Source: a virus (lineage: Duplodnaviria > Caudoviricetes). Taken from it: DNA of 59,678 bases. The notes beneath the pieces were generated by a model, which had not been told where the DNA came from, ran no database searches, and saw nothing but the letters and a program-made list of their open reading frames with translations. The position numbers were made by a program, and so were the translations under genes. The DNA lies in IMG/VR virus record IMGVR_UViG_3300018080_000199, positions 1-59,678 of that record. One strand, given 5' to 3'. This document shows, piece by piece, positions 1 through 59,678 of the stretch (positions are counted from its first letter, which is position 1; the number at the start of each line of letters is the position of its first letter).

Positions 1-6
1 CGGATC

Positions 7-93
7 TGGTGCCCAGGGCGGGATTCGAACCCGCATGGTCTTAAGACCAAAGGATTTTAAGTCCTTTATGTATTCCAGTTCCATCACCTGGGC
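7..93 (-). tRNA. tRNA-Leu(TAA)
   Basis: Reverse complement GCCCAGG...AAGGA-CTTAAAA-TCCTT...GGTTCGAATCC...CCTGGGCACCA: acceptor stem, TAA anticodon, long variable arm, T-loop and encoded CCA. Confidence 0.95.
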
Positions 94-94
94 A

Positions 95-496
95 CTACTT
101 ATCATTACTCCTCTGTTCCAAACGTAGATCACCCCAGATCTTCATATCCTTGAGATCTATTTCATCACTATTCTCCTCAGCAATATTCATTTCCCCGAAC
201 TTGCCAGTGATCTTAGTGACCTTTGTCATACCGTAATGATAAACAGTGGGGTTCTTGAGCTTAATGGGTTCGCCCTTCTTATAAGTAGCCTCATCAGCAT
301 AGAGTCTTGCAATCAAACGACCATTGAAAACTGGCACTTCGATATTTTCAATCTTCGCCTTTTGGATATCTGTGTTTGTAACTTCGACCTTGACACCTTT
401 CTTCTCGAATGTGGTAGGAGGCATACACCAATAATAAACAACGTATCCTATCATAAACAGCATAAAACCAATTATGAACCCGATATTAATTTTCAT
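95..496 (-). CDS. hypothetical membrane-anchored protein
   Basis: ORF with N-terminal hydrophobic segment (INIGFIIGFMLFMIGYVVYYW); start moved to ATG 496 behind GGAG. Confidence 0.6.
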   Translation of the reverse strand: MKINIGFIIGFMLFMIGYVVYYWCMPPTTFEKKGVKVEVTNTDIQKAKIENIEVPVFNGRLIARLYADEATYKKGEPIKLKNPTVYHYGMTKVTKITGKFGEMNIAEENSDEIDLKDMKIWGDLRLEQRSNDK

Positions 497-750
497 TCTT
501 TCTCCACTCCTATAGTTGCAAAAGATATAGACTCCATAATTTGACAAATCATTTCCATGTCACTATAACTTTGACATATGATTGCAGGAAGCAATGTATC
601 AGGACCAGAGAAATGCATTGAGAGTAATGACATTCCTTCTCTGGTATCAGCATCATATACGTAATGCTTTATCTCGTATGACTCAAGGATTTCTTTAGCT
701 TCTTCACAAGCACTACACATCAATCTTGTCACGAGGGTCACGTGCATCAT
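493..750 (-). CDS. glutaredoxin/NrdH-like redoxin
   Basis: VTLVTRLMCSACEEAKEIL: CxxC in a glutaredoxin-like context, plus an LPAI cis-Pro-like motif. Confidence 0.65.
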   Translation of the reverse strand: MMHVTLVTRLMCSACEEAKEILESYEIKHYVYDADTREGMSLLSMHFSGPDTLLPAIICQSYSDMEMICQIMESISFATIGVEKE

Positions 751-931
751 CTTTCCTCTCGAAACGAATATAAACCTCAATACCAGCAGCAAGTGGCCAA
801 AAGAAAGCAGTCATGAACCATAATACCAACATCCAATACCATGGTAATTGATGTGGACAATGATCCATTTCTTCATAACCTCTCCCCAAGAAGAACCAAA
901 ACCCGAATAGATAAATTAGGAATATCCCCAC
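713..931 (-). CDS. small membrane protein
   Basis: Two hydrophobic segments; GGAGG upstream. Confidence 0.55.
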   Translation of the reverse strand: MGIFLIYLFGFWFFLGRGYEEMDHCPHQLPWYWMLVLWFMTAFFWPLAAGIEVYIRFERKDDARDPRDKIDV

Positions 932-942
932 AGTATTCCCTC

Positions 943-1710
943 CTACAATGTCCCCTGTAGATAATATGTCACAAGCTCACAAATTGGTGTATATTGCCAA
1001 CCAAGTGGCTCCCCTTCCCGAGTATACTTCGCATAAGGCCAATTCTTTGCTGGCCAGGAATCCGGCTCCCGATCCTTGAAATCCACATACTCATCAACAT
1101 AGATCCTCTTCCCACGATTATATTTCCTTGGATCTGGGAATTTAGCTACAACATCCTTAATACCATAGATATAACGATAAAACGGATTATCGTAAGCTAA
1201 CCACGCCATTGAAGCAGGTGGTTTCTTCCCTAATAGCAAATACGCCAGGAACATGGAGTTAACATGTTGTCTAAGCCAGGAGATATATTTGACTGCATGA
1301 CCAAACAATCTACCAAGCATACAGAACACCTTAGCTTTGAACATGGGATTAGGAAGTCCTGCTGTTGGAATACTCGCCCCATGCTTATTAGCCCACCAGA
1401 TTGCAGCAGGACCAGCAAAAGATTGAGGCTTGTGCTTAACCCATAGTCCCTGTGTCTCATTATATTTCCAGTCTTCAGTAACCTGAGAATTTGCAAAATT
1501 CCTAGCATCATTACCACATAGCAAGAGTTGCATAATCCAACACTTAGCCTGTGCAGCTACTAACCCATCACCAACGATCTGTGCTGCACCAGCAAGCATC
1601 CCAATATGGAAAAGCCCATCAATATAATTGGTGGCTCGTCGAGGTAATACCTGACTAAAGAAATAATGATTCTCAGGGTCAAAAGCCTCTATAACTTGGT
1701 CACGAATCAT
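943..1710 (-). CDS. hypothetical protein
   Basis: 255-aa ORF with RBS, translationally coupled to the upstream gene; no recognised motif. Confidence 0.7.
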   Translation of the reverse strand: MIRDQVIEAFDPENHYFFSQVLPRRATNYIDGLFHIGMLAGAAQIVGDGLVAAQAKCWIMQLLLCGNDARNFANSQVTEDWKYNETQGLWVKHKPQSFAGPAAIWWANKHGASIPTAGLPNPMFKAKVFCMLGRLFGHAVKYISWLRQHVNSMFLAYLLLGKKPPASMAWLAYDNPFYRYIYGIKDVVAKFPDPRKYNRGKRIYVDEYVDFKDREPDSWPAKNWPYAKYTREGEPLGWQYTPICELVTYYLQGTL

Positions 1711-2228
1711 AGAATTACCCTCCTATGGTAAAGAGCCATGTCTAGCGGAAAACGCTCCCACATCACGTTCATAACTTCCCTATTGTAATACGAGTACGGA
1801 TTCGGTTTATCTTCTGTGGTGTTCACGATTGGTAGCTTCTTAGGTTCACGATTGAAGTAGCTAATGATCTTATTGAGTTCTGATTGTAGAGACTCATACC
1901 GGATGCAACTACCTTTACATGTATCAAAGTGAAAGAACATTAGATCCTGGAGATATGTATGACGATAATGATTTATAAAATTAACAATATCACCCTTATC
2001 CCACCATTCCTGATTCAAAATCCACCAGGAAACGATCACATCAATAGGATCACGGATCGTGCAGAAGATCAATTCATTCCCGTACAGATGCATATTCTTT
2101 ATCCCGCCATGGTGTTCCTTTGTGGTTTGCCCTTCAGGAAAAACCTCCTGAAGAAGTTTCTCAGTTGCCATACTTGCTGTACGGGGATGGGCAAGATATA
2201 CGAATTTGCCTGAGACATAGAAGCTCAT
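1707..2228 (-). CDS. sulfotransferase family 2-like protein
   Basis: YLAHPRTAS (5'-PAPS-binding loop), TIRDPIDVIVSWW (3'-phosphate motif), IRYESL. Confidence 0.75.
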   Translation of the reverse strand: MSFYVSGKFVYLAHPRTASMATEKLLQEVFPEGQTTKEHHGGIKNMHLYGNELIFCTIRDPIDVIVSWWILNQEWWDKGDIVNFINHYRHTYLQDLMFFHFDTCKGSCIRYESLQSELNKIISYFNREPKKLPIVNTTEDKPNPYSYYNREVMNVMWERFPLDMALYHRRVIL

Positions 2229-2230
2229 TT

Positions 2231-2431
2231 CTACCAGTCCTCCCCTTGTGTTTTCCCAAAAATATCATCCTGGCATTTTTGACACATGCCAGAGATATTA
2301 TATTCCTTAATACTTAGACTATCTCGAAAACCACTCATATTGATAGCATTCCCACATGTAGGACATTTCCTTTCCTTAACCCTTTGAATCTCTTTGCTGA
2401 AGCCCATTGCCTTCATGATATTCTCGTTCAT
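2231..2431 (-). CDS. small zinc-ribbon protein
   Basis: CPTC...CQKC. Confidence 0.6.
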   Translation of the reverse strand: MNENIMKAMGFSKEIQRVKERKCPTCGNAINMSGFRDSLSIKEYNISGMCQKCQDDIFGKTQGEDW

Positions 2432-2546
2432 TACTCTTCCTCCTATATGTTACACAGTAGGAACAAACACCATATTCCTTGATATATTTCTCATCTATTG
2501 GGTAAAGTTGAGAACCACATTTTGGACAGTAAACCATAACATACCC

Positions 2547-2990
2547 TCACCAAGAGAAATGTATTGAGAGATTCTGTTCCGCACAGACTCTTAGGAACTC
2601 TCTAGCAGACCAGTAATACGTGGGATTATGTAGTTTGCGCTCCCCACTTTTCTCACGCGATTGCCAAATTTTCCACGCTTGCTTCACTTCCTTAACTGTC
2701 CAGTCTTTGATCCTCCAGGCATCAAGATCGGTCATGATTTGCAAAATTATTCCACATCCTGAAAGATCAAGACCACCAATATCCAACATCCCATCAACGT
2801 GACAATGACGAAGTACACGTCTCCTAGCATCCTTAAATGCTTCACGAAGACGTTTACTAATAATATAAGGGTTCGAATAATCACCCCATTTCACACGGAT
2901 ATGTTTTCCGCGGTTCATAGCGTAGGCATCCCATCCCATATGTCGCTCCTCCCATTTGTATTCGGGCAATTCTAATTTCTTTTGCGCCAA
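2547..2990 (-). CDS. hypothetical protein
   Basis: 147-aa ORF in the same-strand run. Confidence 0.6.
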   Translation of the reverse strand: MAQKKLELPEYKWEERHMGWDAYAMNRGKHIRVKWGDYSNPYIISKRLREAFKDARRRVLRHCHVDGMLDIGGLDLSGCGIILQIMTDLDAWRIKDWTVKEVKQAWKIWQSREKSGERKLHNPTYYWSAREFLRVCAEQNLSIHFSW

Positions 2991-4075
2991 TATCGAGCCT
3001 CCTGAGGTATACCATCTTTACTCTTACCACGGAACTTGAATGTCACTCGGCTCCCACGCGGGAAGTGTACTGCTTCAATCCAATCAGGACATTCAGTCTC
3101 TGGATTATCTTGTGCCCAATCTGAAGCTGGAGTAGCATTCCCGATAATTAAATCAGGATTGTTAATATCAACAAGCAAACGCTCCTCATCCGTGAACCCA
3201 CTTAGCTCTAACCTCTGTCCTGAATCAAGCCTCAATATCAAAGCTCCCATTTTTCCGAGGAGCTTAGAACCTTTATCCGTGCGTCGTCCTGTAATATACC
3301 CGACAACTGTCCCCTCTGCATCCTCAAACTTCTTGACCTTGAGAAGATCATGTGATCTGCATGGCACCCATATGGATTCAGGTTTCCGGAGAATCAGACC
3401 CTCACCACCTGCTACTGAGATTTCTGTGCATTTTTGATTTACTAAATCAATGGCCTTATCAGTTGCAAGTGGTAATCTTTTCTGCACATGCGGGCGGGCA
3501 ATTACATTAGTTGTAAGATTCCTTTGCAATAGAATATATGTACTCTGAAAAGGTGTTGTTTTCTTAGGGTTATACTCAAGACTTGTAATATCGGTATCCT
3601 CATAAACCCATCTACGGATATCTTGAAAATGTTTCTTAAAGTTCGTTGTATTGATGAATCCATCCATGAAGATTCGGTCAAAGGAAGGCATATCAAAACA
3701 AAAGAACAATACCTCATACCATCCTTCACCTGGCTCAAGAGCCTTGACTGTTGACATAAGATCCTGGCGTGGAAGGCCCATGCCATAAAGCTCACCATCC
3801 AGCGGGATTTTGGGAAGTTCGTTGAGCCACCAATCAGGGGCATGAATAACATTTCCATATCGACTCCACAGTCCTGTGGCAATAGGCTCTTTCTTATATC
3901 GCTCATCCTTCTCAGTATTAGCCCATGGTACATCTGATTTAGTAAATCCCCGAGTGATACCACCATCCCAATAAGCTCGCATACCATCAAGCTTCTCGGA
4001 CATGAACCATCCACCGATGCCATGCTTCTCTTCTCTGAATGTATGGGCCAACATAAGGAATTCACGCTTAGGCAT
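2972..4075 (-). CDS. ATP-dependent DNA ligase
   Basis: SEKLDGMR (motif I KxDG), LDGEL, FDMP, EGLILRK, LLKVK, C-terminal OB fold. Confidence 0.93.
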   Translation of the reverse strand: MPKREFLMLAHTFREEKHGIGGWFMSEKLDGMRAYWDGGITRGFTKSDVPWANTEKDERYKKEPIATGLWSRYGNVIHAPDWWLNELPKIPLDGELYGMGLPRQDLMSTVKALEPGEGWYEVLFFCFDMPSFDRIFMDGFINTTNFKKHFQDIRRWVYEDTDITSLEYNPKKTTPFQSTYILLQRNLTTNVIARPHVQKRLPLATDKAIDLVNQKCTEISVAGGEGLILRKPESIWVPCRSHDLLKVKKFEDAEGTVVGYITGRRTDKGSKLLGKMGALILRLDSGQRLELSGFTDEERLLVDINNPDLIIGNATPASDWAQDNPETECPDWIEAVHFPRGSRVTFKFRGKSKDGIPQEARYWRKRN

Positions 4076-4298
4076 CTGGAATCTCCTTTAGAAGAAGCAT
4101 ATCGCCATACCCACTGTAATCATACTTAAGACCTACCCGTAAAGTATAGTGTGGACCAGGATAACCTAACCAATTATTTGCATACATTTGAGCCTCATGC
4201 TCGGTATCAAAGATATGAGTTTTCCAACACTCAGATTTAAGATCTGGAAACCCTTCTCTAGAGGCCGGCTTGTCATTATCGAAAAGCGCATATCTCAT
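4068..4298 (-). CDS. hypothetical protein
   Basis: AAGGAG RBS before ATG 4298. Confidence 0.55.
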   Translation of the reverse strand: MRYALFDNDKPASREGFPDLKSECWKTHIFDTEHEAQMYANNWLGYPGPHYTLRVGLKYDYSGYGDMLLLKEIPDA

Positions 4299-4429
4299 TT
4301 TATCTCCTTGACTTTTTACGAGCAATCTTAGCGCGTTTACGTGATGCTTTTTTGATTTTCTGTTCTTTGCTTGTGGGCTTCTTGCGTTTCTTTCTAAGCT
4401 CATAGGTCCATTGCATATCAGCTAAAATG

Positions 4430-4804
4430 CTAGGCATCCCATTCTCCCATTACTATCATCTTGGCACGCTTCTCGTTCGCTATCTTTACGGCATGTTTAT
4501 CATTTCGTGCCCAACAATACACAAGTAACTTATTATTGTGAGGAAGAATACAATCTTTGCCCACATTATTGCAGTAAATTATATCTTCTGCTGAAACTTT
4601 AGAATTACCTTCCCTATCCATTTCAACACGATACAAGAAATATCCTTTTGGTTTAGAGGATGTAGGATTAAGAGGATATTCCTTAACCTCTCCTTGACAT
4701 GATTCAGCAAATTCATTTGCTTGAGGTTCATTATCAAAAACGCCACGAATACTGTAATCCGAGTACTCACCAGTCGTGACCACATAAACATTACGCATCC
4801 TCAT
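4430..4804 (-). CDS. hypothetical phage protein
   Basis: GGAGG RBS; VYVVTTGEYSDYSIRGVF N-terminus typical of small phage proteins. Confidence 0.65.
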   Translation of the reverse strand: MRMRNVYVVTTGEYSDYSIRGVFDNEPQANEFAESCQGEVKEYPLNPTSSKPKGYFLYRVEMDREGNSKVSAEDIIYCNNVGKDCILPHNNKLLVYCWARNDKHAVKIANEKRAKMIVMGEWDA

Positions 4805-5044
4805 CCTCCTTCACCTTTTCTATAGCTTCCTTGATCTTTTTCGCAAGAGCATTTTCAGCCTGAAGAATAAGTGCCTTTTCTTGAGGTCATTGATTTATCA
4901 AATTATTGAAATATGCTTGACAAGTCTGGACAGCAACATTCCAATCTTCTGTATCTTTCCATTCTTTTTTAAAGATCCCCCAAGCTGTTTGCTGGATATT
5001 TAGTCGTTTTCTAGCTGCTTGTTGCCGTCGTTCTTTACGAGTCA

Positions 5045-5263
5045 TTAGACTTCTCCAACTGTACGAGCAAAACTATCTAAACGTAAATCTTTTTCGGCAT
5101 CCCGAATTGTTTTGCTGAGTCCTGCTAATAGTTCTTTAGCTTTTGCAAGATTCATCATGTGAGTAAGTTCACATTGTAAATCACTTACTCGTACAAAAAC
5201 ACCACGTTTCTTTGTGGCTGGATCATCACAATATCCATACTCACATTTGGTTTCGGTATTCAT
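5045..5263 (-). CDS. hypothetical protein
   Basis: ORF coupled to the upstream gene. Confidence 0.5.
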   Translation of the reverse strand: MNTETKCEYGYCDDPATKKRGVFVRVSDLQCELTHMMNLAKAKELLAGLSKTIRDAEKDLRLDSFARTVGEV

Positions 5264-5475
5264 TTCTTTGCCTCCTCATACGCTCGACAGATTTCAAATA
5301 CATCTTCTGACGAGTAGCGACGTTTTCCAGACTTTAGAATTATTACTGTTTCTCCTGGCCTTTCTGGGCCAGCATGATCAATACTTTCGATAAGACTAAT
5401 ATCAACACTCCGACATTTGGAATTAGGGTTTGCCGGAAGAAATTCTATACGCCGTACTATAATGGCTTTAGCCAT
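5260..5475 (-). CDS. FlbD/SwrD-like small protein (tentative)
   Basis: VDISLIESI...ETVIILKSGKRRYSSEDVFEI resembles the FlbD pattern LIETIE..PDTVITL.NGKK..V.ES..EV. Confidence 0.4.
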   Translation of the reverse strand: MAKAIIVRRIEFLPANPNSKCRSVDISLIESIDHAGPERPGETVIILKSGKRRYSSEDVFEICRAYEEAKK

Positions 5476-5493
5476 GTTATTCTCCAAAGAAAT

Positions 5494-5556
5494 CAGGACG
5501 GGGTAGCCCAGGTGTTGCAGGGTTTAGAGGGTGCAAATAAATGCTACCCCGTCCTG
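5494..5556 (-). terminator. long hairpin, terminator- or attenuator-like
   Basis: Perfect 14-bp inverted repeat CAGGACGGGGTAGC (5494-5507) / GCTACCCCGTCCTG (5543-5556), followed by ATTTCTTT on the - strand. Confidence 0.55.
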
Positions 5557-5648
5557 TGAGTTATGCCCATGGCCGAGTGATTTTGGTTGTGAGCAATGCT
5601 GCTCCATACTGTACTCTTTCAGTACCTTGGATCATCACTTGGAAGCTC

Positions 5649-5852
5649 CTACTGGAGACTACTCGCATGGGCATTAAGACCACGATTCACTTCTTCGACT
5701 CTTGCCGCTAGTTTCCGTAGTGCTTGCCCACGTGTCATGGTCAGATTCCCATATTGCACTTGGTCCTCTTTCGCATAACACATAAGCCTATTTCTTTCTG
5801 TTTCAAGTCTGTCATGGAGTCGTTGAAGGCGTTCCTTCTTTCTTTGATTCAT
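5649..5852 (-). CDS. hypothetical protein
   Basis: GGAGA RBS; helical basic ORF. Confidence 0.5.
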   Translation of the reverse strand: MNQRKKERLQRLHDRLETERNRLMCYAKEDQVQYGNLTMTRGQALRKLAARVEEVNRGLNAHASSLQ

Positions 5853-5978
5853 TGTCTCTCCATTCGTTGATGAGATTCAAAATCTCATATCGGCACTTTG
5901 CAACAGTACCCCAATCTCTACGTAACTCTGCTTCAGAGATTGTCACCATCCGATGATGGATCTTCTCGATCAGTTCAC

Positions 5979-6923
5979 TCATACGCTCACCTGCTTTCTG
6001 CAAAGATCAAAAGCCTTCTGCTTGAGACGATAGCCAGCACCATACATCACAGACTCAAAACGCTTTGCCTCTCGATTTTCCTTACCACGAAACTTCATCT
6101 GGTGATCAGCGTGCTGTGTCACTGCATTGTAGGCTGCCCAAAGCGTACCAGGGTGCCTCTCAGCCTGATAGTTTGCAGCGATGATGTTCCTTGTATCTTC
6201 CTTATCCCCGAAGAGATTTTTCGTGTAGTCCTTAAAGTCCTCATCGCTGATCTTGTACTCTAGGAAACTCTCGAAATGATTTGCTAAATCAAGGAAGTAG
6301 CGATTTGCGATCCCGAGTGTTTCCCGAGCGATCTCAAGCCTATTATCAATGTTCGTGGTGTGCTTGAAACGAACACTGTAATCAGAATTCCTGCCACTGA
6401 GAGCAGCGCGAAGTGTGTTGTTACAAACAACCCGAATCGGACTCCAGAAACATGTGAATCCGATTGTGCCGTCATGACCATTGGCAAGGATGATATATTG
6501 ATTAATTCGATCCTCGCCACCGATCATCAGATCCTCAGGGCATTTCACTGTCCAGAAAACCTTACGACCTCCGAATAATGCACCCACACATTCCACAACA
6601 TTACCCTCACCAACCAAGGCGTTGAGAAAATCAGCCTGTTCCTCATTCTGAATGGGCTTGAATCTTGTACCTACGGTACCGAAGTACTCACCGTTATCCA
6701 TTCGGATCACAGCACGCTTGTCAGGAACTTCTGTGTACTCGCCCACACGAATGGAGTAGAATAGCTTCTCAACAGCCACGGCCCACCGCAAATTTGCTAA
6801 ATCAAGGGCCTCATTCACGGTCATGTTCTCCTGGACCTGAACACCAAGACCATGCCAAGGCACCTTACCAGCAAACGCGGCTTCCACGGTCCCATCTTCA
6901 CGGATACTCAATTCATGACTCAT
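5979..6923 (-). CDS. DUF932/DUF945 phage/plasmid-like protein
   Basis: PWHGLG, NGHDG, SPIRVVCNNTL, FKHT and GTLWAAYNAVT family motifs. Confidence 0.85.
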   Translation of the reverse strand: MSHELSIREDGTVEAAFAGKVPWHGLGVQVQENMTVNEALDLANLRWAVAVEKLFYSIRVGEYTEVPDKRAVIRMDNGEYFGTVGTRFKPIQNEEQADFLNALVGEGNVVECVGALFGGRKVFWTVKCPEDLMIGGEDRINQYIILANGHDGTIGFTCFWSPIRVVCNNTLRAALSGRNSDYSVRFKHTTNIDNRLEIARETLGIANRYFLDLANHFESFLEYKISDEDFKDYTKNLFGDKEDTRNIIAANYQAERHPGTLWAAYNAVTQHADHQMKFRGKENREAKRFESVMYGAGYRLKQKAFDLCRKQVSV

Positions 6924-7131
6924 GACATTCCTCCTGAATAAGGTCCAAGACTTCCGAAACAGATTGCATCACTCGAAATTCCATACCATTGGAGAGAACA
7001 ACCATACAGTCATGGGTCTTGTGTTCACTGTTTACCTTTACTGCATAAACAGCTTGTATATCGTTTTTATCTCGAATATACAAACCTCCAAGATTTTCTC
7101 CAGTATGGTCCGCATGATTGAGTTGAATCAT
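6913..7131 (-). CDS. FlbD/SwrD-like small protein (tentative)
   Basis: MIQL...IQAV...VVLSNGMEFRVMQSVSEVLDLI. Confidence 0.5.
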   Translation of the reverse strand: MIQLNHADHTGENLGGLYIRDKNDIQAVYAVKVNSEHKTHDCMVVLSNGMEFRVMQSVSEVLDLIQEECHES

Positions 7132-7460
7132 GTTCTTCTCCCGGACATCTGGTGAACATTCCGATCATCCATACCCTCGCTACGTAGCAAACAAAACTTT
7201 TCCAGATCCTTGAGACAGGAACGTGGGATCATGACACTTGCAACTCCGCCACTGTTCCAATTCGTTTCCCGAGTACATGTGATAGTGCCACCGAAGAACT
7301 CTTCAATGATCTTGCATCCTTCTTCAGTGAGATCGCAAAGTACTCGCATATTGAAAGCACACGCCTCACCAGTAAGGATGTTGATCCCGGAATCATAGAT
7401 AATGCGATCCATGGCTTCTCCTAGCATACAGGCATTGGGCACTGAACCTTGACACCACAA
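7128..7460 (-). CDS. hypothetical protein
   Basis: ORF in the gene run; true start probably the internal ATG (MDRII). Confidence 0.55.
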   Translation of the reverse strand: MWCQGSVPNACMLGEAMDRIIYDSGINILTGEACAFNMRVLCDLTEEGCKIIEEFFGGTITCTRETNWNSGGVASVMIPRSCLKDLEKFCLLRSEGMDDRNVHQMSGRRT

Positions 7461-7795
7461 CCTTCACAAGTGAACACATATGCAGCATCAGGTTCAACAG
7501 CATGTGTGCTCCCACACTCAGGACACTCGATCTCGCGATTTGCTAAATCAAAAAGAACCTCTTCAAGAGCCTCAATACTCGTATCCTCAAGACCCATGAC
7601 CACACCCGTTTTCTCGCTCTGAGGTTTGGGCTCACGCTTCTCGAATGTGGTCCCGATCTGAATGTTCGCGCCTTCCTTCTTGGCACAAGAATCGCACATA
7701 TAACCCCACTGACCAGAGCGCGTAGGAGCATCATACTTTGCCTCCTCTCCACAGATATCACACTTGGGAAATTCCTTGACATACTTGATACCCAT
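7421..7795 (-). CDS. double zinc-finger protein
   Basis: CDIC..CDSC and CPEC..CEGC; GGAGG RBS. Confidence 0.65.
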   Translation of the reverse strand: MGIKYVKEFPKCDICGEEAKYDAPTRSGQWGYMCDSCAKKEGANIQIGTTFEKREPKPQSEKTGVVMGLEDTSIEALEEVLFDLANREIECPECGSTHAVEPDAAYVFTCEGCGVKVQCPMPVC

Positions 7796-7813
7796 TGCTA
7801 GTCCTCCTATGAT

Positions 7814-8251
7814 TTAGCAAATTACTCCTGCCTCTTGGAAACTGAAAAAACAATCCTTGCCAAGAATCACATGATCCAGAACTCGAAGTCCAAGAAGCTT
7901 TCCGCACTTGCATAGCCGTTCTGTAAGACTACGATCCTCAGGACTCGGAGTACAATCACCACTTGGATGGTTATGTATGAAAGCCACTGCTGCTGCACCA
8001 TCAATAAGAGCCGGACGAAAAACTTCTCTCGGATGCACAAGTGAGGCTGTGAGCGTACCCAAAGAGACAAGATGCTTGTCAATGACCTTATGCTTTTGAT
8101 TCATTGTCACGACAAAGAATGCTTCCTGAGAAAGTTCTCTTGAGTCTTCAAACATTCTCACAAAGTCCTTGGCATCAGTGGCTATACATCCAGTGGCTTC
8201 TCGGACCTGCATTGTCTTGAATTTTACTTGACAACCATACTGAGTAGCCAT
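7814..8251 (-). CDS. radC: RadC-like JAB domain protein
   Basis: SQEAF, GTLTASLVHPREVF, HNHPSGDCTPSPED, VLDHVI; start at ATG 8251 behind GGGAGG. Confidence 0.9.
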   Translation of the reverse strand: MATQYGCQVKFKTMQVREATGCIATDAKDFVRMFEDSRELSQEAFFVVTMNQKHKVIDKHLVSLGTLTASLVHPREVFRPALIDGAAAVAFIHNHPSGDCTPSPEDRSLTERLCKCGKLLGLRVLDHVILGKDCFFSFQEAGVIC

Positions 8252-8276
8252 TGCCATCCTCCCATGATTTATCAAA

Positions 8277-8543
8277 TTACTCATTCTCCTCAGGAATACT
8301 GATCTCCAGCCCTTCATACGTGGAGCCGTCGGGATTTTCCTTCGGCACCTGTCGAAAGGTTGCATGAGGAAAATTCCGGTTCATGTAATTGTTGAACGCG
8401 GCATTGTTCCTTGCTCGCTGCCTCACGAACTTTGCGAACTTTGTCAACCACCATAATTCCTCACGCGTAAGCGTATCCACTGAACGACCAAACGCCTTTT
8501 CAAACTCCTGTGATACAACGTCGCCATCAAACTTGTAAGCCAT
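8277..8543 (-). CDS. hypothetical protein
   Basis: GGAGG RBS. Confidence 0.65.
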   Translation of the reverse strand: MAYKFDGDVVSQEFEKAFGRSVDTLTREELWWLTKFAKFVRQRARNNAAFNNYMNRNFPHATFRQVPKENPDGSTYEGLEISIPEENE

Positions 8544-8738
8544 TCCTAGTCCTCCTGTGATTTGGTAAATTACTTATTCTCAGACTTTGGCTTCTGAACC
8601 ATACCACCACAGAACCAACAATGTTTTACCTTACACTCAGGGCATTCTGCAATATCCTCATCCGAACACATTGGACAATGACCATTATTTGGACAAGGAA
8701 TATTTGGTCCAAGACCTTCACATTCAGGACACTTATAC

Positions 8739-9071
8739 TTATTCAAGGCCGGCCTCCTCAAACATACGGTCAATTCCCAGAAGTTCTTTAGCGGTCTCAA
8801 TATGCTTGCAGTCATTCCATCTTATGAAAGCATAACATGTGCAAGACCACTCACCTTGGATACAGCGTACGGTATAAGATTTCCATTCCTTACTCTCACT
8901 TGGAATATCCCATGACCGCATTTCCCTTCGAAAGATCTCCTTCATTCTCCAGTACTCCCGAGTCAATTCCTCAAGACGCTCAGGAGTGTACGGCTCGATT
9001 GGTCTTATCCCGACTATGAAGGGGCCGCCGGGAATATTCCATCGCGTGGGCGGCGCATGAAAGTTTGTCAT
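8739..9071 (-). CDS. SWIM zinc-finger protein
   Basis: YTV...WSCTCYAF....CKHI. Confidence 0.75.
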   Translation of the reverse strand: MTNFHAPPTRWNIPGGPFIVGIRPIEPYTPERLEELTREYWRMKEIFRREMRSWDIPSESKEWKSYTVRCIQGEWSCTCYAFIRWNDCKHIETAKELLGIDRMFEEAGLE

Positions 9072-9193
9072 TCTCGTCCTCCGTAAGCCTTACATCCAAG
9101 ATAGTACAGATACTCCAACCAATAGCCTTTGACACATGTGCTTCAATAACCGATTGCTCGTACTTCTCAATTAACTCAGGCTTTAGAGGAACG

Positions 9194-9952
9194 TCAACTA
9201 TTCTTGTCACTTCCTCGCCGCTCTGAGTCATGAGGATCACTTCCAGTTCCATTAGCTTCCCTCCTAATAAAACGAGTAAACTTCTTTCCAATATCATCCA
9301 AGATTTGGCTCACACGAGCCGGCGAAATCCTTAAGATCTTAGCAATATCACGACCTGTGTGGTTCTCTAGTCTCAGCTTCAAAACCTCTTGCTCCTGGGT
9401 TGAAAGATAATTTAGAAAATCATGGATCTCATAATCATTTTCATCATATTGCGGAGGAAGGAGGCTTATCTCAGCATCATTGGTATATGCTGTATTGTCC
9501 TCGTCCTCTTGAACTTTTCCGTGCAGGTTTATTGTGTAGGGGAGAATATTCTCCTCTCTCATTTTCTTTATCTGTTTCTGAGGAATCCGTATTACATGAT
9601 CCTCAGATAAAAACTTATGAATAGCGGAATGTACTTTTATTGTTATATATCCCCCTATATTATTATGTACGTGCGCGCACATGCGATCTACAGCTTCTAC
9701 AAGACCGATCATAGCTGCCGATACAATATCATCTTTCTTTTTAGGGTATCGTGCCACATATCCCCCACAAATCTGCAATACCAAACGCACATGAGACATG
9801 ATAAGTGTCTCACGTGCATCTGTGTCACCAGCGCGGTGTTTTGCAAGAAGATCGGTAAGTTCAGGAAGGGATAACTGATTTGGTAAATCAGATTGCCCAA
9901 TAGGATGGACAACATTATAACGGATTCTCTTTTTTGATCCACCAAGATACAT
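9194..9952 (-). CDS. sigma-70-family RNA polymerase sigma factor
   Basis: Region 2 (ARETLIMSHVRLV...DDIVSAAMIGLVEAVDR) and region 4 HTH (LSTQEQEVLKLR...DIAKILRISPARVSQI). Confidence 0.85.
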   Translation of the reverse strand: MYLGGSKKRIRYNVVHPIGQSDLPNQLSLPELTDLLAKHRAGDTDARETLIMSHVRLVLQICGGYVARYPKKKDDIVSAAMIGLVEAVDRMCAHVHNNIGGYITIKVHSAIHKFLSEDHVIRIPQKQIKKMREENILPYTINLHGKVQEDEDNTAYTNDAEISLLPPQYDENDYEIHDFLNYLSTQEQEVLKLRLENHTGRDIAKILRISPARVSQILDDIGKKFTRFIRREANGTGSDPHDSERRGSDKNS

Positions 9953-9963
9953 CCTACGCTCCC

Positions 9964-10287
9964 TGATTCACTAAATTATTTATGGGCCATGGATTTACTG
10001 AAATAATTTAATTCAGTAAAATAATTTAATTCAGTAGAATAATCCTCCCTGGATACGGAACCTCCGCCTATACCATACTATATGTATGGTCCTTAGTCAA
10101 CTAGAATCTTATAAGTCATTATATTCCAAGGGTTTAAAATGACAATTCAAACCGGAGAATTTCACGAAATTCTCTGGCACAGTATTTGCTAGATGAATTA
10201 TTTTACTGAATTAAATTATTTTTAGACCTCCTGATTCTATAATATAATTCAATAAATTATTTAGTATCTGAGGGATTTACTAAATTA
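9964..10287. promoter_or_regulatory. control region 1: inverted arrays of an 18-bp repeat flanking a promoter
   Basis: ATAATTTAATTCAGTAAA tandem copies at about 10001-10043, with inverted copies at about 10194-10222. Confidence 0.7.
10072..10100 (-). promoter_or_regulatory. sigma70-like promoter upstream of the sigma-factor/early operon
   Basis: TTGACT-N17-TATGGT on the - strand. Confidence 0.55.
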
Positions 10288-10514
10288 TGTGTACTACGAA
10301 ATTTTCCTCGGATAAGTACATGATCTCCGAAGATATGTTTTAGTAAATTTTCAATTCTTGTTGCTGTTGCTTCAAGACGATCAAGACGATCCGTTGTTGG
10401 AAGTGGTGGGCCATTAAATACCTGGCCTTTAAGCTCAGGGTTAAGTTTCTGTCTCTCAGTAAGAAGTGTCTTAAAGGCCCCAACATCTTCTTCTGTCATA
10501 TTCTCAATCTGCAT
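10257..10514 (-). CDS. hypothetical protein
   Basis: 85-aa ORF with AAGGG RBS. Confidence 0.55.
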   Translation of the reverse strand: MQIENMTEEDVGAFKTLLTERQKLNPELKGQVFNGPPLPTTDRLDRLEATATRIENLLKHIFGDHVLIRGKFRSTHNLVNPSDTK

Positions 10515-10525
10515 TATATTTCCCT

Positions 10526-10945
10526 TTATATAAGCTCCTTAAACATCCAAAATTCATCCCACTGTGCATTCACTTCAGTAGCAATATAACCACGAGGATC
10601 ATAAACCTTATAGCCATCCCAAGCAACTACATGAGAAATATCTGAATACATGAGTATTCCTATATTTCCATTGATAGGAAATTTTCCGTTTATTCTAATT
10701 TCCTTACCATTTATTTCTATAGCTCGAAAGAAAGGCATACATGCATACCCAAACTTATAAATAATTGGCAATAGATCTTCTAATTGTATCCCACGATGAT
10801 GATTAGGATGTCCTTTTTCAGGCCACATGATTTCTTCTGGATCATGTTTCACCCATCTTCTAATATCCTCAGCATCAACATTCATACACATGGCTACTGA
10901 GCAAAGTACACATTCATAATCACCTACTTGACGTATTAGTTTCAA
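10526..10945 (-). CDS. peptidase C39-like cysteine protease
   Basis: IRQVGDYECVLCSVAM (Q-x5-C), SHVVAWDG (His), VYDP (Asp); TTG start behind GAGGAGG. Confidence 0.7.
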   Translation of the reverse strand: MKLIRQVGDYECVLCSVAMCMNVDAEDIRRWVKHDPEEIMWPEKGHPNHHRGIQLEDLLPIIYKFGYACMPFFRAIEINGKEIRINGKFPINGNIGILMYSDISHVVAWDGYKVYDPRGYIATEVNAQWDEFWMFKELI

Positions 10946-11390
10946 TGAGAACCTCCTCATCAATTTCACGCCAAAAATTCGATGCCTCTTTCATTTCATA
11001 GCTAATATATGAGGCCCAGATTCCTACCTCAATACTCCTGGCTCTAAGCCATTGGATCAGCGGCAAAAAGGCTTTATTTGAGGAGCCAAGAATAATGGTG
11101 TTCACTCGATCTACATGATTCACTGCTTCTAACACAATATCGACAATCGGATTATATCGCTTAGTCTCGGTATTGAGTCCTTTAAATTTAACAATAAATC
11201 CGTAGTGCCGTAATGCATCCCGAAATCCATATGCACGGTCATTAGCTATAGTACCATAGGCTATTGAGATTGTATCCTCACCTGCCCATTGGTTATATAG
11301 CTTCGCATAATCAATACAGCGTCCCGCAAACTTACGATTAACCCCATAATGTAAGTTCCCCGTATCGAGTAGTACCAATGTATTTGGCAT
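10920..11390 (-). CDS. NYN (LabA/DUF88, PIN-fold) domain protein, degenerate
   Basis: LLDTGNL, IDYAKL, IILGSSNKAFLPLIQWLR..GI. Confidence 0.7.
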   Translation of the reverse strand: MPNTLVLLDTGNLHYGVNRKFAGRCIDYAKLYNQWAGEDTISIAYGTIANDRAYGFRDALRHYGFIVKFKGLNTETKRYNPIVDIVLEAVNHVDRVNTIILGSSNKAFLPLIQWLRARSIEVGIWASYISYEMKEASNFWREIDEEVLIETNTSSR

Positions 11391-11728
11391 TATTCTTCTC
11401 CAGGGACTTTATATCTTTTCGTATAATCCTCACGACACTTAGCCCACTTATTCCAATCACAAAATTGATTTACCAAATTACATGCCTTAGCGGAATTATG
11501 TGCAGCAGAAAATGTTACAGGTGTTGGACGTGTTGTTAACCATGCCACAAAAGCCGTTATTGCTTCACGTGGTGTGAGATCTGGTTGATTCAATTGAGGC
11601 ATGACACCTTGCATACATTTAGCCATCTTCTCCTGGGGGTCTGGTACTTTGATATTTTGAGCCTTAATACCTACTTCTTGTCTCTGTTTCTTCTCATACT
11701 CAGCTTTTGCTTTCTCAAAATTATTCAT
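11390..11728 (-). CDS. hypothetical protein
   Basis: Coupled ORF. Confidence 0.6.
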   Translation of the reverse strand: MNNFEKAKAEYEKKQRQEVGIKAQNIKVPDPQEKMAKCMQGVMPQLNQPDLTPREAITAFVAWLTTRPTPVTFSAAHNSAKACNLVNQFCDWNKWAKCREDYTKRYKVPGEE

Positions 11729-12105
11729 CTTGGTTCCTTTCTTCGCTGTATTTTCTTATGATCTAGATAGAATACCCAATTACAAGGTTTATGTAATTTA
11801 TAAAATTCTAAATCTGAATCCCCAGTTAGAATCCAAACACCACTTCCAAAAGCACACAACTTAGGGAATGTTTCAATCTGTGCTGGAGTAAACCGTGAGC
11901 CTTTCATATCAGGAAGTTTAACCTCTATCCACCGATGCCCATATCGAACATGAGTGGCAAAGAGATCCGGAAATCCATATTGATACATGTTTCCATGTGT
12001 TTGAAGAACAAACCATTCTTCACGTCTCAAGCGATTAATTATTCGCCTTTGGATTTTTGCTTCTGGTCCTTTTTGGCCGTAGTGTTTGAAAGGTTGGGTC
12101 TGCAT
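11725..12105 (-). CDS. VRR-NUC nuclease / Holliday-junction resolvase-like
   Basis: EAKIQ..I, GFPDL, WIEVK, FTPAQ: PD-(D/E)xK motifs. Confidence 0.85.
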   Translation of the reverse strand: MQTQPFKHYGQKGPEAKIQRRIINRLRREEWFVLQTHGNMYQYGFPDLFATHVRYGHRWIEVKLPDMKGSRFTPAQIETFPKLCAFGSGVWILTGDSDLEFYKLHKPCNWVFYLDHKKIQRRKEPR

Positions 12106-12285
12106 TCTGCTCTCACAATATTAAGAAGAATCTGTGCAAGTTTGAGTTTCTCATCCATAGCTTGCCCAGTCACCATACCTACAGCTTCAGTAACAAGTTC
12201 TCGTACTCGATGTAAATAATATGTGTTATTATTCACATCCAAAATTACTTGTAATTGCGGATTCTCTTTTCCACGTATCACACAT

Positions 12286-12645
12286 TCACTTAGCAGACTT
12301 CTTTGTAGCTTTATGCTCAGACTTTTCTTTCTTGGCATTTTCTCTCCTCTCCTTAGCATACGCCTTCTTTAATTCATACATTCGCTTTTTCAGTGCGTTC
12401 TTAGCTGCTCGGAGCATAATTTGTTCACGAAGATCTCTCACCCCAAGTAAATTATAATTTGCCCAAACTTCATCAGGTAGTAGATTCTTTACTGCTTTGT
12501 AATCCTTGTATACTTCCACTAGTTCTTCCGTGCTCAAATGGTCTGGAAACTTTAGACCTAATTTCTTCAACTCTGCTCTTATATCTTCGTCGCGTACTTC
12601 CTTCGGTCTTTTCATCGGTTCTGGTACTTCTCTTGCCATCTTCAT
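12286..12645 (-). CDS. hypothetical protein (HeH-like segment)
   Basis: DIRAELKKLGLKF...STEELVEVY; GGAGG RBS. Confidence 0.55.
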   Translation of the reverse strand: MKMAREVPEPMKRPKEVRDEDIRAELKKLGLKFPDHLSTEELVEVYKDYKAVKNLLPDEVWANYNLLGVRDLREQIMLRAAKNALKKRMYELKKAYAKERRENAKKEKSEHKATKKSAK

Positions 12646-12997
12646 TCCTCCCCATACTTAAATCCACAAAATTCGGAAAATATAACATAACATCTGTTTC
12701 ATGAAATTCAATTTGTTGAATTAATTCCTCCTTACTATATGTGCTCCAATATTTGATCCTTAGTTTTCGTGCTAGTTTTTGAAGTTTAACCATTGGCCAA
12801 TCTTGTATCTTTGTCTCCTCCAATATATCCATTAAGATAATATCAAGAAGATTTTCTGATAGGATCTCTTCCAGGAATCCAATTAATGATTCCATTTCTT
12901 CATCTTTTAGGCTCCTATTCTTAACATGGTATTCAATTTTACGTAACTTATTAACACGTTGTCGTAATAACTGAAGTAACTCTACTTTTCTCCCCAT
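12473..12997 (-). CDS. protein with Rho-N-terminal-like helix-extension-helix domain
   Basis: LQKLARKLRIKYWSTYSKEELIQQI. Confidence 0.55.
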   Translation of the reverse strand: MGRKVELLQLLRQRVNKLRKIEYHVKNRSLKDEEMESLIGFLEEILSENLLDIILMDILEETKIQDWPMVKLQKLARKLRIKYWSTYSKEELIQQIEFHETDVMLYFPNFVDLSMGRNEDGKRSTRTDEKTEGSTRRRYKSRVEEIRSKVSRPFEHGRTSGSIQGLQSSKESTT

Positions 12998-15213
12998 GAT
13001 TTAATACTCACTTTCCAAGTTATACTAAGTAATGGTACATATTTTTTATATTCTTCAACAAATGCCTCAACGAGTTTGGTTGAATGATTTGCTAAATCAG
13101 GAACCATAGGACACATGATCTCATCATGTACGTTTAAGGGCATAACACGCCAATCGGAAACACCTATTGGTTGTAGATCCCATAGACGACGTTGGAGTTC
13201 CTTCGTAATAGTAGCCCCAGGGGACTGAATGACATGATTGCCCGCCGCCCGCATGTTTGCACTTTGGATTGCGAAGGCAGCCCCATAGAGTGCAGATTGT
13301 AATGCGCCAGAGGCGGTTTGCTGTCGCTCTCGGCGCATAACTTTAATCTTATATTCCCTCCACTCTTTGGGAGGATCTTGTGCAAGATCATATAAGGCTC
13401 TACAAATTTTATTTTCAAGTGTAAAATACCTCCTAAATCCAAACATACTTTCAATATATTCTTGTGGTTCATGCCATTCTACAGCAGTACCAATACCATC
13501 GGGTTGTCGCATACTGCAAAAGGCATCAAAGACTTTTTGTCTTGCTCTATGGACACCTGGGAATCGCTTACCGAAACTCTTGAAAGCTTGAACGGCAATA
13601 TCATGTGGTATTCCGAGTTTTGATTCAAGTGTATACTCGGTTCCCCCATAACCCATTCCAAATACACCTTGTTTCCCGTCCTTATATCTTGTACCATTAA
13701 CGTATTGGTTAAGAAATTCTCCACGATCATCTTCCTCCATGATCTCCTCATATGTAGATCCTGGATAAAGTTCCATAGCGAATAGAGCATGGATCTTTTT
13801 ACCTGCCATAAGTTGTTTACGTAGTTCTGGATCTTTCCACTCAGCTTCCATCAAAGAGACTTCAAAAGCATCAAAATCACCCCCACTTAAATCAAATCCA
13901 TCTGGTGCAAGTTGAAAACAAGCTCGAACTTTTTTATCTTTCTTAATACCTTGAGGATTCAATCCATCAGAACCAGACATTCTTGTACTCTTAGTTCCAA
14001 TAACTTTGAAACCAGCATAAAATTTTCCTGCTCGAATAAGCTTATCATAAAGTTCAATCTCTTTCTGAGCTTCCCGAGCATTTAGTACTTGTTGTGCTGC
14101 TACTGCTGCTGGATGATTAGTTCCATCTTCCTTTATCCATTTTGTGATCTCTTGGAGAACAACCTTCTTTGTGCTATTTCGGATCACTAATCTCTCAGTG
14201 GTATTCATATGTTGTTCAACAAACTTACGTGCTGGTCTAGGTGCTGTTGGAATTTCCTCCACTAACTTAGCTGCTTGATCGCGTAATTTACTAAGTTGTT
14301 CAACATTGATCTTAAAACCCTTCCATCTTACTGCTCCAACCATACATGCCAGTTCTGAATCGGTATCACCAGGTTCGGGATCTCCGAAATAATGATAAAG
14401 ACCCCGTGTATATTCTACATCATCGCCAGCATATTTTTTAGCGAGAGGGTTGAAAGCCCAATAATTTATATGATGTTTAATAACTTCTGGCCAATTACCT
14501 CCATAAGGTACATACTCATCTTCCTTTGGTCGCCACTCAGGATCAACACCAATTTGATCCCCGATCCGTAATATATCATCCTCTGAGATTCCAAGAGCGT
14601 CTACAGCTAGAGCCTTTAATGCGGTTGATGGCTCAAACTTTAATTCAAGATCCTTAAAATTAGGATTAATCTCACCATCAAGATCTGTGATATCCCGTAT
14701 TTGCCATTGTGGAATATTTTTACGTTTACGTCTGGCAAAATAAATTCCAGGTAACGGGATTACTTCTTCAAGCTTTTTAGCAAGAGCCTTAGCCAAGACT
14801 GTAGGAACACGTTTTACGCGAATTGGCTTCCGATCCATGGTACTTTGATAAGGGCCTTTTCTCGCGTGCAACATAATATCACATGCTGCTTTGGGTTTCA
14901 AACATGGTCCCTCTTGAGCCAGAATCTCATAATTTGCTAAATCAGAGATTACATTCTGTGGGATCGCGGATTTATCTGGATAAGCCAGAAACATAGTATA
15001 GATCTTGCAAAGATGAAATTGATCAAATGCCAAGTTGAACCCACAAATGGCCTTTCCCATCATCCATTCGATAAGATCTATTGTCTCTTGTATCGGATGT
15101 TTCCAAATATCCCACTGGATAATTGGACCTTCATCTTCAGCATATTGAATAGTAACCGCTGGACCTTTGAATCCACAGGTCTCGGTGTCAAAGTAAATCA
15201 TACCATTCCCCAT
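12982..15213 (-). CDS. polA: DNA polymerase family A with 3'-5' exonuclease
   Basis: FDTET, GFNLAFD, YAGDDV (exonuclease); TRMSG..LNPQ, DFDAFE (motif A), RYKDGKQGVFGMGYG (motif B, Phe at the 762-equivalent position), VHDEI (motif C). Confidence 0.93.
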   Translation of the reverse strand: MGNGMIYFDTETCGFKGPAVTIQYAEDEGPIIQWDIWKHPIQETIDLIEWMMGKAICGFNLAFDQFHLCKIYTMFLAYPDKSAIPQNVISDLANYEILAQEGPCLKPKAACDIMLHARKGPYQSTMDRKPIRVKRVPTVLAKALAKKLEEVIPLPGIYFARRKRKNIPQWQIRDITDLDGEINPNFKDLELKFEPSTALKALAVDALGISEDDILRIGDQIGVDPEWRPKEDEYVPYGGNWPEVIKHHINYWAFNPLAKKYAGDDVEYTRGLYHYFGDPEPGDTDSELACMVGAVRWKGFKINVEQLSKLRDQAAKLVEEIPTAPRPARKFVEQHMNTTERLVIRNSTKKVVLQEITKWIKEDGTNHPAAVAAQQVLNAREAQKEIELYDKLIRAGKFYAGFKVIGTKSTRMSGSDGLNPQGIKKDKKVRACFQLAPDGFDLSGGDFDAFEVSLMEAEWKDPELRKQLMAGKKIHALFAMELYPGSTYEEIMEEDDRGEFLNQYVNGTRYKDGKQGVFGMGYGGTEYTLESKLGIPHDIAVQAFKSFGKRFPGVHRARQKVFDAFCSMRQPDGIGTAVEWHEPQEYIESMFGFRRYFTLENKICRALYDLAQDPPKEWREYKIKVMRRERQQTASGALQSALYGAAFAIQSANMRAAGNHVIQSPGATITKELQRRLWDLQPIGVSDWRVMPLNVHDEIMCPMVPDLANHSTKLVEAFVEEYKKYVPLLSITWKVSIKSWGEK

Positions 15214-15389
15214 GCAACTTTCGAAGGATCTTGAACAAATACTCCTAGTTCTTCTGCTTCTTTCTTATCCATTACAGGTAAGAATCTTTTACCTCCACAG
15301 TAAGGACATGATCCACCATACCCTTCTCGTATAGCATGAGCTTTCCCACATCCTATAGCAACACATTTCCTAATTTTAATTCTGCTCAT
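15198..15389 (-). CDS. small zinc-ribbon protein
   Basis: CVAIGC...CPYCG. Confidence 0.55.
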   Translation of the reverse strand: MSRIKIRKCVAIGCGKAHAIREGYGGSCPYCGGKRFLPVMDKKEAEELGVFVQDPSKVAWGMV

Positions 15390-16071
15390 TCCTTAATCCC
15401 CATAGCCTCAAGATCCCCTGGCAATAAATCAAGATCATGAATCATTTTCACAGGATATTGCTCATGAATCTTTTGCCACATACTCGTGAGAAAAGGATAT
15501 GTGATTGTAGATCCATTTTCACATTGCTCAATAAGCTGAGAGAAAGGCCAACATAATCTTAGCCTAATTTCATAAATCATCTTCGATACCGTTTCCACCA
15601 GTTAGTAAAGCCAAGTCCATTCGGACAAATAACCCATTTCCAAAAAGTATGGAGTCTGGGATATTTTAAATGCCAATTATATTTTATCATAAGACCTTCA
15701 ATATATAATCTCATGTTACACCCCTATACTTAACTAATTCAAAAGCTTGAGTCTCTGTGAATCCTACTTCAATATAAGTTTGATAGCGAAAATACATAAC
15801 TTTTGATATTTCAATCCATGCTTGTTCGTTAACTTCTTTATTTATTTTATATGTTTTCATTAATTCTTCAGTTAGTTTTCGTTCTTTATCTGCATTCATT
15901 GTAACTCCTGACTATAATATTCTCGTCCACAATCATAACAAATGAATTTTAGAAACATTAATATTTCTGCTGAATATCTTGCCCCACATTTACATACTTG
16001 AAATGCTTCTTCTTTTGTAACTGCACAACAACATGGTTTAGTATGTTGTTTATGTGCTTTTGGAGTATGAC

Positions 16072-16380
16072 TCATAATCCAGCCTTCTTCTTAAAGAATT
16101 CTCTCATATCCTCAAGATGTTTTTCCATTGCTTCAAGCCTACCACGTTCATAACTCCTACCAGCAGGGCAGCCTGATTCTTGTATTGCTACAGCCAAGGC
16201 TGCTGCCCATGTCTCTGGGATTCTGATTGCTGGCCTAATAAAATCCCCAGGATTATGTTGTTTCGTACAAAAATTACCATCATCTTGTTGTTCAACATGA
16301 AATCCTTCATCGCCTCTAACATATACGTCAACAGTCCTAGAACTTGGATTCAAATACGCCCTTACTTCAAACATTTCCAT
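16072..16380 (-). CDS. hypothetical phage protein
   Basis: ORF ending GRLEAMEKHLEDMR; GGGAG RBS. Confidence 0.6.
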   Translation of the reverse strand: MEMFEVRAYLNPSSRTVDVYVRGDEGFHVEQQDDGNFCTKQHNPGDFIRPAIRIPETWAAALAVAIQESGCPAGRSYERGRLEAMEKHLEDMREFFKKKAGL

Positions 16381-16841
16381 ACTCCCACATAGTAATAGTT
16401 CTTCTCAACAGGATAACGTCGCCACCCATTAGTACTTAAAAAGTCTTTCTTACTCCATAAGCTTTTATGAATATTATAAGGATTTCCATAATACCAAGAT
16501 TGTTTATCCTTAACAATATTCTCATCCCATCTAAGTGGTGTTAGTAATATTAACTCCCTCTTACATACTCTTTTCGCATCCTCAAGAATAATAAGTCCAC
16601 GCCCTTTATCTAAATGCTCTATAAGATCTAGCATTAATACTATATCAAAAACGCCTCCCCAACTGGCCGGTAAACCTTCGGTACTAAGATCAATAAGATG
16701 ATCAGGATTTGCTTTTGGCCATATATCTACTGTTGTAACATTTTGTAATGTTCTACTGACTTTGCAATTCCCACATCCAAGATCAAGTATCTTATCTCCT
16801 GGTTGAACTCTCTGATTTACAAAATCAATAATCCCAATCAC
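16362..16841 (-). CDS. class I SAM-dependent methyltransferase
   Basis: ILDLGCG, TVDI, FDIVLMLDLIEHL, LLTP. Confidence 0.88.
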   Translation of the reverse strand: MIGIIDFVNQRVQPGDKILDLGCGNCKVSRTLQNVTTVDIWPKANPDHLIDLSTEGLPASWGGVFDIVLMLDLIEHLDKGRGLIILEDAKRVCKRELILLTPLRWDENIVKDKQSWYYGNPYNIHKSLWSKKDFLSTNGWRRYPVEKNYYYVGVWKCLK

Positions 16842-17728
16842 GAGACAGCCCTCTCCCCTTTAACATCAATACCTGCAAGACTAGCAGCACTTTCACGTGG
16901 AATAATATAAGCTCTGCCTTTCTCATCCGCAATCTTCTTTACTTCATAAAAGATCTCACTATCAGAGATTTCACCAGCACACCACGCGAGACAACGTGTG
17001 CCAAAGTTATTGCCAATTGAATCTTGAACATGATCCATCATTGCAAAGATTTCCTGCTTACCTCTTGCTCGTTTGACAAGTGAATTCTCCTGTCTCCTAG
17101 CTCTAATAACAGGAGTTTTCTCACCTTTTTCCTTAGCTATTTTAATCTTCTTCACTGCTTCCATCTGCATTTCTCTAGTAGGTAGATTCTTAATATCTCG
17201 AATCTGATGCTGTGTTATAAATCCTGCTGCTGCTTGAGTTTGAATCTCTTGTGGGAGTTCTAAGAGATATGTTCTCACCTGAACCCACCCATATGATTTA
17301 CCAAGTTCTGTAGCAATCTCTTGCAGTGTTAATCCAAATGCCTTCAAATGCTCTACAGCCTGAGATTCTTCCACAATGTTTAAATCTTTTCGGAGGAGAT
17401 TTTCTCTTAGATTTAAGATCCGGGCATCTCTCTCATTTGTAACTCGGCTAATTGTAGCTTTAATTGTTTTAAGACCAAGAACCTTATGAGCAGTGTACCG
17501 ACGGAAACCTGCAATGAGTCTCCATTTATAGAATTTATTAACATACTCTTGCTCATATTTCTGAACAATAACAGGAGATAATAACCCATTCTTCTCAATA
17601 TCCCTTGCCAACTCCTGAACATCTACAGGAGCAATCTGTCCACGACAATTCATATTCTGATCCATAAGGATATCAGTTAAAGGTATACTTATGATCTCAT
17701 TATCAACACTTTGCTCTGATCTTTCCAT
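16838..17728 (-). CDS. ParB/Spo0J-like protein 1
   Basis: ELARDIEKNGLLSPVIV, LIAGFRRYTA, ENLLRKDL, HTH LQEIATELGKSYGWV. Confidence 0.9.
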   Translation of the reverse strand: MERSEQSVDNEIISIPLTDILMDQNMNCRGQIAPVDVQELARDIEKNGLLSPVIVQKYEQEYVNKFYKWRLIAGFRRYTAHKVLGLKTIKATISRVTNERDARILNLRENLLRKDLNIVEESQAVEHLKAFGLTLQEIATELGKSYGWVQVRTYLLELPQEIQTQAAAGFITQHQIRDIKNLPTREMQMEAVKKIKIAKEKGEKTPVIRARRQENSLVKRARGKQEIFAMMDHVQDSIGNNFGTRCLAWCAGEISDSEIFYEVKKIADEKGRAYIIPRESAASLAGIDVKGERAVS

Positions 17729-19659
17729 TATTCTTCTCCATATACAATAGTATCAACTTCTCGTGCAATCGTAGTTCTCATTATATTTCTAAAATCTCCA
17801 AGACTCATAGCTTGCAGATCTCGTTTCTTTCTTAAATTGTTAAGAATATACATGTCACTTTCAAGGTGAATAATATCAATAATCGTAGCTCCACGGTTCT
17901 CATCCATACCAGGACGATGGATACGATCTTCACTTTGGATACGACTATTAGCATTGAAATCATTACTATAATAAATCACTGCCGGTGATGCTGTGAGATT
18001 AAGGCCCTCACCTGCTGCTCCTGGTTGCCCAACAAATGCCAATCTAGGATACTTTTCCAAAAGCTCATTACGACGAGGATGTGTACGGTCCATAGCAATA
18101 AGCATATCATCTTTATTCTCATCGCCAAAGGCCATCCACCCTCGTCCATCTGCACGTAATACTGTCCACTTCTGTTCGACACATGTTTTAACAATCCGAT
18201 CAATCGAACCAGTGAAACCACCATAAATAACAAGCCTCCCAACATCACTGTATTCATCAAGAAGATCAATAAGAGCATTAACCTTGGGACATGGGACTTC
18301 CTCTACAATTCGATTTGTCTTATCAATCTCACCAGTCCCACCGCACTTATCACAAATCATCATTTCTTTCTTAACATCAGAGTTCTCTAATGGGGCTTGT
18401 GTATTTTCAATTCCAACATAAGTTTCACGTTCCCCTTCACCATTACAGAGAGGACAAATTTGTGTGCCAACTACTTCTTCATGATATTGAAAACCATCAG
18501 ATAACTCTCTCATTCTCTCCATACCAGTAATAACTCGGGGTGCTGTACTTACCAATGCTTCAGCAACTTGAAGTGTAGTATGATTTGGCTTACACTCAAT
18601 AATTTTGTAAATTTTATCTGGAAGATCAAGACAATCTTTCTTGAAGAATACAATCACAAGACCCTTCATACGTCTATAAAGCGCAGCTACTTCATTCTTG
18701 GATGATTGAAAATGGTGCTTATCTCCAGCTAAATCCCCAATATTATGATTTGGGTGCTCTTCATACTCTCCACATTCGGAACATTTATTTTCATCATCTA
18801 ACCAAGTGACAAGATGAGGGTATTGTCCACCTGTAATTTGATTCTCTTTCCATTGAATAACAGATAATCTCTTTTTAAAATTATTTATATTTCCTTCTTT
18901 TAAGAAGCCAGGGCAAGCGATCTCGCACTGGAAGTACCAATCAGCAGGACTCTTTGGTGCTGGAGCACCAGACATAAGGATACAGAAACCTTCCATACCC
19001 CAATCCTCTCGGATACCTTCTGCAAGCTGCATAGCTGCTTGACTTCGTAAAGCCGAAGGTGTCTTAACTCTTGCTGACTCATCAAAGATTACTCCTTTAG
19101 GAGCTTTATCGCTAGGGTTCCAATTCTCGATGACACTACGTAATCTTTCATATGTCATTCGAATTGGATCAATCTTGCAATTCCATTTCTGGAATTCAAG
19201 TTTAATTGCTCTTAAAGCACTCTTAGGGCCAATCCAATACCAATCACTAAAATTACTTGCTTCTATCAATTCGATAGCTGCAAGCGTCTTACCACAACCC
19301 ATTTCGGCTGCCCAAATACCATAATGCACGGTCAAACCGTGCCGAATCATTTCAAATTGATGAGAAAATAAAGGACGGGAGGATTCGTAATTTACTAAAT
19401 CACGGTCATATATCTCATAGGGATTTTCACCCATGAGATATTGAAGTTGAAAGCGATTTCTACCTGTATCTTTTATAGACCAAGCTTTACGAGGAGTGGG
19501 CTTATCGAAACCATGCCATTTAGCACCATCAAAGGATTTAATCTCTTTGAGGAGGGTTTGGTTATATCTAAAAGCTAAGAAGATTTGGTTATTTTCTAAC
19601 CACATCTTAGCGTTTATCATCTTCCTACCAGCACGCAACTTAATATCTTTCACAGACAT
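17728..19659 (-). CDS. SNF2-like superfamily 2 helicase
   Basis: AEMGCGKT, IFDES, MSGAP, GEGLNLT, QSEDRIHRPG. Confidence 0.9.
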   Translation of the reverse strand: MSVKDIKLRAGRKMINAKMWLENNQIFLAFRYNQTLLKEIKSFDGAKWHGFDKPTPRKAWSIKDTGRNRFQLQYLMGENPYEIYDRDLVNYESSRPLFSHQFEMIRHGLTVHYGIWAAEMGCGKTLAAIELIEASNFSDWYWIGPKSALRAIKLEFQKWNCKIDPIRMTYERLRSVIENWNPSDKAPKGVIFDESARVKTPSALRSQAAMQLAEGIREDWGMEGFCILMSGAPAPKSPADWYFQCEIACPGFLKEGNINNFKKRLSVIQWKENQITGGQYPHLVTWLDDENKCSECGEYEEHPNHNIGDLAGDKHHFQSSKNEVAALYRRMKGLVIVFFKKDCLDLPDKIYKIIECKPNHTTLQVAEALVSTAPRVITGMERMRELSDGFQYHEEVVGTQICPLCNGEGERETYVGIENTQAPLENSDVKKEMMICDKCGGTGEIDKTNRIVEEVPCPKVNALIDLLDEYSDVGRLVIYGGFTGSIDRIVKTCVEQKWTVLRADGRGWMAFGDENKDDMLIAMDRTHPRRNELLEKYPRLAFVGQPGAAGEGLNLTASPAVIYYSNDFNANSRIQSEDRIHRPGMDENRGATIIDIIHLESDMYILNNLRKKRDLQAMSLGDFRNIMRTTIAREVDTIVYGEE

Positions 19660-19677
19660 ATTACCTCCTTAACAAAC

Positions 19678-20175
19678 TTATTTCTCCTTCAGTATTACCG
19701 TCTTATCTGGAAGACGTTCCCGTGCATAATTATCCCATATCAATCTAAAATCATATGCTTCAAAAACTCCTAGCAATTGATTAAAGAATTGGCGTCTTTT
19801 CTTATTGAAATCATCACTGAACCATAAATTAGTTCGAACGGTATCTTTCCATTGACGTAATGTTCCAACTAACAAAGCCGTTTGATTTGGTAAATCATAT
19901 TTTGTTACAGATCCATACCAATCAAAATCTAAACTATCAACCATAAATAACATAGAGACAGTATCCATATAAAGACCGCCTCCACGAATGGTATCTACTG
20001 GTTCTTTATTAAATCCCATAACCTCATTAAGTGTTAAGGGAAAAGTTAATTGCTCATTGAATTTTAGTTTTGACTCATCTAATTTACGAGTAGGCACCTT
20101 ACCATAAACTTCTTTACAGAAGCTAAGATATTTTGACCAATCAATATGTGTAAAACCTATAAGATCTATCTTCAT
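19678..20175 (-). CDS. hypothetical protein, possibly degenerate ThyX-like fold
   Basis: MKIDLIGFT N-terminus and LPNQT..LVGTLRQWK recall ThyX; the RHR signature is absent. Confidence 0.35.
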   Translation of the reverse strand: MKIDLIGFTHIDWSKYLSFCKEVYGKVPTRKLDESKLKFNEQLTFPLTLNEVMGFNKEPVDTIRGGGLYMDTVSMLFMVDSLDFDWYGSVTKYDLPNQTALLVGTLRQWKDTVRTNLWFSDDFNKKRRQFFNQLLGVFEAYDFRLIWDNYARERLPDKTVILKEK

Positions 20176-20199
20176 ATATGCCCAGGCCCACCAAACATT

Positions 20200-20233
20200 A
20201 AAAAAACAAAATACCAGTCTCGGCTTACTGGCA
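20200..20233 (-). terminator. intrinsic terminator
   Basis: TGCCAGT-AAGCCGAG-ACTGGTA followed by TTTTGTTTTTTT on the - strand. Confidence 0.7.
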
Positions 20234-20268
20234 TGGCTCTTTAAGACCAACTGACTGCCATAATCTTT

Positions 20269-20560
20269 TAAGTCCTGTATTTATAAATCCCCCAGGCCCG
20301 AATTAAGGGTTTGCAGTCGCGTAGAGCTTTCCTTGTTCCTTGCTAGCTGGATCGTCACCCCAGGAAACAAGACTGACGATATACGCTAAATCACCCCATG
20401 TAAAAGTGTACCCTGAGCCGCTAACTATAAGGTCCAGGCATCAATGTCCTTTATCCTTATGGCGCGGTTCCCTCCCGATCCGGGATAAAGCTGAGGTTTT
20501 GTACCAGCGTCCTGGATTTGTCCTCTTTTCTATAAATCTCAGGGCATCCACGTGGACTTA
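20269..20560 (-). ncRNA. putative large structured ncRNA or cis-regulatory leader
   Basis: Gene-free on the - strand; nested helices closed by TAAGTCC/GGACTTA (see findings). Confidence 0.55.
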
Positions 20561-21208
20561 TTATCGCTCCCGACCGTCAGCAGGAGCCTCTTCTGTTTCT
20601 TCTTGCTTTGGAGGATTGGCAAACTTTACTGCTTCCTGCTTGATCTCTTCCTCAGAAGGAATATCAAAAGGACTAGTACACTCAGTAACCAGAGGCCCCC
20701 ACCACGAGTAACGCTTATTCTCAATAAAGTGTGTCTTGAATGTTGCAGCCTTACGCAAGAGCTTGAAAATGTTCTTTGATTCTCTCCTGGCTGTAGCACT
20801 CCCACAGAAAAAGGTTGCAAAACTCTTTACACTCGGGAGATAAACAAGAAACTCCGGACCCCACATACATCCTGAATTTGAAACCTTTGACTCTTCCTGA
20901 ATCCGCTGGAATTCATCACTTTCTTTATCGTGTGAGAAGCTCAGGCTATCCTCATTGGTATCAATAGCTGTCCAACGCATATGAATAATGAGGGCATCAA
21001 CCTGATTTGTTAAATCAACAACATCATCCTCACTACGTACCAGCGCATAATTTCCAACCTTGGCAAGATTCTTCTTACCAACCTTGGAATTAGAGTCAAC
21101 AACTTGCAGACGCGGGAGCCAGTCTCCACCAACAAGAGCGGAGAATTCCTTTTCACCAACTGGAACAACCGGCATTCCATCGACCTTAACAAGTTCATTC
21201 TCAGACAT
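20561..21208 (-). CDS. putative single-stranded DNA-binding/replication protein
   Basis: WLPRLQVVDSNS-type N-terminus seen in phage replication-module proteins; acidic C-terminus; location. Confidence 0.5.
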   Translation of the reverse strand: MSENELVKVDGMPVVPVGEKEFSALVGGDWLPRLQVVDSNSKVGKKNLAKVGNYALVRSEDDVVDLTNQVDALIIHMRWTAIDTNEDSLSFSHDKESDEFQRIQEESKVSNSGCMWGPEFLVYLPSVKSFATFFCGSATARRESKNIFKLLRKAATFKTHFIENKRYSWWGPLVTECTSPFDIPSEEEIKQEAVKFANPPKQEETEEAPADGRER

Positions 21209-21254
21209 TCGTAACTCCTTTAGTGATTTGGTAAATTAGTGTTAGTGTTAGTGT

Positions 21255-22214
21255 TTACTCAGCGGGGACGCCAGCCTCCGCTGCCTTTGCTGCTGCTGCT
21301 TCCTGCTTCTTCTTTTCTCTCTCAGCCTTCCGCGCTGCCTTAGCTTCCTCACGCTCCTTTCTGCGCTGTTCCCAATTGGCCCTGTCAATCTCGATACTAT
21401 CAGGATCAACCTGAAGTACCCACTTAATTGCCATTGCAAAGCCCTCTTCGGCTGTCCCGAGCCCGTGCTTATTACACAGATTCTTACTAATTGAATCTTC
21501 CTCAAGCTCATTCTTAATCTGTGCAATCTTCCTCATTCTCGGTACTGCTGCAAACTCTTCCGGCTTTGCATCTCGCCCCTCCCGCTTTGCAGCACGGATC
21601 TCACCAAGACGCGCCTGCACTTCAGGAATGAACTTGGCAGGTGAATCAGTCTGAGCCCGATCCGCAAAATTGACTTGTTCTTCAGGAGGGAGTTTCGCTA
21701 AATGATTGGCATTGGACACACAGATATCTCCATTGTCAACCATATCAGCGAGCTTATCAGTGAGCTTAACAAGCCCCAACCTCTCATTCAACCACGAGGT
21801 ACTAACAGACAAACGAGTTGCCAGTTCCGCAATCGTAACAAACGGATTAAGACCTAGCAAACGATTCAACTGCTTGGCATACTCGGCAGGTCTTGTCTCA
21901 ATCTTATGCAGATTAGCAGAAAGCTGTGCCTCAAGCACATCGCCTTCATTCATATCCTTAATCAGCATAGGAATGGTTTCAAGCCCTGCATCCTTGGCCG
22001 CATTAAATCGCTGCAACCCATCAATAAGACCAATGTACTCATCACCAGTCTCAGGGTCTTTGCACTTGCGGCCAAGAGGCGGATTCAAGATACCCTTGCT
22101 CTTGACTGAATCCACCAATTCCTGATACTTCTCTGACTCCCGTTTTACTTCGCGTAGAGCGGCAGGATTCTCACGAATATTTGCCAACTCCACATTTTCC
22201 AGCACTTCACTCAT
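21255..22214 (-). CDS. ParB-like protein 2
   Basis: ELVDSVKSKGILNP, LIDGLQRFNAAK.AGLETIP, HTH IAELATRLSVSTSWL; start at ATG 22214 behind GGAGG. Confidence 0.88.
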   Translation of the reverse strand: MSEVLENVELANIRENPAALREVKRESEKYQELVDSVKSKGILNPPLGRKCKDPETGDEYIGLIDGLQRFNAAKDAGLETIPMLIKDMNEGDVLEAQLSANLHKIETRPAEYAKQLNRLLGLNPFVTIAELATRLSVSTSWLNERLGLVKLTDKLADMVDNGDICVSNANHLAKLPPEEQVNFADRAQTDSPAKFIPEVQARLGEIRAAKREGRDAKPEEFAAVPRMRKIAQIKNELEEDSISKNLCNKHGLGTAEEGFAMAIKWVLQVDPDSIEIDRANWEQRRKEREEAKAARKAEREKKKQEAAAAKAAEAGVPAE

Positions 22215-22258
22215 AACCAATCCTCCATTACAGAGTAACCTTCAGCCCCATGCTGAAG

Positions 22259-22357
22259 TAATTTACTAAATCAGAGTCCGGGGATGGCATTTCCCAAGAT
22301 GTGGGCACAATGATCTTGCAAGAATGGGAGGGGACCGGACTCTGATTTAGTAAATTA
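22259..22357. repeat. perfect 23-bp inverted repeat in the ParB-2 leader
   Basis: TAATTTACTAAATCAGAGTCCGG (22259-22281) / CCGGACTCTGATTTAGTAAATTA (22335-22357). Confidence 0.9.
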
Positions 22358-22377
22358 TTACAGGGCATGAGACACCT

Positions 22378-22837
22378 TGAAAATAATTTAATTCAGTAAA
22401 ATAATTTGATTCAGTAAAACAATACCACTAGCAGGAATGACACAAGATCATTGTAACTAATGATACGGCAATATCTATCGAAAATCAACCAGAATTTGAG
22501 AATATATTATTACACAAATGTAACAATATATTACACACTACTACTAGGTAACTCCTATTTACCTATATAGTAAATGTATTAAATACATTATATATATAAG
22601 TTAATATCGGAAGTAGTAAGTAGTAAAATTAATATAAGTATATGATATATAAGGATTTACAGCATTTCTTACTTTACTGTTTCTGTAACACTATGATATA
22701 TAAGAACTTACGAAAACGCTTAACCTTTACTGGATTTTGCCGTATCATAATATACGGAAAAGTATCCTGAATTAAATTATTTTACTGAATTAAATTATTT
22801 TTAGCTATGTGATCTTAAAATATAATTTAGTAAATCA
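22378..22837. promoter_or_regulatory. control region 2: divergent promoters, AT-rich core and inverted 18-bp arrays; possible origin
   Basis: - strand TTGATT-N17-TATCAT (22488-22460) and + strand TTAACC-N17-TATCAT (22720-22748), both with TTGCCGTATCAT; arrays at about 22380-22420 and 22768-22803. Confidence 0.7.
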
Positions 22838-22847
22838 GGAGACAAGC

Positions 22848-23087
22848 ATGAAGATCTATGATTCTGTAGAATTGGCTCGTAGGAATGGCGAAAAACCGAT
22901 ATTCATACCTAAGATATGTCCTTATTGTCCTCCAACAAATGTCTTAGATGAAGATGATGTTGATTCTACACGTCTCTGTGGAAATTGGTGTCCACATTTT
23001 CGACTTAGTAAATCAATGGGTACTGGAAAGATTGGAGGAATAATATTAAAGTGTGTAGCAGATAACAGTTTTTCAGTAGAGGAATAA
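22848..23087 (+). CDS. Cys-rich hypothetical protein
   Basis: GGAGA RBS; CPYC..LCGNWCPHF. Confidence 0.6.
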   Translation: MKIYDSVELARRNGEKPIFIPKICPYCPPTNVLDEDDVDSTRLCGNWCPHFRLSKSMGTGKIGGIILKCVADNSFSVEE

Positions 23088-23488
23088 TGCAAACATTTCT
23101 TCCATATCCTGATCCTTATAAAACTGCCAAGGTTCTTGATTTCAAGAGACTTGGTAAACAACGTATTGAGGCTATGCAAATAATCAATACGTTAGAGCAT
23201 GATGGTGGATGGAAATACCATCCAGCAGTATTAATGTGGAGAGGGTATGTTCCAGCCCTTAAAATCTATTTCAATATTATACTTCGAGAATGGATATCTC
23301 GCGGATATGAAAGTAATATGATACCATATAATATTGAAACCGCAAAAACTCCACCTTGGATCAGTGATGAACGAGTACATAGATCTCATCGTTCACGACT
23401 AATACAAAAAGATCCTAAGTATTATGGCCCTTTGTTTCCAGATACACCAAATAATCTTAATTATTATTGGCCAGTACCAAGGAGATAA
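23087..23488 (+). CDS. pyrimidine-dimer DNA glycosylase-like (MSMEG_6728/DenV-related) protein
   Basis: MQTFLPY...LDFKRLGKQRIEA, HPAVLMWRGY, HRSHRSRLIQKDP.YY, YYWP. Confidence 0.85.
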   Translation: MQTFLPYPDPYKTAKVLDFKRLGKQRIEAMQIINTLEHDGGWKYHPAVLMWRGYVPALKIYFNIILREWISRGYESNMIPYNIETAKTPPWISDERVHRSHRSRLIQKDPKYYGPLFPDTPNNLNYYWPVPRR

Positions 23489-23865
23489 GTATGGATTATG
23501 TTGAACATTGTGAAAAGCAACTATGTGTATATTGTAATCGTTATGTACCAGGATGGGAGCCAACATTTTGTTGTAATGGACAAGACTGTGGATGTTATGG
23601 TATGCCTATTCATCCACCAATCTGTGATCTTTGTTCAGCGGAACATGAACATGGTTTTAAGCATCATGAAAGAGTATGCAAGAAGTACGAGACAATAATC
23701 AATATTCTTCTCAAAACGGCCCATCCTAAGATCCTTGAATATCTTAAAAAGTATCATATGGCCTTCTCAAAAGATAATCAATTCTCTGGTCTGATGTGGA
23801 CCTCTCGTTCTGATAGAGAAGAAGAATTTACTAAATTAGTCAAGGAGATTCAGGATGAGCGTTAA
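23467..23865 (+). CDS. Cys-rich hypothetical protein
   Basis: CCNGQDCGCYGMP motif. Confidence 0.6.
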   Translation: MASTKEISMDYVEHCEKQLCVYCNRYVPGWEPTFCCNGQDCGCYGMPIHPPICDLCSAEHEHGFKHHERVCKKYETIINILLKTAHPKILEYLKKYHMAFSKDNQFSGLMWTSRSDREEEFTKLVKEIQDER

Positions 23866-24160
23866 TGATCCCGATCAAGAATACCGAGTCAAAGCATTAA
23901 AGAGAGAAGAGGATGAGAGAAAATTAAGGGGATTAGGTTTTAAGAAAGATAAAAACTTACCATCACTTAAAAAAGATTTAGGCAAGGATCTTGAAATTAT
24001 GACTTATTTAGATCCCAGAAGTGGGGAGCTAGTATTTTCCCTGGCATGGTGGATCAAGTATGATTTTCGATCTGAAATAACACAAGAAGCTATCAACGCT
24101 AAACTCGATGAAGCTATTAAGGATATGAAAAAATATATTGACGGTGTTGGGAGGATATAA
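23855..24160 (+). CDS. hypothetical protein
   Basis: AGGAG RBS; coupled ORF. Confidence 0.55.
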   Translation: MSVNDPDQEYRVKALKREEDERKLRGLGFKKDKNLPSLKKDLGKDLEIMTYLDPRSGELVFSLAWWIKYDFRSEITQEAINAKLDEAIKDMKKYIDGVGRI

Positions 24161-24407
24161 TATGTTAGAAGAACTTGGATTTGAAAGAACAGCACATCCT
24201 CGTAAATGGCGTAAAGCTCTAGATGAATACACATTTTTAATATGTGAATACAAACCTGTAACTGGTGAATATGTCTTTAAATTAGATATTAAGATGGGTG
24301 TAACATTTTGTCCAAGTCCTGTGATTAAAAAACATATCAATGAGTGTTTGGATTATAGCAGGCAACGTTTTCATGAAATGATAAACGAAATGAATATGGA
24401 GATTTAG
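24138..24407 (+). CDS. hypothetical protein
   Basis: ORF in the + strand run; probable start at MLEEL behind GGAGG. Confidence 0.55.
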   Translation: MTVLGGYNMLEELGFERTAHPRKWRKALDEYTFLICEYKPVTGEYVFKLDIKMGVTFCPSPVIKKHINECLDYSRQRFHEMINEMNMEI

Positions 24408-24408
24408 T

Positions 24409-27120
24409 ATGCCAACTCGTACAGAAGCCATAAAACGATTCCTTATGGCTAAAGCCCCAAAGGATTTAGCTGAGGCATACAGCCATGATATGGAATGCCA
24501 AGTCAATGTTGCTCAAGATGATGGCGATCGTGTTGAAGGAGATTACAAGGGACGACAATGGCATGGCTGGAGTAATGGTCTTGAAACTTGGAAATCATTT
24601 CGGATTCCATATAAAGCCTCTACAGATCCAGAATATGATGATCGAGAAATGAGTTTTGATTTAGTAAATCATGCTGAAGGTATTGGCATGACAGGTTGGA
24701 ATTGGAGAGAAAGAGTAAGTAAATGGGTCGCGTACGATTTTGATGCTATTATAGGCCATAGGGAAAAGCACAGTAAGAAGCTTTCTCCTACAGAGTTAGA
24801 GGAGATTAAAAATGCTGCCTCATCTGTGGATTGGGTTACAGTTCGCAAAAGTACTTCGGGCAAAGGGTTACACTTATACGTGTATCTGCAAGATATTCCT
24901 ACACGTAATCATACTGAGCACTCAGCGTTGGCTAGAGCGATCCTTGGCAAATTATCCGCGATTACTGGCTTTGATTTTCACGGAAAAGTAGATGCCTGTG
25001 GGGGTAATATGTGGGTATGGCATCGTAAGATGCAAGGTACTGATGGTCTTGAAATTATCAAAAAAGGCGGTATCTTATATGATATCCCTCCTAATTGGAA
25101 GGATCATATCAAAGTAGTAACTGGTAAACGCCGTAAAGTTGATCTTCCAAATATGGAGGATATTAATAATTTTGAAGAGTTAGCAGGACAATGTAATTTT
25201 GTACTTTTGGATGATGATCATAAAAATTTGATAAATTATCTTGTCGAAAAAGAAGCATTCTTTTGGTGGGATTCTGATCATCATATGCTTGTCTGCCATA
25301 CTAAGGATCTTGAAGATGCCCACCGTGACCTAGGAATGAAAGGTATCTTTAAAACTAACTCTCCTGGTGAAGATCGTAATGAACAAAATGCATATGCTTT
25401 TCCAATGAGACATGGAGCATGGACTGTTAGACGTTATACTCCGGGGGTGGAAGAAGATGTTTCATGGGAGCAAGATGGTCAAGGATGGACTAAATGCTAT
25501 CTTAACCGTGTACCTAATCTTAAAACTGCTGCACTTAGTTCTGGTGGACTTGAGAATGAGAAAGGTGAGTTTATATTTCAACATGCTGAAATGGCTCAGA
25601 ATACAGCCTTAAAACTTAAAGCAAATATTAAACTCCCAAATTGGGCACTTGGTCGTAATGCAATAATCAAACAGCATAAAGACGGTAAACGTATTATTGT
25701 AGAAATGGACCATGATGCTCGGGATAGTATGACTCAAGGTCTTGAAGGATGGTTACTTGAAAAGGGAAAATGGAAACGTATCTATGATATTATATCTTCA
25801 GATCCAATAGAAAGTGACATGAGTAATTTCGATGAGATTGCTCGCCATGTAGTTACTGAAGGTCTTGAGGATGCTGGATGGGTAATCCGTTCTGGTGATG
25901 AATGGAAACAAGAACCATTTCACCACATCAAAATTGCTTTAGAGAGTATGGGTTTGAAAACTGGTGAGGTACGGGGTATATTAGGGTCCAGTGTTTTCAA
26001 GCCTTGGAAACTCGTGAATCGTCCTTTCCAACCTGAATATATTGGTGATAGGCAATGGAATCGTAATGCCCCACAATATCGTTTTGTACCTTCTTTAAAT
26101 AAAGATACTTTGAACTATGAGACTTGGTTACGTATCCTAAATCATGTAGGTTCAAGCCTAGATGATGCAGTAAAACGTAATGGATGGGCCAAAGCTAATG
26201 GCATTATGTCTGGTGCTGATTATCTTAAATGTTGGATTGCAAGTCTCTTACAAGAACCCCTTGAACCATTACCTTATCTCTTTCTTTATGGTCCCCAGGG
26301 TAGCGGAAAATCGCTCTTTCATGAGGCTCTACAGCTTCTCGTTACTACAGGTTATGTCCGTGCTGATACGGCCTTGAAATCTCAGAGTGGTTTTAATGGT
26401 GAACTAAAGAATGCCATCATCTGTGTTGTGGAGGAGACTAATTTAACAAAACATAAGCAAGCAGAGTTACGAATTAAGGATTGGGTGACAAGTCGTATGT
26501 TACCTATCCATGAAAAACGTGGAACACCCTATCTTATTCCTAACTCAACTCATTGGGTGCATTGCGCTAATGATTATACATATTGCCCAATCTTTCCAGG
26601 TGATACTCGTATCACAATGTTCTATGTTGAGAATCTAGATCCTATAGATCTTATCCCTAAGAAACAGATGATGCCTCTTCTGGAGAAAGAAGCATCAGAT
26701 TTTCTCGCTGCATGTTTAACACTTGAAATACCACAATCTCCTGATAGACTTAATCTTCCAGTTATTACAACTGAAGATAAAGTCCGAGTAGAGAAAGAGA
26801 ATCGCACACTTCTAGAAATGTATGTTGATGATCATTGTCATTATGCCCCTGGAAAAGTTATTAAATTCTCAATACTTTATGATAGGTTTCGAGATTGGCT
26901 TGAACCTAGTGATGTTCAAAATTGGAGCAAAATTCGTTTTGGGCAATACTTCTCAGCTAATGTACGTCGATATCCAAAAGGCCGTAGTCCCAAGAATGGA
27001 CAATGGTATATCGGGAATATTGCTATGGAGCCACCTGGCAATATTGAAGAGAAAGATCGTATTATCTTACAAGGTGAGATGTTAGTTCGTGAAGATGGGG
27101 AGAAACTTCGTCATGATTAA
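24409..27120 (+). CDS. primase-helicase (AEP primase-polymerase plus SF3/D5-like helicase)
   Basis: YDFD and RKSTSGKGLHLY (AEP motifs); FLYGPQGSGKS (Walker A), VVEE, HCAN, DTRI. Confidence 0.85.
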   Translation: MPTRTEAIKRFLMAKAPKDLAEAYSHDMECQVNVAQDDGDRVEGDYKGRQWHGWSNGLETWKSFRIPYKASTDPEYDDREMSFDLVNHAEGIGMTGWNWRERVSKWVAYDFDAIIGHREKHSKKLSPTELEEIKNAASSVDWVTVRKSTSGKGLHLYVYLQDIPTRNHTEHSALARAILGKLSAITGFDFHGKVDACGGNMWVWHRKMQGTDGLEIIKKGGILYDIPPNWKDHIKVVTGKRRKVDLPNMEDINNFEELAGQCNFVLLDDDHKNLINYLVEKEAFFWWDSDHHMLVCHTKDLEDAHRDLGMKGIFKTNSPGEDRNEQNAYAFPMRHGAWTVRRYTPGVEEDVSWEQDGQGWTKCYLNRVPNLKTAALSSGGLENEKGEFIFQHAEMAQNTALKLKANIKLPNWALGRNAIIKQHKDGKRIIVEMDHDARDSMTQGLEGWLLEKGKWKRIYDIISSDPIESDMSNFDEIARHVVTEGLEDAGWVIRSGDEWKQEPFHHIKIALESMGLKTGEVRGILGSSVFKPWKLVNRPFQPEYIGDRQWNRNAPQYRFVPSLNKDTLNYETWLRILNHVGSSLDDAVKRNGWAKANGIMSGADYLKCWIASLLQEPLEPLPYLFLYGPQGSGKSLFHEALQLLVTTGYVRADTALKSQSGFNGELKNAIICVVEETNLTKHKQAELRIKDWVTSRMLPIHEKRGTPYLIPNSTHWVHCANDYTYCPIFPGDTRITMFYVENLDPIDLIPKKQMMPLLEKEASDFLAACLTLEIPQSPDRLNLPVITTEDKVRVEKENRTLLEMYVDDHCHYAPGKVIKFSILYDRFRDWLEPSDVQNWSKIRFGQYFSANVRRYPKGRSPKNGQWYIGNIAMEPPGNIEEKDRIILQGEMLVREDGEKLRHD

Positions 27121-27300
27121 AACCATCCTCAACACCTTGCAAGATGAGCAACGTGCTCAATTAATGTGTGCCTTCGAGCAAGGTTTCACACAGATTGTTA
27201 TTTATGAGCCAGGAAAATTTATTGGAGTCAATGTCCAAAATGTTGGCAATCTTGATTTAGAAAATCAGGAAGGTGTTTGGTCTTGTGGGAGGATTAAAAA

Positions 27301-27819
27301 ATGTGCGAAGTAACATGTAAAAAGTGTGGGGCAATAACAGGTATTGATCCTAATATGCCAAATGAATTTACTTGTCATAATTGTGCTGTGGAATACATCA
27401 AAATGGAAGGACACTGGTATCCGGTCCCTACTAAACAAATTGATCCCACAGAAGGGCGTAAATATGATAAGGAAAAAGATAGATGGGATCTTGTTCTTTG
27501 GAGGGAATTTTGTCATGTTGTTAAAGTTCTAACACTCGGGGCTATTAAATATGCCCCAGAAAATTGGAAATATGTCAAAGATGCCAGAAACAGATATTTT
27601 GCTGCTGCTCATAGACACTTGTATGCATGGCGTAAAGGGGAGATTATTGATTCTGAAACCTCATTGCCACACCTTGCACATGCTATTTGTTGTTTACTTT
27701 TTCTCATGTGGTTTGATGAAGAAGATAAAAAGAAAAAGCAAGCCTCTCTTGAGATGTGTAAGAAAATAGTTGCAGATGCTAAGCAAGTCTGTAAGGATTT
27801 CGAAGATGCTGATAAATAG
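27301..27819 (+). CDS. dATP/dGTP diphosphohydrolase (DUF5664) domain protein
   Basis: GRKYDKEKDRWDL, VLTLGAIKY..NW, AAHRHL.AW..GE..D.ETSLPHLAHAICCLLFL. Confidence 0.85.
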   Translation: MCEVTCKKCGAITGIDPNMPNEFTCHNCAVEYIKMEGHWYPVPTKQIDPTEGRKYDKEKDRWDLVLWREFCHVVKVLTLGAIKYAPENWKYVKDARNRYFAAAHRHLYAWRKGEIIDSETSLPHLAHAICCLLFLMWFDEEDKKKKQASLEMCKKIVADAKQVCKDFEDADK

Positions 27820-28375
27820 AACTAGAAAACTAATTTATCTAATGATCCCTAAAACTGCTACAGCATCAATGGCAGAATTTCTTTTCTCTACTGGAGAATG
27901 GGATTTATTACGTGAAGCTCATACTATGGCCATACCTCCTGGTTATGAGGATTACAAAACCATAACCATGGTTCGTAATCCTTATGCTCGTATGGTTAGC
28001 ATGTGGAAATGGTACTCTACTCATCCTACTAAGAAAACTATTGTAGGAAAAATGAAGCTTGAGCAATTCATACAATTCTGTATTGCTAAGGGTCCAGATG
28101 GTATCAATGGTCCAGGAGGTAAATTTCCATGGTTATTCGGTTGTCAAGTTAATTTTCTAAATCAAAGACCTAATATTGTATTACGATTAGAAGGACTCCC
28201 AGATTGTTTAAAACATATTCCAGGGATTTCTTTAACAAAACGACTACTAAAACATCGTCACAGACTCCAAAGCAAACACTATACTACTTATTATAATGGA
28301 AGATCTGCAAAACTTCTTCTTAAACATTCAGAAAAAGACTTTATAGTTTTTAAATATGATTGGAGGCTACGATGA
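27806..28375 (+). CDS. sulfotransferase family 2-like protein
   Basis: IYLMIPKTATAS, MVRNPYARMVSMW, LRLEGL, C-terminal YTTYY...DF..F.Y. Confidence 0.8.
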   Translation: MLINRTRKLIYLMIPKTATASMAEFLFSTGEWDLLREAHTMAIPPGYEDYKTITMVRNPYARMVSMWKWYSTHPTKKTIVGKMKLEQFIQFCIAKGPDGINGPGGKFPWLFGCQVNFLNQRPNIVLRLEGLPDCLKHIPGISLTKRLLKHRHRLQSKHYTTYYNGRSAKLLLKHSEKDFIVFKYDWRLR

Positions 28376-28857
28376 TTAAATCTGATGCCTTGTTCTCAGA
28401 TTGTAAACGTTATCGTTACACATTAATACGACAATGGAGTCACGGGCCAAGAAGTATTGCCTTCATTGGTCTTAACCCTAGTACCGCTGATGAAATCAAG
28501 AATGACCCCACTGTAGCTAAATGTATACGTTGGGCAAAGAAATGGGGTTATAATGAAATGTGGATGCTTAATATCTTCGCTATAAGATCCACAAACCCTA
28601 AGTATCTACGCATGGTTGCCGACCCTATTGGGTTTGGTAATGATACTGCAATATCCCATATAACAAGTAAAGTAACTACTATTGTATGTTGTTGGGGAAC
28701 TGGTGGAGAATTTCTACATCGTGGATATCGTGTATGGCATGATTTACTAAATCATTCTGAGACTCATTGCCTTGGCTATACAAAAGCTGGTCATCCACGT
28801 CATCCTTTATATATGCGTAATGATACTAATTTACAGGAGTTTAGTTATGAGAGATAA
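28372..28857 (+). CDS. DUF1643 domain protein
   Basis: YRYTL.R.W, FIGLNPSTADE..NDPT, NIFAIRSTNP, CWG, GHPRHPLY. Confidence 0.9.
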   Translation: MIKSDALFSDCKRYRYTLIRQWSHGPRSIAFIGLNPSTADEIKNDPTVAKCIRWAKKWGYNEMWMLNIFAIRSTNPKYLRMVADPIGFGNDTAISHITSKVTTIVCCWGTGGEFLHRGYRVWHDLLNHSETHCLGYTKAGHPRHPLYMRNDTNLQEFSYER

Positions 28858-29013
28858 ACGTGATATGGAACTTGAACTTATTGAGCGATGGATTAATTCA
28901 AGGATCTTGGAATTAGCAAAACAATATGAGTTAAAACTCACAGAAATAATTCTAATATTAGGACGAGTTATTGGGCATTGGACAAAGTACCTTAGACGCT
29001 ATAGGAGAAGATA

Positions 29014-29622
29014 ATGGGACTTAGAAATTTACACGGTAATATGTTATGCGCTATTGATACTGAGACAACTGGTCTTGATCCACGGAGACATGATATTATT
29101 CAGATTGCAATTCTACCACTCAACGAACATATTCAACCAGATAAAAGATTCCTTCCTTTTAACATCCATATTAAACCCTCACGCCCTGAGAATATTGAGC
29201 AATCAGCTATGAGAGTAAATAAAATTAATTTAGCACATTTAATGGTACATGGCATGGATTCTTTCCAAGCAGCAGATCTACTAGATGAATGGTTTGAGAA
29301 ATTACGACTACCACTTGGCAGAAAGATTGTACCTTTAGGTCAGAATTATGCTTTTGATAGAGGCTTCATACGAGAATGGTTAGGTCATTTAAATTATGAC
29401 CATCTATTTCATTATCATTATAAAGATACAATGATTGCTGCTCAATACATAAATGATAGGGCGGAAATCCATGGGAATTATCCGCCCTTTTCAAAAGGTA
29501 GTTTAAAACGTATTGCTAGTACTTTGGAAATTGATTATGAAAATGCACATGACGCTTTAGCAGACTGTGTTATTGTGTCTGAGTGCTATCGTCGGATGAT
29601 GAGGATGTATCTTGGGGTATAA
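29014..29622 (+). CDS. DEDDh 3'-5' exonuclease (DnaQ-like)
   Basis: IDTETTG, QNYAFD, KDT, AHDALAD. Confidence 0.9.
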   Translation: MGLRNLHGNMLCAIDTETTGLDPRRHDIIQIAILPLNEHIQPDKRFLPFNIHIKPSRPENIEQSAMRVNKINLAHLMVHGMDSFQAADLLDEWFEKLRLPLGRKIVPLGQNYAFDRGFIREWLGHLNYDHLFHYHYKDTMIAAQYINDRAEIHGNYPPFSKGSLKRIASTLEIDYENAHDALADCVIVSECYRRMMRMYLGV

Positions 29623-30853
29623 TCCATTCAGGATTGAAACGCTTAGACATATCATCCAGAATCTTACGATGGCGGAGAAACCTCTTAGGATTGCCGTTAC
29701 GTGAAGGCTCATAGCCTATGGCTTTCGCGTAGCGGCAATCTTCATTTACACAAGCATCAAAACACAAGAACCTGATCTTATCAATACCGAAAATCTTACA
29801 AAACCCAATTGCTAACTGTGCTGTAAGACTTGTATCCCTCATTCCAAGATCAACAGGTTTAAAGATAAAACGATTCTCAAACCCTCTCCCACAAGCCTGA
29901 GATAAAAAGCTCACCAACATTTTAGTTGTAATCTTATTAGGGACACAAGTATCTTTAAGATGTGGATCTTGCTGAATAACAAATAACGGATTCTCTAATC
30001 CAAGTTTCTCTACAACATGGATACTTTCATTAAGACATATTACTGGCCCATCATTATTGATATCATCCTTGCTAAGATAATCTAAACTTGGACCTTTCCC
30101 AATGATATTAGCATATTTGCCCTTAAACAGATCCTTAAATACTGAAGTATCTGAATGCGGCATCTCAGGATACCAACGCAATCTTCCAAAACGTTTTAAG
30201 TGCTTATCCATATAATCTTCTGTAGGCTTATGCCTACGAATAAGCGCATAAGTACCATCTGACAAGATGCGAACCTTTTTAGGTAATACAAATCCTTCGC
30301 CCATGAGTTTTTCCTCCTGTGAGTCTTTATACTTTCTACTAGCTTGATGATGCACGATAACGGGATTTTCAACCCGTCGCATAAGATCAAAGATTTTAAT
30401 ATATTCCTTAGGGAGTTCTCTAAAACCCCAATTTGGATGCCGTTTTATTACTCTATCCATGACCTCTTGATCATAGACTCTTGGATGTTGTTTTTGTAAT
30501 TCAATCCACTCATCTAGAAATTGAAACATGTAAGGACACTTCTTGATGAAGAGCGTGCCACTAAGAGCCTCCTTACCACGGAACCTATAATAATAGAATA
30601 CCCCATCAAAGATATCTTCTGGTGCTCTTTCAAATGTAGCATCTGCATCTACATAAAGAATATCCCCACATCGCATAAGAGCATGTTTAAGAAATTCTGG
30701 TTTTATAGCACAATTCCTTACCCATTCCCCACGATCTTCATACCCCTTGAAATAATACCCCACATTAAATTTTTGCAAACTAGTTTCAAGTGTCTTAATA
30801 ATATTCTCATACGGGGTATCTCTCGTATAAAATGCTACAACAGTATACATCAC
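29570..30853 (-). CDS. two-domain glycosyltransferase-like protein
   Basis: N-domain KPEFL...LYVDAD (DxD), SGTLF, DQEV, HHQASR; C-domain IIGKGPSLD...ICLNE..GIDKI.FLCFD (DUF115/GT29-like Rossmann). Confidence 0.75.
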   Translation of the reverse strand: MMYTVVAFYTRDTPYENIIKTLETSLQKFNVGYYFKGYEDRGEWVRNCAIKPEFLKHALMRCGDILYVDADATFERAPEDIFDGVFYYYRFRGKEALSGTLFIKKCPYMFQFLDEWIELQKQHPRVYDQEVMDRVIKRHPNWGFRELPKEYIKIFDLMRRVENPVIVHHQASRKYKDSQEEKLMGEGFVLPKKVRILSDGTYALIRRHKPTEDYMDKHLKRFGRLRWYPEMPHSDTSVFKDLFKGKYANIIGKGPSLDYLSKDDINNDGPVICLNESIHVVEKLGLENPLFVIQQDPHLKDTCVPNKITTKMLVSFLSQACGRGFENRFIFKPVDLGMRDTSLTAQLAIGFCKIFGIDKIRFLCFDACVNEDCRYAKAIGYEPSRNGNPKRFLRHRKILDDMSKRFNPEWIIPQDTSSSSDDSTQTQ

Positions 30854-31809
30854 ACAAACTCCTTATGAGCCATATCCATAACAAGATAGCTAAGAACCTC
30901 ATTATATTTATCATAATAGCATTTCTTACATATACTTCCATTAAATGAGCTAGTATACTTAAACTCATTCCATCTACACATTCTGAATTTCTTTGGCATT
31001 GTCCGTAATTCATCACTAGCATATTGAACACCACAACATGGGTAAACATACCCATCAGCATTAATCGTGGGTTTAAGTAATGAGATATAACATTGTGGTG
31101 TCCCACGAGTAAAAATATTTCGATATTGAAATAATGCCTTATCTGTTATCTCTTTACAATTTCTTCTCACCATATCCATCATCTTAATAAGATACTCCTC
31201 ATTAGCATGAAGAATATCCTGTACAAAACGAATATGAGTTATATTAGGGGTTCTTTCTGCTAATTGACTAACTCGTATAGCTGTATTCATATTGGCACTA
31301 TCTGTTACCGTAAAACTAATCCCAATATCTACGTCAGGAAGTAAAGCACAAATCTTCTCAATAAGACAAGTATCATAAGAACCTTCAGGTTCATAAACAG
31401 ATATTCGAACCCAAGTAAGAGCCTGATTTAGTAAATCATAAGGGATCTTACCTCTAGGAATCACCATTCCATTTGTTACAAGGCCGCTCTTTATATTTAG
31501 AGATATTGCATGTTCAAGAATTTTTCCAAAATTAGAATGGACAGTAGGTTCACCACCACCCGTTATTGTCATTGACTCAGTACCAAGATTCGAGAATTCG
31601 TTAAGAATTTCCCGGATCTCTCCAATATCAAGCTCAAGACTTCTTTCTACTTTAGAACAAGAACACCAACTACATTTTTGATTGCACCGATTAGTAGGGA
31701 CAAATTGAATATGAATAGGTGTAATATGTCCATCCCTAACTGCATTAGGGTGTTTCAAAAGTTTCCATGGCATTTCTCCAGCAGCAGTATAACTAAGCTG
31801 TCGATACAT
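30850..31809 (-). CDS. radical SAM protein with SPASM/twitch domain
   Basis: CNQKCSWC, TGGGEPT, VTNG; C-terminal C...INADGYVYPCC...CKKC. Confidence 0.92.
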   Translation of the reverse strand: MYRQLSYTAAGEMPWKLLKHPNAVRDGHITPIHIQFVPTNRCNQKCSWCSCSKVERSLELDIGEIREILNEFSNLGTESMTITGGGEPTVHSNFGKILEHAISLNIKSGLVTNGMVIPRGKIPYDLLNQALTWVRISVYEPEGSYDTCLIEKICALLPDVDIGISFTVTDSANMNTAIRVSQLAERTPNITHIRFVQDILHANEEYLIKMMDMVRRNCKEITDKALFQYRNIFTRGTPQCYISLLKPTINADGYVYPCCGVQYASDELRTMPKKFRMCRWNEFKYTSSFNGSICKKCYYDKYNEVLSYLVMDMAHKEFV

Positions 31810-32533
31810 GATTTACTCCCCATTCCCTTCCACTATTACGTACAATTATACCTCGTCTAGCCTCATATAATCGTTTATTAAATTGTAGGGCTTTTCTACT
31901 TCGTCCTGGGCCATTACGTTCATGGTAAAGATGTACGCATCTAGCATTAATTGATATATACTTACAACCAAAATCTTGAAGTCTTGTCACAAAATCATTA
32001 TCATCATAGGCTTGCCCAATAAAATCTTCATCATAACCACCTATATGTAGGTAAAGCTCTCTACTCATTGCAAAAAGAAATGGGAGCTTAGTATTTAAAT
32101 CTGGTAATCTTTCATAAATTTCTTCACTATGTTTCCCGTACTTCTGAAGATAACGTAAATAATCCCCATTATCATCTTTACCTTGCGGTATTGCCAATCC
32201 CATTGGCTCATAAGCAATAGTTTGAGCTAATTGATTTATTAAATCATTATCTACATGATAAATTTCAGCACAAGATAATACTACAATATCACCCATAGCC
32301 TGCCTCACACCAATATTTAATGCGAACCCTGGTATCCTCCAGTGAGGATTCTTTAAATTATGATACCCAGTAAAAATATACTGTGTACCATGTTTATTCG
32401 CTATGGCTTGTGTGTCATCTGGTAAACCATCATTAACAATAATTATTTCTAGATTATGTCTATGAATACTCGGCAATGTTAATTGCAGTAAATGATCTCT
32501 ATGAAATGTCGTTAATATTAGACTAGTTAGCAT
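31793..32533 (-). CDS. GT2-family glycosyltransferase
   Basis: LILTTFHR, EIIIVNDG, ALNIGVRQA.GD, IGGYDEDF.G.AYDDNDF, HLYH. Confidence 0.88.
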   Translation of the reverse strand: MLTSLILTTFHRDHLLQLTLPSIHRHNLEIIIVNDGLPDDTQAIANKHGTQYIFTGYHNLKNPHWRIPGFALNIGVRQAMGDIVVLSCAEIYHVDNDLINQLAQTIAYEPMGLAIPQGKDDNGDYLRYLQKYGKHSEEIYERLPDLNTKLPFLFAMSRELYLHIGGYDEDFIGQAYDDNDFVTRLQDFGCKYISINARCVHLYHERNGPGRSRKALQFNKRLYEARRGIIVRNSGREWGVNHVSTA

Positions 32534-32777
32534 TTTTACAATCCATACAATTTAAGGCAGTTATTTCTTGATTTGTAAATTTACACCACATAACAATTTT
32601 AGGTGATCGACAACATTTTCTATCTATAGCTTTCTCATCTCTAAATCCACACTCTGGAATAATAGGGTGAAAAAGAAAAGGATCACCTCTATCCCTAATA
32701 TAACCCTCGGGGCAAGCTGGTGGCTTACCCCGAGGAGGAGCAAATTTATCACCGTTCTTTAAGAGTCTGAACCGCAT
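32523..32777 (-). CDS. Cys-rich hypothetical protein
   Basis: Several Cys pairs; coupled ORF. Confidence 0.55.
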   Translation of the reverse strand: MRFRLLKNGDKFAPPRGKPPACPEGYIRDRGDPFLFHPIIPECGFRDEKAIDRKCCRSPKIVMWCKFTNQEITALNCMDCKNAN

Positions 32778-33081
32778 TAATGAACCCTGTTAGATCGGAT
32801 GCCTTGATAGCATAATACCCACCAAGATCCATATTTGTAAGAATATCTTCTTTACCCTCAATTGTTACCGGGATCTTACTATTGCTAGCAATCTTGATCG
32901 CACCCTTGCATTCCTGAGGAGTTTTAAAATTTGAGACATAAACTATCCTAACCTTCTCTTTCACCCCTATTACGCACCCACTTGTACTGATCATACAACT
33001 CATCATTAGTACTAATAGTACTATCCAATGGACCTTCCACTGGTTCAATTGAAATTTCTCTTGCAGGAGTTTTAAGGGCAT
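32749..33081 (-). CDS. putative lipoprotein (o-spanin-like); start uncertain
   Basis: Hydrophobic stretch followed by lipobox-like TSGC; overlaps a small upstream membrane gene. Confidence 0.5.
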   Translation of the reverse strand: MPLKLLQEKFQLNQWKVHWIVLLVLMMSCMISTSGCVIGVKEKVRIVYVSNFKTPQECKGAIKIASNSKIPVTIEGKEDILTNMDLGGYYAIKASDLTGFINAVQTLKER

Positions 33082-33142
33082 CTTTTAATACCTCCGCAAT
33101 AATCTTACTAACAAACCCAAGTATCCAGCTAAAAATTGCCAT
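32948..33142 (-). CDS. small membrane protein (i-spanin-like, tentative)
   Basis: MAIFSWILGFVSKIIAEV hydrophobic N-terminus; overlaps the lipoprotein gene. Confidence 0.4.
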   Translation of the reverse strand: MAIFSWILGFVSKIIAEVLKDALKTPAREISIEPVEGPLDSTISTNDELYDQYKWVRNRGEREG

Positions 33143-33275
33143 CTTTCTTTTTCCTCTTATTAGCTTGGGCAATTAAATATGCTGTATAAGCCCTATTTGC
33201 TTTCTCTTTAGAGGTATATATACAAGGGCCATTACCAATACGCCATTTACCATTTGAACATTTACGAACCGGCAT
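33129..33275 (-). CDS. small basic protein (48 aa, below ORF-track cutoff)
   Basis: MPVRKCSNGKWRIGNGPCIYTSKEKANRAY...; fills the gap with TGATG coupling. Confidence 0.55.
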   Translation of the reverse strand: MPVRKCSNGKWRIGNGPCIYTSKEKANRAYTAYLIAQANKRKKKDGNF

Positions 33276-33481
33276 CATCGTCTCCTGAAACTCTTTAATG
33301 TTTTAGCAAGATTCACACGCCGGAGAAGAGTTGTATTACCAGTGCGTCTTGCTCGGGCTGCCATTTTTGTGAGGTTAAGAGTTCCTTTCTTAGTGATCTC
33401 ACCTTTTTTGGCTGATCGACGTAGCGCACCGGGTTTCTTAATTGCTTTCTTAATCCACTTCTTTTTACGTCGCTTCGCCAT
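33275..33481 (-). CDS. small highly basic phage protein
   Basis: KWIKKAIKKPGALR...RRVNLAKTL; AAGGAGG RBS. Confidence 0.7.
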   Translation of the reverse strand: MAKRRKKKWIKKAIKKPGALRRSAKKGEITKKGTLNLTKMAARARRTGNTTLLRRVNLAKTLKSFRRR

Positions 33482-33505
33482 GATAACCCTCCTTAATTTA
33501 TAAAA

Positions 33506-33943
33506 TTACTTACGCGATTTAAACTTACTAAGTAATTGCTTAATAAGTGAGCTAACTTTCTCCTCGCCCCATGAAAGAACAATATCCCTAGCCGGTCCAG
33601 TGGCAAGTTCTTTAGCGGTTTTAAGGGCAGCAGCTTCAAGTTGCTTTGCCTCTTCTTTTGAGATCTTACCATCTGCTGCTGCTTTCTTAATTCCATTAGC
33701 TATAGGCTGTTGCTGTGCCATACCTTGAAGAAGGGCATCAATAGCTGCTTTCTCAGCATCGGATATATCCATCTTATCCATAATCTTTTTAACAAACGTC
33801 CGAAGTAAATGCCATAACCCCACAAAAACTGTTGCCACAATAAGTGCTGCAATATTAACCCACCACCCCTCCAATAATACATTATCCTTTGCTGCTGGCA
33901 CACTTGGCTCTAACGCTACAGTAGTTCCAACATCGCCTTCCAT
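33506..33943 (-). CDS. putative holin-like membrane protein
   Basis: Single N-terminal TM followed by a helical domain; follows the tail genes. Confidence 0.45.
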   Translation of the reverse strand: MEGDVGTTVALEPSVPAAKDNVLLEGWWVNIAALIVATVFVGLWHLLRTFVKKIMDKMDISDAEKAAIDALLQGMAQQQPIANGIKKAAADGKISKEEAKQLEAAALKTAKELATGPARDIVLSWGEEKVSSLIKQLLSKFKSRK

Positions 33944-33989
33944 GATTCATCCTCCATACTAATTTACTAAATCAAACTGGACAATCCAG

Positions 33990-36900
33990 TTACTTATAAA
34001 TTACAAGCTGAGCATTATTTCCGCCTGTATTTTGTGCATAAGCAGCAGTATAAGTGGCATAAGAAGTATTTCCCCAGTACTTAGAATCATATAAAATATT
34101 AGAGAGTCGTTTATTCACTCCCCATACATAAGCAGTACTTGTAGTCATACTAGCAAAAAAGCTAAGAGGTAATTTTATTGGTATACGTGGCATTGTGCTA
34201 ATATTAGGTGGAGTATGGCCCATACTCCTATGTAATGCATTTATCTTAGCATAATTAATATTAGCATCAGAAATCATATTCCATAGAGCTAATCCACTTC
34301 CATATGAAGCAGGAGATTCACTTAAAGCAATATGTAAAGTTGTATTATAAGAGAACTGATCATCCCAATCTTGTGAACCAGGATTAGGAATATAACAACA
34401 ATAAGCTGGAACTTCAAGATATACAGCTTTTGCACCAGCTCTTTGAGCAGGTGTAACAGTAAATTGTAAATATCCTCCAGCATCAGATACAAAGAATTGA
34501 GCATAAGTATTTGAATCACTAACATTATATACAACCCAAAGAGTACCAGCAACACTTAAAGTAGTATCAGCTTTAAATGCAGCTAATGAATCATTTTGAG
34601 TATTATCCCATTCTGTTGCTGATCCAGGTGATCCATCAGGCATTCCAGCATTAGTATAACTATCAATACCTTGATAATATTGTTTAGCAGAATATCCAAT
34701 AACTACAGAAGCAGCAGCAATAGCGATATCATCCTCACCTTGTCTGCCAACTGCATCTGCACAATTAATAGTAACTGTATCTGATCCACTACCTCCATTT
34801 ATTGTTACTGCCACAGATTTAGATCCATTAACCCATCCAGTATTATCTGTGTAAGTAGGATTGATATTATCTAAAGGATCAGATTTAACAGGTAAAGTTA
34901 TATTCACATTTCCACTTGGAACATAAGTAGTATCTAATGCGCCATTCCCATCATGAGCCTGTATTGTAATATTAAATGGAGTTCCGCGTGTTATATTATA
35001 ATTATTTGAAGTAACATAGAAGCCTGGATATTGAGTTGCAACAATTACGCTATCATTAAACTGATCTTCCTGATAAAGTATTTCAGCTTCAATACGAATA
35101 TTATTTGGTAAACTTGACATATCTAATAAACAACCATCATATGCCCAAGCTCCATTTTCAAGATTTGCAAGAACATGTCCACCATTATTACTGGCATTTG
35201 AACCAGCATCAAGCCACGTTAATACTTGACCAGTCCCATGATTATAAGCAATAATTTTTAATGTTTCATTGTAAGAAGTATCTCTTGTCCCATTAGGATT
35301 AAGAGTCTCAATAAGTAAATAAAACACTTCCCCACTTACAATTTCACTTGGTGGTGTAATCTCAAGATAATCAGCATTTGCTGCTGTTACTGGCTGTCCA
35401 AACTCAATAGCAGTAACAACAGTCTGTGCTGTTATACCAGCTATTGTAAATTGTGAACTTGTCTTAGGATCATACTTATTAAGTTGATCCTCAGCAACAA
35501 AATTTCCAAAATCACTTCCAGAACCGCCTTTTATATATGTCCCAGAAAATGTATATGTGCCACCAGCCCCTAATGTTATACTCGTAAGCTCATTATCTCC
35601 AGAATCATAAAGCTTATCTTTTGGATCTGAAGTTACGAGATGAATATCAATGACCTCACCTACAAGTCCCCCGGAAAGTGTATAGTCCGCTATGACTGCT
35701 TCGCGTGCTACTGATGCTGGTATACTAGCCCAGGATAACGAGTCAACACGTGCTTCAATAATCAAGAACTCACCAGTCGTAACACTAGCATAATCTACTG
35801 CTGCAACAGTTATTGATGCGGTGTCTGATCCTGAGCCAAGAGTAATTTGCATTGTGTCACTAGACCAAGTACCACCCACAATATTAATATTAATGGTGTT
35901 AAGAACATCTGCTGGATCATTAGAGTTAAGATTCAAAGAAGCAGCAACATTCTCAGAAACCGTATTTCCATCTTCATCTTTAATTCGTATTGCTAATGAG
36001 AAATTAACTCCTCTCTCCACTTCTTCTGGTTCTTGAGTAAACTCAAGAGTATATTGAGGAGGCGGTGGAGGCGGTGGAGGCGGTGGAGGCGGTGGATCTC
36101 CAGGACCATTTTGATCTTCAGTAGGTACATCATATTCAATTTGTGCCCTACCATAACCCACATCACTTGGCATAGGATTACTTGCGCCTACTGGATAAGA
36201 AGGATCACCAGTCCAATAATTAGTATTCTCAAGAGGATTATTACCACCGTCTATATTACCAGCATTTGAAGCTAATTCCGCTTCAAGATGAATAACATTC
36301 TCTTGTGGATCATGATTTATTAAATCAAGAATCCCTCGAATATTATTACTACTAAGAACCGTAAAATCAAAAGTTGCCGGATCAAAATGTTGAAATTCTA
36401 ATGTACGAAGTATAGTATCAATAGCAATACGTCTCCAAGAATTACTATACCGATATCCCCACCATGATGCAGATAACACCACAAGACTCTCAATATTATA
36501 AATATAGAAGTCTTTTTCCAGAACACGTAGACCGAAAGTATTGATATTATTTGAGTACCGATACTCTCGCTCCACGCCTTCTTCTTCCGAATAATCTTTA
36601 CGCCATTTTGCTATAACGCGAGTATAAATATCCTCAGTACTACTAAAGCTTAATTGCATTGTTTTAAGAATTGTATCTGTCTCATCAATAGTACCAGGAG
36701 ATGAGGGGATCTCACTAAGGTATTTAATATATACAATACCATTATCAATAAATAAAGCACAACGAGATTGCCAAGCAATTTCTTCACATAAATCAAGAAC
36801 ATTAGGTTGATCAAAAACTGTAAAACCACAAGGATATTTTTGTAACTTAGTATTCACAGATGTAAAACTAACAGGGTCTGGAGTTAAAGAAGAATAAGTA

Positions 36901-38318
36901 TTTAGTAACCATGAGATAATACTTGCAGCATTAGGGCCTACTGTAGACCGAAGCGAGACATAGATTGTTGACTCCCAATTCTCACCTTGATAGTCCTCAA
37001 GAGAGATTGGAAACTCTAACGTAGTACAATTCTGTGTTCCAAGAGTATTAGAGAGATTAAGTATATAGTAACTCTTAGGGACAGGAGCAAAAATCTTTTT
37101 ACCTCGATAAGTCCGATATGCAAAGACTTCGAGCTTTTCAATAGATGGTATAGCATTAATAACATAGGTAGTATTATAAGAGACCTCTTGATTAACAATT
37201 GTCCCAGGACGTATTGCAAACATACCTTGAACAATAGTAGTTACAGATCTTACTTCTTCATGCTCAGATGATACAAGCGTCTCATACCATGTAGCAATAT
37301 TCTCAATAGTATATGTGGCTCCCCATGAAGATCTTGGTATAGGAGCAGTCTCTAAGATAGTATCATTAAGTGTTAGACGAACGTTTAAGAGTGTTCCACT
37401 TGGTCGCCATGGTTTTGCGAAAAAGTACTTTTGCCCTTCATGACCAACACATTTATTAACCATCGGTCCATGAGTAGGATGATTAACATAACAATAAAGT
37501 CCAATAATGTTTGGCTGATCAATAAGCCATACGACGCTGGCGTCAAGATACGAAGTGTCAAAGAATCTACGATTACCAATAGCAATATTAGTATGATGAG
37601 GTAAGTTCCTTTGTATAACAGTAAAAATATCTTCGTCAAATGTACCTTGAAATCTGATATCAGCAATACGGAGATTAATAGGTGTTCCTTGTGGAAAATC
37701 CTCGCCATTCTCAACTCGAAAATTATCAAAATTATGATTAATACCATAAGCTAATCTACCACGTGCGCGATATTTTACTCGTACTGCTGGAACCTTAAGT
37801 ACTGTACCAAAACAAAGAGGCCATACAACTCCAATAGCTTCTTCTGCAAGATTTGCAAAAGCTCCTGCCTCTGGAGCATAACCTACTGAGCGATCTTCAA
37901 CATAAGATTCAATATCAAAAGATAATGACCTTTCTCCTTCACTCCAATTTATATCTCCTGATATTATACCTTTAAGAACTACTACAAGATCAGATTGTGA
38001 GAGCCCTTCAAAATAATGATATACTGTTATTGAGGTACTCTCAAGAAGAACACGATCAACCTTAGTTTTAAGACTACCATCACTATCATCTAGTTTCACA
38101 TTAGCTGAAGATACTTCGCCTGTTGTATCCTGCTTCCCTTGAGAAGAGATAGCCGAAAAATCAAGCATCTTCCCTTGTACTGACCACCCACCAAGAGAAA
38201 AAGTCTTAAACCCATAATACTCAACACCAGTTGACCAATTAATTTGTAAAATTAATTGTGGCTCAGTACCCAAACGGGTATTTATCTTAGTTTCAGTTGG
38301 AGTAGAAATATTTCTCAT
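33990..38318 (-). CDS. large tail-tip/central tail protein with Ig-like C-terminal domains
   Basis: 1442 aa; WPLCFGTV.KVPA hub-like motif, poly-Pro linker, beta-rich repeats. Confidence 0.75.
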   Translation of the reverse strand: MRNISTPTETKINTRLGTEPQLILQINWSTGVEYYGFKTFSLGGWSVQGKMLDFSAISSQGKQDTTGEVSSANVKLDDSDGSLKTKVDRVLLESTSITVYHYFEGLSQSDLVVVLKGIISGDINWSEGERSLSFDIESYVEDRSVGYAPEAGAFANLAEEAIGVVWPLCFGTVLKVPAVRVKYRARGRLAYGINHNFDNFRVENGEDFPQGTPINLRIADIRFQGTFDEDIFTVIQRNLPHHTNIAIGNRRFFDTSYLDASVVWLIDQPNIIGLYCYVNHPTHGPMVNKCVGHEGQKYFFAKPWRPSGTLLNVRLTLNDTILETAPIPRSSWGATYTIENIATWYETLVSSEHEEVRSVTTIVQGMFAIRPGTIVNQEVSYNTTYVINAIPSIEKLEVFAYRTYRGKKIFAPVPKSYYILNLSNTLGTQNCTTLEFPISLEDYQGENWESTIYVSLRSTVGPNAASIISWLLNTYSSLTPDPVSFTSVNTKLQKYPCGFTVFDQPNVLDLCEEIAWQSRCALFIDNGIVYIKYLSEIPSSPGTIDETDTILKTMQLSFSSTEDIYTRVIAKWRKDYSEEEGVEREYRYSNNINTFGLRVLEKDFYIYNIESLVVLSASWWGYRYSNSWRRIAIDTILRTLEFQHFDPATFDFTVLSSNNIRGILDLINHDPQENVIHLEAELASNAGNIDGGNNPLENTNYWTGDPSYPVGASNPMPSDVGYGRAQIEYDVPTEDQNGPGDPPPPPPPPPPPPPQYTLEFTQEPEEVERGVNFSLAIRIKDEDGNTVSENVAASLNLNSNDPADVLNTININIVGGTWSSDTMQITLGSGSDTASITVAAVDYASVTTGEFLIIEARVDSLSWASIPASVAREAVIADYTLSGGLVGEVIDIHLVTSDPKDKLYDSGDNELTSITLGAGGTYTFSGTYIKGGSGSDFGNFVAEDQLNKYDPKTSSQFTIAGITAQTVVTAIEFGQPVTAANADYLEITPPSEIVSGEVFYLLIETLNPNGTRDTSYNETLKIIAYNHGTGQVLTWLDAGSNASNNGGHVLANLENGAWAYDGCLLDMSSLPNNIRIEAEILYQEDQFNDSVIVATQYPGFYVTSNNYNITRGTPFNITIQAHDGNGALDTTYVPSGNVNITLPVKSDPLDNINPTYTDNTGWVNGSKSVAVTINGGSGSDTVTINCADAVGRQGEDDIAIAAASVVIGYSAKQYYQGIDSYTNAGMPDGSPGSATEWDNTQNDSLAAFKADTTLSVAGTLWVVYNVSDSNTYAQFFVSDAGGYLQFTVTPAQRAGAKAVYLEVPAYCCYIPNPGSQDWDDQFSYNTTLHIALSESPASYGSGLALWNMISDANINYAKINALHRSMGHTPPNISTMPRIPIKLPLSFFASMTTSTAYVWGVNKRLSNILYDSKYWGNTSYATYTAAYAQNTGGNNAQLVIYK
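36058..36095. repeat. 9-bp tandem repeat (GGAGGCGGT)x4 encoding poly-proline
   Basis: Directly visible; encodes a run of 13 Pro. Confidence 0.95.
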
Positions 38319-38327
38319 ATTAAAGCC

Positions 38328-38717
38328 CTAAGGCTGATATCCTTGAAACTCAAGATTAGCAGTATAAACTTCAATACAATTTCCCCATACAATTTTCGTT
38401 TCAGTGACATAATCTAAAGGATTTGTAAGTATATACCCACGCCAGACATTAGCATCATGATCGGTATAACGCACTTCATCACCAGCACTCGTTTCTAGAA
38501 AAGTAATAAACTCTTCGATCTTGGCCTTTGTGAGATTCACCCAAGAGAGAAGAAGCTTTTGATTCATAGGTGTACGACGATGAGAATTAATCTCACCATC
38601 CATTGTGATCTTAAATTGAGTTTTAAGATCTAATTGCTCCGAGTTACCTAACTCTGGATTCCGAAGATCCAGAGTTAGGGTCGGAGTTGCATATGGGTGC
38701 CCAAACTGTACTGCCAT
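38328..38717 (-). CDS. minor tail protein (distal-tail-like)
   Basis: LRNPELG...YTDHDANVWRGYILTNP; paralog of 45141-45581. Confidence 0.6.
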   Translation of the reverse strand: MAVQFGHPYATPTLTLDLRNPELGNSEQLDLKTQFKITMDGEINSHRRTPMNQKLLLSWVNLTKAKIEEFITFLETSAGDEVRYTDHDANVWRGYILTNPLDYVTETKIVWGNCIEVYTANLEFQGYQP

Positions 38718-38719
38718 TA

Positions 38720-39109
38720 TTAGGCTCCAGGATCAGTTGGCCATTCCAAATTATCATATGCAGTCTTAGTTGTGGTGTTTGGATTATCTTGTGGCATATC
38801 TCGAAGATCTTGACGATACGTAGCATAGTCAGCTTTAAGACTAGCTGCAAGAGGCGAATCCGAGAGTTGTGTCCAATCTGTATTCTTAAGTAACTGATCA
38901 CGTGCTCCACGCATCTTCGCCATATAATCAACTGAATCAGAGAACGCACCAATACTATTACCATCATCAATCCACGCTTGGACACGATCTTGAGCATTAC
39001 CATTTACGCCTCCACCCCACGGTACTCTAAGAACTTTGCCCCCATCTTCAGTAACGGTAAGCATGTCCTCTGCTTCATTTGCATAAACTACTGTACTAAT
39101 AGCACCCAT
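38720..39109 (-). CDS. tail fibre assembly chaperone
   Basis: RGARDQLLKNTDWTQLSDSPL...YRQDLRDMPQ...WP. Confidence 0.85.
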   Translation of the reverse strand: MGAISTVVYANEAEDMLTVTEDGGKVLRVPWGGGVNGNAQDRVQAWIDDGNSIGAFSDSVDYMAKMRGARDQLLKNTDWTQLSDSPLAASLKADYATYRQDLRDMPQDNPNTTTKTAYDNLEWPTDPGA

Positions 39110-39120
39110 ATCTTTTCTCC

Positions 39121-40383
39121 TTATAGTTCTGCATCAAGTTCTACAGTATCATCAGCACTATTAGCAGCAAATGCAACCTGACCAGTTGTAGAACAGGAGG
39201 CTTGTAGAAAGAATTCCTTTGGTCCAGCGTTATTGAATACAGGTTGACCACAATTTGTTACGTTCCAGGTGCCATTTTTTGATCCAGTTGGGGTAGTTCT
39301 CATTTCTACTGGTAAAACTACGGTGCGAGAAACAGATACACCAGATGTTGCATAACCTTGCCAAAGGAGACTATTACTAATACCTCCTAACACTTGATAA
39401 TATCTCTTACACAAGGCAAGTTGCTGTTGATATTGTAAAAATTCAAAATCTGTTGCTTCACCACCCAATTCAAGCTGGATGCCAGTAATATAGACATCAC
39501 AAGTGGTATCAGCATTAGCAACAAAATTAGTCTGATTACTTGTGCCAATATCATCTGTGCTGATCCAAGAATCAGTTGTAACTGTCTGGAAATCAGATCC
39601 AACAGCAAGAACAAAATATATCTTTAATCCTGAACCATTTGTATAATCCCAAGTACCCCCAGAATAATTGAAAATAAGATTAATTTCCTTATATTCCCAA
39701 GTATTTGCAGAATTAATTGTAATTTCAGTTACATAAGAACGATCTGAACCAGAATTACTAAATGCCACGCACATGGTGCCAGTCTTACCAGCTTTTATCC
39801 AAAAAGATAATGTAGCTGTTTGTCCTATGAATTTAGCAAAATTATACCCTTCCACACGCTGCATAACACCACACCAATCACTAGCACCAATGCTGTTATC
39901 GGCAGTCGTGCAATCAAGTTTTAAAGAATAATAAAATCCTTCATTGCTTGGCACATCCGTATCTTGAGTGACCGTATGTACCATTGCTCCCGATTTACGA
40001 TATGCCCATCTATCAAGTGTATAATCATCATCTGATGGAGATACAAAACTTGTACCTCTTTGAGCAATAACCATATTACCATTGATAATGGCATTTTTAT
40101 CAAAACGAGATACGCTCCCACCAGAAATTGTCTCCCAACTATCACCATCATCAACATAAAGAGTACTGTTGTCAGTTGCAAAGTAAAAGCGTCCACCCTC
40201 ACCAGCAGTTGGTCTAGCTGATAAAAGTCCAACTAAACATCGTCCAACAAGTAAATTATTGGACCCATCACCTATGAATAGTTCTTTTTGGTCATTCGTG
40301 GTAAAGCCTAACTCCCCGGCAGCAAGAGTTATGCCGTCAAGTTCGGCTTTAGTTCCACGGCGTGCTTTAATTGTAGCTGCCAT
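39121..40383 (-). CDS. tail fibre protein with Mtd-N-like N-terminal domain
   Basis: TIKARRGT..LAAGELGFTT...LFIGDG; KNAIINGNM.IAQRG; GIQLELG..AT.FE; LALCKRYYQ. Confidence 0.85.
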   Translation of the reverse strand: MAATIKARRGTKAELDGITLAAGELGFTTNDQKELFIGDGSNNLLVGRCLVGLLSARPTAGEGGRFYFATDNSTLYVDDGDSWETISGGSVSRFDKNAIINGNMVIAQRGTSFVSPSDDDYTLDRWAYRKSGAMVHTVTQDTDVPSNEGFYYSLKLDCTTADNSIGASDWCGVMQRVEGYNFAKFIGQTATLSFWIKAGKTGTMCVAFSNSGSDRSYVTEITINSANTWEYKEINLIFNYSGGTWDYTNGSGLKIYFVLAVGSDFQTVTTDSWISTDDIGTSNQTNFVANADTTCDVYITGIQLELGGEATDFEFLQYQQQLALCKRYYQVLGGISNSLLWQGYATSGVSVSRTVVLPVEMRTTPTGSKNGTWNVTNCGQPVFNNAGPKEFFLQASCSTTGQVAFAANSADDTVELDAEL

Positions 40384-40397
40384 GTTAGGCTCCTTGT

Positions 40398-40430
40398 GGG
40401 AGGGGATAATTCAGTAAATTATCCCCTCCC
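40398..40430. terminator. 14-bp-stem hairpin containing a variant of the 15-bp palindrome
   Basis: GGGAGGGGATAATT-CAGTA-AATTATCCCCTCCC. Confidence 0.6.
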
Positions 40431-40442
40431 TTGGGATCATTC

Positions 40443-41708
40443 TTATACAAAACTACCGCCATCTACAAGTGCCACAGAGATTTCATCAGGACTACCATTA
40501 TCATGCACAATTGAACTATTATCAATCTTAACACCAACTCCATTTGCAGTCACACTAACGGCTGCAATAGTTGCACCTGTCGCTGTATCAGAGGCAACAC
40601 TGAGCGTAGAACCAGCACCACCACTAATACCATTACCCTGTGCAGCAAGCCGAAGGGTGGCTGAATCAACCTCAAGACCAGTACCATCAAGATCATCAAC
40701 ATCAAGCCCAACACCATTGGCAGTCACATCGACCGGGATCACATTTCCACCAGTCGTACTATCAGGTTTCACACTGATAGTGTTTGAAGAGATCTGAATA
40801 CCGTTACCAGCACTAAGACCTCCACCCTGATTCATAAGTACCCACTCACCAGTCGGCACAGTACCGTCAAACGAGTAAGTGTTATTCTCATTAACACTAT
40901 TCTCACCGGAACACAGAATGGCATTACCTTCAGCAGCATCAGTAGTTGCTGAGCCAGTATTCGTTGTGCCATTGAAGCTCACAACCTTACCATCATCAGT
41001 TGCATCCGTATAAGGAGCAATAAGTGCCGTAGCTGTTGAGAGTGCTGCGCGAGTTCCAGAAGGCACAAAACCACCAGCGCCAGTAATAACCTTAACCCAT
41101 GCCGATCCATTATACTCCCAGATATCACCAACAGTTGCAGTTGCCAAATCACCAGCACCATTAGCAGTTGTCACAACATACGAATCGCCAGAACTAGGTG
41201 AAAGTCCTTCAATCGTTAATGCAGCATCATTACCAACAAGGCCCATTACACTTGCGGGTTCCTTCCAAGAACGACCTTCAACTGCATTATTAATCTCAGT
41301 TGCGATCTTACTTGCGGTCCACAGATCAGCAGTCGTAGTACCAGCATCATCAACTGCTACACCAGCATCCTCAGGCTTACCATTAGCATCAATCTTAATC
41401 AGATTGTCCTGAGTACCAGAAATATCTGAAAGAATCTCTTCAAAAGCTGAACCAGTATCAATGAACAGTTCCTTTGTGTCAGTGGCATAGAAGAACCGTC
41501 CTGCCTCATAGGTCGTAGGAATATTAGCTAATGTATCTTCAATAACACGACCAACAAGTAGGTTATTACTACCATCACCAATAAACAATTCCTTATAATC
41601 ATCGGTAGTAAAACCAAGTTCACCAGCAGCAAGCGTAATACCATCAAGCTCTGCCTTTGTACCACGACGAACCTTAATCGTTGCACCATACCATATTCTG
41701 TTACGCAT
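40443..41708 (-). CDS. fibre protein with Mtd-N-like domain and RxRxWYG leader
   Basis: N-domain nearly identical to 39121-40383; Gly-rich shaft repeats; ends VDGGSFV. Confidence 0.8.
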   Translation of the reverse strand: MRNRIWYGATIKVRRGTKAELDGITLAAGELGFTTDDYKELFIGDGSNNLLVGRVIEDTLANIPTTYEAGRFFYATDTKELFIDTGSAFEEILSDISGTQDNLIKIDANGKPEDAGVAVDDAGTTTADLWTASKIATEINNAVEGRSWKEPASVMGLVGNDAALTIEGLSPSSGDSYVVTTANGAGDLATATVGDIWEYNGSAWVKVITGAGGFVPSGTRAALSTATALIAPYTDATDDGKVVSFNGTTNTGSATTDAAEGNAILCSGENSVNENNTYSFDGTVPTGEWVLMNQGGGLSAGNGIQISSNTISVKPDSTTGGNVIPVDVTANGVGLDVDDLDGTGLEVDSATLRLAAQGNGISGGAGSTLSVASDTATGATIAAVSVTANGVGVKIDNSSIVHDNGSPDEISVALVDGGSFV

Positions 41709-41719
41709 TGTTCCTCTCC

Positions 41720-41887
41720 TTAAACAAAAGTACCGCCATCAATAGTATCTGAGTCTAATTTAGATTTGATATAAGTATACAATGCTGCAAGAGTAAGCTT
41801 AAATGATGTTAATGTATTAACAATATACATTAACGCTGAATCATTAGCTGTACCCGTACTAAGATCACTAACCTTTTGGTCAGCCAT
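41720..41887 (-). CDS. small fibre-adaptor-like protein (55 aa, below ORF-track cutoff)
   Basis: MADQKVSDL...TIDGGTFV; GGAGGG RBS. Confidence 0.7.
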   Translation of the reverse strand: MADQKVSDLSTGTANDSALMYIVNTLTSFKLTLAALYTYIKSKLDSDTIDGGTFV

Positions 41888-41889
41888 AA

Positions 41890-42075
41890 CTAACCCTCCA
41901 ACAAGATATGCTCACCTGTTTCTAATAGGAGGGCATCACCATCCTCCTTTAAAAGATTACCAATTACTGGACTTGGCTCCTCACCAAGTACCGGAATAAG
42001 AATACTGTCCCGAAGTGGTGAGCCAAATATAACATTCCTAATAATACCGCTAAATCTCCTTAAAATACGGGCCAT
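41890..42075 (-). CDS. small structural protein
   Basis: C-terminal LLKEDGDALLLETGEHILLE motif. Confidence 0.6.
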   Translation of the reverse strand: MARILRRFSGIIRNVIFGSPLRDSILIPVLGEEPSPVIGNLLKEDGDALLLETGEHILLEG

Positions 42076-42438
42076 TTAAGCTCTCCTTTGCTGCCACAAA
42101 AACCCACCAATCGGTATCCCAATAACCAATGGAATAATTGGATATTGTAACATTGCTTCCATGCTAGCGGCATGTATCAATACATCACACATTATTGAGA
42201 ACAAACCAATTCCTATTAATAATTTAGGAAATTGTTTAGGCGTTTCTTTTACAGGAAGAAAGAAATGTCCACACAATACCCCAAACACTAAAGGAAATGT
42301 TAAACTTCTTAATCCATAATAACATATCACTTCTGAGATTGTATCTCCCCGTTCTGGATTAAAGAACGGTATAAAATCATATATTATGAGTCCAAGACTC
42401 ATTACTACCAATATGATTTTAGTTATTTTTCTTAGCAT
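42076..42438 (-). CDS. multi-TM membrane protein (holin-like)
   Basis: Three to four hydrophobic segments. Confidence 0.5.
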   Translation of the reverse strand: MLRKITKIILVVMSLGLIIYDFIPFFNPERGDTISEVICYYGLRSLTFPLVFGVLCGHFFLPVKETPKQFPKLLIGIGLFSIMCDVLIHAASMEAMLQYPIIPLVIGIPIGGFLWQQRRA

Positions 42439-42519
42439 CTTTAGCCTTTTTCTTCAATTCTTTATTACTTTTAAACATGGGTACTTGTACTTCTGGTTCC
42501 TTCTTCGTTTTCTTAGCCA

Positions 42520-43197
42520 TTACGGGACCGTCCTCATGAAATGCACAAGCTTGATATTCACATCAGTAGAACCTGTTGACTCATAACGGAAACGTATATA
42601 GATACCAGCAGGTACAAGTTTCGCATCTGGGCAACAACATGAAAATTCCTGGTCTGCCCATACATAATTTGTTTCCGCAAATTTACCAAGCACAAAACCA
42701 GCACCATAACCAAGGATATTATCTACATCTACCATTTCAATTTCAACATAATCACCATCATTCACATTACCATCAAGTTTATATGCTGCACCTTGAAGCA
42801 TCATGTTTGCAGCATATTTGGCTTCAAACTCATTAGTCTGTCCCGCTGTAGCAGTAAGATTAAATCCTTTACGGAAAACATTATACCCACTAAGATCTTG
42901 GAAATTTTTTAATTGAACATCTTGAATACTACTCGGCTCTGCTGGTGGCCAATCATCTACAGCTTTCTGTGCAGCTATAGCATTTGCAAGTGTAGTTTGC
43001 TGCTCAGATGTTAGGGCTTCAGTAGTTATGACCTTACACTCTGTACCATTATTACAAACTACAAAATCTACCCCAGGAAGAGCATCACTAATGCGTTGAG
43101 CTACATTCTCTGGCTCACCTTGATGCCCTATATTATACGTATCGGGGTTGCTATGGATGGCGTCCCCAAACTCTCTATCATAAATATATTCGGCCAT
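42520..43197 (-). CDS. putative virion structural protein
   Basis: Beta-rich C-terminal domain; within the fibre gene run. Confidence 0.55.
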   Translation of the reverse strand: MAEYIYDREFGDAIHSNPDTYNIGHQGEPENVAQRISDALPGVDFVVCNNGTECKVITTEALTSEQQTTLANAIAAQKAVDDWPPAEPSSIQDVQLKNFQDLSGYNVFRKGFNLTATAGQTNEFEAKYAANMMLQGAAYKLDGNVNDGDYVEIEMVDVDNILGYGAGFVLGKFAETNYVWADQEFSCCCPDAKLVPAGIYIRFRYESTGSTDVNIKLVHFMRTVP

Positions 43198-43206
43198 AGT
43201 TTCCCC

Positions 43207-44370
43207 TTACGTTTGATAAGTAAGCTCAAGCTTCATATAGTTAAATGTTTGACCAATAGCATTATTCTGCCATGTTAGCCCGCAATGATCACCGGCTACC
43301 GCACTACTAAACACTCCTGATACATCAAAAGCTGTTATCTCTCCTGCTGTAGCAGATATTGTAATACCTTGTGATTCACTATGGTTATTATATTGTTCTC
43401 CAACAGCCCCATAGTCACTTGTTAAAGATACACTTTGACTTGTTATAGTCCCTCCTAGTACAGCAATAACTTTTATTGTAAGTATTGCTATCGCGTCATC
43501 TGGAATCTCAAAACTAATATTAAAAGAAGCATTCTGGCCAACTGCTCGTACACGGTGATCGCCTAGAGTATCATTACCAGCATTTTCGATAAGGATTGTT
43601 TTCTGCTGACCACCACCAAAATGTATTGTGCCACCATTAGTTATAGTACGTGTACCAGAAATATCACTACTAATAATATAAAGATCACCAGTGTCTACAT
43701 CATAAGCTACTGAGCCAGAGATTTTAGCAATAGCTACAAAAATCTCTCCTGTACCGTCAACCTCAATACAAGTACCACTAGCAGCTATAAGATCCTCAGC
43801 AGTAACAATTACTTGTCCTGTATCATCAACATAAATACCTACTCCCGTACCTGTTACTACAACTTCATTAACCTTAGCTTGAATTTCTCCAGTTGTTGTC
43901 GCGTCTCCGATACCATACCCATTTGTCACATTGATATTATGACCTATATAATTAAGATTTCCAGCAGAACAATGCAGAACATTAGCTGATACTAATGCTG
44001 TTGTAGATTTTACAAAAATACCAGCAGTTCCACTTCCTGAAGTCTTAGAAAATATTGTACCTGATGAAGCAAAACATATATTAACTACAAATTCACTATA
44101 ATCATTAACTACATGGTTGCCTTGTATAGTTGCTAATGGAGCATGTAAAGTAACATAAGATGGTAAAGTTAAATTCTCAATATATATTGCACCATCTAAT
44201 ACTGTAATACCAATAGGATTACTAGAGCTAGGTGTATCACCACTAGCAGCCGTAATAGCTGCTCCAATAGTTAAGAATGGTTCACTAACACTTTTACCTG
44301 TATTAGTATCTAAACCATATTTAGCAACAAAATATTGCTTTTGTGCATCAGGTAATGGAGTATAAGCCAT
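43207..44370 (-). CDS. tail fibre/spike protein (beta-helix-like)
   Basis: YFVAKYG.DTN.G.S..EPFLTI.AAI pectin-lyase-like start; G/T/I/V-rich. Confidence 0.65.
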   Translation of the reverse strand: MAYTPLPDAQKQYFVAKYGLDTNTGKSVSEPFLTIGAAITAASGDTPSSSNPIGITVLDGAIYIENLTLPSYVTLHAPLATIQGNHVVNDYSEFVVNICFASSGTIFSKTSGSGTAGIFVKSTTALVSANVLHCSAGNLNYIGHNINVTNGYGIGDATTTGEIQAKVNEVVVTGTGVGIYVDDTGQVIVTAEDLIAASGTCIEVDGTGEIFVAIAKISGSVAYDVDTGDLYIISSDISGTRTITNGGTIHFGGGQQKTILIENAGNDTLGDHRVRAVGQNASFNISFEIPDDAIAILTIKVIAVLGGTITSQSVSLTSDYGAVGEQYNNHSESQGITISATAGEITAFDVSGVFSSAVAGDHCGLTWQNNAIGQTFNYMKLELTYQT

Positions 44371-44379
44371 AACTCTCCC

Positions 44380-45129
44380 CTATAAGATCCACCACTCAAC
44401 ACCATCACAAAAAACATCTATGGACTCGTATTGAGCAGTGATATCTACTGTTAATGCATCATCAATAGTCTCACCACCATTACCATCAACAGTAACATTA
44501 TTAGCACTAGCACTAATCTTTTTAATTCTATAAATTACTCCAGCAGATGAAGCAGCAGCAGGAAGATTCACTGTTATTGCTCCACCAGTAGTATCACAAA
44601 TTATAACAACTGCACCTGCTGCTGTATATGGGCTATCAGTATTGTCTATATTTACGAAAGATAATACCCCTGCATTCTGCCATCCCACACCAGCAGCTTG
44701 CCCACTATCTGCTGCTAATAGTTGCCCATCTGAGCCTACAGGAACACGCGCAAAACTATTATCCCCCGAAGCTGCAAGGATATCTCCTTTAGCATCTGCT
44801 TGAGTGTGCATCACTGCACCAGCAGTTGCTACATTAGTGGCATCTGTAACATCGGCTAAAGGTTCAATACCATCAAGCTTTGAAATCTGGGCTGCTGTAG
44901 CTACGCCATTCTGTGCTGCTGTAGCAAGTTGAATATCATCAGTACCATTAGTATGAGTAGCTGCATGGATCGCTGCTGCTTTGGTATCAAGGCCATCCCT
45001 CACAGCTTTTTCCGTAGGCATATTAGCATCAGTTCCAGGATCACCTACACTGGTGACGGGGGTATATCCGTCCTCAATGTGATTGCCATCAGCAGCTTTC
45101 GGTATCACACCTGCTGTGAGATCTGCCAT
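44380..45129 (-). CDS. tail fibre protein
   Basis: KLDGIE..ADVTDA; KGDIL...RVPVGSDGQLL.ADS; CDTTGGAITVNLPAA..ETIDD..DG.EWWI. Confidence 0.7.
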   Translation of the reverse strand: MADLTAGVIPKAADGNHIEDGYTPVTSVGDPGTDANMPTEKAVRDGLDTKAAAIHAATHTNGTDDIQLATAAQNGVATAAQISKLDGIEPLADVTDATNVATAGAVMHTQADAKGDILAASGDNSFARVPVGSDGQLLAADSGQAAGVGWQNAGVLSFVNIDNTDSPYTAAGAVVIICDTTGGAITVNLPAAASSAGVIYRIKKISASANNVTVDGNGGETIDDALTVDITAQYESIDVFCDGVEWWIL

Positions 45130-45140
45130 AATATAATTCC

Positions 45141-45581
45141 TTAAATCACGAAGACTTGTTCTTCATCAGTATTATAAATAAGCTCTTCATCAGTATTATA
45201 AAGGGCTTCTGGATTCTCAAGGAACTCACACATCATTTCAAATGCTACATCATAGACTCCACAATTCTGATCACGCTGAGTAATAATATCGTTGGGATTC
45301 GAAATAATAACACCTTGCCAAACCTCATTATTATGATCCGTTATCTTAACCTGTAATCCGGCTGATGCTTCAAGTGCATCTCGAAATTGTTCCGCTACTG
45401 TTTGCGAAAGTGCATGAATAACGAATGAACGAATCTGTTTATTCGGCCATCCTGAATCTTTAACACTCTTAAGCTCCCCGCCAATTGTTTCACGGTTCTC
45501 GGTATATGTATTAATACGCCGAATATCCCCAAGCTCAGGATTACGTAAAACAACATAGCCACCACTATAATAGAAGATCAC
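45141..45581 (-). CDS. minor tail protein (distal-tail-like)
   Basis: LRNPELG...ITDHNNEVWQGVIISNP; paralog of 38328-38717. Confidence 0.6.
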   Translation of the reverse strand: MIFYYSGGYVVLRNPELGDIRRINTYTENRETIGGELKSVKDSGWPNKQIRSFVIHALSQTVAEQFRDALEASAGLQVKITDHNNEVWQGVIISNPNDIITQRDQNCGVYDVAFEMMCEFLENPEALYNTDEELIYNTDEEQVFVI

Positions 45582-46078
45582 GCCGCGGCTCCTGTGATCG
45601 TGTATGTGACATTAAGAGTATCACCACTTTCTGCTGATACATCGCCACTTGTGAAAAGTCCAGTAGCCCATAGGATTCCAGAACTACCGCCCTTCGTATT
45701 ATCACTACAACAAAAGATTCCTGATATTGTTGTTGTAGCATTAATACTGAAAGCTACATATGTAGAGTTAGTAATCTCTTGCCCAGATGCCGCATCTTCA
45801 GTCCATTCTTGACGTGTTGCTTCTGTGTAGCTTTGATTCTCAGTCCAATTTGGATGAGAAGCCATGGTATCAGTAGCAAGTAGATCAGCGAGATCAGCAT
45901 CATTAAGAAGGCCAAGATACCAAGTTGCTGTTTGAGTATCATTATGAAACATCACATCAAGGATATTGTCAAGACCCTCATTAACCACAGCATTATCTAT
46001 ATCATATATTCCAATTATTTTTCCGTTTCGGATATGTTCGACACGGAAATGTCCTTTAATCTTGAATCCACCTTTCAT
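45578..46078 (-). CDS. putative tail/baseplate protein
   Basis: NAVVNEGL..ILD...WYLGL...GDTLNVTYTI; follows the tape measure gene. Confidence 0.6.
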   Translation of the reverse strand: MKGGFKIKGHFRVEHIRNGKIIGIYDIDNAVVNEGLDNILDVMFHNDTQTATWYLGLLNDADLADLLATDTMASHPNWTENQSYTEATRQEWTEDAASGQEITNSTYVAFSINATTTISGIFCCSDNTKGGSSGILWATGLFTSGDVSAESGDTLNVTYTITGAAA

Positions 46079-46087
46079 ATTAATCTC

Positions 46088-49000
46088 CTAACGTAATTTT
46101 AAGGTTCCGCGTCGAATTTGTCGCCGTAATAATTTACCAAATTTTGTTACGTCATAGCTCTCATTACCACTACTTTGCATATTGACATTCACATCTCCAA
46201 CATTATTAACAATACCGCCACGTTGGAAACTCTGAACGCCGGCATTCATAGCAACAAGTTGGGAATAGAACTTTCGCGTAGCTCCAGCATTCATTACGAA
46301 CTCACCAGGACTCAACATTGCTGGTACTCGATCCGTACCTACAAATCCGCCATGTTGAAAACCCCCGCGAGCTTTAATATCAGATCTAATACCTTGTAAT
46401 TCTGTTATCATATTCTTAAATACTGCTTCATTACGTTTCAAAATATCATTACGTTCTTGATCTCTTTTTTGTTGTTCAGGGATAAGTCCTTCTAATTGTT
46501 TTTGGGCATCTTCAAAAGATTTTTGTGCTTTATCTCTTGCTTCTTCTAATCCTTTTATAGTAGCTGTTTGTTTTTCTTCTGCTGCAATAATAGTTGTAGC
46601 TGTATCTGTAAAAAGTTTAATATTTGGAGTTAGATCCTTTGTCATACCAAAAACTACTTGCTCATTTATTGCAATTAAATCCTTTGTTATTTTATTTAAG
46701 TTTTCAATTGTAGGGGCACGAATAAAAGCATCAATCTTCTCAGAAATAACTTGTTGTCGTGTACCTGCTCTTAGAGTAGTAATATCTTTACCAAAAGCTT
46801 TTAGAGCTTGTTTTAATGATCCTATTTGAACTGCTTCCTCATCTACATATGCTTGTCGAGCTTTAACAGCTTCTTCAGCTATTTTTTGTTGTTCAGCAAC
46901 AACTTTTCGAGCATTATCAAGTTGAAGATTAGTAATTGCTGCTTCTTGAAGTTTTTCTAATTGATCTTTACGTTTTAGCAATTGTTCTTCAAGCCTAAGT
47001 CTTGTATTAATATCAAGTACATTTGCCTTTTCACGTAAGGATTTTCGAAAATCTTCAATACGTACAAGAGCACCAGTAATATTTGTAATCTGTTGATCAA
47101 TATCTTTTGTACCAAGAATATCCTTAACACTAATTGCAGTAATATCAAGATACCCATCTTTAATTTCTTGTAAATTACGTTTGCGTTCCGCTGCTTCTTC
47201 TTCAGCCTTTTTCTTTTGTTCTTCAGCAAGACGTTTTTGTTCTTCAACTAAACGAATCTGTTCTAATGTTAAGCGATTTTGAAGTTTAAGAATATCTGTA
47301 CGATCAATCTCAACTTTACGAAGTTCACGAATCTTCTCATCATACTCTTTAAGTTTACGAACTTCTCTAGCAAGACTAGCTTCTCTTTCACGTTGTCCTC
47401 TAGCAATATCTCTCTGAGCTTTAATAACATTAGGATCAATCGTATCAATACCAATGATACCACGCCTACTACTACGTGTAATACGTGTATATTGTTCTGC
47501 ATTTTTAGCGGCATCAAGAAGTTTCTTTTGATCATCAAGCTCTTTATCTGATATCTTTTTCTTAAGGTTTGCAATTTTAGTTTCTTGTTCCACACGTCTA
47601 CGCTGTAATCGAACTAATTTCTCTTCGCTTCTCTCATTTTTATCGGCAACTTGATCTTGAATTTTAGCTATTTGATCTACAATTCCAAGCTGCTCTTTAT
47701 AGAGTTCTGCAACAGCGCGAATACTCTCTTGGTCAATACGTCCAAAGAGTGCTGTACGTTGTTTCTGAAGTTGTTCAAAACGCTGTCGAAGAAGATTTAA
47801 TTGTTCTGCTGGATCTTCAATCTCCCCAAGTCTAAACTCAAATGTTCTTTGCTCTATAGAACGTTTAAGATCATTAATAGTTTTAATAGAATTCTCAATA
47901 AGTTTCTGTGAGTCCTTAATAACTTTATCTACATCTTTGATGCCTTTCTGAAGTTCTTTAACAACTTCACGATAAGCAGTCCTAAGATTTGTAGTAATCT
48001 CTTTATCTATAGCTACTTGTTCATCAATAAGTTTTGTATTCTCTGATTGCAAGGTAGCAATAGCTTGTCTAGCTATTTGTACTTCTTGAGTATAAAAATT
48101 ATCTATAACACGTAAAAGATCCCTATATTCACGTTTCTGTTGTTCAATAGCTCTTTCTCGGGCTTCTTCTTGTTGTGCTAAAGCTTCCTCAGTTACCTTT
48201 GTCATTCTATCAAGAAGAATACGAGTAGCAGCCCCAAGAGCTAATAATGCAGCCGCAACAGGATGCGCGATAGCTAACTTACCTAAAGATGCAGCAGCAT
48301 AAATAGCAGCAGGAGCTAAAAGTCCAGTAAGTCCCTCAGCTAAAGCCTTAACAATACCTGATAAGCCGCCAAGAGGTTCTGTAACTCCTTGCACAACCTC
48401 TAAGAATACAGTACCAAACTCCTCAGTAAAATAATTCTTTATCTTTTGTACTTCGATCTTAATATCACGACCTACATTTTCCATTGTTTCTTTTGTTGCT
48501 GTACGGTAAGATTCTTGAGCATTTTGAATTTCTTTCCAGTTTTGTTCAAAAGTCTCAAGACCACGACCTGCAAAAATCATAGCACCAGAGATAGCTCTAA
48601 TACGTCCAAAGAGTTTACCAAGTTCTGTAGAACTTCCCTGAGTACGTTCTTCTAAACGCTGTAATACTCCACCAAAACCAAACGTCTTAATAGCTGCTTC
48701 ACCAGAGTCAACACCTAATTCCTTAAAGAACTTGGACATTTCCTTAGTAGGACGTATAAGCTTTAAAAGGATGTTACGAATTAAAGTCTGAGCTTTCTCA
48801 AACGGCACACCACGAATTGTTACTGTAGTAATTGCAGCCGCAAGATCATTAAAACTAAGACCTAAATTCGCAGCAGGAACAGCAGTAATACCAATTGTAT
48901 TTGCCATCTCATCAAGACGAACACGGCCAAGTTCAATAGTCTTGAATGTTTGTGCAGCAATATCCCCAGTATCCTCCATACTAAGATTAAAGGATTTCAT

Positions 49001-50134
49001 CACAGCAGAAAGAAGTTGCACAGAACTAGTAGCATCTGAGACACCAACTAATGCAAGCCTATTGGCTTCTTCAAGAAAACCAAATACTTCAGCGCCTTTA
49101 GCAACCTGGTTAGATAATGTTTGATATGCTGCTTCAGTCTGATCAAGAAGTTCAATACCAAAAGAATCAGATAATACCCTAAGACCAGCCGCCCATTCTT
49201 GAACGGCAAGTTGATTCTGTTGTGAAATTGTACGTAGCTCAGAAATACGTATTGAAAATTCTTGTGCAGTGCCAATTGCTTCACGCATAGATCTTAACAA
49301 TAAACCAATAGATCTATAAATAAGTTGTGATTGAATAATACGTGCCATTGACTGCCAAGAAAGGGTCAAATCTTTAACGCGATCCTTAGTATCAGCTAGA
49401 CTCTGATTAACAGGACGTAAACCACCTTGAACATTTTGTAAAGTATTTCCTACATAAGTTAAAGTAGCTTGGAATTTTTGGCCATCAGTCGTTGTACCCT
49501 GTATAATTCTTTGAGTACGATCCATTGCTGTATTAAATTTTGTACTTTCTTTAACATTTTGGACATACCCACTTGCTATTTGTTGATTAATAGTATTTAA
49601 TCGTGCTTGGGCTCTAGTACTTTGCTCTGCTAATCTTGCTTGAGCATTAATTTGTGCTTGTGTAGCCTGTACCGTTCTTTCTCTTGCTACAATACCTTCT
49701 CCCGCAGCATTTGTAGTTACTCGTAATTGTGTTCCTTCTTGCGTGAGAACAGTAATATACTCACGTTTCTTTTGTAATTCCTTATCTAATACAGTAACCT
49801 CATTTAGTCTAGTTTTAGTACGTTCTGCAAGTAACGCATTAGCATCAAAACCAGCTTTAGCTTCTTTCTCTGTGCTTGCAGCAGCTTCAGCTTGTTTTGC
49901 TGTTATCTTTTCAAGAGCAGTAACAAGGTTAGCTAACCCTTCAAATGACCCAACTTGAGTATTAAATCTCTCCATTGTAGCTATAAATTGAGTCATACCT
50001 TCGTTAACTTGAATAACCTTCTTGCGAAGATTCTCAAGTCCAAGCATAGCTTGAGATACATCAAAGGCAATGGAGCTAGCAAAATCAGCTTCATCACCAG
50101 CAGTACCATACCATTTTCTAATTTTATAAATCAT
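46088..50134 (-). CDS. tape measure protein
   Basis: 1348 aa, long helical/coiled-coil, TP901-like core (AAYQTLS..., FKTIELG); C-terminal GTDRVPAMLSPGEFVMNA. Confidence 0.92.
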   Translation of the reverse strand: MIYKIRKWYGTAGDEADFASSIAFDVSQAMLGLENLRKKVIQVNEGMTQFIATMERFNTQVGSFEGLANLVTALEKITAKQAEAAASTEKEAKAGFDANALLAERTKTRLNEVTVLDKELQKKREYITVLTQEGTQLRVTTNAAGEGIVARERTVQATQAQINAQARLAEQSTRAQARLNTINQQIASGYVQNVKESTKFNTAMDRTQRIIQGTTTDGQKFQATLTYVGNTLQNVQGGLRPVNQSLADTKDRVKDLTLSWQSMARIIQSQLIYRSIGLLLRSMREAIGTAQEFSIRISELRTISQQNQLAVQEWAAGLRVLSDSFGIELLDQTEAAYQTLSNQVAKGAEVFGFLEEANRLALVGVSDATSSVQLLSAVMKSFNLSMEDTGDIAAQTFKTIELGRVRLDEMANTIGITAVPAANLGLSFNDLAAAITTVTIRGVPFEKAQTLIRNILLKLIRPTKEMSKFFKELGVDSGEAAIKTFGFGGVLQRLEERTQGSSTELGKLFGRIRAISGAMIFAGRGLETFEQNWKEIQNAQESYRTATKETMENVGRDIKIEVQKIKNYFTEEFGTVFLEVVQGVTEPLGGLSGIVKALAEGLTGLLAPAAIYAAASLGKLAIAHPVAAALLALGAATRILLDRMTKVTEEALAQQEEARERAIEQQKREYRDLLRVIDNFYTQEVQIARQAIATLQSENTKLIDEQVAIDKEITTNLRTAYREVVKELQKGIKDVDKVIKDSQKLIENSIKTINDLKRSIEQRTFEFRLGEIEDPAEQLNLLRQRFEQLQKQRTALFGRIDQESIRAVAELYKEQLGIVDQIAKIQDQVADKNERSEEKLVRLQRRRVEQETKIANLKKKISDKELDDQKKLLDAAKNAEQYTRITRSSRRGIIGIDTIDPNVIKAQRDIARGQREREASLAREVRKLKEYDEKIRELRKVEIDRTDILKLQNRLTLEQIRLVEEQKRLAEEQKKKAEEEAAERKRNLQEIKDGYLDITAISVKDILGTKDIDQQITNITGALVRIEDFRKSLREKANVLDINTRLRLEEQLLKRKDQLEKLQEAAITNLQLDNARKVVAEQQKIAEEAVKARQAYVDEEAVQIGSLKQALKAFGKDITTLRAGTRQQVISEKIDAFIRAPTIENLNKITKDLIAINEQVVFGMTKDLTPNIKLFTDTATTIIAAEEKQTATIKGLEEARDKAQKSFEDAQKQLEGLIPEQQKRDQERNDILKRNEAVFKNMITELQGIRSDIKARGGFQHGGFVGTDRVPAMLSPGEFVMNAGATRKFYSQLVAMNAGVQSFQRGGIVNNVGDVNVNMQSSGNESYDVTKFGKLLRRQIRRGTLKLR

Positions 50135-50712
50135 TAGAATGTGATCTCATGCCTATAAAAAGTTCGACGAAATTCTTTAGCTATCTTAGGGAACCATTCT
50201 TTTCGCACCCACCACACAAAATTCTCGCCAGCTACATCAATAGCGTGCCAAGGTGCTTCTTTCTGTTGTTTACGTTCTGATGGTCGTGGCTCATATTCAT
50301 TTTCTGCCATATATCCATATTGATTCTCAGCAGGTTGAAAGCGTGAACCATAACCAACAAGATCACTAACATTACAAGAAAATCCAAACCAATAAAGATT
50401 CTTTGTTATTCTAAAATGGGCTGTACCCATTGTGGCACCAGTACTAGGATTCTTACCTTTTACGCCACCTTTATATTTTGCATCACTATAAGATATTGAT
50501 AACCCAACAAGATTAGCAGCAGTAGTTAATGAGGCACGGGCTTGTCCTGTCCATGCAGGAATACCAGCAGCATGTCTGCCTCCTGCTCCAGGATGAGCTA
50601 TCAAAGACTGAACAAAAACTTTAGCAACGTCTTTAATAGCATCTTTAAAAAAAGCCTGAATCCAAAGTTCACTACGCATTTTTATGAGTTGGAATTTCCC
50701 ACTCCAAATCAT
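50134..50712 (-). CDS. putative neck/tail-completion protein
   Basis: IPAWTGQARAS resembles the HK97 gp10-like PVDTG.LR.S motif. Confidence 0.45.
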   Translation of the reverse strand: MIWSGKFQLIKMRSELWIQAFFKDAIKDVAKVFVQSLIAHPGAGGRHAAGIPAWTGQARASLTTAANLVGLSISYSDAKYKGGVKGKNPSTGATMGTAHFRITKNLYWFGFSCNVSDLVGYGSRFQPAENQYGYMAENEYEPRPSERKQQKEAPWHAIDVAGENFVWWVRKEWFPKIAKEFRRTFYRHEITF

Positions 50713-51376
50713 AATTTAACTCCTACTCCTGCCGCTAATTCTTCCATTTCTTCATGTTCACGAATCTGATTATATCCTATAAGCATCGCCTGTGCCCATA
50801 CATTACAATCATCCCATTTTGTTTCCACACCTTCTGGACATACACCAAAACGCTCACAAGCTCTCCATATAGCATATTCCTCAGTACGGTACTTAGGTAT
50901 TATGAGCTTTTTGACTCCTGCACCTGAGAAACTAAAAAACGTTTCCGAGCCTCTTCAATCTTTTTATTATCAAGACCTTGCACATTAACCACGGTCTGAA
51001 TAATACGAAAAATTTCCTGCTCAGTAAATCCAGAATCCTTTAGTTCCTTCTCGTAATTTTCCCAGGTCTCAGGTTTAGAGAGATCTACTGTCTCCCACTC
51101 AAGACTAGGGGTTGCAGCTAAAGACTTTAAAATCATCCACGCATATTTCTTGTTTGAATGCTCTGTAAGCTTTTTCTTATAGTCTGGATTCTCTATCTCA
51201 GATCTACGTTCTCCACCAGGAAGTACAACTTCCGGAGGTTTTGGAATAGGACAAATTTGATAAAATTCATCATAGTCCAAAACCGCCTGTGCTTTGAGAA
51301 TAATCTCTTCATCCCCACGAATAATAGGAATAATTTCAATTGCTGGCCCACTAATCTTTTTCCCTGCAATCTTCAT
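50709..51376 (-). CDS. tail assembly chaperone G (50900-51376) and -1 frameshift product GT (to 50709)
   Basis: Slippery T TTT TTA at 50939-50933; the -1 frame stays open to TGA at 50709. Confidence 0.8.
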
Positions 51377-51418
51377 TTGTTTCCCTTTCAGACTAATAAT
51401 TTCCTAAATTAAACTTAT

Positions 51419-51450
51419 CCTATGGCCTGACCCGAAGATCAGGCCATAGG
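51419..51450. terminator. hairpin after the major tail gene
   Basis: CCTATGGCCTGA...TCAGGCCATAGG, 12-bp stem. Confidence 0.7.
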
Positions 51451-51458
51451 AATACAAA

Positions 51459-51977
51459 CTACTGACGTACATCTAGTGCCTGAGTAGCATTACACTGACC
51501 TGTAACTGCAACCGTACCAGCCGAAAGATCATGTGCCAAACTGGTATAACGGAAATCAGGGAGTGTAATAATTTCATCAAGCTCATCACCGCAAGGTGGA
51601 GCATAATGAATCTCAATATCAACGGCATAAGGCTCACAAGGATCATTCGAACTAGAAACCCATCCAGCCGCTTCACCACGCTGCTTGAGTGCATCTTCTA
51701 CAGTAGGAGTACCCCAACCAGTCGTAGAGACTGCTCGGAGAAACTCCCACGTAAAATCAAAACGCACATCCATGGGTTCCTCGTCACCTTCCTTAACAGT
51801 GTCAAGGAGGCCACGATCCCGAACGTACTCAATTGTCTTACGTTCATCATACGTGAGCGTGCCTTCACCGATCTTTATTTCCAAGCTCTGCTGTGCAGAA
51901 CCTGTGCCACCATCCTTGAGATAGATAGTAGCATTCTTTAGATCAATTTGTGCACCAAACCACTCACGAGTTCTCAT
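51459..51977 (-). CDS. major tail (tube) protein
   Basis: Directly upstream of the frameshifted chaperone; beta-rich, acidic; strong RBS and downstream hairpin. Confidence 0.8.
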   Translation of the reverse strand: MRTREWFGAQIDLKNATIYLKDGGTGSAQQSLEIKIGEGTLTYDERKTIEYVRDRGLLDTVKEGDEEPMDVRFDFTWEFLRAVSTTGWGTPTVEDALKQRGEAAGWVSSSNDPCEPYAVDIEIHYAPPCGDELDEIITLPDFRYTSLAHDLSAGTVAVTGQCNATQALDVRQ

Positions 51978-51992
51978 ATCGTTACTCCTTAC

Positions 51993-52727
51993 TTACTCTT
52001 CGGGTAACTCTACTTGATAATGTCTCTCAACACCAGCCTGAAGAATCTCATCTGCTTTTTGTAGTTGACCAAAATGACTAACCTGTAGTTTTCTACGATA
52101 CCCATCCATAGCCATTAAACAATCAACATAAGTGTTATCATCTCCAGGCTCATCCCCGTAGCGATAAATATTGATAGTGTTTGTGAATAATGAGGCTACA
52201 AAATCTGTCCACAAACGTATTGCATGAAAATCTGTGTCATTTTTCGCTACGGTAATAATTGCATTTACTTCTACTATCAATTTCCACCAGCCCTTATTTA
52301 TCTGTTGATAATAAGGACCGTCAACGCGAAGCTCAAAGAACTGTTGCAGTTCATCGGTTTCGCGGAGTTGCCCTTCGAGAAACATATGGAGTGTATCTCT
52401 ATATGTCTCAAAGTGATCGCACACAGAAGCATAAATCCATCGCCCCCAATTAGCATTTATGCCTCCACTTAGTGTCGCCCCCGACACTGAAAAATCTACT
52501 GCATCACTAACTGTACCTGGAGAGTCAATAGACATGACCCGACCAGTATAATCACCAGGAGCGATACCAGTAATCTCAATAGTACCGTTCCCAATAATAT
52601 AAGATAAAGCATTCCATCTTTCGGTGTCCCTCACAGCAAATAAGAATACATTAATCGAACCTGCTTCTGCATTCGTTATTGTTGCTGTTGATCCAGTTAT
52701 ATTTAAATTAGGGACTTGCGTCGGCAT
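51993..52727 (-). CDS. putative tail terminator protein with N-terminal Ig-like domain
   Basis: Position before the major tail gene; beta-rich N-terminus. Confidence 0.5.
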   Translation of the reverse strand: MPTQVPNLNITGSTATITNAEAGSINVFLFAVRDTERWNALSYIIGNGTIEITGIAPGDYTGRVMSIDSPGTVSDAVDFSVSGATLSGGINANWGRWIYASVCDHFETYRDTLHMFLEGQLRETDELQQFFELRVDGPYYQQINKGWWKLIVEVNAIITVAKNDTDFHAIRLWTDFVASLFTNTINIYRYGDEPGDDNTYVDCLMAMDGYRRKLQVSHFGQLQKADEILQAGVERHYQVELPEE

Positions 52728-53177
52728 CTATGTAACCAATCCTAAATGTTGAAGAAGAATTTGAGTATTATTACGCCCCTTAATTGCAACATTAATATGG
52801 GGGTATTCTTTCTTTAATCTTGTCTCTCGACTCATATCCCCAGTATATACCACATACGGAATATTCCGATGTTGATTTTCTAAATTATCTACAACTTGTT
52901 TCCCTGCTTCCTTTGTCTCTAAGTTAAGATCAACTATAGCACAAATTATCGAAGCGGCATTTTTATCTAAAACTTCCAATGCATCCTTAGAATTATCTAC
53001 TACTTTTGTTTCCATGCCAAATTTAGTTAATACTTTAATCAAGTACTTGGAGATATGTTCATCATCTTCAACTACTAAGCAAAATCCTTTAGGGCAAGTT
53101 ATATGCCGCATAGCTACACGCATATTCTGTGCCCCTGAAAAGAACTTTGAAGCTGTCTCTTTATTGAGCATCTTCAT
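52728..53177 (-). CDS. stand-alone response-regulator receiver (CheY-like) protein
   Basis: LVVEDD, AIVDLNL (phospho-Asp), VVYTG, IK. Confidence 0.85.
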   Translation of the reverse strand: MKMLNKETASKFFSGAQNMRVAMRHITCPKGFCLVVEDDEHISKYLIKVLTKFGMETKVVDNSKDALEVLDKNAASIICAIVDLNLETKEAGKQVVDNLENQHRNIPYVVYTGDMSRETRLKKEYPHINVAIKGRNNTQILLQHLGLVT

Positions 53178-53388
53178 TGACCTTATATTTATTTAATACA
53201 TCTTTAACTTCTACCATTAAACTATTGCAAGCTCGAACAAGTTCTGTAAGACTCCCCATAAGTTCTTTTGTCTCAGATAATAAGGACTCAACTTGCTTTT
53301 GTTGTGCAATATTCTGTCTATATAAAACCCCTATAGCTGTAGCTAGAGACACTATTACAGCAATAATAGCAGATAGAGGTATTTCCAT
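53161..53388 (-). CDS. small membrane protein with coiled coil
   Basis: N-terminal TM (IIAVIVSLATAIGVLY) followed by heptad repeats. Confidence 0.65.
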   Translation of the reverse strand: MEIPLSAIIAVIVSLATAIGVLYRQNIAQQKQVESLLSETKELMGSLTELVRACNSLMVEVKDVLNKYKVNEDAQ

Positions 53389-53399
53389 GGTTGTCCTTC

Positions 53400-53684
53400 C
53401 TACTGACTGATTCGCACAGATGCAGTACCACTTGTATATTCACCAGTCTTAAATCCAACTCGATAATTAATATTCTTTTCTGGATCATCACCAACACGTT
53501 CTGCATTCGCTGTGAATGTTTCTACATCTTGCCAAGTCTGACCATCAAAAGATCTTTGAAGTGTTACTGTACCTGCCCATGTACCACTAATAGATAAATT
53601 AAATGAAACATCCCGTAGACGTATAACTGCCCATTCATCTGCTGCCGCAATATCTTTCTCAACAACGGTAATGGGATCACTCAT
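53400..53684 (-). CDS. small beta-rich virion protein
   Basis: ISGTWAGTVTLQRSFDGQTWQDV. Confidence 0.6.
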   Translation of the reverse strand: MSDPITVVEKDIAAADEWAVIRLRDVSFNLSISGTWAGTVTLQRSFDGQTWQDVETFTANAERVGDDPEKNINYRVGFKTGEYTSGTASVRISQ

Positions 53685-54178
53685 GATTTAACTCCTTCTG
53701 AACTCTCTAAAAATTCAATTTGGGCCTCTACCTCTTCATTATGCCACTCATTAGGTAATCTATTGGTGGTCTCATGGGCTTGAATATACATCGCAAGCCT
53801 ATAATCATAAAAATCAATAAACTGAAACTCAAAACGTCTGTGATCCCAAATAATATGCCATGTTAATTTTGGATCAAAAGTACTTGGTAAATCTCTCATA
53901 TCTATAATGAGATCGCGCCTACCTAACCCATAATAAGCACCATATTGAAAATTCTTATTCGCAGCTAAAAATGTAAGATCATAAGCAAACTTACGTGTAA
54001 TATTATTAGGGAGTAAAATTGCTCTTCTAATACGTAGCACATCATATGTTATCTCTTGTACTCCAGTACGAACATTAATGGTCTTATTAGTTGGACGATA
54101 CAAATGAATCTCCACCCCGTTTTGACGTTTCAAACGGTATAAGGCTCGACGCATTTGTATTCGTAGAGTATAGGCCAT
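53681..54178 (-). CDS. putative head-closure protein
   Basis: Position after the capsid gene; INVRTG motif. Confidence 0.55.
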   Translation of the reverse strand: MAYTLRIQMRRALYRLKRQNGVEIHLYRPTNKTINVRTGVQEITYDVLRIRRAILLPNNITRKFAYDLTFLAANKNFQYGAYYGLGRRDLIIDMRDLPSTFDPKLTWHIIWDHRRFEFQFIDFYDYRLAMYIQAHETTNRLPNEWHNEEVEAQIEFLESSEGVKS

Positions 54179-54246
54179 AACTACTCCTGGTTATAATTTG
54201 GTAAATTATGTTGTAGAACATAATTTAGCAAATCATAAACGGGGGT

Positions 54247-54280
54247 GGGTTGGTGTACGGCTTTCACCGTACACCAACCC
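54247..54280. terminator. hairpin after the capsid gene
   Basis: GGGTTGGTGTACGG-CTTTCA-CCGTACACCAACCC, perfect 14-bp stem. Confidence 0.8.
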
Positions 54281-54293
54281 TATGCGGGACGCA

Positions 54294-55688
54294 TTACCCA
54301 AGAAGCACAGCACCGAGATCTGTATCAAGAACCTTGACCCCACACAGAAGGTCAACCGTCACCAGATGACCCTGCTTCGTGCCATTGTACGTGATCGTAA
54401 CACGAATTGCAATGTTATTGTAATTCGCGACTGCACTCAGCGCACCAGCACCACGACGCGGCATGGCAAGAGGACGAGACACGAATGCAATGGCATTCCG
54501 ATGGAAAGCAAAGTTAAAGCTTCCAGCGGGACCAATACACACGGCATCACCATCAGAGATAGCCGCATCAAGAGGCCGATCCAGAGTAATACCCACAAGA
54601 GCATTAACTCCAATGATCGTATAAACTGCTGTGGCAGTAGAATTACCAAACGCCACCATCTGACCAACCTGAGGAGCAACGGTGAAACCATCCACCGTGA
54701 TCTCCTTTGCGTAACCTGCTGCATAACCAGCCAGAAGGTCCACAGCACCAGGAGTATAGACGGTAACATCAGCATCATCCACGACTGCCCGAACAAGACC
54801 AGGAGCAAGTACCGTGATAGAGGTCGGAGTTGCACCACCAACCGTACTGACCACGCGAAGCGGGGTCATATCGCCTTCAATAGTCATCCAGCTTCCTGCC
54901 GTAATAGCAGCAGAGAAACCGTCAACTGTGAAAGTAGTACTACCCGCAGCATAACCAGTACCATTATTAATCTCACCAGTTGTCACAGTATTGCCGCTGG
55001 TGACATAGCTCATGTTCTGACACATAAAGTGATCAAAACCGAGCTTCCGACCAAGACTTGCTTCTCGAAGTGCCGTACCATCATCACCAACCTTATCGGC
55101 AGTGAGGAAGATATCGGTATCAAGAGCCTGAGTCTCACCATCAGGGTTCCAGATCAGACGCCGACCCTGAGTATATGCCTTATTCTCATTCATGACCTTA
55201 CGAGTATTAAGGATATAGCTCTTTGCGGTCGTGCTACTGAGACCACCAATCACGCCTGCATTGTTTGCCAGGAACTGAGGCCATTGACCAAGAACCACCT
55301 TATCTGCTGCCTGAGCAATAGAAAGAACTGCCGGCTGCAAATAAAGCTGTACCAAGTCCTTCATAGACTTCGACTCTTCTCCATCACGAATCAGGAAAGA
55401 AGTATGGAAGTGCTGATCCAGAGGAACCTGGATATTTGTGGATTCGGCATCTTGCACAGTCACATCATCCGTATCCACCTTACGTGTTGCTTCAAACTCA
55501 CTTGGTTGGCGCGTATTGACAACATCCCCTTCTGCTGCGATTTCCTCAGAAAAATCACGGTAGACCAGATTTGTCGCAACCATATTCTCCACGAGGATAG
55601 CAACAGATTCATTGGCCCAAATTTCAGGCATGAGGGCGTCGTTGTCATTTGCACCAAACCAGCGACGTGCTCTCAAAGAGTAGTACAT
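54294..55688 (-). CDS. major capsid protein (P22-coat-like HK97 fold with inserted domains)
   Basis: PEIWA, VYRDFSEEIA.EGDVVN, LGRKLGFD, AFHRNAIAFVSRPL, VDLLCGVK.LD. Confidence 0.9.
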   Translation of the reverse strand: MYYSLRARRWFGANDNDALMPEIWANESVAILVENMVATNLVYRDFSEEIAAEGDVVNTRQPSEFEATRKVDTDDVTVQDAESTNIQVPLDQHFHTSFLIRDGEESKSMKDLVQLYLQPAVLSIAQAADKVVLGQWPQFLANNAGVIGGLSSTTAKSYILNTRKVMNENKAYTQGRRLIWNPDGETQALDTDIFLTADKVGDDGTALREASLGRKLGFDHFMCQNMSYVTSGNTVTTGEINNGTGYAAGSTTFTVDGFSAAITAGSWMTIEGDMTPLRVVSTVGGATPTSITVLAPGLVRAVVDDADVTVYTPGAVDLLAGYAAGYAKEITVDGFTVAPQVGQMVAFGNSTATAVYTIIGVNALVGITLDRPLDAAISDGDAVCIGPAGSFNFAFHRNAIAFVSRPLAMPRRGAGALSAVANYNNIAIRVTITYNGTKQGHLVTVDLLCGVKVLDTDLGAVLLG

Positions 55689-55698
55689 GCTTAATCTC

Positions 55699-56592
55699 CT
55701 AAATCTTACTCAAATCAATCTTACCTTCTTTTCGTAACCGGATATACTCCTCCGTTTTTAACTTACCAATATTCGGAGTCCCACCTTGACCGCTTATGGC
55801 ATTACCGTCACCACCTAATCCTGCTGTCGAAGTGCCTTTAAAGAGATTACCAAACTTCTCAGGCATTGTTTTCATCATTTCTACAGCCTTACCAACGGTG
55901 AGGTCAAGTTCAGTCTCATTACCATCTTCATCTTTGCCGGTAATCTTTGCCTTAGCAATAAGATTTCCCGTGGGTGCTCCAGCCTCATCTAACTCTTCAG
56001 CCAGATAAGTAGTTTGACGCAGAATAGCTACAATTTGCGGGGGCGAGAACGCTTCATTGGCTACTGCTGCATCTGTGATAGCTCTAGTAATTGTTTCACC
56101 TGTATAACGTTCCTGAAGGGAATTAAACTTTTCCTCCAGTTCTTTAATTTTCTCCGCGCCTTCCTTTCTAAGTCTCTCAGCTTCCTGCTTCGCAAGTTCT
56201 TCTTTAGTTTTCAAAGAATCTGAAAGTTCTTTAACACGATTCTGAAACTTTACTCGCTCTTCAGCAGAAAGTGCGCCGGATTGTAACTCAGAAACTAATC
56301 CTTCAAGCTGAGTAACTTTATCCTGCAAATTTCTGCGGTTCTGAGCCATAATCCGATTCACTTGATCTTGCGTAAATGTCTTAGGCTTAGTACCATCATC
56401 GCCACTTCCCCCACCATCTCCACTCCCACCGCCATCGCCTCCAGTGCCGCTATCAGTACCGCCACCATCACCAGTTCCTCCATCATCATCATCACCACCG
56501 CCATCCGTACCACCACCATCGTCTGCACTTCCATACCATCCACGATGCCTAATTTCGTAAATTAATTCTGCCAAACTTACATTCAAATACAT
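55699..56592 (-). CDS. capsid scaffolding protein
   Basis: G/D-rich linker, KTFTQDQVNRIM, coiled coil, C-terminal EEYIRLRK; start at ATG 56592 behind AAGGAG. Confidence 0.85.
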   Translation of the reverse strand: MYLNVSLAELIYEIRHRGWYGSADDGGGTDGGGDDDDGGTGDGGGTDSGTGGDGGGSGDGGGSGDDGTKPKTFTQDQVNRIMAQNRRNLQDKVTQLEGLVSELQSGALSAEERVKFQNRVKELSDSLKTKEELAKQEAERLRKEGAEKIKELEEKFNSLQERYTGETITRAITDAAVANEAFSPPQIVAILRQTTYLAEELDEAGAPTGNLIAKAKITGKDEDGNETELDLTVGKAVEMMKTMPEKFGNLFKGTSTAGLGGDGNAISGQGGTPNIGKLKTEEYIRLRKEGKIDLSKI

Positions 56593-56602
56593 CACACTCT
56601 CC

Positions 56603-57049
56603 TTATGTAACCCTTGTGATCTGTACGTTCTCCGGATCAATCAAATAAGGCTTCAAGTAATTCCAGGCCATCGCGCTTGGAATACCGGCCAAGAAATGTT
56701 CCGGAGCAAACGAACGATCAAAAGTAGACCTCGCTGAAGCGAGTCCTTGGGACTTCATCCCAAGTAACTCAAGCTCTCTTTCGGGATCAATTCCGTCTAA
56801 CAACGCAAAAGCTCCCTCTGCACACGCATATTGAATATCTAACGGTACTGTTGTGTCTCCGTATCTTGGAAATTGTTTTTCTTGGTCCTCGTCAGCTTTG
56901 ATACCAATGAAGTTAAGACGATCAATACGTAGCGTCATATCCTTGAGGGCTTTCTCTTTATCATCATCATCTGCTTGATCCCAGATGGTGACATTATACC
57001 GATTCTCAAAATAAGTATCAGCATCTGCTACTGTGATATAAGGGTCCAT
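56603..57049 (-). CDS. head-tail adaptor protein
   Basis: YITVADADTYF..R, KEKAL, QFPR, VP.DIQYACAE, YLKPYL. Confidence 0.8.
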   Translation of the reverse strand: MDPYITVADADTYFENRYNVTIWDQADDDDKEKALKDMTLRIDRLNFIGIKADEDQEKQFPRYGDTTVPLDIQYACAEGAFALLDGIDPERELELLGMKSQGLASARSTFDRSFAPEHFLAGIPSAMAWNYLKPYLIDPENVQITRVT

Positions 57050-57052
57050 AAT

Positions 57053-57172
57053 TTACCTCTTTGGGCACTTTTTTCCGGCTTTTTGACGACGACCCAGTTT
57101 ACTTTTCTTAGCTTGATAACTACCTTTATATGGGCCACTCCCATCCCTAACACCACGTGCATTACGTCCCAT
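57053..57172 (-). CDS. small basic protein (39 aa)
   Basis: MGRNARGVRDGSGPYKGS...; GGAGG RBS; TAATG coupling. Confidence 0.5.
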   Translation of the reverse strand: MGRNARGVRDGSGPYKGSYQAKKSKLGRRQKAGKKCPKR

Positions 57173-58968
57173 TACTTAGCCTCCCCACGGGTCTTATCTT
57201 TGACATCTACATCTTGATCTTTAATTTTCTGAGATTCGGTTTTCTCATCTTTAGCTGAGTTATTAGGATCAGCGTCAAGATCAGGTACACCACGTGCTGC
57301 TGCACGAGTCTGAGCGGCTACAATACGTGCTGCACGTTTGGAGTGTTCAACTTCCGCCTTCTCCACTTCACCTTCCGGATAGCCCTTGGCTTTGGATGCT
57401 GTCTCCGCAGAAAGAAGTCCTTGCTCAATATCTTTGGCAAGGGTATCAGAGTCAGTGATAGGAATGATTGAGTTATTAATCTCTTCCTCAATCTTCCTCA
57501 TCTCTGCGCCAGGAATTTTATCAGATAGAAGTGTATTCGCAATTTGCTTTGAAACTTCCTTCTGATATGTGATACTAGGAACATCGGATCTGAGTTTTGA
57601 GAGCTTCTCAGATTCCTCAAGACGCTGATTATCGGATTTAATAGTGTAATGAGTTGGATAAAGTATTTTGGCCTTTTTATTGGAGTTTTCATACATAGCC
57701 CAATATTCAGCTATACGAGTCTCACCATGCTGGAGTTCTTGTCCAACATAGGAAAGGCCAGCCTCAAGAGATTGCTCATCCATCGCACGAGACTCTGCTG
57801 AAATCTGTTTTCGTGGAACCAGATTAGAGAGCGCAAGATTAATAAGTAGCTTAATATCTTTTTTGATTTGTTCCTGCTTCTCCATACTTACCCGAAGTGG
57901 TTCCGGAGAAGGATGAATATATGCAGGAGGTTCAGTACCAATAGGATATCGACGCCCACGTGTAGCGCCAGTAACAATTTCTTGAGGTTTTGATATATTT
58001 GCAGCGGCTTGAGTACCAGGACGATCAAGAGCATCAAAATCATTGTCACTAGGATTGATAGGACGATCTTTCGCCCCGGCATAATTCTGACGAATATGGC
58101 CCGAGATTCTTCGGGGATCATACTGTTCCACATAAAAAGGGAAATTACTCTTGAAAGAGTAGTTCATATCAGCGGAGCAAAGATTGAGAAGAGCCACTTG
58201 ATAATCTGCTACATCCGTTAAAAGACTCTGAGATAATTCTAAAACTACAAACGGAATTCGAGTAATATCTAAAATTACAGGTTCCTTAGCTTCTTTACCC
58301 TGATCATCATAAGTCTGGACTCTAACCTTACCCTCTACACGATCAAAATACTTATATTGTGTTTTGATTCCCTTAGGAAGATTAGTAACCTCGTCATATT
58401 CATATATAAATTCTCGAAGAAGAAGTGCTCTAAGTTCTTCAGGATTATTATCTATATCATACGCCCAATTCCGAATATCCTGAGCAGAATATGTATAGAT
58501 ATATGGGTTCTTTCCCATTTGTTCAACCTGGGTATTTCCAAGTTCCCGTGGCATATCAATAAAGACCCCTACTTTCCCGTTTGTGAGAAGTTGAGGCAAT
58601 ACAAGAGAACCAATAAAATTATTCATGGTACGGGAATGTCTATCAACACCTTTATCTTCACCTTTGATAGCATTCATATAGCTAGGTGTACCATCTCGAC
58701 GCACAATATCAATCATACGTTGGAAGATGGCATTTACAATCTCGTTGATAGAACTTTTAGCAAATGCTGGTACGTATGAGATTTTACGGCGATTATTAAA
58801 ATCCCATTCATCCTCACGTTCTGAGAATTTTTCAAGATACTCTTCCATAAAAGCGTAGCCGCCTTCATAAGTAAGAGTATATTTGTCCCATAAACCCACC
58901 ATCACATCATATTGTGGGTGGGTTAATTCTGTGATGGATTCTTCACCGTACCAATATCGTGATCTCAT
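57172..58968 (-). CDS. portal protein
   Basis: YEGG...YLEKFSERE...FNNR, GKVGVFIDMP, PYIYTYSAQDIRNW, IPFV; follows the terminase. Confidence 0.88.
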   Translation of the reverse strand: MRSRYWYGEESITELTHPQYDVMVGLWDKYTLTYEGGYAFMEEYLEKFSEREDEWDFNNRRKISYVPAFAKSSINEIVNAIFQRMIDIVRRDGTPSYMNAIKGEDKGVDRHSRTMNNFIGSLVLPQLLTNGKVGVFIDMPRELGNTQVEQMGKNPYIYTYSAQDIRNWAYDIDNNPEELRALLLREFIYEYDEVTNLPKGIKTQYKYFDRVEGKVRVQTYDDQGKEAKEPVILDITRIPFVVLELSQSLLTDVADYQVALLNLCSADMNYSFKSNFPFYVEQYDPRRISGHIRQNYAGAKDRPINPSDNDFDALDRPGTQAAANISKPQEIVTGATRGRRYPIGTEPPAYIHPSPEPLRVSMEKQEQIKKDIKLLINLALSNLVPRKQISAESRAMDEQSLEAGLSYVGQELQHGETRIAEYWAMYENSNKKAKILYPTHYTIKSDNQRLEESEKLSKLRSDVPSITYQKEVSKQIANTLLSDKIPGAEMRKIEEEINNSIIPITDSDTLAKDIEQGLLSAETASKAKGYPEGEVEKAEVEHSKRAARIVAAQTRAAARGVPDLDADPNNSAKDEKTESQKIKDQDVDVKDKTRGEAK

Positions 58969-59678
58969 ATCTTCTCCGTAATATCTTGACTATCACCCAT
59001 GGCCGCGGCAAAGTTTAGTGCAAGTTCATTATATACTCGCGTATGTGCATAATGGTCCGCGTCTGACCCTTCCACATAAACTGCTACTGGGTTTCCGTTT
59101 TTATCCTTCTTATATATTCTCACTGGTGCTTTAATATGATTCTTATATTCTAGATCTAGGTCGCATGGTAAACTTATTGTCTTGTTCCTAAAACGCGAAA
59201 GCGCAACATCTAGCCAACTTGTTCTATCGACCGTGATTGTATGCTCTTCCTCTTGATGGACCGCAATTTGTTTCCCTTGTATACCATGACCATAAAAACA
59301 GGTTTTCACAAATCCATTAAACTTTTCCGCGAACTCAAAACTTTTTCGTCTTTCTGGTTGAGCATCAATAACCGCATATTGTATTCTATAATCACGAAAA
59401 AGATTGTCAAGCTCCTCAAAATTCAATAATTTACCAAATTTTAATACACGACATTGGGCTTCCATATTGAGATCATTCGTAAGTATTTCGCCTGGGAATC
59501 GCCACTCACAGATCTCATAATGAAGCCAAGTACCCACGTCCACACCCATTGTGACAAGAGCGGGGGTTGTAGGTACATATCCATTTTTATGTTCTTGGAT
59601 ACATTGCTCAATATCCGGGTCCGTAACTCTTGCGCCAGCGACCACATGCGGGAGACCCAGTTTACTGTTATAGAATTC
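58965..59678 (-). CDS. terL: terminase large subunit, C-terminal nuclease part (5' end outside the window)
   Basis: Frame open to the window edge: EFYNSKLGLP, MGVDVG, VIDAQP, DHYAH (lambda GpA-like). Confidence 0.88.
   Translation of the reverse strand, partial: EFYNSKLGLPHVVAGARVTDPDIEQCIQEHKNGYVPTTPALVTMGVDVGTWLHYEICEWRFPGEILTNDLNMEAQCRVLKFGKLLNFEELDNLFRDYRIQYAVIDAQPERRKSFEFAEKFNGFVKTCFYGHGIQGKQIAVHQEEEHTITVDRTSWLDVALSRFRNKTISLPCDLDLEYKNHIKAPVRIYKKDKNGNPVAVYVEGSDADHYAHTRVYNELALNFAAAMGDSQDITEKI

Follow-up and report, generated by a model that had tools for sequence, protein, structure and literature searches.

The window analysed here, by which the whole stretch of DNA at its full length is meant, is a 59,678-base IMG/VR record of a tailed phage, in which portal, major head and tape-measure genes have been seen. 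The locus of interest belongs to the replication module of this phage, which is read along the minus strand as follows:

21255-22220, minus strand: ParB-like gene of the replication module
20561-21208, minus strand: p1, the upstream gene (ORF of 215 aa, function unassigned)
20176-20560, RNA on the minus strand: gap between p1 and p2, 385 nt
19678-20175, minus strand: p2, the downstream gene (165 aa, function unassigned), followed by the SNF2-type helicase
17728-19659, minus strand: SNF2-type helicase of the replication module
16838-17728, minus strand: second ParB-like gene of the replication module
12982-15213, minus strand: DNA polymerase of the replication module

Regarding the two genes that flank the gap, neither p1 nor p2 has matched a Pfam or PHROG family, and a profile search has returned no PDB relative of p1, whose neighbours in the ESM Atlas are Pam3_Gp34/DUF5895 clusters (a lead only). 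Homologs of p1 have been found on 39 IMG/VR contigs. The second gene shows good conservation in a small sub-group only, with an identity of 57% to its counterpart in locus L004 and of about 25% to the remaining relatives; its close homologs are those of L004, whose contig is the only one matched by a p2 alignment search of viral contigs, and of L047, L048 and L049, three metagenome contigs added by p2 alignment search. Among GenBank phages, blastn has given no match to positions 19600-21300. The gap itself is large, as p1 and p2 are spaced by only about 50-125 nt in most related loci. Its description as exceptional in the first-pass annotation is nevertheless overstated, since stretches without an ORF of at least 60 aa are also located at 22221-22808 (588 nt), 9953-10256 (304 nt) and 4805-5044 (240 nt) of the window. 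The sole minus-strand ORF of at least 30 aa inside the gap (20441-20551, GTG start) is not kept as a frame, since alignment to L048 and L049 introduces gaps of 1 and 2 nt into it, and L004 has no shared reading frame in the gap.

Searches for known RNA families have returned little from this region. For the whole window, the sole match of Rfam 15 at gathering scores is a tRNA at 10-93, and with E-values of up to 10 the stretch 19900-20900 has yielded only a chance snoRNA match (14.8 bits, E 8.1), so that the gap, earlier taken for an unrecognised RNA, has matched no family at either setting. ARAGORN has made no call, and neither tmRNA nor permuted tmRNA of Rfam has matched in the gap, which bears out the earlier statement that tRNA and tmRNA ends are absent. 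Likewise, none of the self-cleaving ribozymes (hammerhead, twister, pistol, hatchet and others) has matched the window region in Rfam at E-values of up to 10. A weak hammerhead-like match has been obtained in the related locus L022 only (18.9 bits, compared to a gathering score of 48.5).

The gap had been proposed to encode one large structured RNA, closed by a single outer helix (20269-20275/20554-20560) around nested helices and a second domain with a kissing loop. All complementary stretches on which this proposal was built have been recovered at their coordinates, i.e., besides the outer helix, 20409-20417/20538-20546, 20433-20438/20511-20516, 20449-20456/20483-20490, 20319-20323/20382-20386, 20351-20357/20374-20380, 20325-20328/20345-20348 and the loops 20332-20340/20362-20371, and TGGCA is present on the minus strand at 20256-20260. 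The folding energy of the whole gap has been found to be unremarkable (z -0.45, with 26 of 100 shuffles as good). Comparison with relatives has nevertheless revealed a conserved, unannotated RNA structure on the minus strand, in which compensatory changes support several of the helices named earlier. This structure is not one large RNA but consists of two separate, evolutionarily conserved folded elements, which we term module A and module B. They are regarded as independent because the halves of the gap occur separately in relatives. Alignments have placed homologs of module A at L048:1703-1852 and L049:923-1068, and homologs of module B at L004:4671-4829 and at L047:1-92, where the 5' side is cut by the contig end; a fourth, weaker copy of module B at L022:4110-4222 ends 2 nt before a tmRNA at 4225. 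The window is the locus in which both modules have been seen together. L048 carries module A and a tmRNA (1852-2232), L049 module A and a plain terminator without module B, L004 module B and a tmRNA (4830-5214), L022 module B directly 5' of its tmRNA, and L047 module B ahead of a plain terminator and p2, with no tmRNA. The outer helix would bridge these two modules, and hence it cannot be a conserved feature. Within the gap, the elements are arranged as follows:

20399-20561, minus strand: module A, a branched hairpin with a four-way junction, directly after the p1 stop codon
20538-20552, minus strand: 5' strand of the module A closing helix (helix 1)
20493-20525, minus strand: hairpin P2, with an invariant GAGG/CCUC stem, two A-rich internal-loop strands (ACAAA) and a GACG-capped inner stem
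20406-20417, minus strand: 3' strand of the module A closing helix, followed by the U tract
20399-20405, minus strand: short U tract ACUUUUA (four U), kept in all three copies
20202-20385, minus strand: module B (model R2), comprising a pseudoknot, a long hairpin and a conserved-loop hairpin
20374-20380 with 20351-20357, minus strand: pseudoknot stem S1, 7 bp in the window (by inspection only)
20362-20371 with 20332-20340, minus strand: pseudoknot stem S2, 10 pairs
20236-20327, minus strand: long hairpin P3 (20313-20327 with 20236-20258), whose 3'-side internal loop contains UUGG
20211-20234, minus strand: hairpin T with a CCGAG-containing loop, an intrinsic terminator in the window
20197-20210, minus strand: U-rich tail of hairpin T (terminator scan)

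Both modules are about as conserved as the adjoining coding DNA. Between the window and L048, the identity amounts to 64% for module A and to 65% for both p1 and p2; between the window and L004, to 62% for module B, 65% for p1 and 63% for p2; and between L048 and L049, to 88% for module A and 85% for either gene. Unselected intergenic DNA is not expected to stay alignable at such divergence. Many G-U pairs have been found in the structures of both modules, and as these would turn into mismatches on the opposite strand, the RNA is assigned to the gene (minus) strand.

In module A, a closing helix of 12-14 bp encloses three hairpins, and all three copies fold alone into the same four-way junction. 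The helix 20409-20417/20538-20546 of the earlier proposal has proved to be this closing helix, for which 14 pairs have been aligned, with 97.6% of cells paired and 2 pairs changed on both sides. The helix 20449-20456/20483-20490 belongs, roughly, to the same fold, and in place of 20433-20438/20511-20516 a local hairpin with a GACG loop is formed in all three copies. The outer stem of P2 is invariant, its inner stem has another sequence in the window than in L048/L049 but remains paired, and the two further hairpins vary in sequence among the copies. On the RNAalifold structure of 38 pairs, 91% of cells are paired in the three copies. Taking into account that the structures of both modules have been derived from the sequences tested (three copies of A, effectively two lineages, and three to four of B) and that shuffle controls overstate significance for related sequences, 7 doubly changed pairs have been counted in module A, whereas shuffles give 2.4 ± 1.3, with 0 of 500 reaching this count, and slid controls 0-2. 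The fold is more stable than that of shuffles in the window (z -2.71, 1 of 200 as good) and in L048 (z -6.47, 0 of 200). A covariance model, R1, gives 117 bits for the window, 166 for L048 and 163 for L049, the same sequences from which it has been built. Over 41 sources R1 has found no further copy of module A, its next-best matches being plain hairpins after p1 in L026 (E 0.11) and L011 (E 5.4), both with weak scores; five related whole records contain no copies elsewhere, and a DNA pattern for module A has found nothing in viral contigs. The idea of a CsrA sponge, raised by GGA motifs in module A, has been dropped, as the hairpin-loop GGA is not kept in L048 and L049.

Module B starts with the pseudoknot, which is carried by only two sequences, the window and L004. 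Its stem S1, named earlier as 20351-20357/20374-20380, has an equivalent in L004, where a 5-bp helix of different sequence is found in the same place, offset by one column in the MAFFT alignment. S2 is 100% paired, and the window and L004 differ on both sides of 3 of its pairs. Of the kissing loop formerly assigned to 20332-20340/20362-20371, the pairing has thus been retained, with all 10 pairs formed, and the label has not: the hairpin 20325-20328/20345-20348 is lost in L004, and S1 together with S2 is better described as an H-type pseudoknot. Further downstream, the basal helix of P3 differs in every copy with pairing kept, and the UUGG internal loop is present in all four copies. The same is true for the CCGAG motif in the loop of hairpin T, the stem of which covaries; the L022 copy has both the UUGG and the CCGAG loop, and its stems differ from those of the other copies. 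A terminator scan has described hairpin T as 8 pairs with an 8-nt loop and a T-rich tail, in line with the U-tailed terminator recognised earlier at 20211-20234, and as the only terminator-like site on the minus strand within 19500-21400. The long U tail that follows hairpin T in the window and L004 is absent from L047 and L022.

The model R2, which scores 179 bits in the window, 162 in L004 and 78 in L047 (5' cut), has been built from these same three sequences. L022 has been matched with 20.9 bits and an E-value of about 1e-3 in a search over 43 sources, and with an E-value of 1.9e-6 without filters when only 601 nt were searched. In nine related whole records R2 has found only the copy of L004 itself, and two DNA patterns for module B have matched only the L004 contig among viral contigs. 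With three sequences, 97% of cells are paired and 7 pairs are doubly changed, compared to 3.8 ± 1.3 in shuffles (6 of 500 as high). With four, the values are 94% and 14, compared to 6.5 ± 1.8 (0 of 500) and to 0-3 in slid controls, in an alignment that has been fitted to the model and so leans towards it. Module B does not fold better than shuffles in the window (z -0.06) or in L004 (z -0.99), by energies that ignore the pseudoknot. Among the public sequencing runs listed for this phage there is none of RNA, and four contain it as DNA contigs, of which X2 spans the gap save for short inter-contig breaks, X3 reaches only its two ends, and X4 and X5 stop short of it; the contigs of X2 and X3 are identical to the window wherever the gap is covered, so that they offer no natural variants for testing the pairing.

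The position of the modules becomes clearer when the end of p1 is compared among relatives. In the 90 nt behind the p1 stop, 31 of 33 related loci contain an unbroken stem of 8 bp or more, compared to 15 of 33 coding-sequence controls, and for stems of at least 10 bp the counts are 26 of 33 and 4 of 33, respectively; five or more T follow in the ten bases past the stem in 13 of the 33 loci. This set leaves aside L003 and L009 (same hit pattern as L002 and L008), L015, L016, L019 and L024 (the same contigs as L002-L005) and L042-L044 (cut before the stop), and L004 has been treated apart. Past the stem, RNA genes have been observed repeatedly in a survey with Rfam gathering scores on 23 of the 39 p1-homolog contigs: a tmRNA occupies the slot in L004 and L022, a tRNA directly follows the p1 hairpin in four loci (L012, L020, L023 and L033), and three tRNAs are located further downstream in L008 and L017. 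The metagenome contig L048 is the third locus with a tmRNA in the slot. RNA genes have thus landed repeatedly just past the p1 hairpin. Module A adjoins the 3' end of p1 in all three copies, and we read it as the hairpin at the p1 end, in which the loop has given way to a conserved domain of 110 nt; the post-p1 hairpins of other relatives also include some whose loops are enlarged, to 21-43 nt.

Based on this arrangement, one may tentatively postulate, with a confidence that stays short of even, that the gap contains two independent conserved cis-acting RNAs which set the transcript end and the read-through beyond it. Both modules would be transcribed as a 3' extension of the p1 message. Module A would be an elaborated form of the stable hairpin with which the p1 transcript finishes in almost every relative, with three conserved inner hairpins where other relatives have a plain loop, and its closing helix and short U tract may act as a weak terminator and protector of the 3' end. 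Module B would form a second self-contained unit of pseudoknot, long hairpin and conserved-loop hairpin, in which hairpin T with its long U run could serve in this phage as the principal intrinsic terminator preceding p2 and the genes of the helicase and DNA polymerase. Both stops together would then set the read-through from p1 into the replication genes; control of read-through into the helicase and polymerase genes, already considered in the first-pass annotation, would fit the gene order. While structure, conservation, modularity and position of the modules have been read directly from the alignments, their transcription, their terminating or stabilising effect and the setting of read-through are what we infer from them. 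It counts against this reading that in L048 the tmRNA begins 2-3 nt past the U tract of module A, so that either module A is read through there or a promoter is hidden inside it. On the same reading, the tmRNA of L048, L004 and L022 would have to be made by read-through of the modules followed by 5' processing.

Compared to intrinsic terminators, both modules share the position at a gene end and on the strand of that gene. Hairpin T has the typical features, with G+C in its stem of 8 bp, a loop of 8 nt and a long run of U, and in module A the final long helix is succeeded by UUUU; as a terminator, it would consist of 12-14 bp and then ACUUUUA in all three copies, with a loop of about 110 nt that lies outside the definition of the scan. 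Unlike in ordinary terminators, this loop is a conserved domain of three hairpins, and the loop motif of hairpin T is invariant although the U tail is missing in two of the four copies. To our knowledge, plain terminators need neither conserved loops nor a pseudoknot, and ordinary ones conserve neither their loops nor neighbouring pseudoknots. With a U tail in half of the copies and invariant loop motifs, termination is probably not the conserved function of module B, which argues against the cis-terminator reading for this part. The conserved UUGG, CCGAG, ACAAA and GACG motifs, together with the loss of the U tail from half of the module B copies, point to a function in recognition or tertiary contacts.

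One or both modules, and module B above all, may instead be stand-alone genes of stable small RNAs, i.e., cassettes like the tRNA and tmRNA genes of the slot, whose products would act in trans on a target in the host or the phage, or bind a protein. We regard this as possible, though on the doubtful side. The presence of tmRNA or tRNA genes in the slot of seven relatives is in favour of it, as are the free mixing of the modules among the window, L048, L049, L004, L022 and L047, the retention of the module B structure in the window and L047 with no tmRNA nearby, and the finding that the most conserved parts of module B are the single-stranded UUGG and CCGAG loops, typical of a recognition surface. 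Small RNAs of unassigned role are familiar from phage tRNA clusters, such as the stable species 1 and 2 RNAs of T4, and the structured non-coding RNAs GOLLD and ROOL, for both of which Rfam has families that have not matched the gap, are located beside phage tRNAs. All of these share their locus with phage genes of the tRNA type, as the modules do; the sizes differ. However, module A looks cis-acting, being tied to the 3' end of p1 in every copy, and no convincing promoter precedes module B, where the sole sigma-70-like site (20404-20376) scores 9 of 12 and such sites are no more frequent in the region than in shuffles.

A regulated switch, the second option of the first-pass annotation, has also been considered, in which an alternative pairing of a riboswitch-like or protein-dependent attenuator would decide on terminator formation and thereby gate either the tmRNA or the replication genes. 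Two invariant copies of CUCAG occur in module A, for each of which the invariant CUGAG in the closing helix is a possible partner, in mutually exclusive folds. In module B, all four copies allow pairing between CCGA in the loop of hairpin T and the UUGG internal loop, and both motifs may dock on each other. As for the antiterminator suggested earlier, formed by TGGCA beside hairpin T and the 5' arm of the terminator, its pairing can be drawn for L004 as well as for the window, whereas L047 and L022 do not allow it, the bases concerned being occupied by another conserved helix. A switch is thus conceivable. Precedent is provided by phage Melnitz, for which a two-piece tmRNA with an adjoining glutamine riboswitch, proposed to control it, is reported (PMC9004378). 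Similarly, module A (L048) and module B (L004 and L022) are located directly 5' of phage tmRNAs. The Melnitz riboswitch is described in the 3' domain of ssrA, not on the 5' side (PMC9004378), and further differences are that the tmRNAs of the relatives are one-piece, that the window has the modules without a tmRNA, and that the modules have matched neither glnA nor any other riboswitch family of Rfam. Against a switch, it also counts that the alternative pairings use invariant bases and so escape any test by covariation, that the downstream gene varies by copy (tmRNA or p2), unlike in most riboswitches, and that the neighbouring genes give no clue to a ligand. Overall, the regulated switch is considered unlikely for the gap, and the more far-reaching variant, in which module B belongs to a new class of sensor or catalytic RNAs gating the expression or processing of phage tmRNA and of the replication genes, with the CCGAG-loop hairpin possibly docked on the UUGG internal loop and module A as an unrelated, terminator-built switch, appears improbable as well.

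Very improbable is the reading of the conserved blocks as DNA, i.e., as an origin, a ParB-like binding site, an attachment site or a CRISPR-repeat mimic. It draws on the location of the gap inside the replication module between two ParB-like genes and on the 3' block of module B, which is unusually conserved over about 45 nt. Compensatory changes and frequent G-U pairs point instead to single-stranded RNA from one strand, and neither iterons nor a further copy of either block have been found within the window. When the module B block was compared with one genome each of 185,579 prokaryote species, only two single sites (L050 and L051) were obtained, which also speaks against an attachment-site core or a CRISPR-repeat mimic. 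Both have been judged to be chance matches, being isolated, in unrelated contexts and without a repeat array; the one in L051 shares 34 of 44 letters with the block of L004. A promoter within this 3' block has likewise been discarded, since inspection of the four copies by eye has shown no acceptable -10/-35 hexamers at fixed spacing. That the gap is what a decayed tmRNA gene, or the leader of such a gene, has left behind without any present function is hardly credible, despite the tmRNA in the slot of three relatives, directly behind module B in L004 and L022, the GGGG that follows module A in the window as at the tmRNA start of L048, and a likeness to tmRNA (RF00023) in genomic slot, in a comparable overall length (384 nt) and, for module B, in the H-type pseudoknot: the modules have neither an acceptor/T-arm end nor a conserved tag frame, their coding-level conservation and compensatory changes are not expected of decay, and a tmRNA or its remnant has been rejected on the strength of Rfam (one-piece and permuted, E-values of up to 10), of ARAGORN and of alignments of both modules to three phage tmRNAs, 18 of 18 of which stay within the shuffle range (z -1.3 to 2.0, at best 10 of 200 shuffles as high).

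Modules A and B are probably new motifs without an Rfam family, of a known general kind, namely conserved intergenic RNAs of phages, which are often linked to terminators. In the mining of IMG/VR, 8,495 candidate structured RNAs are reported, 1241 of which overlap predicted terminators, and the modules resemble these candidates as conserved intergenic phage RNA structures (PMC10690425). The non-coding RNAs of phages are poorly charted, and both motifs lie within a replication module, at a hot spot of recombination that is used by tRNA and tmRNA genes. As the finding of two modules rests on three to four copies each, and on sequence comparison, it is offered as a lead rather than a result. Should module B act with or on the tmRNA, it would bear on the question of why phages carry tmRNA at all. 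If the cis-acting reading favoured above applies and the modules set read-through, the phage would tune the dosage of helicase and polymerase via modular RNA parts, and a plain terminator hairpin would be able to grow into a conserved multi-helix domain.

A strong hairpin has been found almost universally 3' of p1, the gene that precedes the gap, its stem reaching 8 bp or more within the first 90 nt past the p1 stop in 31 of the 33 related loci surveyed. A T-rich tail accompanies the hairpin in only 13 of the 33, and loops of 21-43 nt have been observed in several of the 33 loci; protection of the 3' end may be as much its role as termination. In the related phage locus L022, a hammerhead-like core lies directly 3' of the p1-homolog stop (3640-3703), in which two hairpins are flanked by CUGAUGA and GAAAC boxes and one stem is missing. 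Scored against Rfam Hammerhead_3, this core reaches only 18.9 bits (E 0.34; gathering score 48.5). It occupies the start of a 583-nt ORF-poor stretch, at the end of which an element resembling module B, one of the two conserved RNA structures of the gap, and a tmRNA are found.

The tmRNA of a further relative, L004 (4830-5214), has been assigned by Rfam with 128.5 bits, and none was reported there by ARAGORN; the tmRNAs of L022 and of the module A-bearing metagenome contig L048 are likewise assigned by Rfam. Between the L004 tmRNA and the start of p2, the gene following the gap, 9-nt units (GGGTAGATA) occur three in tandem (5253-5310). The phage studied here carries one tRNA gene at the window edge:

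7-93, - strand, tRNA-Leu (anticodon TAA)

It therefore has a tRNA gene of its own, though at a different locus.

Outside these phages, positions 7409-7448 of L051, a Gemmatimonadales MAG contig, match the L004 copy of module B's conserved 3' block in 34 of 44 letters, an identity exceeding what the search pattern forced. The site overlaps the beginning of a PadR-like ORF that lies on the opposite strand. Because the genome is G+C-rich and the context unrelated, the match has been taken as chance.

Just upstream of several - strand genes of the window, p1 among them, a short motif recurs, reading TAATTTnCCAAATCA followed by GGAGGA on the - strand:

7802-7824, 8257-8279, 8550-8572 and 21216-21238, also 9876-9894 and 19883-19901, - strand, repeated motif of about 15 nt

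It may represent a shared promoter or leader element. The two largest ORF-free stretches probably represent regulatory regions, one of which may be the origin:

9953-10256, ORF-free stretch
22221-22808, ORF-free stretch

A perfect 30-nt repeat (10196-10225 and 22775-22804) and tandem A/T-rich units of 18 nt (9983-10043 and 22381-22441) are common to both.

Follow-up and report, generated by a model that had tools for sequence, protein, structure and literature searches.

A short leader on six virion proteins of a phage, among them one of two adjacent tail-fibre paralogues, and a predicted joint between consecutive fibre products

Why should one of two adjacent tail-fibre proteins of a phage, nearly identical in their first domain, begin with eight residues that the other does not carry? 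The question was raised by IMG/VR virus record IMGVR_UViG_3300018080_000199 (Duplodnaviria; Caudoviricetes), of which positions 1 to 59,678 were analysed; this whole stretch of 59,678 nucleotides is called the window below. The original prediction had described the extra residues as a detachable leader and the protein without them as its natural control. Both open reading frames were found where it had placed them and with the N-termini that it gave, on the minus strand, which it had left unstated.

40443..41708, minus strand: fibA, the first tail-fibre gene, 421 aa (open reading frame; Pfam Mtd_N; synteny with the complete relative G011)
41685..41708, minus strand: fibA leader MRNRIWYG, codons 1-8, absent from fibB
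41568..41678, minus strand: fibA Mtd_N domain, residues 11-47 (Pfam, E 3.4e-14, 52.9 bits)
40398..40430, minus strand: stem-loop of 15 bp in the fibA-fibB spacer (MFE -36.7 kcal/mol, z -4.6)
39121..40383, minus strand: fibB, the second tail-fibre gene, 420 aa, without the leader and with a distal part unlike that of fibA (open reading frame; Mtd_N)
38720..39109, minus strand: tail-fibre assembly chaperone (Pfam Phage_tail_APC, E 9.4e-16; G011 has a matching position)

The fibB product matches the tail fibre family PHROG 4492 (E 4.8e-59), and both products carry Mtd_N (PF18454) at their N-termini, with 52.9 bits in fibA and 49.1 bits in fibB (residues 5-41) against a Pfam cut-off of 26.3. In fibA, the leader is followed by the Mtd_N domain, the fibre body and a C-terminal ..VALVDGGSFV. 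BLASTP aligned residues 9-92 of fibA with residues 3-86 of fibB without gaps (58 of 84 identities, E 1e-33). The near-identity claimed for about 47 residues, leader aside, was borne out, as 43 residues are identical over the first 46 aligned codons; 31 of these 43 are specified by different codons, with a nucleotide identity of 71%, and the following 38 aligned codons contain just 15 residue matches. At the codon level, fibA and fibB are an old duplication under protein-level selection, because the residues match while the codons differ, and a recent copy is excluded. The stem-loop in the spacer between them is separated by 3 nt from the downstream Shine-Dalgarno sequence of fibB and has no U tract; none of 200 shuffles folded equally well. 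A weaker stem occupies the matching spacer position in G011 (z -1.95).

Translation of fibA starts at GGAGAGG-aaca-ATG, with no further in-frame ATG, GTG or TTG ahead of the domain. That of fibB starts at AAGGAG-cctaac-ATG, with an in-frame TGA 10 codons upstream and none of the common start codons between, and therefore fibB has no hidden leader; an upstream in-frame start that would provide fibB with one, as considered in the original prediction, is excluded. Homology searches with fibA yielded 35 matches besides the window's own protein; a single-sequence scan of IMG/VR gave no match, and an alignment-based scan succeeded. In all 10 aligned sequences, with 62-89% overall identity, the leader residues R2, R4, W6, Y7, and G8 are invariant, and the two Arg codons are CGT and AGA in the window versus AGA and CGC in G011 (MRIRNWYG). 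In the AlphaFold2 model of fibA, residues 1-7 have a pLDDT below 50, compared with about 84-88 from residue 11 onward. None of the 13 other Mtd_N fibre homologues examined carries the leader, which is also absent from the fibre of the relative G001, where the Mtd_N domain is fused behind the anchor described below, and other Mtd_N proteins accommodate up to about 7 residues ahead of the domain. The claim that the leader is a separable module outside the fold, and dispensable for it, is supported by these alignments and by the model: Mtd_N begins after the leader, the leader is modelled with low confidence, and leaderless homologues exist.

What the Mtd_N segment itself may do is suggested by a small open reading frame ahead of fibA and by the C-terminus of fibA.

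41720..41887, minus strand: anchor open reading frame, 55 aa, ending in ..TIDGGTFV; a split-off N-terminal fibre piece with no Pfam family
40446..40478, minus strand: C-terminal strand of fibA (..ISVALVDGGSFV, residues 411-421), on which fibB is predicted to dock

In G001, the anchor and Mtd_N form one continuous frame; in G011, the anchor is a separate 54-aa open reading frame ending in ..LDGGSF. The C-terminal DGGxF is kept in the fibA-type homologues examined and recurs upstream of Mtd_N genes: for 19 of 26 distinct genes with N-terminal Mtd_N, an open reading frame ending at most 260 nt upstream closes with DGGxF (14) or a near variant (5). The three-gene chain of anchor, fibA and fibB was also observed in G011, G012, and proviruses, while the G001 fibre has no DGGxF and G001 no second Mtd_N gene either. 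For the fibA C-terminus together with the fibB N-terminus, the predicted complex reached a score of 0.86, compared with 0.01 for the best of three controls; of 80 solved complexes 58 attain this mark, compared with 2 of 110 mismatched pairs. The score refers to the fibA-fibB junction only, modelled from small custom alignments at a 3+3 stoichiometry unlike that of the calibration set. The runs agreed in at least 97% of contacts with a partner pLDDT of at least 90, and the predicted interface comprises fibA residues 399 and 411-421 with fibB residues 1-11, 14-15, 17-18, and 26. No solved chain was reached when the PDB was searched by sequence with profiles of fibA and fibB, and the only matches to the N-terminal 90 aa of fibB were designed 'Cake' propeller repeats, which align to residues 54-84, outside the interface. 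On the strength of the model and the gene order, the Mtd_N segment looks like a connector that would form a serial joint between the fibA C-terminus and the fibB N-terminus.

The joint bears on how far fibB can serve as a natural control for the leader. The comparison is fair for folding and does not hold for function, since fibB appears to be docked on the fibA C-terminus and fibA after the split-off anchor, so that the docking partner apparently differs; the leaderless fibB speaks to dispensability for folding only and says nothing on fibA assembly. As fibB and the fibres of G012 and G013 would by the same reasoning dock leaderless, the leader seems unnecessary for docking in general.

The leader is not confined to the fibre. 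Its consensus [RK]-x-W-[YF]-G is found on six window proteins, namely fibA and the following five.

46088..50134, minus strand: tape-measure protein, leader MIYKIRKWYG (PHROG and Pfam matches)
51459..51977, minus strand: probable tail-tube protein, 172 aa, leader MRTREWFG (AlphaFold2 model, Foldseek)
54294..55688, minus strand: major capsid protein, P22-coat type, leader MYYSLRARRWFG
55699..56592, minus strand: scaffolding protein, 21-residue leader ending in ..IRHRGWYG (PHROG scaffold matches)
57172..58968, minus strand: portal protein, leader MRSRYWYG (PHROG)

The 79 window open reading frames contain 8 instances of W[YF]G, where 1.7 are expected, and 6 of the 8 are N-terminal, compared with 0.15 genes expected (Poisson P ~1e-8). 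The leaders are 8-21 residues long, and the motif is followed by A, T, E or S. For the scaffolding protein, the start was taken at the ATG with a Shine-Dalgarno sequence (AAGGAG-agtgtg-ATG), which places the motif at codons 19-21; its Gly codon is GGA, versus GGT in the other leaders. The best Foldseek match of the probable tube protein is the P74-26 tail tube, a weak one (E 1.9e-3, prob 1.00, TMq 0.47), with T5 pb6 also among the matches, and residues 1-6 of its AlphaFold2 model have a pLDDT below 50.

The portal, tube and tape-measure proteins each have some orthologues with a leader and others without one. Five of 10 aligned tube orthologues are leaderless and start with M-AQID (e.g., M-AQIDFK) or similar, the tape-measure orthologue of G002 starts with M-SDFGG, and the portal orthologue of G011 with M-ADITTITHP, while the G001 portal is apparently leaderless too. 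These starts correspond to the residue after the Gly, give or take one. Cleavage had been placed most simply at W[YF]|G, with G|A as the other option; the leaderless starts of tube, capsid, tape-measure and portal proteins favour G|x over W[YF]|G. The fibre comparison is neutral on the site because Gly8 of fibA aligns with Ala2 of the leaderless fibres, which is the alignment of the motif Gly with the first residue after Met that had been described.

Related phages have other motifs, specific to the phage and common to several of its proteins. Scaffold, capsid, and tube carry ..IKW[IV]G in G002 and L003, ..LW[IL]Ix[YF] in L010, and ..F[RV]LVY in L028, and ..KPxLACY is found on scaffold and capsid in L015. 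Within 17 phages, the last six residues of the capsid leader recur (at least 5 of 6) on another protein 8 times; the same recurrence between phages was counted 9 times in 272 pairs, and 7 of these 9 are between close kin. Capsid relatives in Clostridia prophages have no leader. In more distant capsid relatives, the last leader residue is aromatic and the next one is Ala, Asp or Ser, as in ..KFQTFY|A.

We propose, with a probability of about one half, a three-part fibre with DGGxF/Mtd_N joints and a leader that is read by a factor acting in trans, most likely an endopeptidase. The modular tail fibre would be made of three consecutive products, the 55-aa anchor, fibA, and fibB, and the near-identical segment of about 46 residues would be the Mtd_N connector, whose first beta-strand would pair with the ..DGGxF strand at the C-terminus of the protein before it. 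The seating of fibA on the anchor and of fibB on the fibA C-terminus is suggested by the gene order in many phages and by one junction fold. The eight extra residues of fibA are one copy of the lineage-specific leader [RK]-x-W-[YF]-G, which would be read by a factor that acts in trans and evolves together with the phage; most likely, this factor would be an endopeptidase that cuts after the Gly and thereby frees the N-terminal docking strand. The tag on fibA is probably a removable signal, and we infer its cleavage by a peptidase after the Gly.

Candidates for such an enzyme were sought in the phage genomes. No peptidase family was recognised among 49 window open reading frames (best 25 of 32 Pfam families, best 25 of 42 PHROGs), in 27 further window proteins scanned singly, or in 79 of the 101 open reading frames of the complete 84-kb relative G011 (23 families). 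The portal-to-capsid interval has no maturation protease and holds an adaptor-like 148-aa protein and the scaffold alone. A RadC/JAB metalloprotease (7814-8365) is present in the window only and absent from G001-G004; it was rejected as leader peptidase because the DTR-bounded G002 has leaders yet no RadC/JAB. A phage-encoded Prp was rejected as well, since Prp (PF04327) was found in none of six phage records. Nor was it found in five MAGs holding related contigs, and L27 occurs in four of these five as short frames of 88-99 aa, although their binning is doubtful. The contigs with the closest capsid genes fall in MAGs of four unrelated phyla and are therefore probably mis-binned. Other searches for the host returned only remote matches to isolated phages, RadC homologues with mixed labels or none, and only viral clusters in the ESM Atlas.

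A possible, though in our view rather unlikely, alternative is that the leader is retained, either as a tag that stays uncut and is recognised, for example, by a chaperone or assembly factor, or as an extra clamp of fibA on the anchor. In 80alpha, the scaffold leader itself is essential and its cleavage dispensable, and a common chaperone is proposed (PMC5744158); a leader can therefore act uncut. That no protease was recognised in the window open reading frames (best 25 families) or in 79 of 101 in G011 is in line with retention, as is the emergence of the leader right at the predicted docking interface. Sites for trigger factor and DnaK are rich in basic and aromatic residues and resemble the leader in composition. 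However, the Gly does not vary and the leaderless starts are sharply in register, which resembles a processing site; the motifs are precise and phage-specific beyond the needs of a generic chaperone site, and the leader is predicted to be disordered.

The nearest precedent is found in the Prp/L27 leaders of Staphylococcus aureus phages 80alpha and phi13, which are likewise short, common to non-homologous virion proteins, outside the fold, and present in some orthologues only. The capsid and scaffold proteins of 80alpha lose 13 or 14 residues to Prp, and the same motif is present on the major tail protein of phi13 (PMC5744158). It is improbable, however, that the present leader mimics a host L27 extension and is cut by a host Prp as in the staphylococcal phages, even if the logic of a short leader common to capsid, scaffold, and tail proteins is the same and the aromatic residue before Ala/Asp/Ser in the distant capsid leaders loosely recalls F|A. 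The L27 motif is MLxx(D/N)LQ(F/L)F'A(S/H)KK (PMC9405229), and by eye [RK]xW[YF]G does not match its ..LQ(F/L)F|A. Moreover, the motifs shift between close phages, in contrast to the conservation described for the L27 leader, and the leader is here also found on portal, tape-measure, and fibre. That no Prp and only short L27 frames were found, in five MAGs of doubtful binning, speaks against the mimic too, as do the leaderless capsid relatives of Clostridia prophages.

It is very improbable that the extension is no protein signal and reflects a mis-called start or an RNA or translation-initiation element of late genes: the six genes are all late structural ones, with the motif near the start codon in five, but no other in-frame start is available to fibA, the Arg residues persist although their codons differ completely, the Gly codon is not the same in the scaffold as elsewhere, the scaffold motif lies at codons 19-21, and conservation in the 10 homologues is at the protein level. 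Joining of anchor and fibA by recoding (a ribosomal hop or frameshift), with the leader skipped or internal, is hardly credible. In its favour, the window has two GTT codons 50 nt apart, one closing the anchor and the other in ..IKV.., a hop between them would yield ..DGGTFV-RRGTK, resembling the fused G001 sequence, and the open frame of fibA reaches back into the last part of the anchor. Against it, the G011 spacer has 83 nt, no matching take-off and landing codons and non-overlapping frames, no structured RNA was found at the window junction (z +1.35), and fibA has a good Shine-Dalgarno sequence of its own. A T4 gene-60-like bypass or frameshift was rejected, as G011 gives it no support.

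The preferred reading, a fibre of three parts with a leader read in trans, can be set beside further known systems. The prohead proteases of HK97, T4 (gp21), and giant phages such as SPN3US (gp245) remove propeptides, and several virion proteins carry one short motif, as do those of the phage described here; the protease genes belong to the head module, as a rule between portal and capsid, and the substrates are head proteins only, whereas the motif is here also carried by tube, tape-measure, and fibre and no protease gene was recognised. With Mtd of Bordetella phage BPP-1, the fibres have the N-terminal Mtd_N domain in common, well over the Pfam cut-off, but the distal parts are unrelated and no part of a diversity-generating retroelement was seen in the window; no reverse transcriptase is among the window Pfam matches listed, for a record that is about 63% complete. 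In T4, the consecutive genes of gp34, gp35, gp36, and gp37 encode products joined end to end as the long tail fibre. The genes are consecutive here too, and end-to-end joining is suggested by prediction and gene order, but the joint would consist of a short C-terminal DGGxF strand on an Mtd_N strand, and no sequence relationship to the T4 fibres was seen. In the literature searched, no description of the [RK]xW[YF]G leader or of a DGGxF/Mtd_N joint was found.

More tentatively, the observations may extend to a clade of siphophages with P22-type coats, in which co-evolving, phage-specific N-terminal address peptides (RxW[YF]G, IKW[IV]G, LWIIA[YF], FRLVY, PxLACY) on 2-6 head, tail and fibre proteins would be combined with a general DGGxF/Mtd_N plug-and-socket. 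A factor outside the recognisable families would then process or read the address peptide, since no protease was recognised in 79 of the 101 open reading frames of the complete 84-kb genome, and the peptide would be part of a new head-and-tail maturation system. Should the leader serve in processing or recognition, one maturation step would span head, tail, and fibre proteins, its motif drifting as the phage does; leader-reporter fusions would allow a direct search for a new protease of phage or host, and virion proteins of uncultured phages of the clade could be annotated by a simple sequence mark. The DGGxF/Mtd_N joint, if real, would explain why alternative fibres have near-identical N-termini despite saturated synonymous change, and would provide both a rule to predict which fibre proteins chain and a natural splice point for studies of host-range modules in laboratory systems of phage and bacterium. 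In the wider reading, unrelated phages and prophages could chain or split their fibre modules in this way.

Both tail-fibre ORFs, fibA and fibB, proved real where they had been placed, on the minus strand, and upstream of fibA lies the anchor, a small ORF encoding a split-off N-terminal fibre piece:

41720-41887, minus strand, anchor ORF, 55 aa, ending ..TIDGGTFV
40443-41708, minus strand, fibA, ORF of 421 aa
40398-40430, minus strand, perfect 15-bp stem-loop (MFE -36.7 kcal/mol, z -4.6, without a U tract) between the fibA stop and the Shine-Dalgarno sequence of fibB
39121-40383, minus strand, fibB, ORF of 420 aa

BLASTP aligned fibA 9-92 with fibB 3-86 without gaps (58/84 identical, E 1e-33), and the claimed near-identity of the N-termini was borne out, as 43 of the first 46 aligned residues are identical before identity falls to 15/38 over the next 38. 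Since differing codons encode 31 of the 43 identical residues and nucleotide identity over these 46 codons is 71%, the shared segment reads as an old duplication, preserved by very strong constraint at the protein level, and not as recent copying or a conversion tract. The Pfam domain Mtd_N (PF18454) scores well above its cut-off in both proteins (fibA residues 11-47, fibB residues 5-41). The start of fibA, whose leader reads MRNRIWYG, is preceded by a good Shine-Dalgarno sequence four bases 5' of the ATG, and no alternative in-frame ATG, GTG or TTG was found ahead of Mtd_N. The fibB ATG has AAGGAG six bases 5' of it, and a TGA in the same frame ten codons ahead of the start excludes a hidden leader, the circumstance of which the original prediction had warned. 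The spacer stem-loop could serve transcript stability or translational coupling; a weaker, unrelated stem (z -1.95) occupies the same position in the relative G011. Behind Mtd_N, fibB residues 54-84 (query region 40114-40383, minus strand; ..GRFYFATDNSTLYVDDGDSW..) matched PDB entries of two kinds, PQQ-type blades and designed 'Cake' beta-propeller repeats (lowest E 1.7e-8), and probably form a blade-like beta-meander.

The IMG/VR record of 59,678 bases is linear, about 63% complete (CheckV) and has a G+C content of 39.5%. Its minus-strand structural genes run terminase, portal, adaptor-like protein, scaffold, P22-type coat, connector genes, probable tail tube, tape-measure, then baseplate and fibre genes, a set and order that mark a siphophage, with a full genome of probably 85-95 kb. 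No close isolated phage was found, the best capsid matches being at most 33% identical, and fibA gave zero matches among isolated phages; G011, a complete relative of 84,413 bases with terminal repeats, has a capsid protein 78% identical to that of the window. A tRNA-Leu (anticodon TAA) sits right at one end of the record (7-93, minus strand). The Pfam family dGTP_diPhyd_N (dATP/dGTP diphosphohydrolase) was matched at 27301-27819, plus strand (E 7e-31), and also occurs in G011; such enzymes accompany modified-base pathways in some phages. A gene cluster at 27770-32533, partly common to G011, matches sulfotransferase-like, radical SAM and glycosyltransferase families and might modify a surface or DNA. 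The 1442-aa protein of the baseplate/fibre region (33990-38318, minus strand) matched no Pfam family and contains 14 consecutive prolines (..GDPPPPPPPPPPPPPPQY..), in place of which its 1380-aa G011 orthologue has a Ser/Asp-rich linker.

A scan of the first ten residues of all window ORFs found W[YF]G in five proteins, and the scaffold, read from an ATG with a Shine-Dalgarno sequence, carries the motif at the end of a longer leader:

Leaders of window proteins
fibA: MRNRIWYG
tape-measure: MIYKIRKWYG
172-aa protein: MRTREWFG
coat protein: MYYSLRARRWFG
portal: MRSRYWYG
scaffold: 21-residue stretch ending ..IRHRGWYG

In total, W[YF]G was seen 8 times in 79 ORFs (18,033 residues) against 1.7 expected; six of the eight copies are N-terminal, where 0.15 genes would be expected (Poisson P ~1e-8). 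The leader is a feature of this phage at large rather than of its fibre. The AlphaFold2 model of the 172-aa protein (mean pLDDT 72.5) matched the P74-26 tail tube best (E 1.9e-3, probability 1.00, TMq 0.47), with T5 pb6 and other tube proteins also among the matches, none of which reached E 0.001; its gene has the connector genes on one side and the tape-measure chaperones on the other, and the protein is probably the tail tube. A 244-aa gene (51993-52727) adjoins it, and the tube homologues of five related loci (L004, 12734 onwards; L028, 12909 onwards; L006, L009 and L016) are extended at the N-terminus by a further domain of about 100-200 residues or occur as two tandem paralogues.

A search with fibA residues 1-95 returned 36 matches, 22 of which were examined: the nine closest all start M-R-x-R-x-W-Y-G, one with three additional residues ahead, and the remaining 13 start directly without a leader, e.g. 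MAVTIQVRRGTK. R2, R4, W6, Y7 and G8 are invariant among the ten leader-bearing fibA sequences, the overall identity of which is 62-89%. An RNA-level signal is unlikely, as the G011 fibA leader (MRIRNWYG) encodes its two Arg residues by AGA and CGC and the window by CGT and AGA, and for the leader Gly the scaffold of the window uses GGA, its other five leaders GGT (which accounts for 54% of Gly codons in large structural genes). The leader is thus best read as translated and selected as protein.

The proposal that the leader is a detachable module is supported by its presence in some orthologues and absence from others, with a sharp boundary. G011 bears it on scaffold, coat, tube, tape-measure and fibA, while its portal starts MADITTITHP; in G001 scaffold, coat, tube and tape-measure have it, the portal seemingly lacks it and the fused fibre has none. 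G002, with terminal repeats at both ends, carries ..IKW[IV]G on three proteins (scaffold, coat, tube) and ..YYG on its portal, and its tape-measure start, M-SDFGG, aligns with the residues just past the G011 leader. The alignment of ten tube orthologues contains four with a G-type leader, one with ..WIVPF and five that are leaderless, starting M-AQID, M-ARID, M-PVID or M-KVD with Met in the leader-Gly column or the next. In distant coat proteins the leader ends in Tyr or Phe directly ahead of a conserved [ADSE]N[DS], and Clostridia prophage coat relatives (31-38% identity) are leaderless. The two cleavage sites first proposed, W[YF]|G and G|A, fared differently: the starts of leaderless orthologues place the module boundary, by homology, better after Gly, and W[YF]|G is less favoured. 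The fibres alone are neutral here because the motif Gly aligns, as had been noticed, with the first residue left after Met removal, fibA Gly8 facing Ala2 of leaderless fibres. Cleavage itself is plausible though putative, and we put it at about even odds.

What the pair can tell depends on how the fibres are joined. The anchor homologue of G001 runs on in frame into the Mtd_N of a leaderless 576-aa fibre (L026 175-1905, minus strand) and that of G011 is a separate 54-aa ORF ending ..LDGGSF, which makes fibA the distal piece of a fibre split between genes. The C-termini of fibA and of the examined fibA-type homologues read ..VDGGSF[AV] or a close variant, and at DNA level the two ..DGGxFV-stop ends in the window (anchor and fibA) are identical at 18/21 positions by manual count. 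Three copies each of fibA 322-421 and fibB 1-90, folded together with small custom alignments and at a 3+3 stoichiometry unlike that of the score calibration, scored 0.86 (best of three controls, 0.01), the score mark being reached by 58/80 solved complexes and 2/110 mismatched pairs. The runs agreed on at least 97% of contacts with partner pLDDT of at least 90, and the predicted interface (fibA 399 and 411-421 with fibB 1-11, 14-15, 17-18 and 26) indicates parallel strand pairing; as a prediction, the model supports binding of the fibA C-terminus to the fibB N-terminus. Sequence searches of the PDB with the fibA and fibB profiles reached no solved chain.

By analogy, the first Mtd_N strand of fibA (ATIKVRRG) would pair with the anchor end ..DTIDGGTFV. 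Since fibA Tyr7 and Gly8 correspond to fibB Met1 and Ala2, the leader would emerge at the anchor-fibA joint; removal after Gly would leave fibA with an N-terminus like those of leaderless fibres, and if retained the leader would have to lie along the anchor. In the AlphaFold2 monomer model of fibA (26-sequence alignment, mean pLDDT 73.8), pLDDT is below 50 at residues 1-7 and at the last six (416-421), with block means of 84-88 at 11-90; in the tube model it is below 50 at residues 1-6. A disordered leader is suggestive only, these being monomer models of oligomeric proteins. As fibA putatively docks on the anchor and fibB on fibA, fibB is a valid control for leaderless folding only: it supports the sole statement that Mtd_N needs no leader to fold or, by inference, to dock, and says nothing against a function of the fibA leader. 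The G012 and G013 fibres lack any leader; it therefore forms part of how the clade marks its virion proteins in general, and the joint does not require it.

Anchor-fibA-fibB-like three-gene chains occur in G011, G012 and the provirus G013, and a similar one in L066 with one small gene between its two fibres; in G001 the fibre end lacks DGGxF and a second Mtd_N gene is absent. A domain HMM run against the window and 20 loci found 26 distinct genes beginning with Mtd_N. In 19/26 the upstream ORF (ending at most 260 nt away) closes with DGGxF itself (14 genes) or with something close to it (5 genes: DMGSFV, DGGTW, DLGSFA, DGGSYT, DGGNSGSF); these cases are partly dependent, since related proviruses make up several of the loci. 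Of the seven exceptions, two have a single small gene inserted behind a fibre that ends in DGGxF or a variant. A DGGxF product followed by an Mtd_N-initiated gene, often in chains of three, is seen in unrelated phage or provirus contigs (L059 6642-11050, L060 6604-8389, L066 6782-9885, L064 and L069). This gene order suggests a general plug-and-socket joint for fibre modules, of which no description was found in the literature searched, supplementary files lying outside its scope.

As for what reads the leader, no peptidase family was found among the best 25 of 32 Pfam families and 25 of 42 PHROGs matched by 49 window ORFs, in 27 window proteins scanned singly, or in complete G011 (79/101 ORFs of at least 75 aa, with all 23 matched families seen; the other 22 are long replication/structural proteins and plus-strand ORFs inside minus-strand blocks). 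The window encodes a RadC-like JAB domain protein (7814-8365, minus strand, E 6e-41), of which no counterpart was found in G001-G004; the closest homologues are unnamed metagenomic proteins about 66% identical. Prp (PF04327), the protease that cuts N-terminal leaders of 13 or 14 residues off the staphylococcal phage 80alpha capsid and scaffold, is absent from six phage records and from five MAGs holding related contigs, the binning of which is doubtful because those contigs sit in MAGs of unrelated phyla; L27, its ribosomal-protein substrate, occurs in 4/5 of these doubtfully binned MAGs, its frames there being just 88-99 aa long. The window motif does not resemble the L27 motif given in PMC9405229.

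The leader motif differs from phage to phage:

Leader ends in three related loci
L010: scaffold ..LVWLIPY, coat ..GLWIIAY, tube ..ELWIVPF
L015: scaffold ..KPTLACY, coat ..KPVLACY, tube without leader
L028: scaffold ..KSFRLVY, coat ..SPFVLVY, tube ..NPFRLVY

For 17 phages, the six residues ahead of the conserved coat core were sought at 5/6 or better within the first 70 residues of other frames of at least 110 aa. They recurred 8 times within the 17 phages against 9 times in 272 cross-phage pairs, 7/9 of the latter between close kin. A short leader common to virion proteins is a known theme: according to PMC5744158, the 80alpha-type motif is also found on the phi13 major tail protein, and in 80alpha leader cleavage is dispensable, whereas the scaffold leader itself is essential. 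The window leader is a variant of that theme. On the sequence evidence, each phage has its own leader motif, common to its own proteins, and such a phage-specific motif is the signature of a putative signal whose reader acts in trans and evolves together with the phage or its host.

Follow-up and report, generated by a model that had tools for sequence, protein, structure and literature searches.

A shared N-terminal leader on six virion proteins of an uncultured tailed phage, and a candidate phage-encoded C39-like leader peptidase

In phages T4 and HK97, a single phage enzyme (gp21 and gp4, respectively) frees numerous head proteins of their propeptides by cutting at a short consensus site. 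SPN3US gp245 has been described as a giant-phage prohead maturation protease that removes propeptides from multiple head proteins. The activity of such prohead proteases is restricted to the prohead interior and to head proteins, and they are encoded in the head module. Among eukaryotic viruses, the adenovirus protease and the vaccinia I7L core proteinase are cysteine proteases that mature several virion precursors at short Gly-containing motifs. The double-glycine leader peptidases (MEROPS C39) in their canonical form require one of Gly, Ala and Ser at P2, and type IV prepilins carry a short basic leader that ends in Gly and precedes a hydrophobic helix with Glu at +5. Prp, the L27-processing protease, belongs to peptidase family C108. 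C39 enzymes are described as cutting leader peptides after a C-terminal Gly (PMC10318531). In phage 80alpha, the capsid and scaffold are reported to share a leader cut by host Prp; according to the same account, cleavage of the two proteins is dispensable and the scaffold leader is needed for assembly, so a leader can matter uncut, and the authors mention the motif on the major tail protein of another phage as well (PMC5744158). The L27/Prp site is given as MLxx(D/N)LQ(F/L)F'A(S/H)KK (PMC9405229).

The locus compared here with these systems is IMG/VR record IMGVR_UViG_3300018080_000199, a stretch of 59,678 nt (the window, taken whole) from an uncultured tailed phage (Duplodnaviria; Caudoviricetes). 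Its six-frame translation (119,352 residues) contains exactly six matches to [RK].R.W[YF]G, against 0.048 expected from residue frequencies and a mean of 0.08 (maximum 1) in 100 residue shuffles. Each match lies 6-30 residues past the preceding stop codon and heads an ORF of 172-1348 aa, and all six genes are structural and on the minus strand (portal, scaffold, P22-type capsid, tail tube, tape measure and Mtd-type fibre). All six sites listed in the initial annotation were thus found again, on the minus strand, and its statement that non-structural ORFs lack the motif held, with 0 matches in any other ORF or frame of the whole six-frame translation. Gene roles were assigned with PHROGs for the portal, scaffold, major head protein and tape measure and with Pfam for the capsid and fibre. 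The genes, their leaders (8-21 aa) and a leaderless fibre paralogue are as follows.

57172..58968, minus strand: portal gene (phrog_145 portal, E 1.7e-39, match from residue 15).
58945-58968, minus strand: portal leader M-RSRYWYG (motif 58945-58965), GGAG 5 nt upstream; putative mature part starts EESITELTHPQYD.
55699..56592, minus strand: scaffolding protein gene, ATG at 56592 (phrog_206 and phrog_2303, head scaffolding).
56530-56592, minus strand: scaffold leader MYLNVSLAELIYEIRHRGWYG, 21 aa (motif RHRGWYG, 56530-56550), AAGGA 7 nt upstream of the ATG.
54294..55688, minus strand: major capsid gene, P22 coat type (phrog_283, E 6.3e-59, from residue 14; PF11651, P22_CoatProtein, E 1.7e-28).
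55653-55688, minus strand: capsid leader MYYSLRARRWFG, 12 aa (motif RARRWFG, 55653-55673); putative mature part starts ANDNDALMPEIWA.
51459..51977, minus strand: probable tail tube gene (gene position and a moderate model).
51954-51977, minus strand: tube leader MRTREWFG (motif RTREWFG, 51954-51974); putative mature part starts AQIDLKNATIYLKDG.
46088..50134, minus strand: tape measure gene (13 PHROG tape-measure families, best E 1e-28).
50105-50134, minus strand: tape-measure leader MIYKIRKWYG (motif KIRKWYG, 50105-50125), start overlapping the upstream stop codon.
40443..41708, minus strand: Mtd-type receptor-binding fibre gene (PF18454, Mtd_N, from residue 11).
41685-41708, minus strand: fibre leader MRNRIWYG (motif RNRIWYG, 41685-41705), AAGGA 8 nt upstream.
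39121..40383, minus strand: leaderless fibre paralogue (Mtd_N from residue 5), an internal control for the leader boundary.

The tail tube is a probable assignment: its gene is followed downstream by two chaperone-position ORFs and then the tape measure gene, and the best PDB matches of its model (pLDDT 71) are tail tube proteins with weak scores (E 2.4e-3). The scaffold continues directly after its leader with an acidic, Gly-rich stretch, and its orthologue in the close relative G001 carries MYEEMPRSRLWYG. Between the portal and capsid genes lie the Ad1 adaptor and scaffold genes and no protease gene. A classical HK97/T4 prohead protease system was rejected on this ground and because the candidate substrates extend beyond head proteins. 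A type IV prepilin-like signal was rejected as well: the leaders are short, basic and Gly-ended, but the residues that follow are polar (ANDNDA, AQIDLK, SADDGG, EESITE).

Five of the six leader-including ATGs are preceded at 4-8 nt by GGAG, AGGAG or AAGGA, the ATG of the tape-measure gene shares bases with the preceding stop codon (TAATG), and no downstream in-frame start with a Shine-Dalgarno-type site was found within 40 codons. The leader-including starts are thus supported, against the objection, anticipated in the initial annotation, that true starts lie 3' of the motif. The leader can be absent from homologues of the same proteins. Leaderless tube orthologues (L023, L005, L014 and L004) start M-AQID, directly past the motif, and in alignment A5 the tube leader ends at the position of their initiator Met. 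Within the window, the leaderless fibre paralogue starts M-AATIKARRGTKAEL, compared with MRNRIWYG-ATIKVRRGTKAEL in the leader-bearing fibre (paralogue start MAATIKARRGTKAELDGITLAAGE set against MRNRIWYG-ATIKVRRGTKAELDGITLAAGE). Capsids of leaderless cultured relatives start M-A-N/V. Portals of G001, L002 and others are without leader, that of G001 beginning at the residue after the motif, and the tape-measure orthologue starts MRYRLWYG in G001 and is leaderless in L002 and more distant phages. The end of the motif thus coincides exactly with the start of the leaderless orthologues and of the fibre paralogue, which makes the leader a discrete N-terminal module, and the earlier reading of the post-motif sequence as a normal N-terminus is borne out by the tubes, the cultured capsids and the fibre paralogue.

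The exact motif is confined to a narrow lineage. A scan of 2.9 million viral contigs gave 72 pattern matches, and M-R-x-R-x-W-Y-G-A headed a long ORF in only one of these 72, G001, which indicates that the motif is lineage-specific and fits a phage-encoded partner. Related phages differ sharply in their leaders, and the leaders evolve in concert within each genome. In 48 related uncultured phages, the capsid N-terminus reached a mean best 6-mer score of 24.8 against the phage's own scaffold and 15.1 against the scaffolds of other phages (0/5000 permutations reached the matched mean), and the own scaffold was the top scorer in 26 of the 48. Leader sets within single phages include SYQIKWVG/SYQIKWIG/YEIKWVG (L002), PTLACY/PVMACY (L014) and RWLVAY/GWLVAY (L024), and individual phages were seen to have 2, 3, 4 or 6 leader-bearing proteins. 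Each of the 29 clade capsid N-termini listed has an extension ahead of the conserved block; the majority of leaders in the clade have a terminal Tyr or Phe and no Gly, and the next residue is Ala, Ser, Asp or Glu. Judged from these sequences, the window motif is one phage-specific variant of a clade-wide scaffold and capsid leader. A pattern that is single within a genome and different between phages is most likely to reflect one shared, co-evolving partner.

The best candidate for this partner is a putative peptidase encoded apart from the structural block, among replication and regulatory genes.

10526..10945, minus strand: candidate leader peptidase, 139 aa, TTG start, ORF open up to 10969 (C39-like papain-fold model).
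9194..9952, minus strand: sigma-factor-like gene, given for context (sub-threshold Pfam Sigma70_r2 and Sigma70_r4 matches).

The sigma-factor-like gene lies just downstream of the peptidase gene on the same strand; by BLAST, the nuclease, NYN, peptidase and sigma homologues adjoin in the related record G002, and G001 is without the NYN match. The peptidase family comprises 1082 representatives at E<=1e-3, those listed being mostly of 118-190 aa, and across 63 sequences conservation is complete for C12 and H105 and almost complete for D116. In the predicted model (pLDDT 95.7), a helix (H12-20) starts with the Cys and a beta-strand (E105-109) with the His, the arrangement of the papain-type fold of C39. 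The best Foldseek matches were the double-glycine leader peptidases 6mpz (E 2.7e-4, TM 0.66), PCAT1 and ComA, with VIA Z of 11.6, 11.4 and 10.8, respectively; a pseudomurein endoisopeptidase ties within 1 Z and other papain-fold enzymes follow closely, so the fold alone does not fix the substrate. In one ESM Atlas neighbour cluster, 19% of members carry PF03412 (C39). Neither the window protein nor the 63 family members match this Pfam family, the 45 further peptidase-bearing records described below gave two sub-threshold matches, neither at the peptidase locus, and a profile of the family against PDB sequences returned nothing relevant. The family is unannotated in Pfam, PHROGs and NCBIfam. 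Among the scanned window ORFs there were no transporter genes and no other protease families except a RadC-JAB protein, which has no homologue in G001 or G002.

The peptidase and the leader occur together. All six leader-bearing records that were reached via the capsid and measure 54 kb or more (the window and G001-G005) encode the peptidase, and none of three complete leaderless cultured relatives does. Among 10 new records found via a central family member, seven have a full-length capsid of the window's clade, with the leader present wherever the N-terminus is resolved. Of the 45 further peptidase-bearing records, 33 have a capsid of the window clade, as do all 12 that are at least 90% complete. 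In cultured phages, a tblastn search of 50,697 phage records with two members of the family as queries detected no homologue. The co-occurrence of leader and peptidase is confounded by descent, since both could be single acquisitions of the clade ancestor, like other clade-specific genes.

Taken as a whole, the data are best explained by a phage-encoded leader-and-peptidase maturation system in which the leaders are cleaved by the peptidase at 10526-10945, a reading to which we give a chance just short of even. The six leaders are fused ahead of otherwise complete virion proteins and are the local version of a leader that this clade of uncultured P22-coat-type siphoviruses places on scaffold and capsid; in the window's lineage the leader would have extended its range to tube, tape measure and portal as well as one fibre. 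All leaders of a genome would serve the one shared partner, the stand-alone peptidase, which we infer binds to the leader and cleaves it at the Gly or beside it, exposing an N-terminal Ala, Ser, Thr or Glu such as leaderless homologues would have after Met removal. Leader removal may thereby time or license assembly.

In its predicted structure, the candidate enzyme is most like the C39 peptidases (LahT150, PCAT1 and ComA), with a compact papain fold of about 140 residues and a Cys/His active site, and the window leaders end in Gly as C39 substrates are described to do (PMC10318531). Unlike these enzymes, the phage protein lacks sequence membership in PF03412 and stands alone at 139 aa, not fused to an ABC transporter, and its candidate substrates are cytoplasmic virion proteins, not exported peptides. 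The window leaders do not have a GG, GA or GS ending, P2 being Tyr or Phe and not Gly, Ala or Ser; given this P2 and the mostly Gly-less leaders of the clade, the specificity of the peptidase would have to differ from that of canonical C39 enzymes. The proposal shares with the prohead proteases (T4 gp21, HK97 gp4 and, as described, SPN3US gp245) one phage enzyme, many virion substrates and a short site, and differs from them in that the tail tube, tape measure and fibre of the window also carry the leader. With the adenovirus and vaccinia I7L proteases, which belong to eukaryotic viruses and another protease clan and have unrelated substrates and timing, the analogy is one of logic only.

Somewhat more tentatively, a large uncultured siphovirus clade may possess an undescribed virion-wide maturation system, in which a C39-like peptidase family removes phage-specific leaders from head and tail proteins and leader and enzyme co-evolve. 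Copies of the leader placed on further genes would enlarge the substrate set, which would range from just scaffold and capsid to the six proteins of the window. If so, this would be the first phage use of bacteriocin-type leader/leader-peptidase logic, licensing capsid, tail and receptor-binding fibre together.

The same leaders could instead stay uncut, as permanent N-terminal tags whose role is to dock the carriers onto a common chaperone, the scaffold, the portal or one another, or to delay self-assembly. All six carriers build large homo-oligomers, leader-to-leader or leader-to-chaperone binding would also yield concerted evolution within a genome, and the 80alpha scaffold leader is reported to be essential where its cleavage is not (PMC5744158). 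We nevertheless consider a permanent tag unlikely: orthologues and the fibre paralogue work leaderless, which argues that the leader is not part of the final structure, the leader boundary falls exactly at the N-terminal residue of the leaderless forms, and an enzyme resembling a leader peptidase tracks the clade.

Removal by a host protease, with some other job for the phage peptidase, has a direct precedent in 80alpha, whose leaders are reported to be cut by Prp through an L27-mimic site and whose motif is mentioned on a major tail protein of another phage (PMC5744158). The window and the 48 clade members resemble 80alpha in the short, similar N-terminal leaders on non-homologous scaffold and capsid, and the window also in the absence of a classical prohead protease gene and in the tail-protein leader. 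The aromatic leader end followed by Ala, Ser, Asp or Glu is loosely like the F'A of the published Prp site (PMC9405229), and, like 80alpha, the clade phages are without a Prp gene of their own, none being found in 51 records (the window, G001-G005 and the 45 peptidase-bearing records). The motif RxRxW[YF]G, however, does not fit MLxx(D/N)LQ(F/L)F'A(S/H)KK as published (PMC9405229), and, among the 2.9 million contigs, no unrelated one was seen to have the exact motif at an ORF start. The sharp divergence of leaders from phage to phage is better suited to a fast-evolving phage partner than to a conserved, essential host enzyme, and the clade differs further from 80alpha in encoding its own, unrelated papain-fold peptidase and in having up to six carriers, including portal, tape measure and fibre. 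A host protease is therefore an improbable agent of cleavage. Of the 80alpha parallel drawn in the initial annotation, the paired scaffold and capsid leaders, now clade-wide, and the tail-protein precedent stand, and the Prp site and a Prp gene were not found in the clade phages; overall, that annotation was right on the motif, its add-on nature and the constraint on the peptide, and its host-range checkpoint found no support. A hint at the host came from a single 2.1-kb contig binned in a Rhodoferax MAG (GC 46.7%), which is not reliable.

The constraint on the peptide, and not on the DNA, is evident from the codons: each of the two Arg positions is written with AGR in part of the genes and with CGN in the rest, the two x residues are free to vary and have unrelated codons between copies, and pairwise nucleotide identity across the 21-nt motif is 48-76%. 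The window and G001 together have ten leaders, which keep every motif position and differ at the x positions, and orthologous G001 leaders conserve residues, not bases. That the conserved element is an RNA or DNA signal for translation initiation or regulation, with the peptide a mere by-product, would suit motifs placed 0-20 codons from the start codon with a TGG-TWT-GGT core alike in all six, but is highly improbable in view of this codon usage, the identity as low as 48%, the G001 leaders, and other clade members that have quite different peptide patterns still common within one genome. A peptide with the leader intact would be, for example, MRTREWFGAQIDLK, and post-leader starts would be AQIDLK and ANDNDAL.

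The window spans the full 59,678 bp of an IMG/VR viral record, estimated to be 63% complete. Most of its genes lie on the minus strand, and its structural features are as follows:

39-59.7 kb: structural block, with the terminase large subunit gene, which is cut by the window end, at one edge
Head genes of the block: portal, Ad1 adaptor, scaffold, P22-type major capsid protein and small head/neck ORFs
Tail genes of the block: probable tail tube, two ORFs in the chaperone position, 1348-aa tape measure and distal tail proteins
39121-41708, minus strand: the two fibre genes of the block in tandem, each opening with the major tropism determinant domain Mtd_N; the leader is on the upstream copy only
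52728-53177, minus strand: response-regulator receiver domain protein (PF00072, E 3.3e-10) within the head-tail block; homologue in G001, the closest relative
54198-55694, plus strand: open 498-aa ORF opposite the capsid gene; no homologue found in the related records G001 or G002

The tail tube is the least secure of the role assignments, being suggested by gene position and by a model of moderate confidence that matches tail tubes best. The head-tail block is an odd location for a signalling domain such as that of the PF00072 protein, and the 498-aa ORF is most likely a shadow ORF rather than a gene.

The pattern [RK].R.W[YF]G was run over a six-frame translation of the window and gave six matches, none elsewhere and every one at most 30 residues from an ORF start; 0.048 matches were expected from residue frequencies, and the maximum in 100 residue shuffles was 1. 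All six lie where the initial annotation had placed them, at the starts of the portal, scaffold, capsid, tail tube, tape measure and fibre genes, and its statement that non-structural ORFs lack the motif was borne out. Shine-Dalgarno sites stand 4-8 nt upstream of five of the six leader-including ATGs, and the tape-measure ATG overlaps the stop codon of the preceding ORF. On the question of whether the true starts lie downstream of the motif, no Shine-Dalgarno site was found at in-frame starts within the following 40 codons of the six genes. Chance and misplaced start codons were ruled out as the source of the motif by the shuffle statistics together with the Shine-Dalgarno evidence. At both motif Arg positions the genes are split between AGR and CGN codons, the x positions show no relation to one another, and the six copies are 48-76% identical in nucleotides; the constraint therefore acts on the peptide and not on the DNA, as had been proposed.

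The sequences directly after the leaders, which are the predicted mature N-termini, are ANDNDALMPEIWA, AQIDLKNATIYLK, ATIKVRRGTK, TAGDEADF, SADDGG and EESITELTH. These had been read as normal N-termini, and leaderless tube, fibre and capsid homologues do begin at that point. The leaderless fibre paralogue starts M-AATIKARRGTKAEL and the leader-bearing fibre reads MRNRIWYG-ATIKVRRGTKAEL, with Mtd_N beginning at residue 5 in the former and residue 11 in the latter. In the tube alignment, the initiator Met of leaderless orthologues takes the position of the window leader's Gly and is followed by A-Q/R-I-D/E in all; capsids of the distant cultured relatives phiCP34O, MAR10 and Hiyaa start M/V-A-N/V, aligning with the post-motif A-N-D of the window; and the portal of G001 has no leader. 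On sequence evidence, the leader is regarded as established as a peptide-level module common to proteins of one genome, here on six virion proteins. The scaffold leader (56530-56592, minus strand) is the longest, and its first part, VSLAELIYEI, with seven residues more after it, is loosely like the double-glycine leader consensus LSxxELxxIxGG, a likeness that may be coincidence.

A capsid search of IMG/VR returned 25 related loci, among which the window's own motif occurs only in G001 (locus L001, capsid identity 76%), on scaffold, capsid, tube and tape measure. Of 72 pattern matches in the viral collection, a single one, again G001, had exactly M-R-x-R-x-W-Y-G-A at the head of a long ORF, in searches that may exclude the window's own record. 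In the other relatives the leaders differ between phages, and the scaffold and capsid leaders of each phage, sometimes with that of the tube, are alike: SYQIKWVG, SYQIKWIG and YEIKWVG (L002), PTLACY and PVMACY (L014), WLIPY, WIIAY and WIVPF (L010), VVSRYG and VAKRYG (L023). L022 and L023 form a lineage of their own, with leaders ending in RYG. Capsid and scaffold N-termini were scored against each other in 48 non-identical phages (3 of 51 loci were left out as identical duplicates), with a mean of 24.8 for own pairs versus 15.1 for mismatched pairs, and the own-pair mean was reached in 0 of 5000 permutations. The own scaffold was the best scorer in 26 of the 48 phages and among the top three in 35; it was not the best in 22, and the score was below 20 in 12. 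Some leader junctions in this test are imprecise because the search windows were set by rule. Clade-wide pairing of scaffold and capsid leaders is taken as established on the sequence data. Leader-bearing proteins counted by eye (eight listed loci and the window, with L011 left out) numbered two in L004, L005, L014 and L023, three in L002 and L010, four in G001 and six in the window, which is the extreme case among those seen. In the capsid tree (near-copies L008, L013, L018 and L022 left out), the Tyr/Phe-ending leaders are a derived group, with the Gly-ending ones as a basal grade.

Candidate leader proteases were sought among the window's own genes, with the following features of relevance:

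7814-8365, minus strand: RadC-like JAB domain protein (PF04002, E 2.7e-39), not found in G001 or G002
9194-12105, minus strand: block of a VRR-NUC-like nuclease, a 112-aa ORF, an NYN-domain protein, the C39-like peptidase, an 85-aa ORF and a sigma-factor-like protein
10526-10945, minus strand: the C39-like candidate peptidase, 139 aa

In G002 the nuclease, NYN, peptidase and sigma homologues adjoin by BLAST, and G001 has no NYN match. The RadC-like JAB protein was the only member of a known protease family found in the scanned non-structural ORFs and was rejected as the leader protease because it is absent from leader-carrying G001 and G002.

The 10526-10945 ORF aligns with homologues in G001 and G002, with Gln, Cys, His and Asp conserved, and belongs to a family for which a full HMMER search gave 1082 representatives at E<=1e-3, of which 309 reached E<=1e-10; most are about 150 aa long. 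Across 63 aligned members, C12 and H105 never vary and D116 hardly does. The AlphaFold model (pLDDT 95.7) places the Cys at a helix start and the His at a strand start. The best PDB matches by Foldseek were the leader-bound double-glycine peptidase LahT150 (6mpz; E 2.7e-4, TM 0.66), PCAT1 and ComA; a second structural aligner gave Z scores of 11.6, 11.4 and 10.8 for these, 11.1 for pseudomurein endoisopeptidase and 10.0 for staphopain. The fold comparison points to no single substrate class. PF03412 is present on 19% of the members of one ESM Atlas neighbour cluster, and the matches in BFVD, to small C39-like phage proteins, were weak. No annotation of the family was found in Pfam, PHROGs, NCBIfam or the PDB sequence profile, except that one member matched the papain-clan family PF09778 (E 0.0039). 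Searches by tblastn with family members P0001 and P0031 found no homologue in a cultured phage, and the divergent members P0052 and P0058 matched no viral contigs. The sequence data are taken to establish a papain-fold enzyme that resembles leader peptidases and goes with the clade; it plausibly represents a new enzyme family.

The peptidase family was found in all six of the leader-bearing records recovered via the capsid that measure 54 kb or more (the window and G001-G005); it was not found in the fragments G006 (33 kb) and G007 (31.6 kb), nor in three complete genomes of leaderless cultured relatives. Capsid-found carriers include one of 68.9 kb with terminal repeats and one of 124.7 kb that is rated complete. 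Seven of ten new records recovered via a central family member hold a full-length clade capsid, and wherever the capsid N-terminus was resolved a leader was present and paired with that of the scaffold; among those without a full capsid, G008 has partial capsid-like matches and G016 (24 kb) and G017 (20 kb) have none. A further 45 peptidase-bearing records yielded a capsid in 33, including 12 of 12 at least 90% complete; the 12 with no capsid match are all at most 79% complete. Twelve of the 45 are classed by the source as proviruses (G025-G032, G036, G041, G047 and G055), so part of the clade at least may be temperate. The co-occurrence of leader and peptidase may reflect one ancestral gain. 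Phages with Gly-ending leaders (the window, G001, G002 and G003) have Q/T and E/Y in the peptidase at the H and Q positions of FHxQE, and nine with Tyr/Phe-ending leaders conserve that H and Q; this correlation was not counted as evidence, because the capsid tree needs only one or two changes.

The reading preferred, if tentatively and at a little under an even chance, is that the phage-encoded peptidase (10526-10945) acts on the virion-protein leaders, both the cleavage and the enzyme-substrate link being putative. C39 enzymes take off double-glycine leaders, according to PMC10318531; those leaders end Gly-Gly, whereas the clade leaders end W-[YF]-G or Tyr/Phe.

Action of a host protease on the leaders is unlikely. 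In staphylococcal phage 80alpha a borrowed host ribosomal protease processes virion proteins; the published L27/Prp site, MLxx(D/N)LQ(F/L)F'A(S/H)KK in PMC9405229, is not matched by the window motif. A phage-encoded Prp was rejected as well, as Pfam Peptidase_Prp was found in none of the window, G001-G005 or the 45 further clade records and did match control genomes. As to the host, a capsid search of 185,579 species genomes gave a single match, L064, on a 2.1-kb contig (GC 46.7%; Tyr-type leader FFAPVY-ANDNDP) in a MAG labelled uncultured Rhodoferax sp.; a contig this short, assigned by binning, is a weak pointer to Rhodoferax as host.

That the leader is an assembly tag left uncut is also improbable, at a similar level. 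The 80alpha report (PMC5744158) describes a leader common to capsid and scaffold that matters though its cutting is dispensable, and notes that the major tail protein of a different phage bears this motif. The likeness to this shared leader drawn in the initial annotation therefore holds. Its interpretation is partly supported, standing as to a modular, 80alpha-like shared leader and failing as to the L27/Prp site. An RNA-level signal behind the motif is very hard to credit and was rejected on the codon evidence. The readings were weighted in this way because of the confounding by a single gain, the leader ends other than Gly-Gly, the unspecific fold match and the uncut-leader precedent of 80alpha.

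Propeptide removal from virion proteins is a known process whose usual agent is a prohead protease acting on head proteins only; in the window, by contrast, one short leader is found on head, tail and receptor-binding proteins, which suggests processing of a known kind with unusually wide substrate coverage. Leaders evolve in concert within genomes of the clade, and the clade is tracked by an enzyme that resembles leader peptidases and whose family has no name. If the link between them is true, it would give a function to a protein family of more than 1000 representative sequences, a simple rule for locating the structural genes of uncultured phages and the true mature N-termini of their products, and a natural case of protease specificity and substrate leaders diverging together, and would bear on how phages prevent premature assembly of structural proteins. 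The open-access literature searched yielded no description of the leader motif and none of a phage maturation peptidase of C39-like type.

Two other regions with homologues in both G001 and G002 are of note:

27301-27819, plus strand: dATP/dGTP diphosphohydrolase N-terminal domain (PF18909, E 7.4e-31)
29570-32533, minus strand: unknown 427-aa protein, radical SAM protein and family 2 glycosyltransferase in a row

The diphosphohydrolase domain is one found in the gene set of phages that use 2-aminoadenine in place of adenine, and the trio at 29570-32533 could be a modification module.
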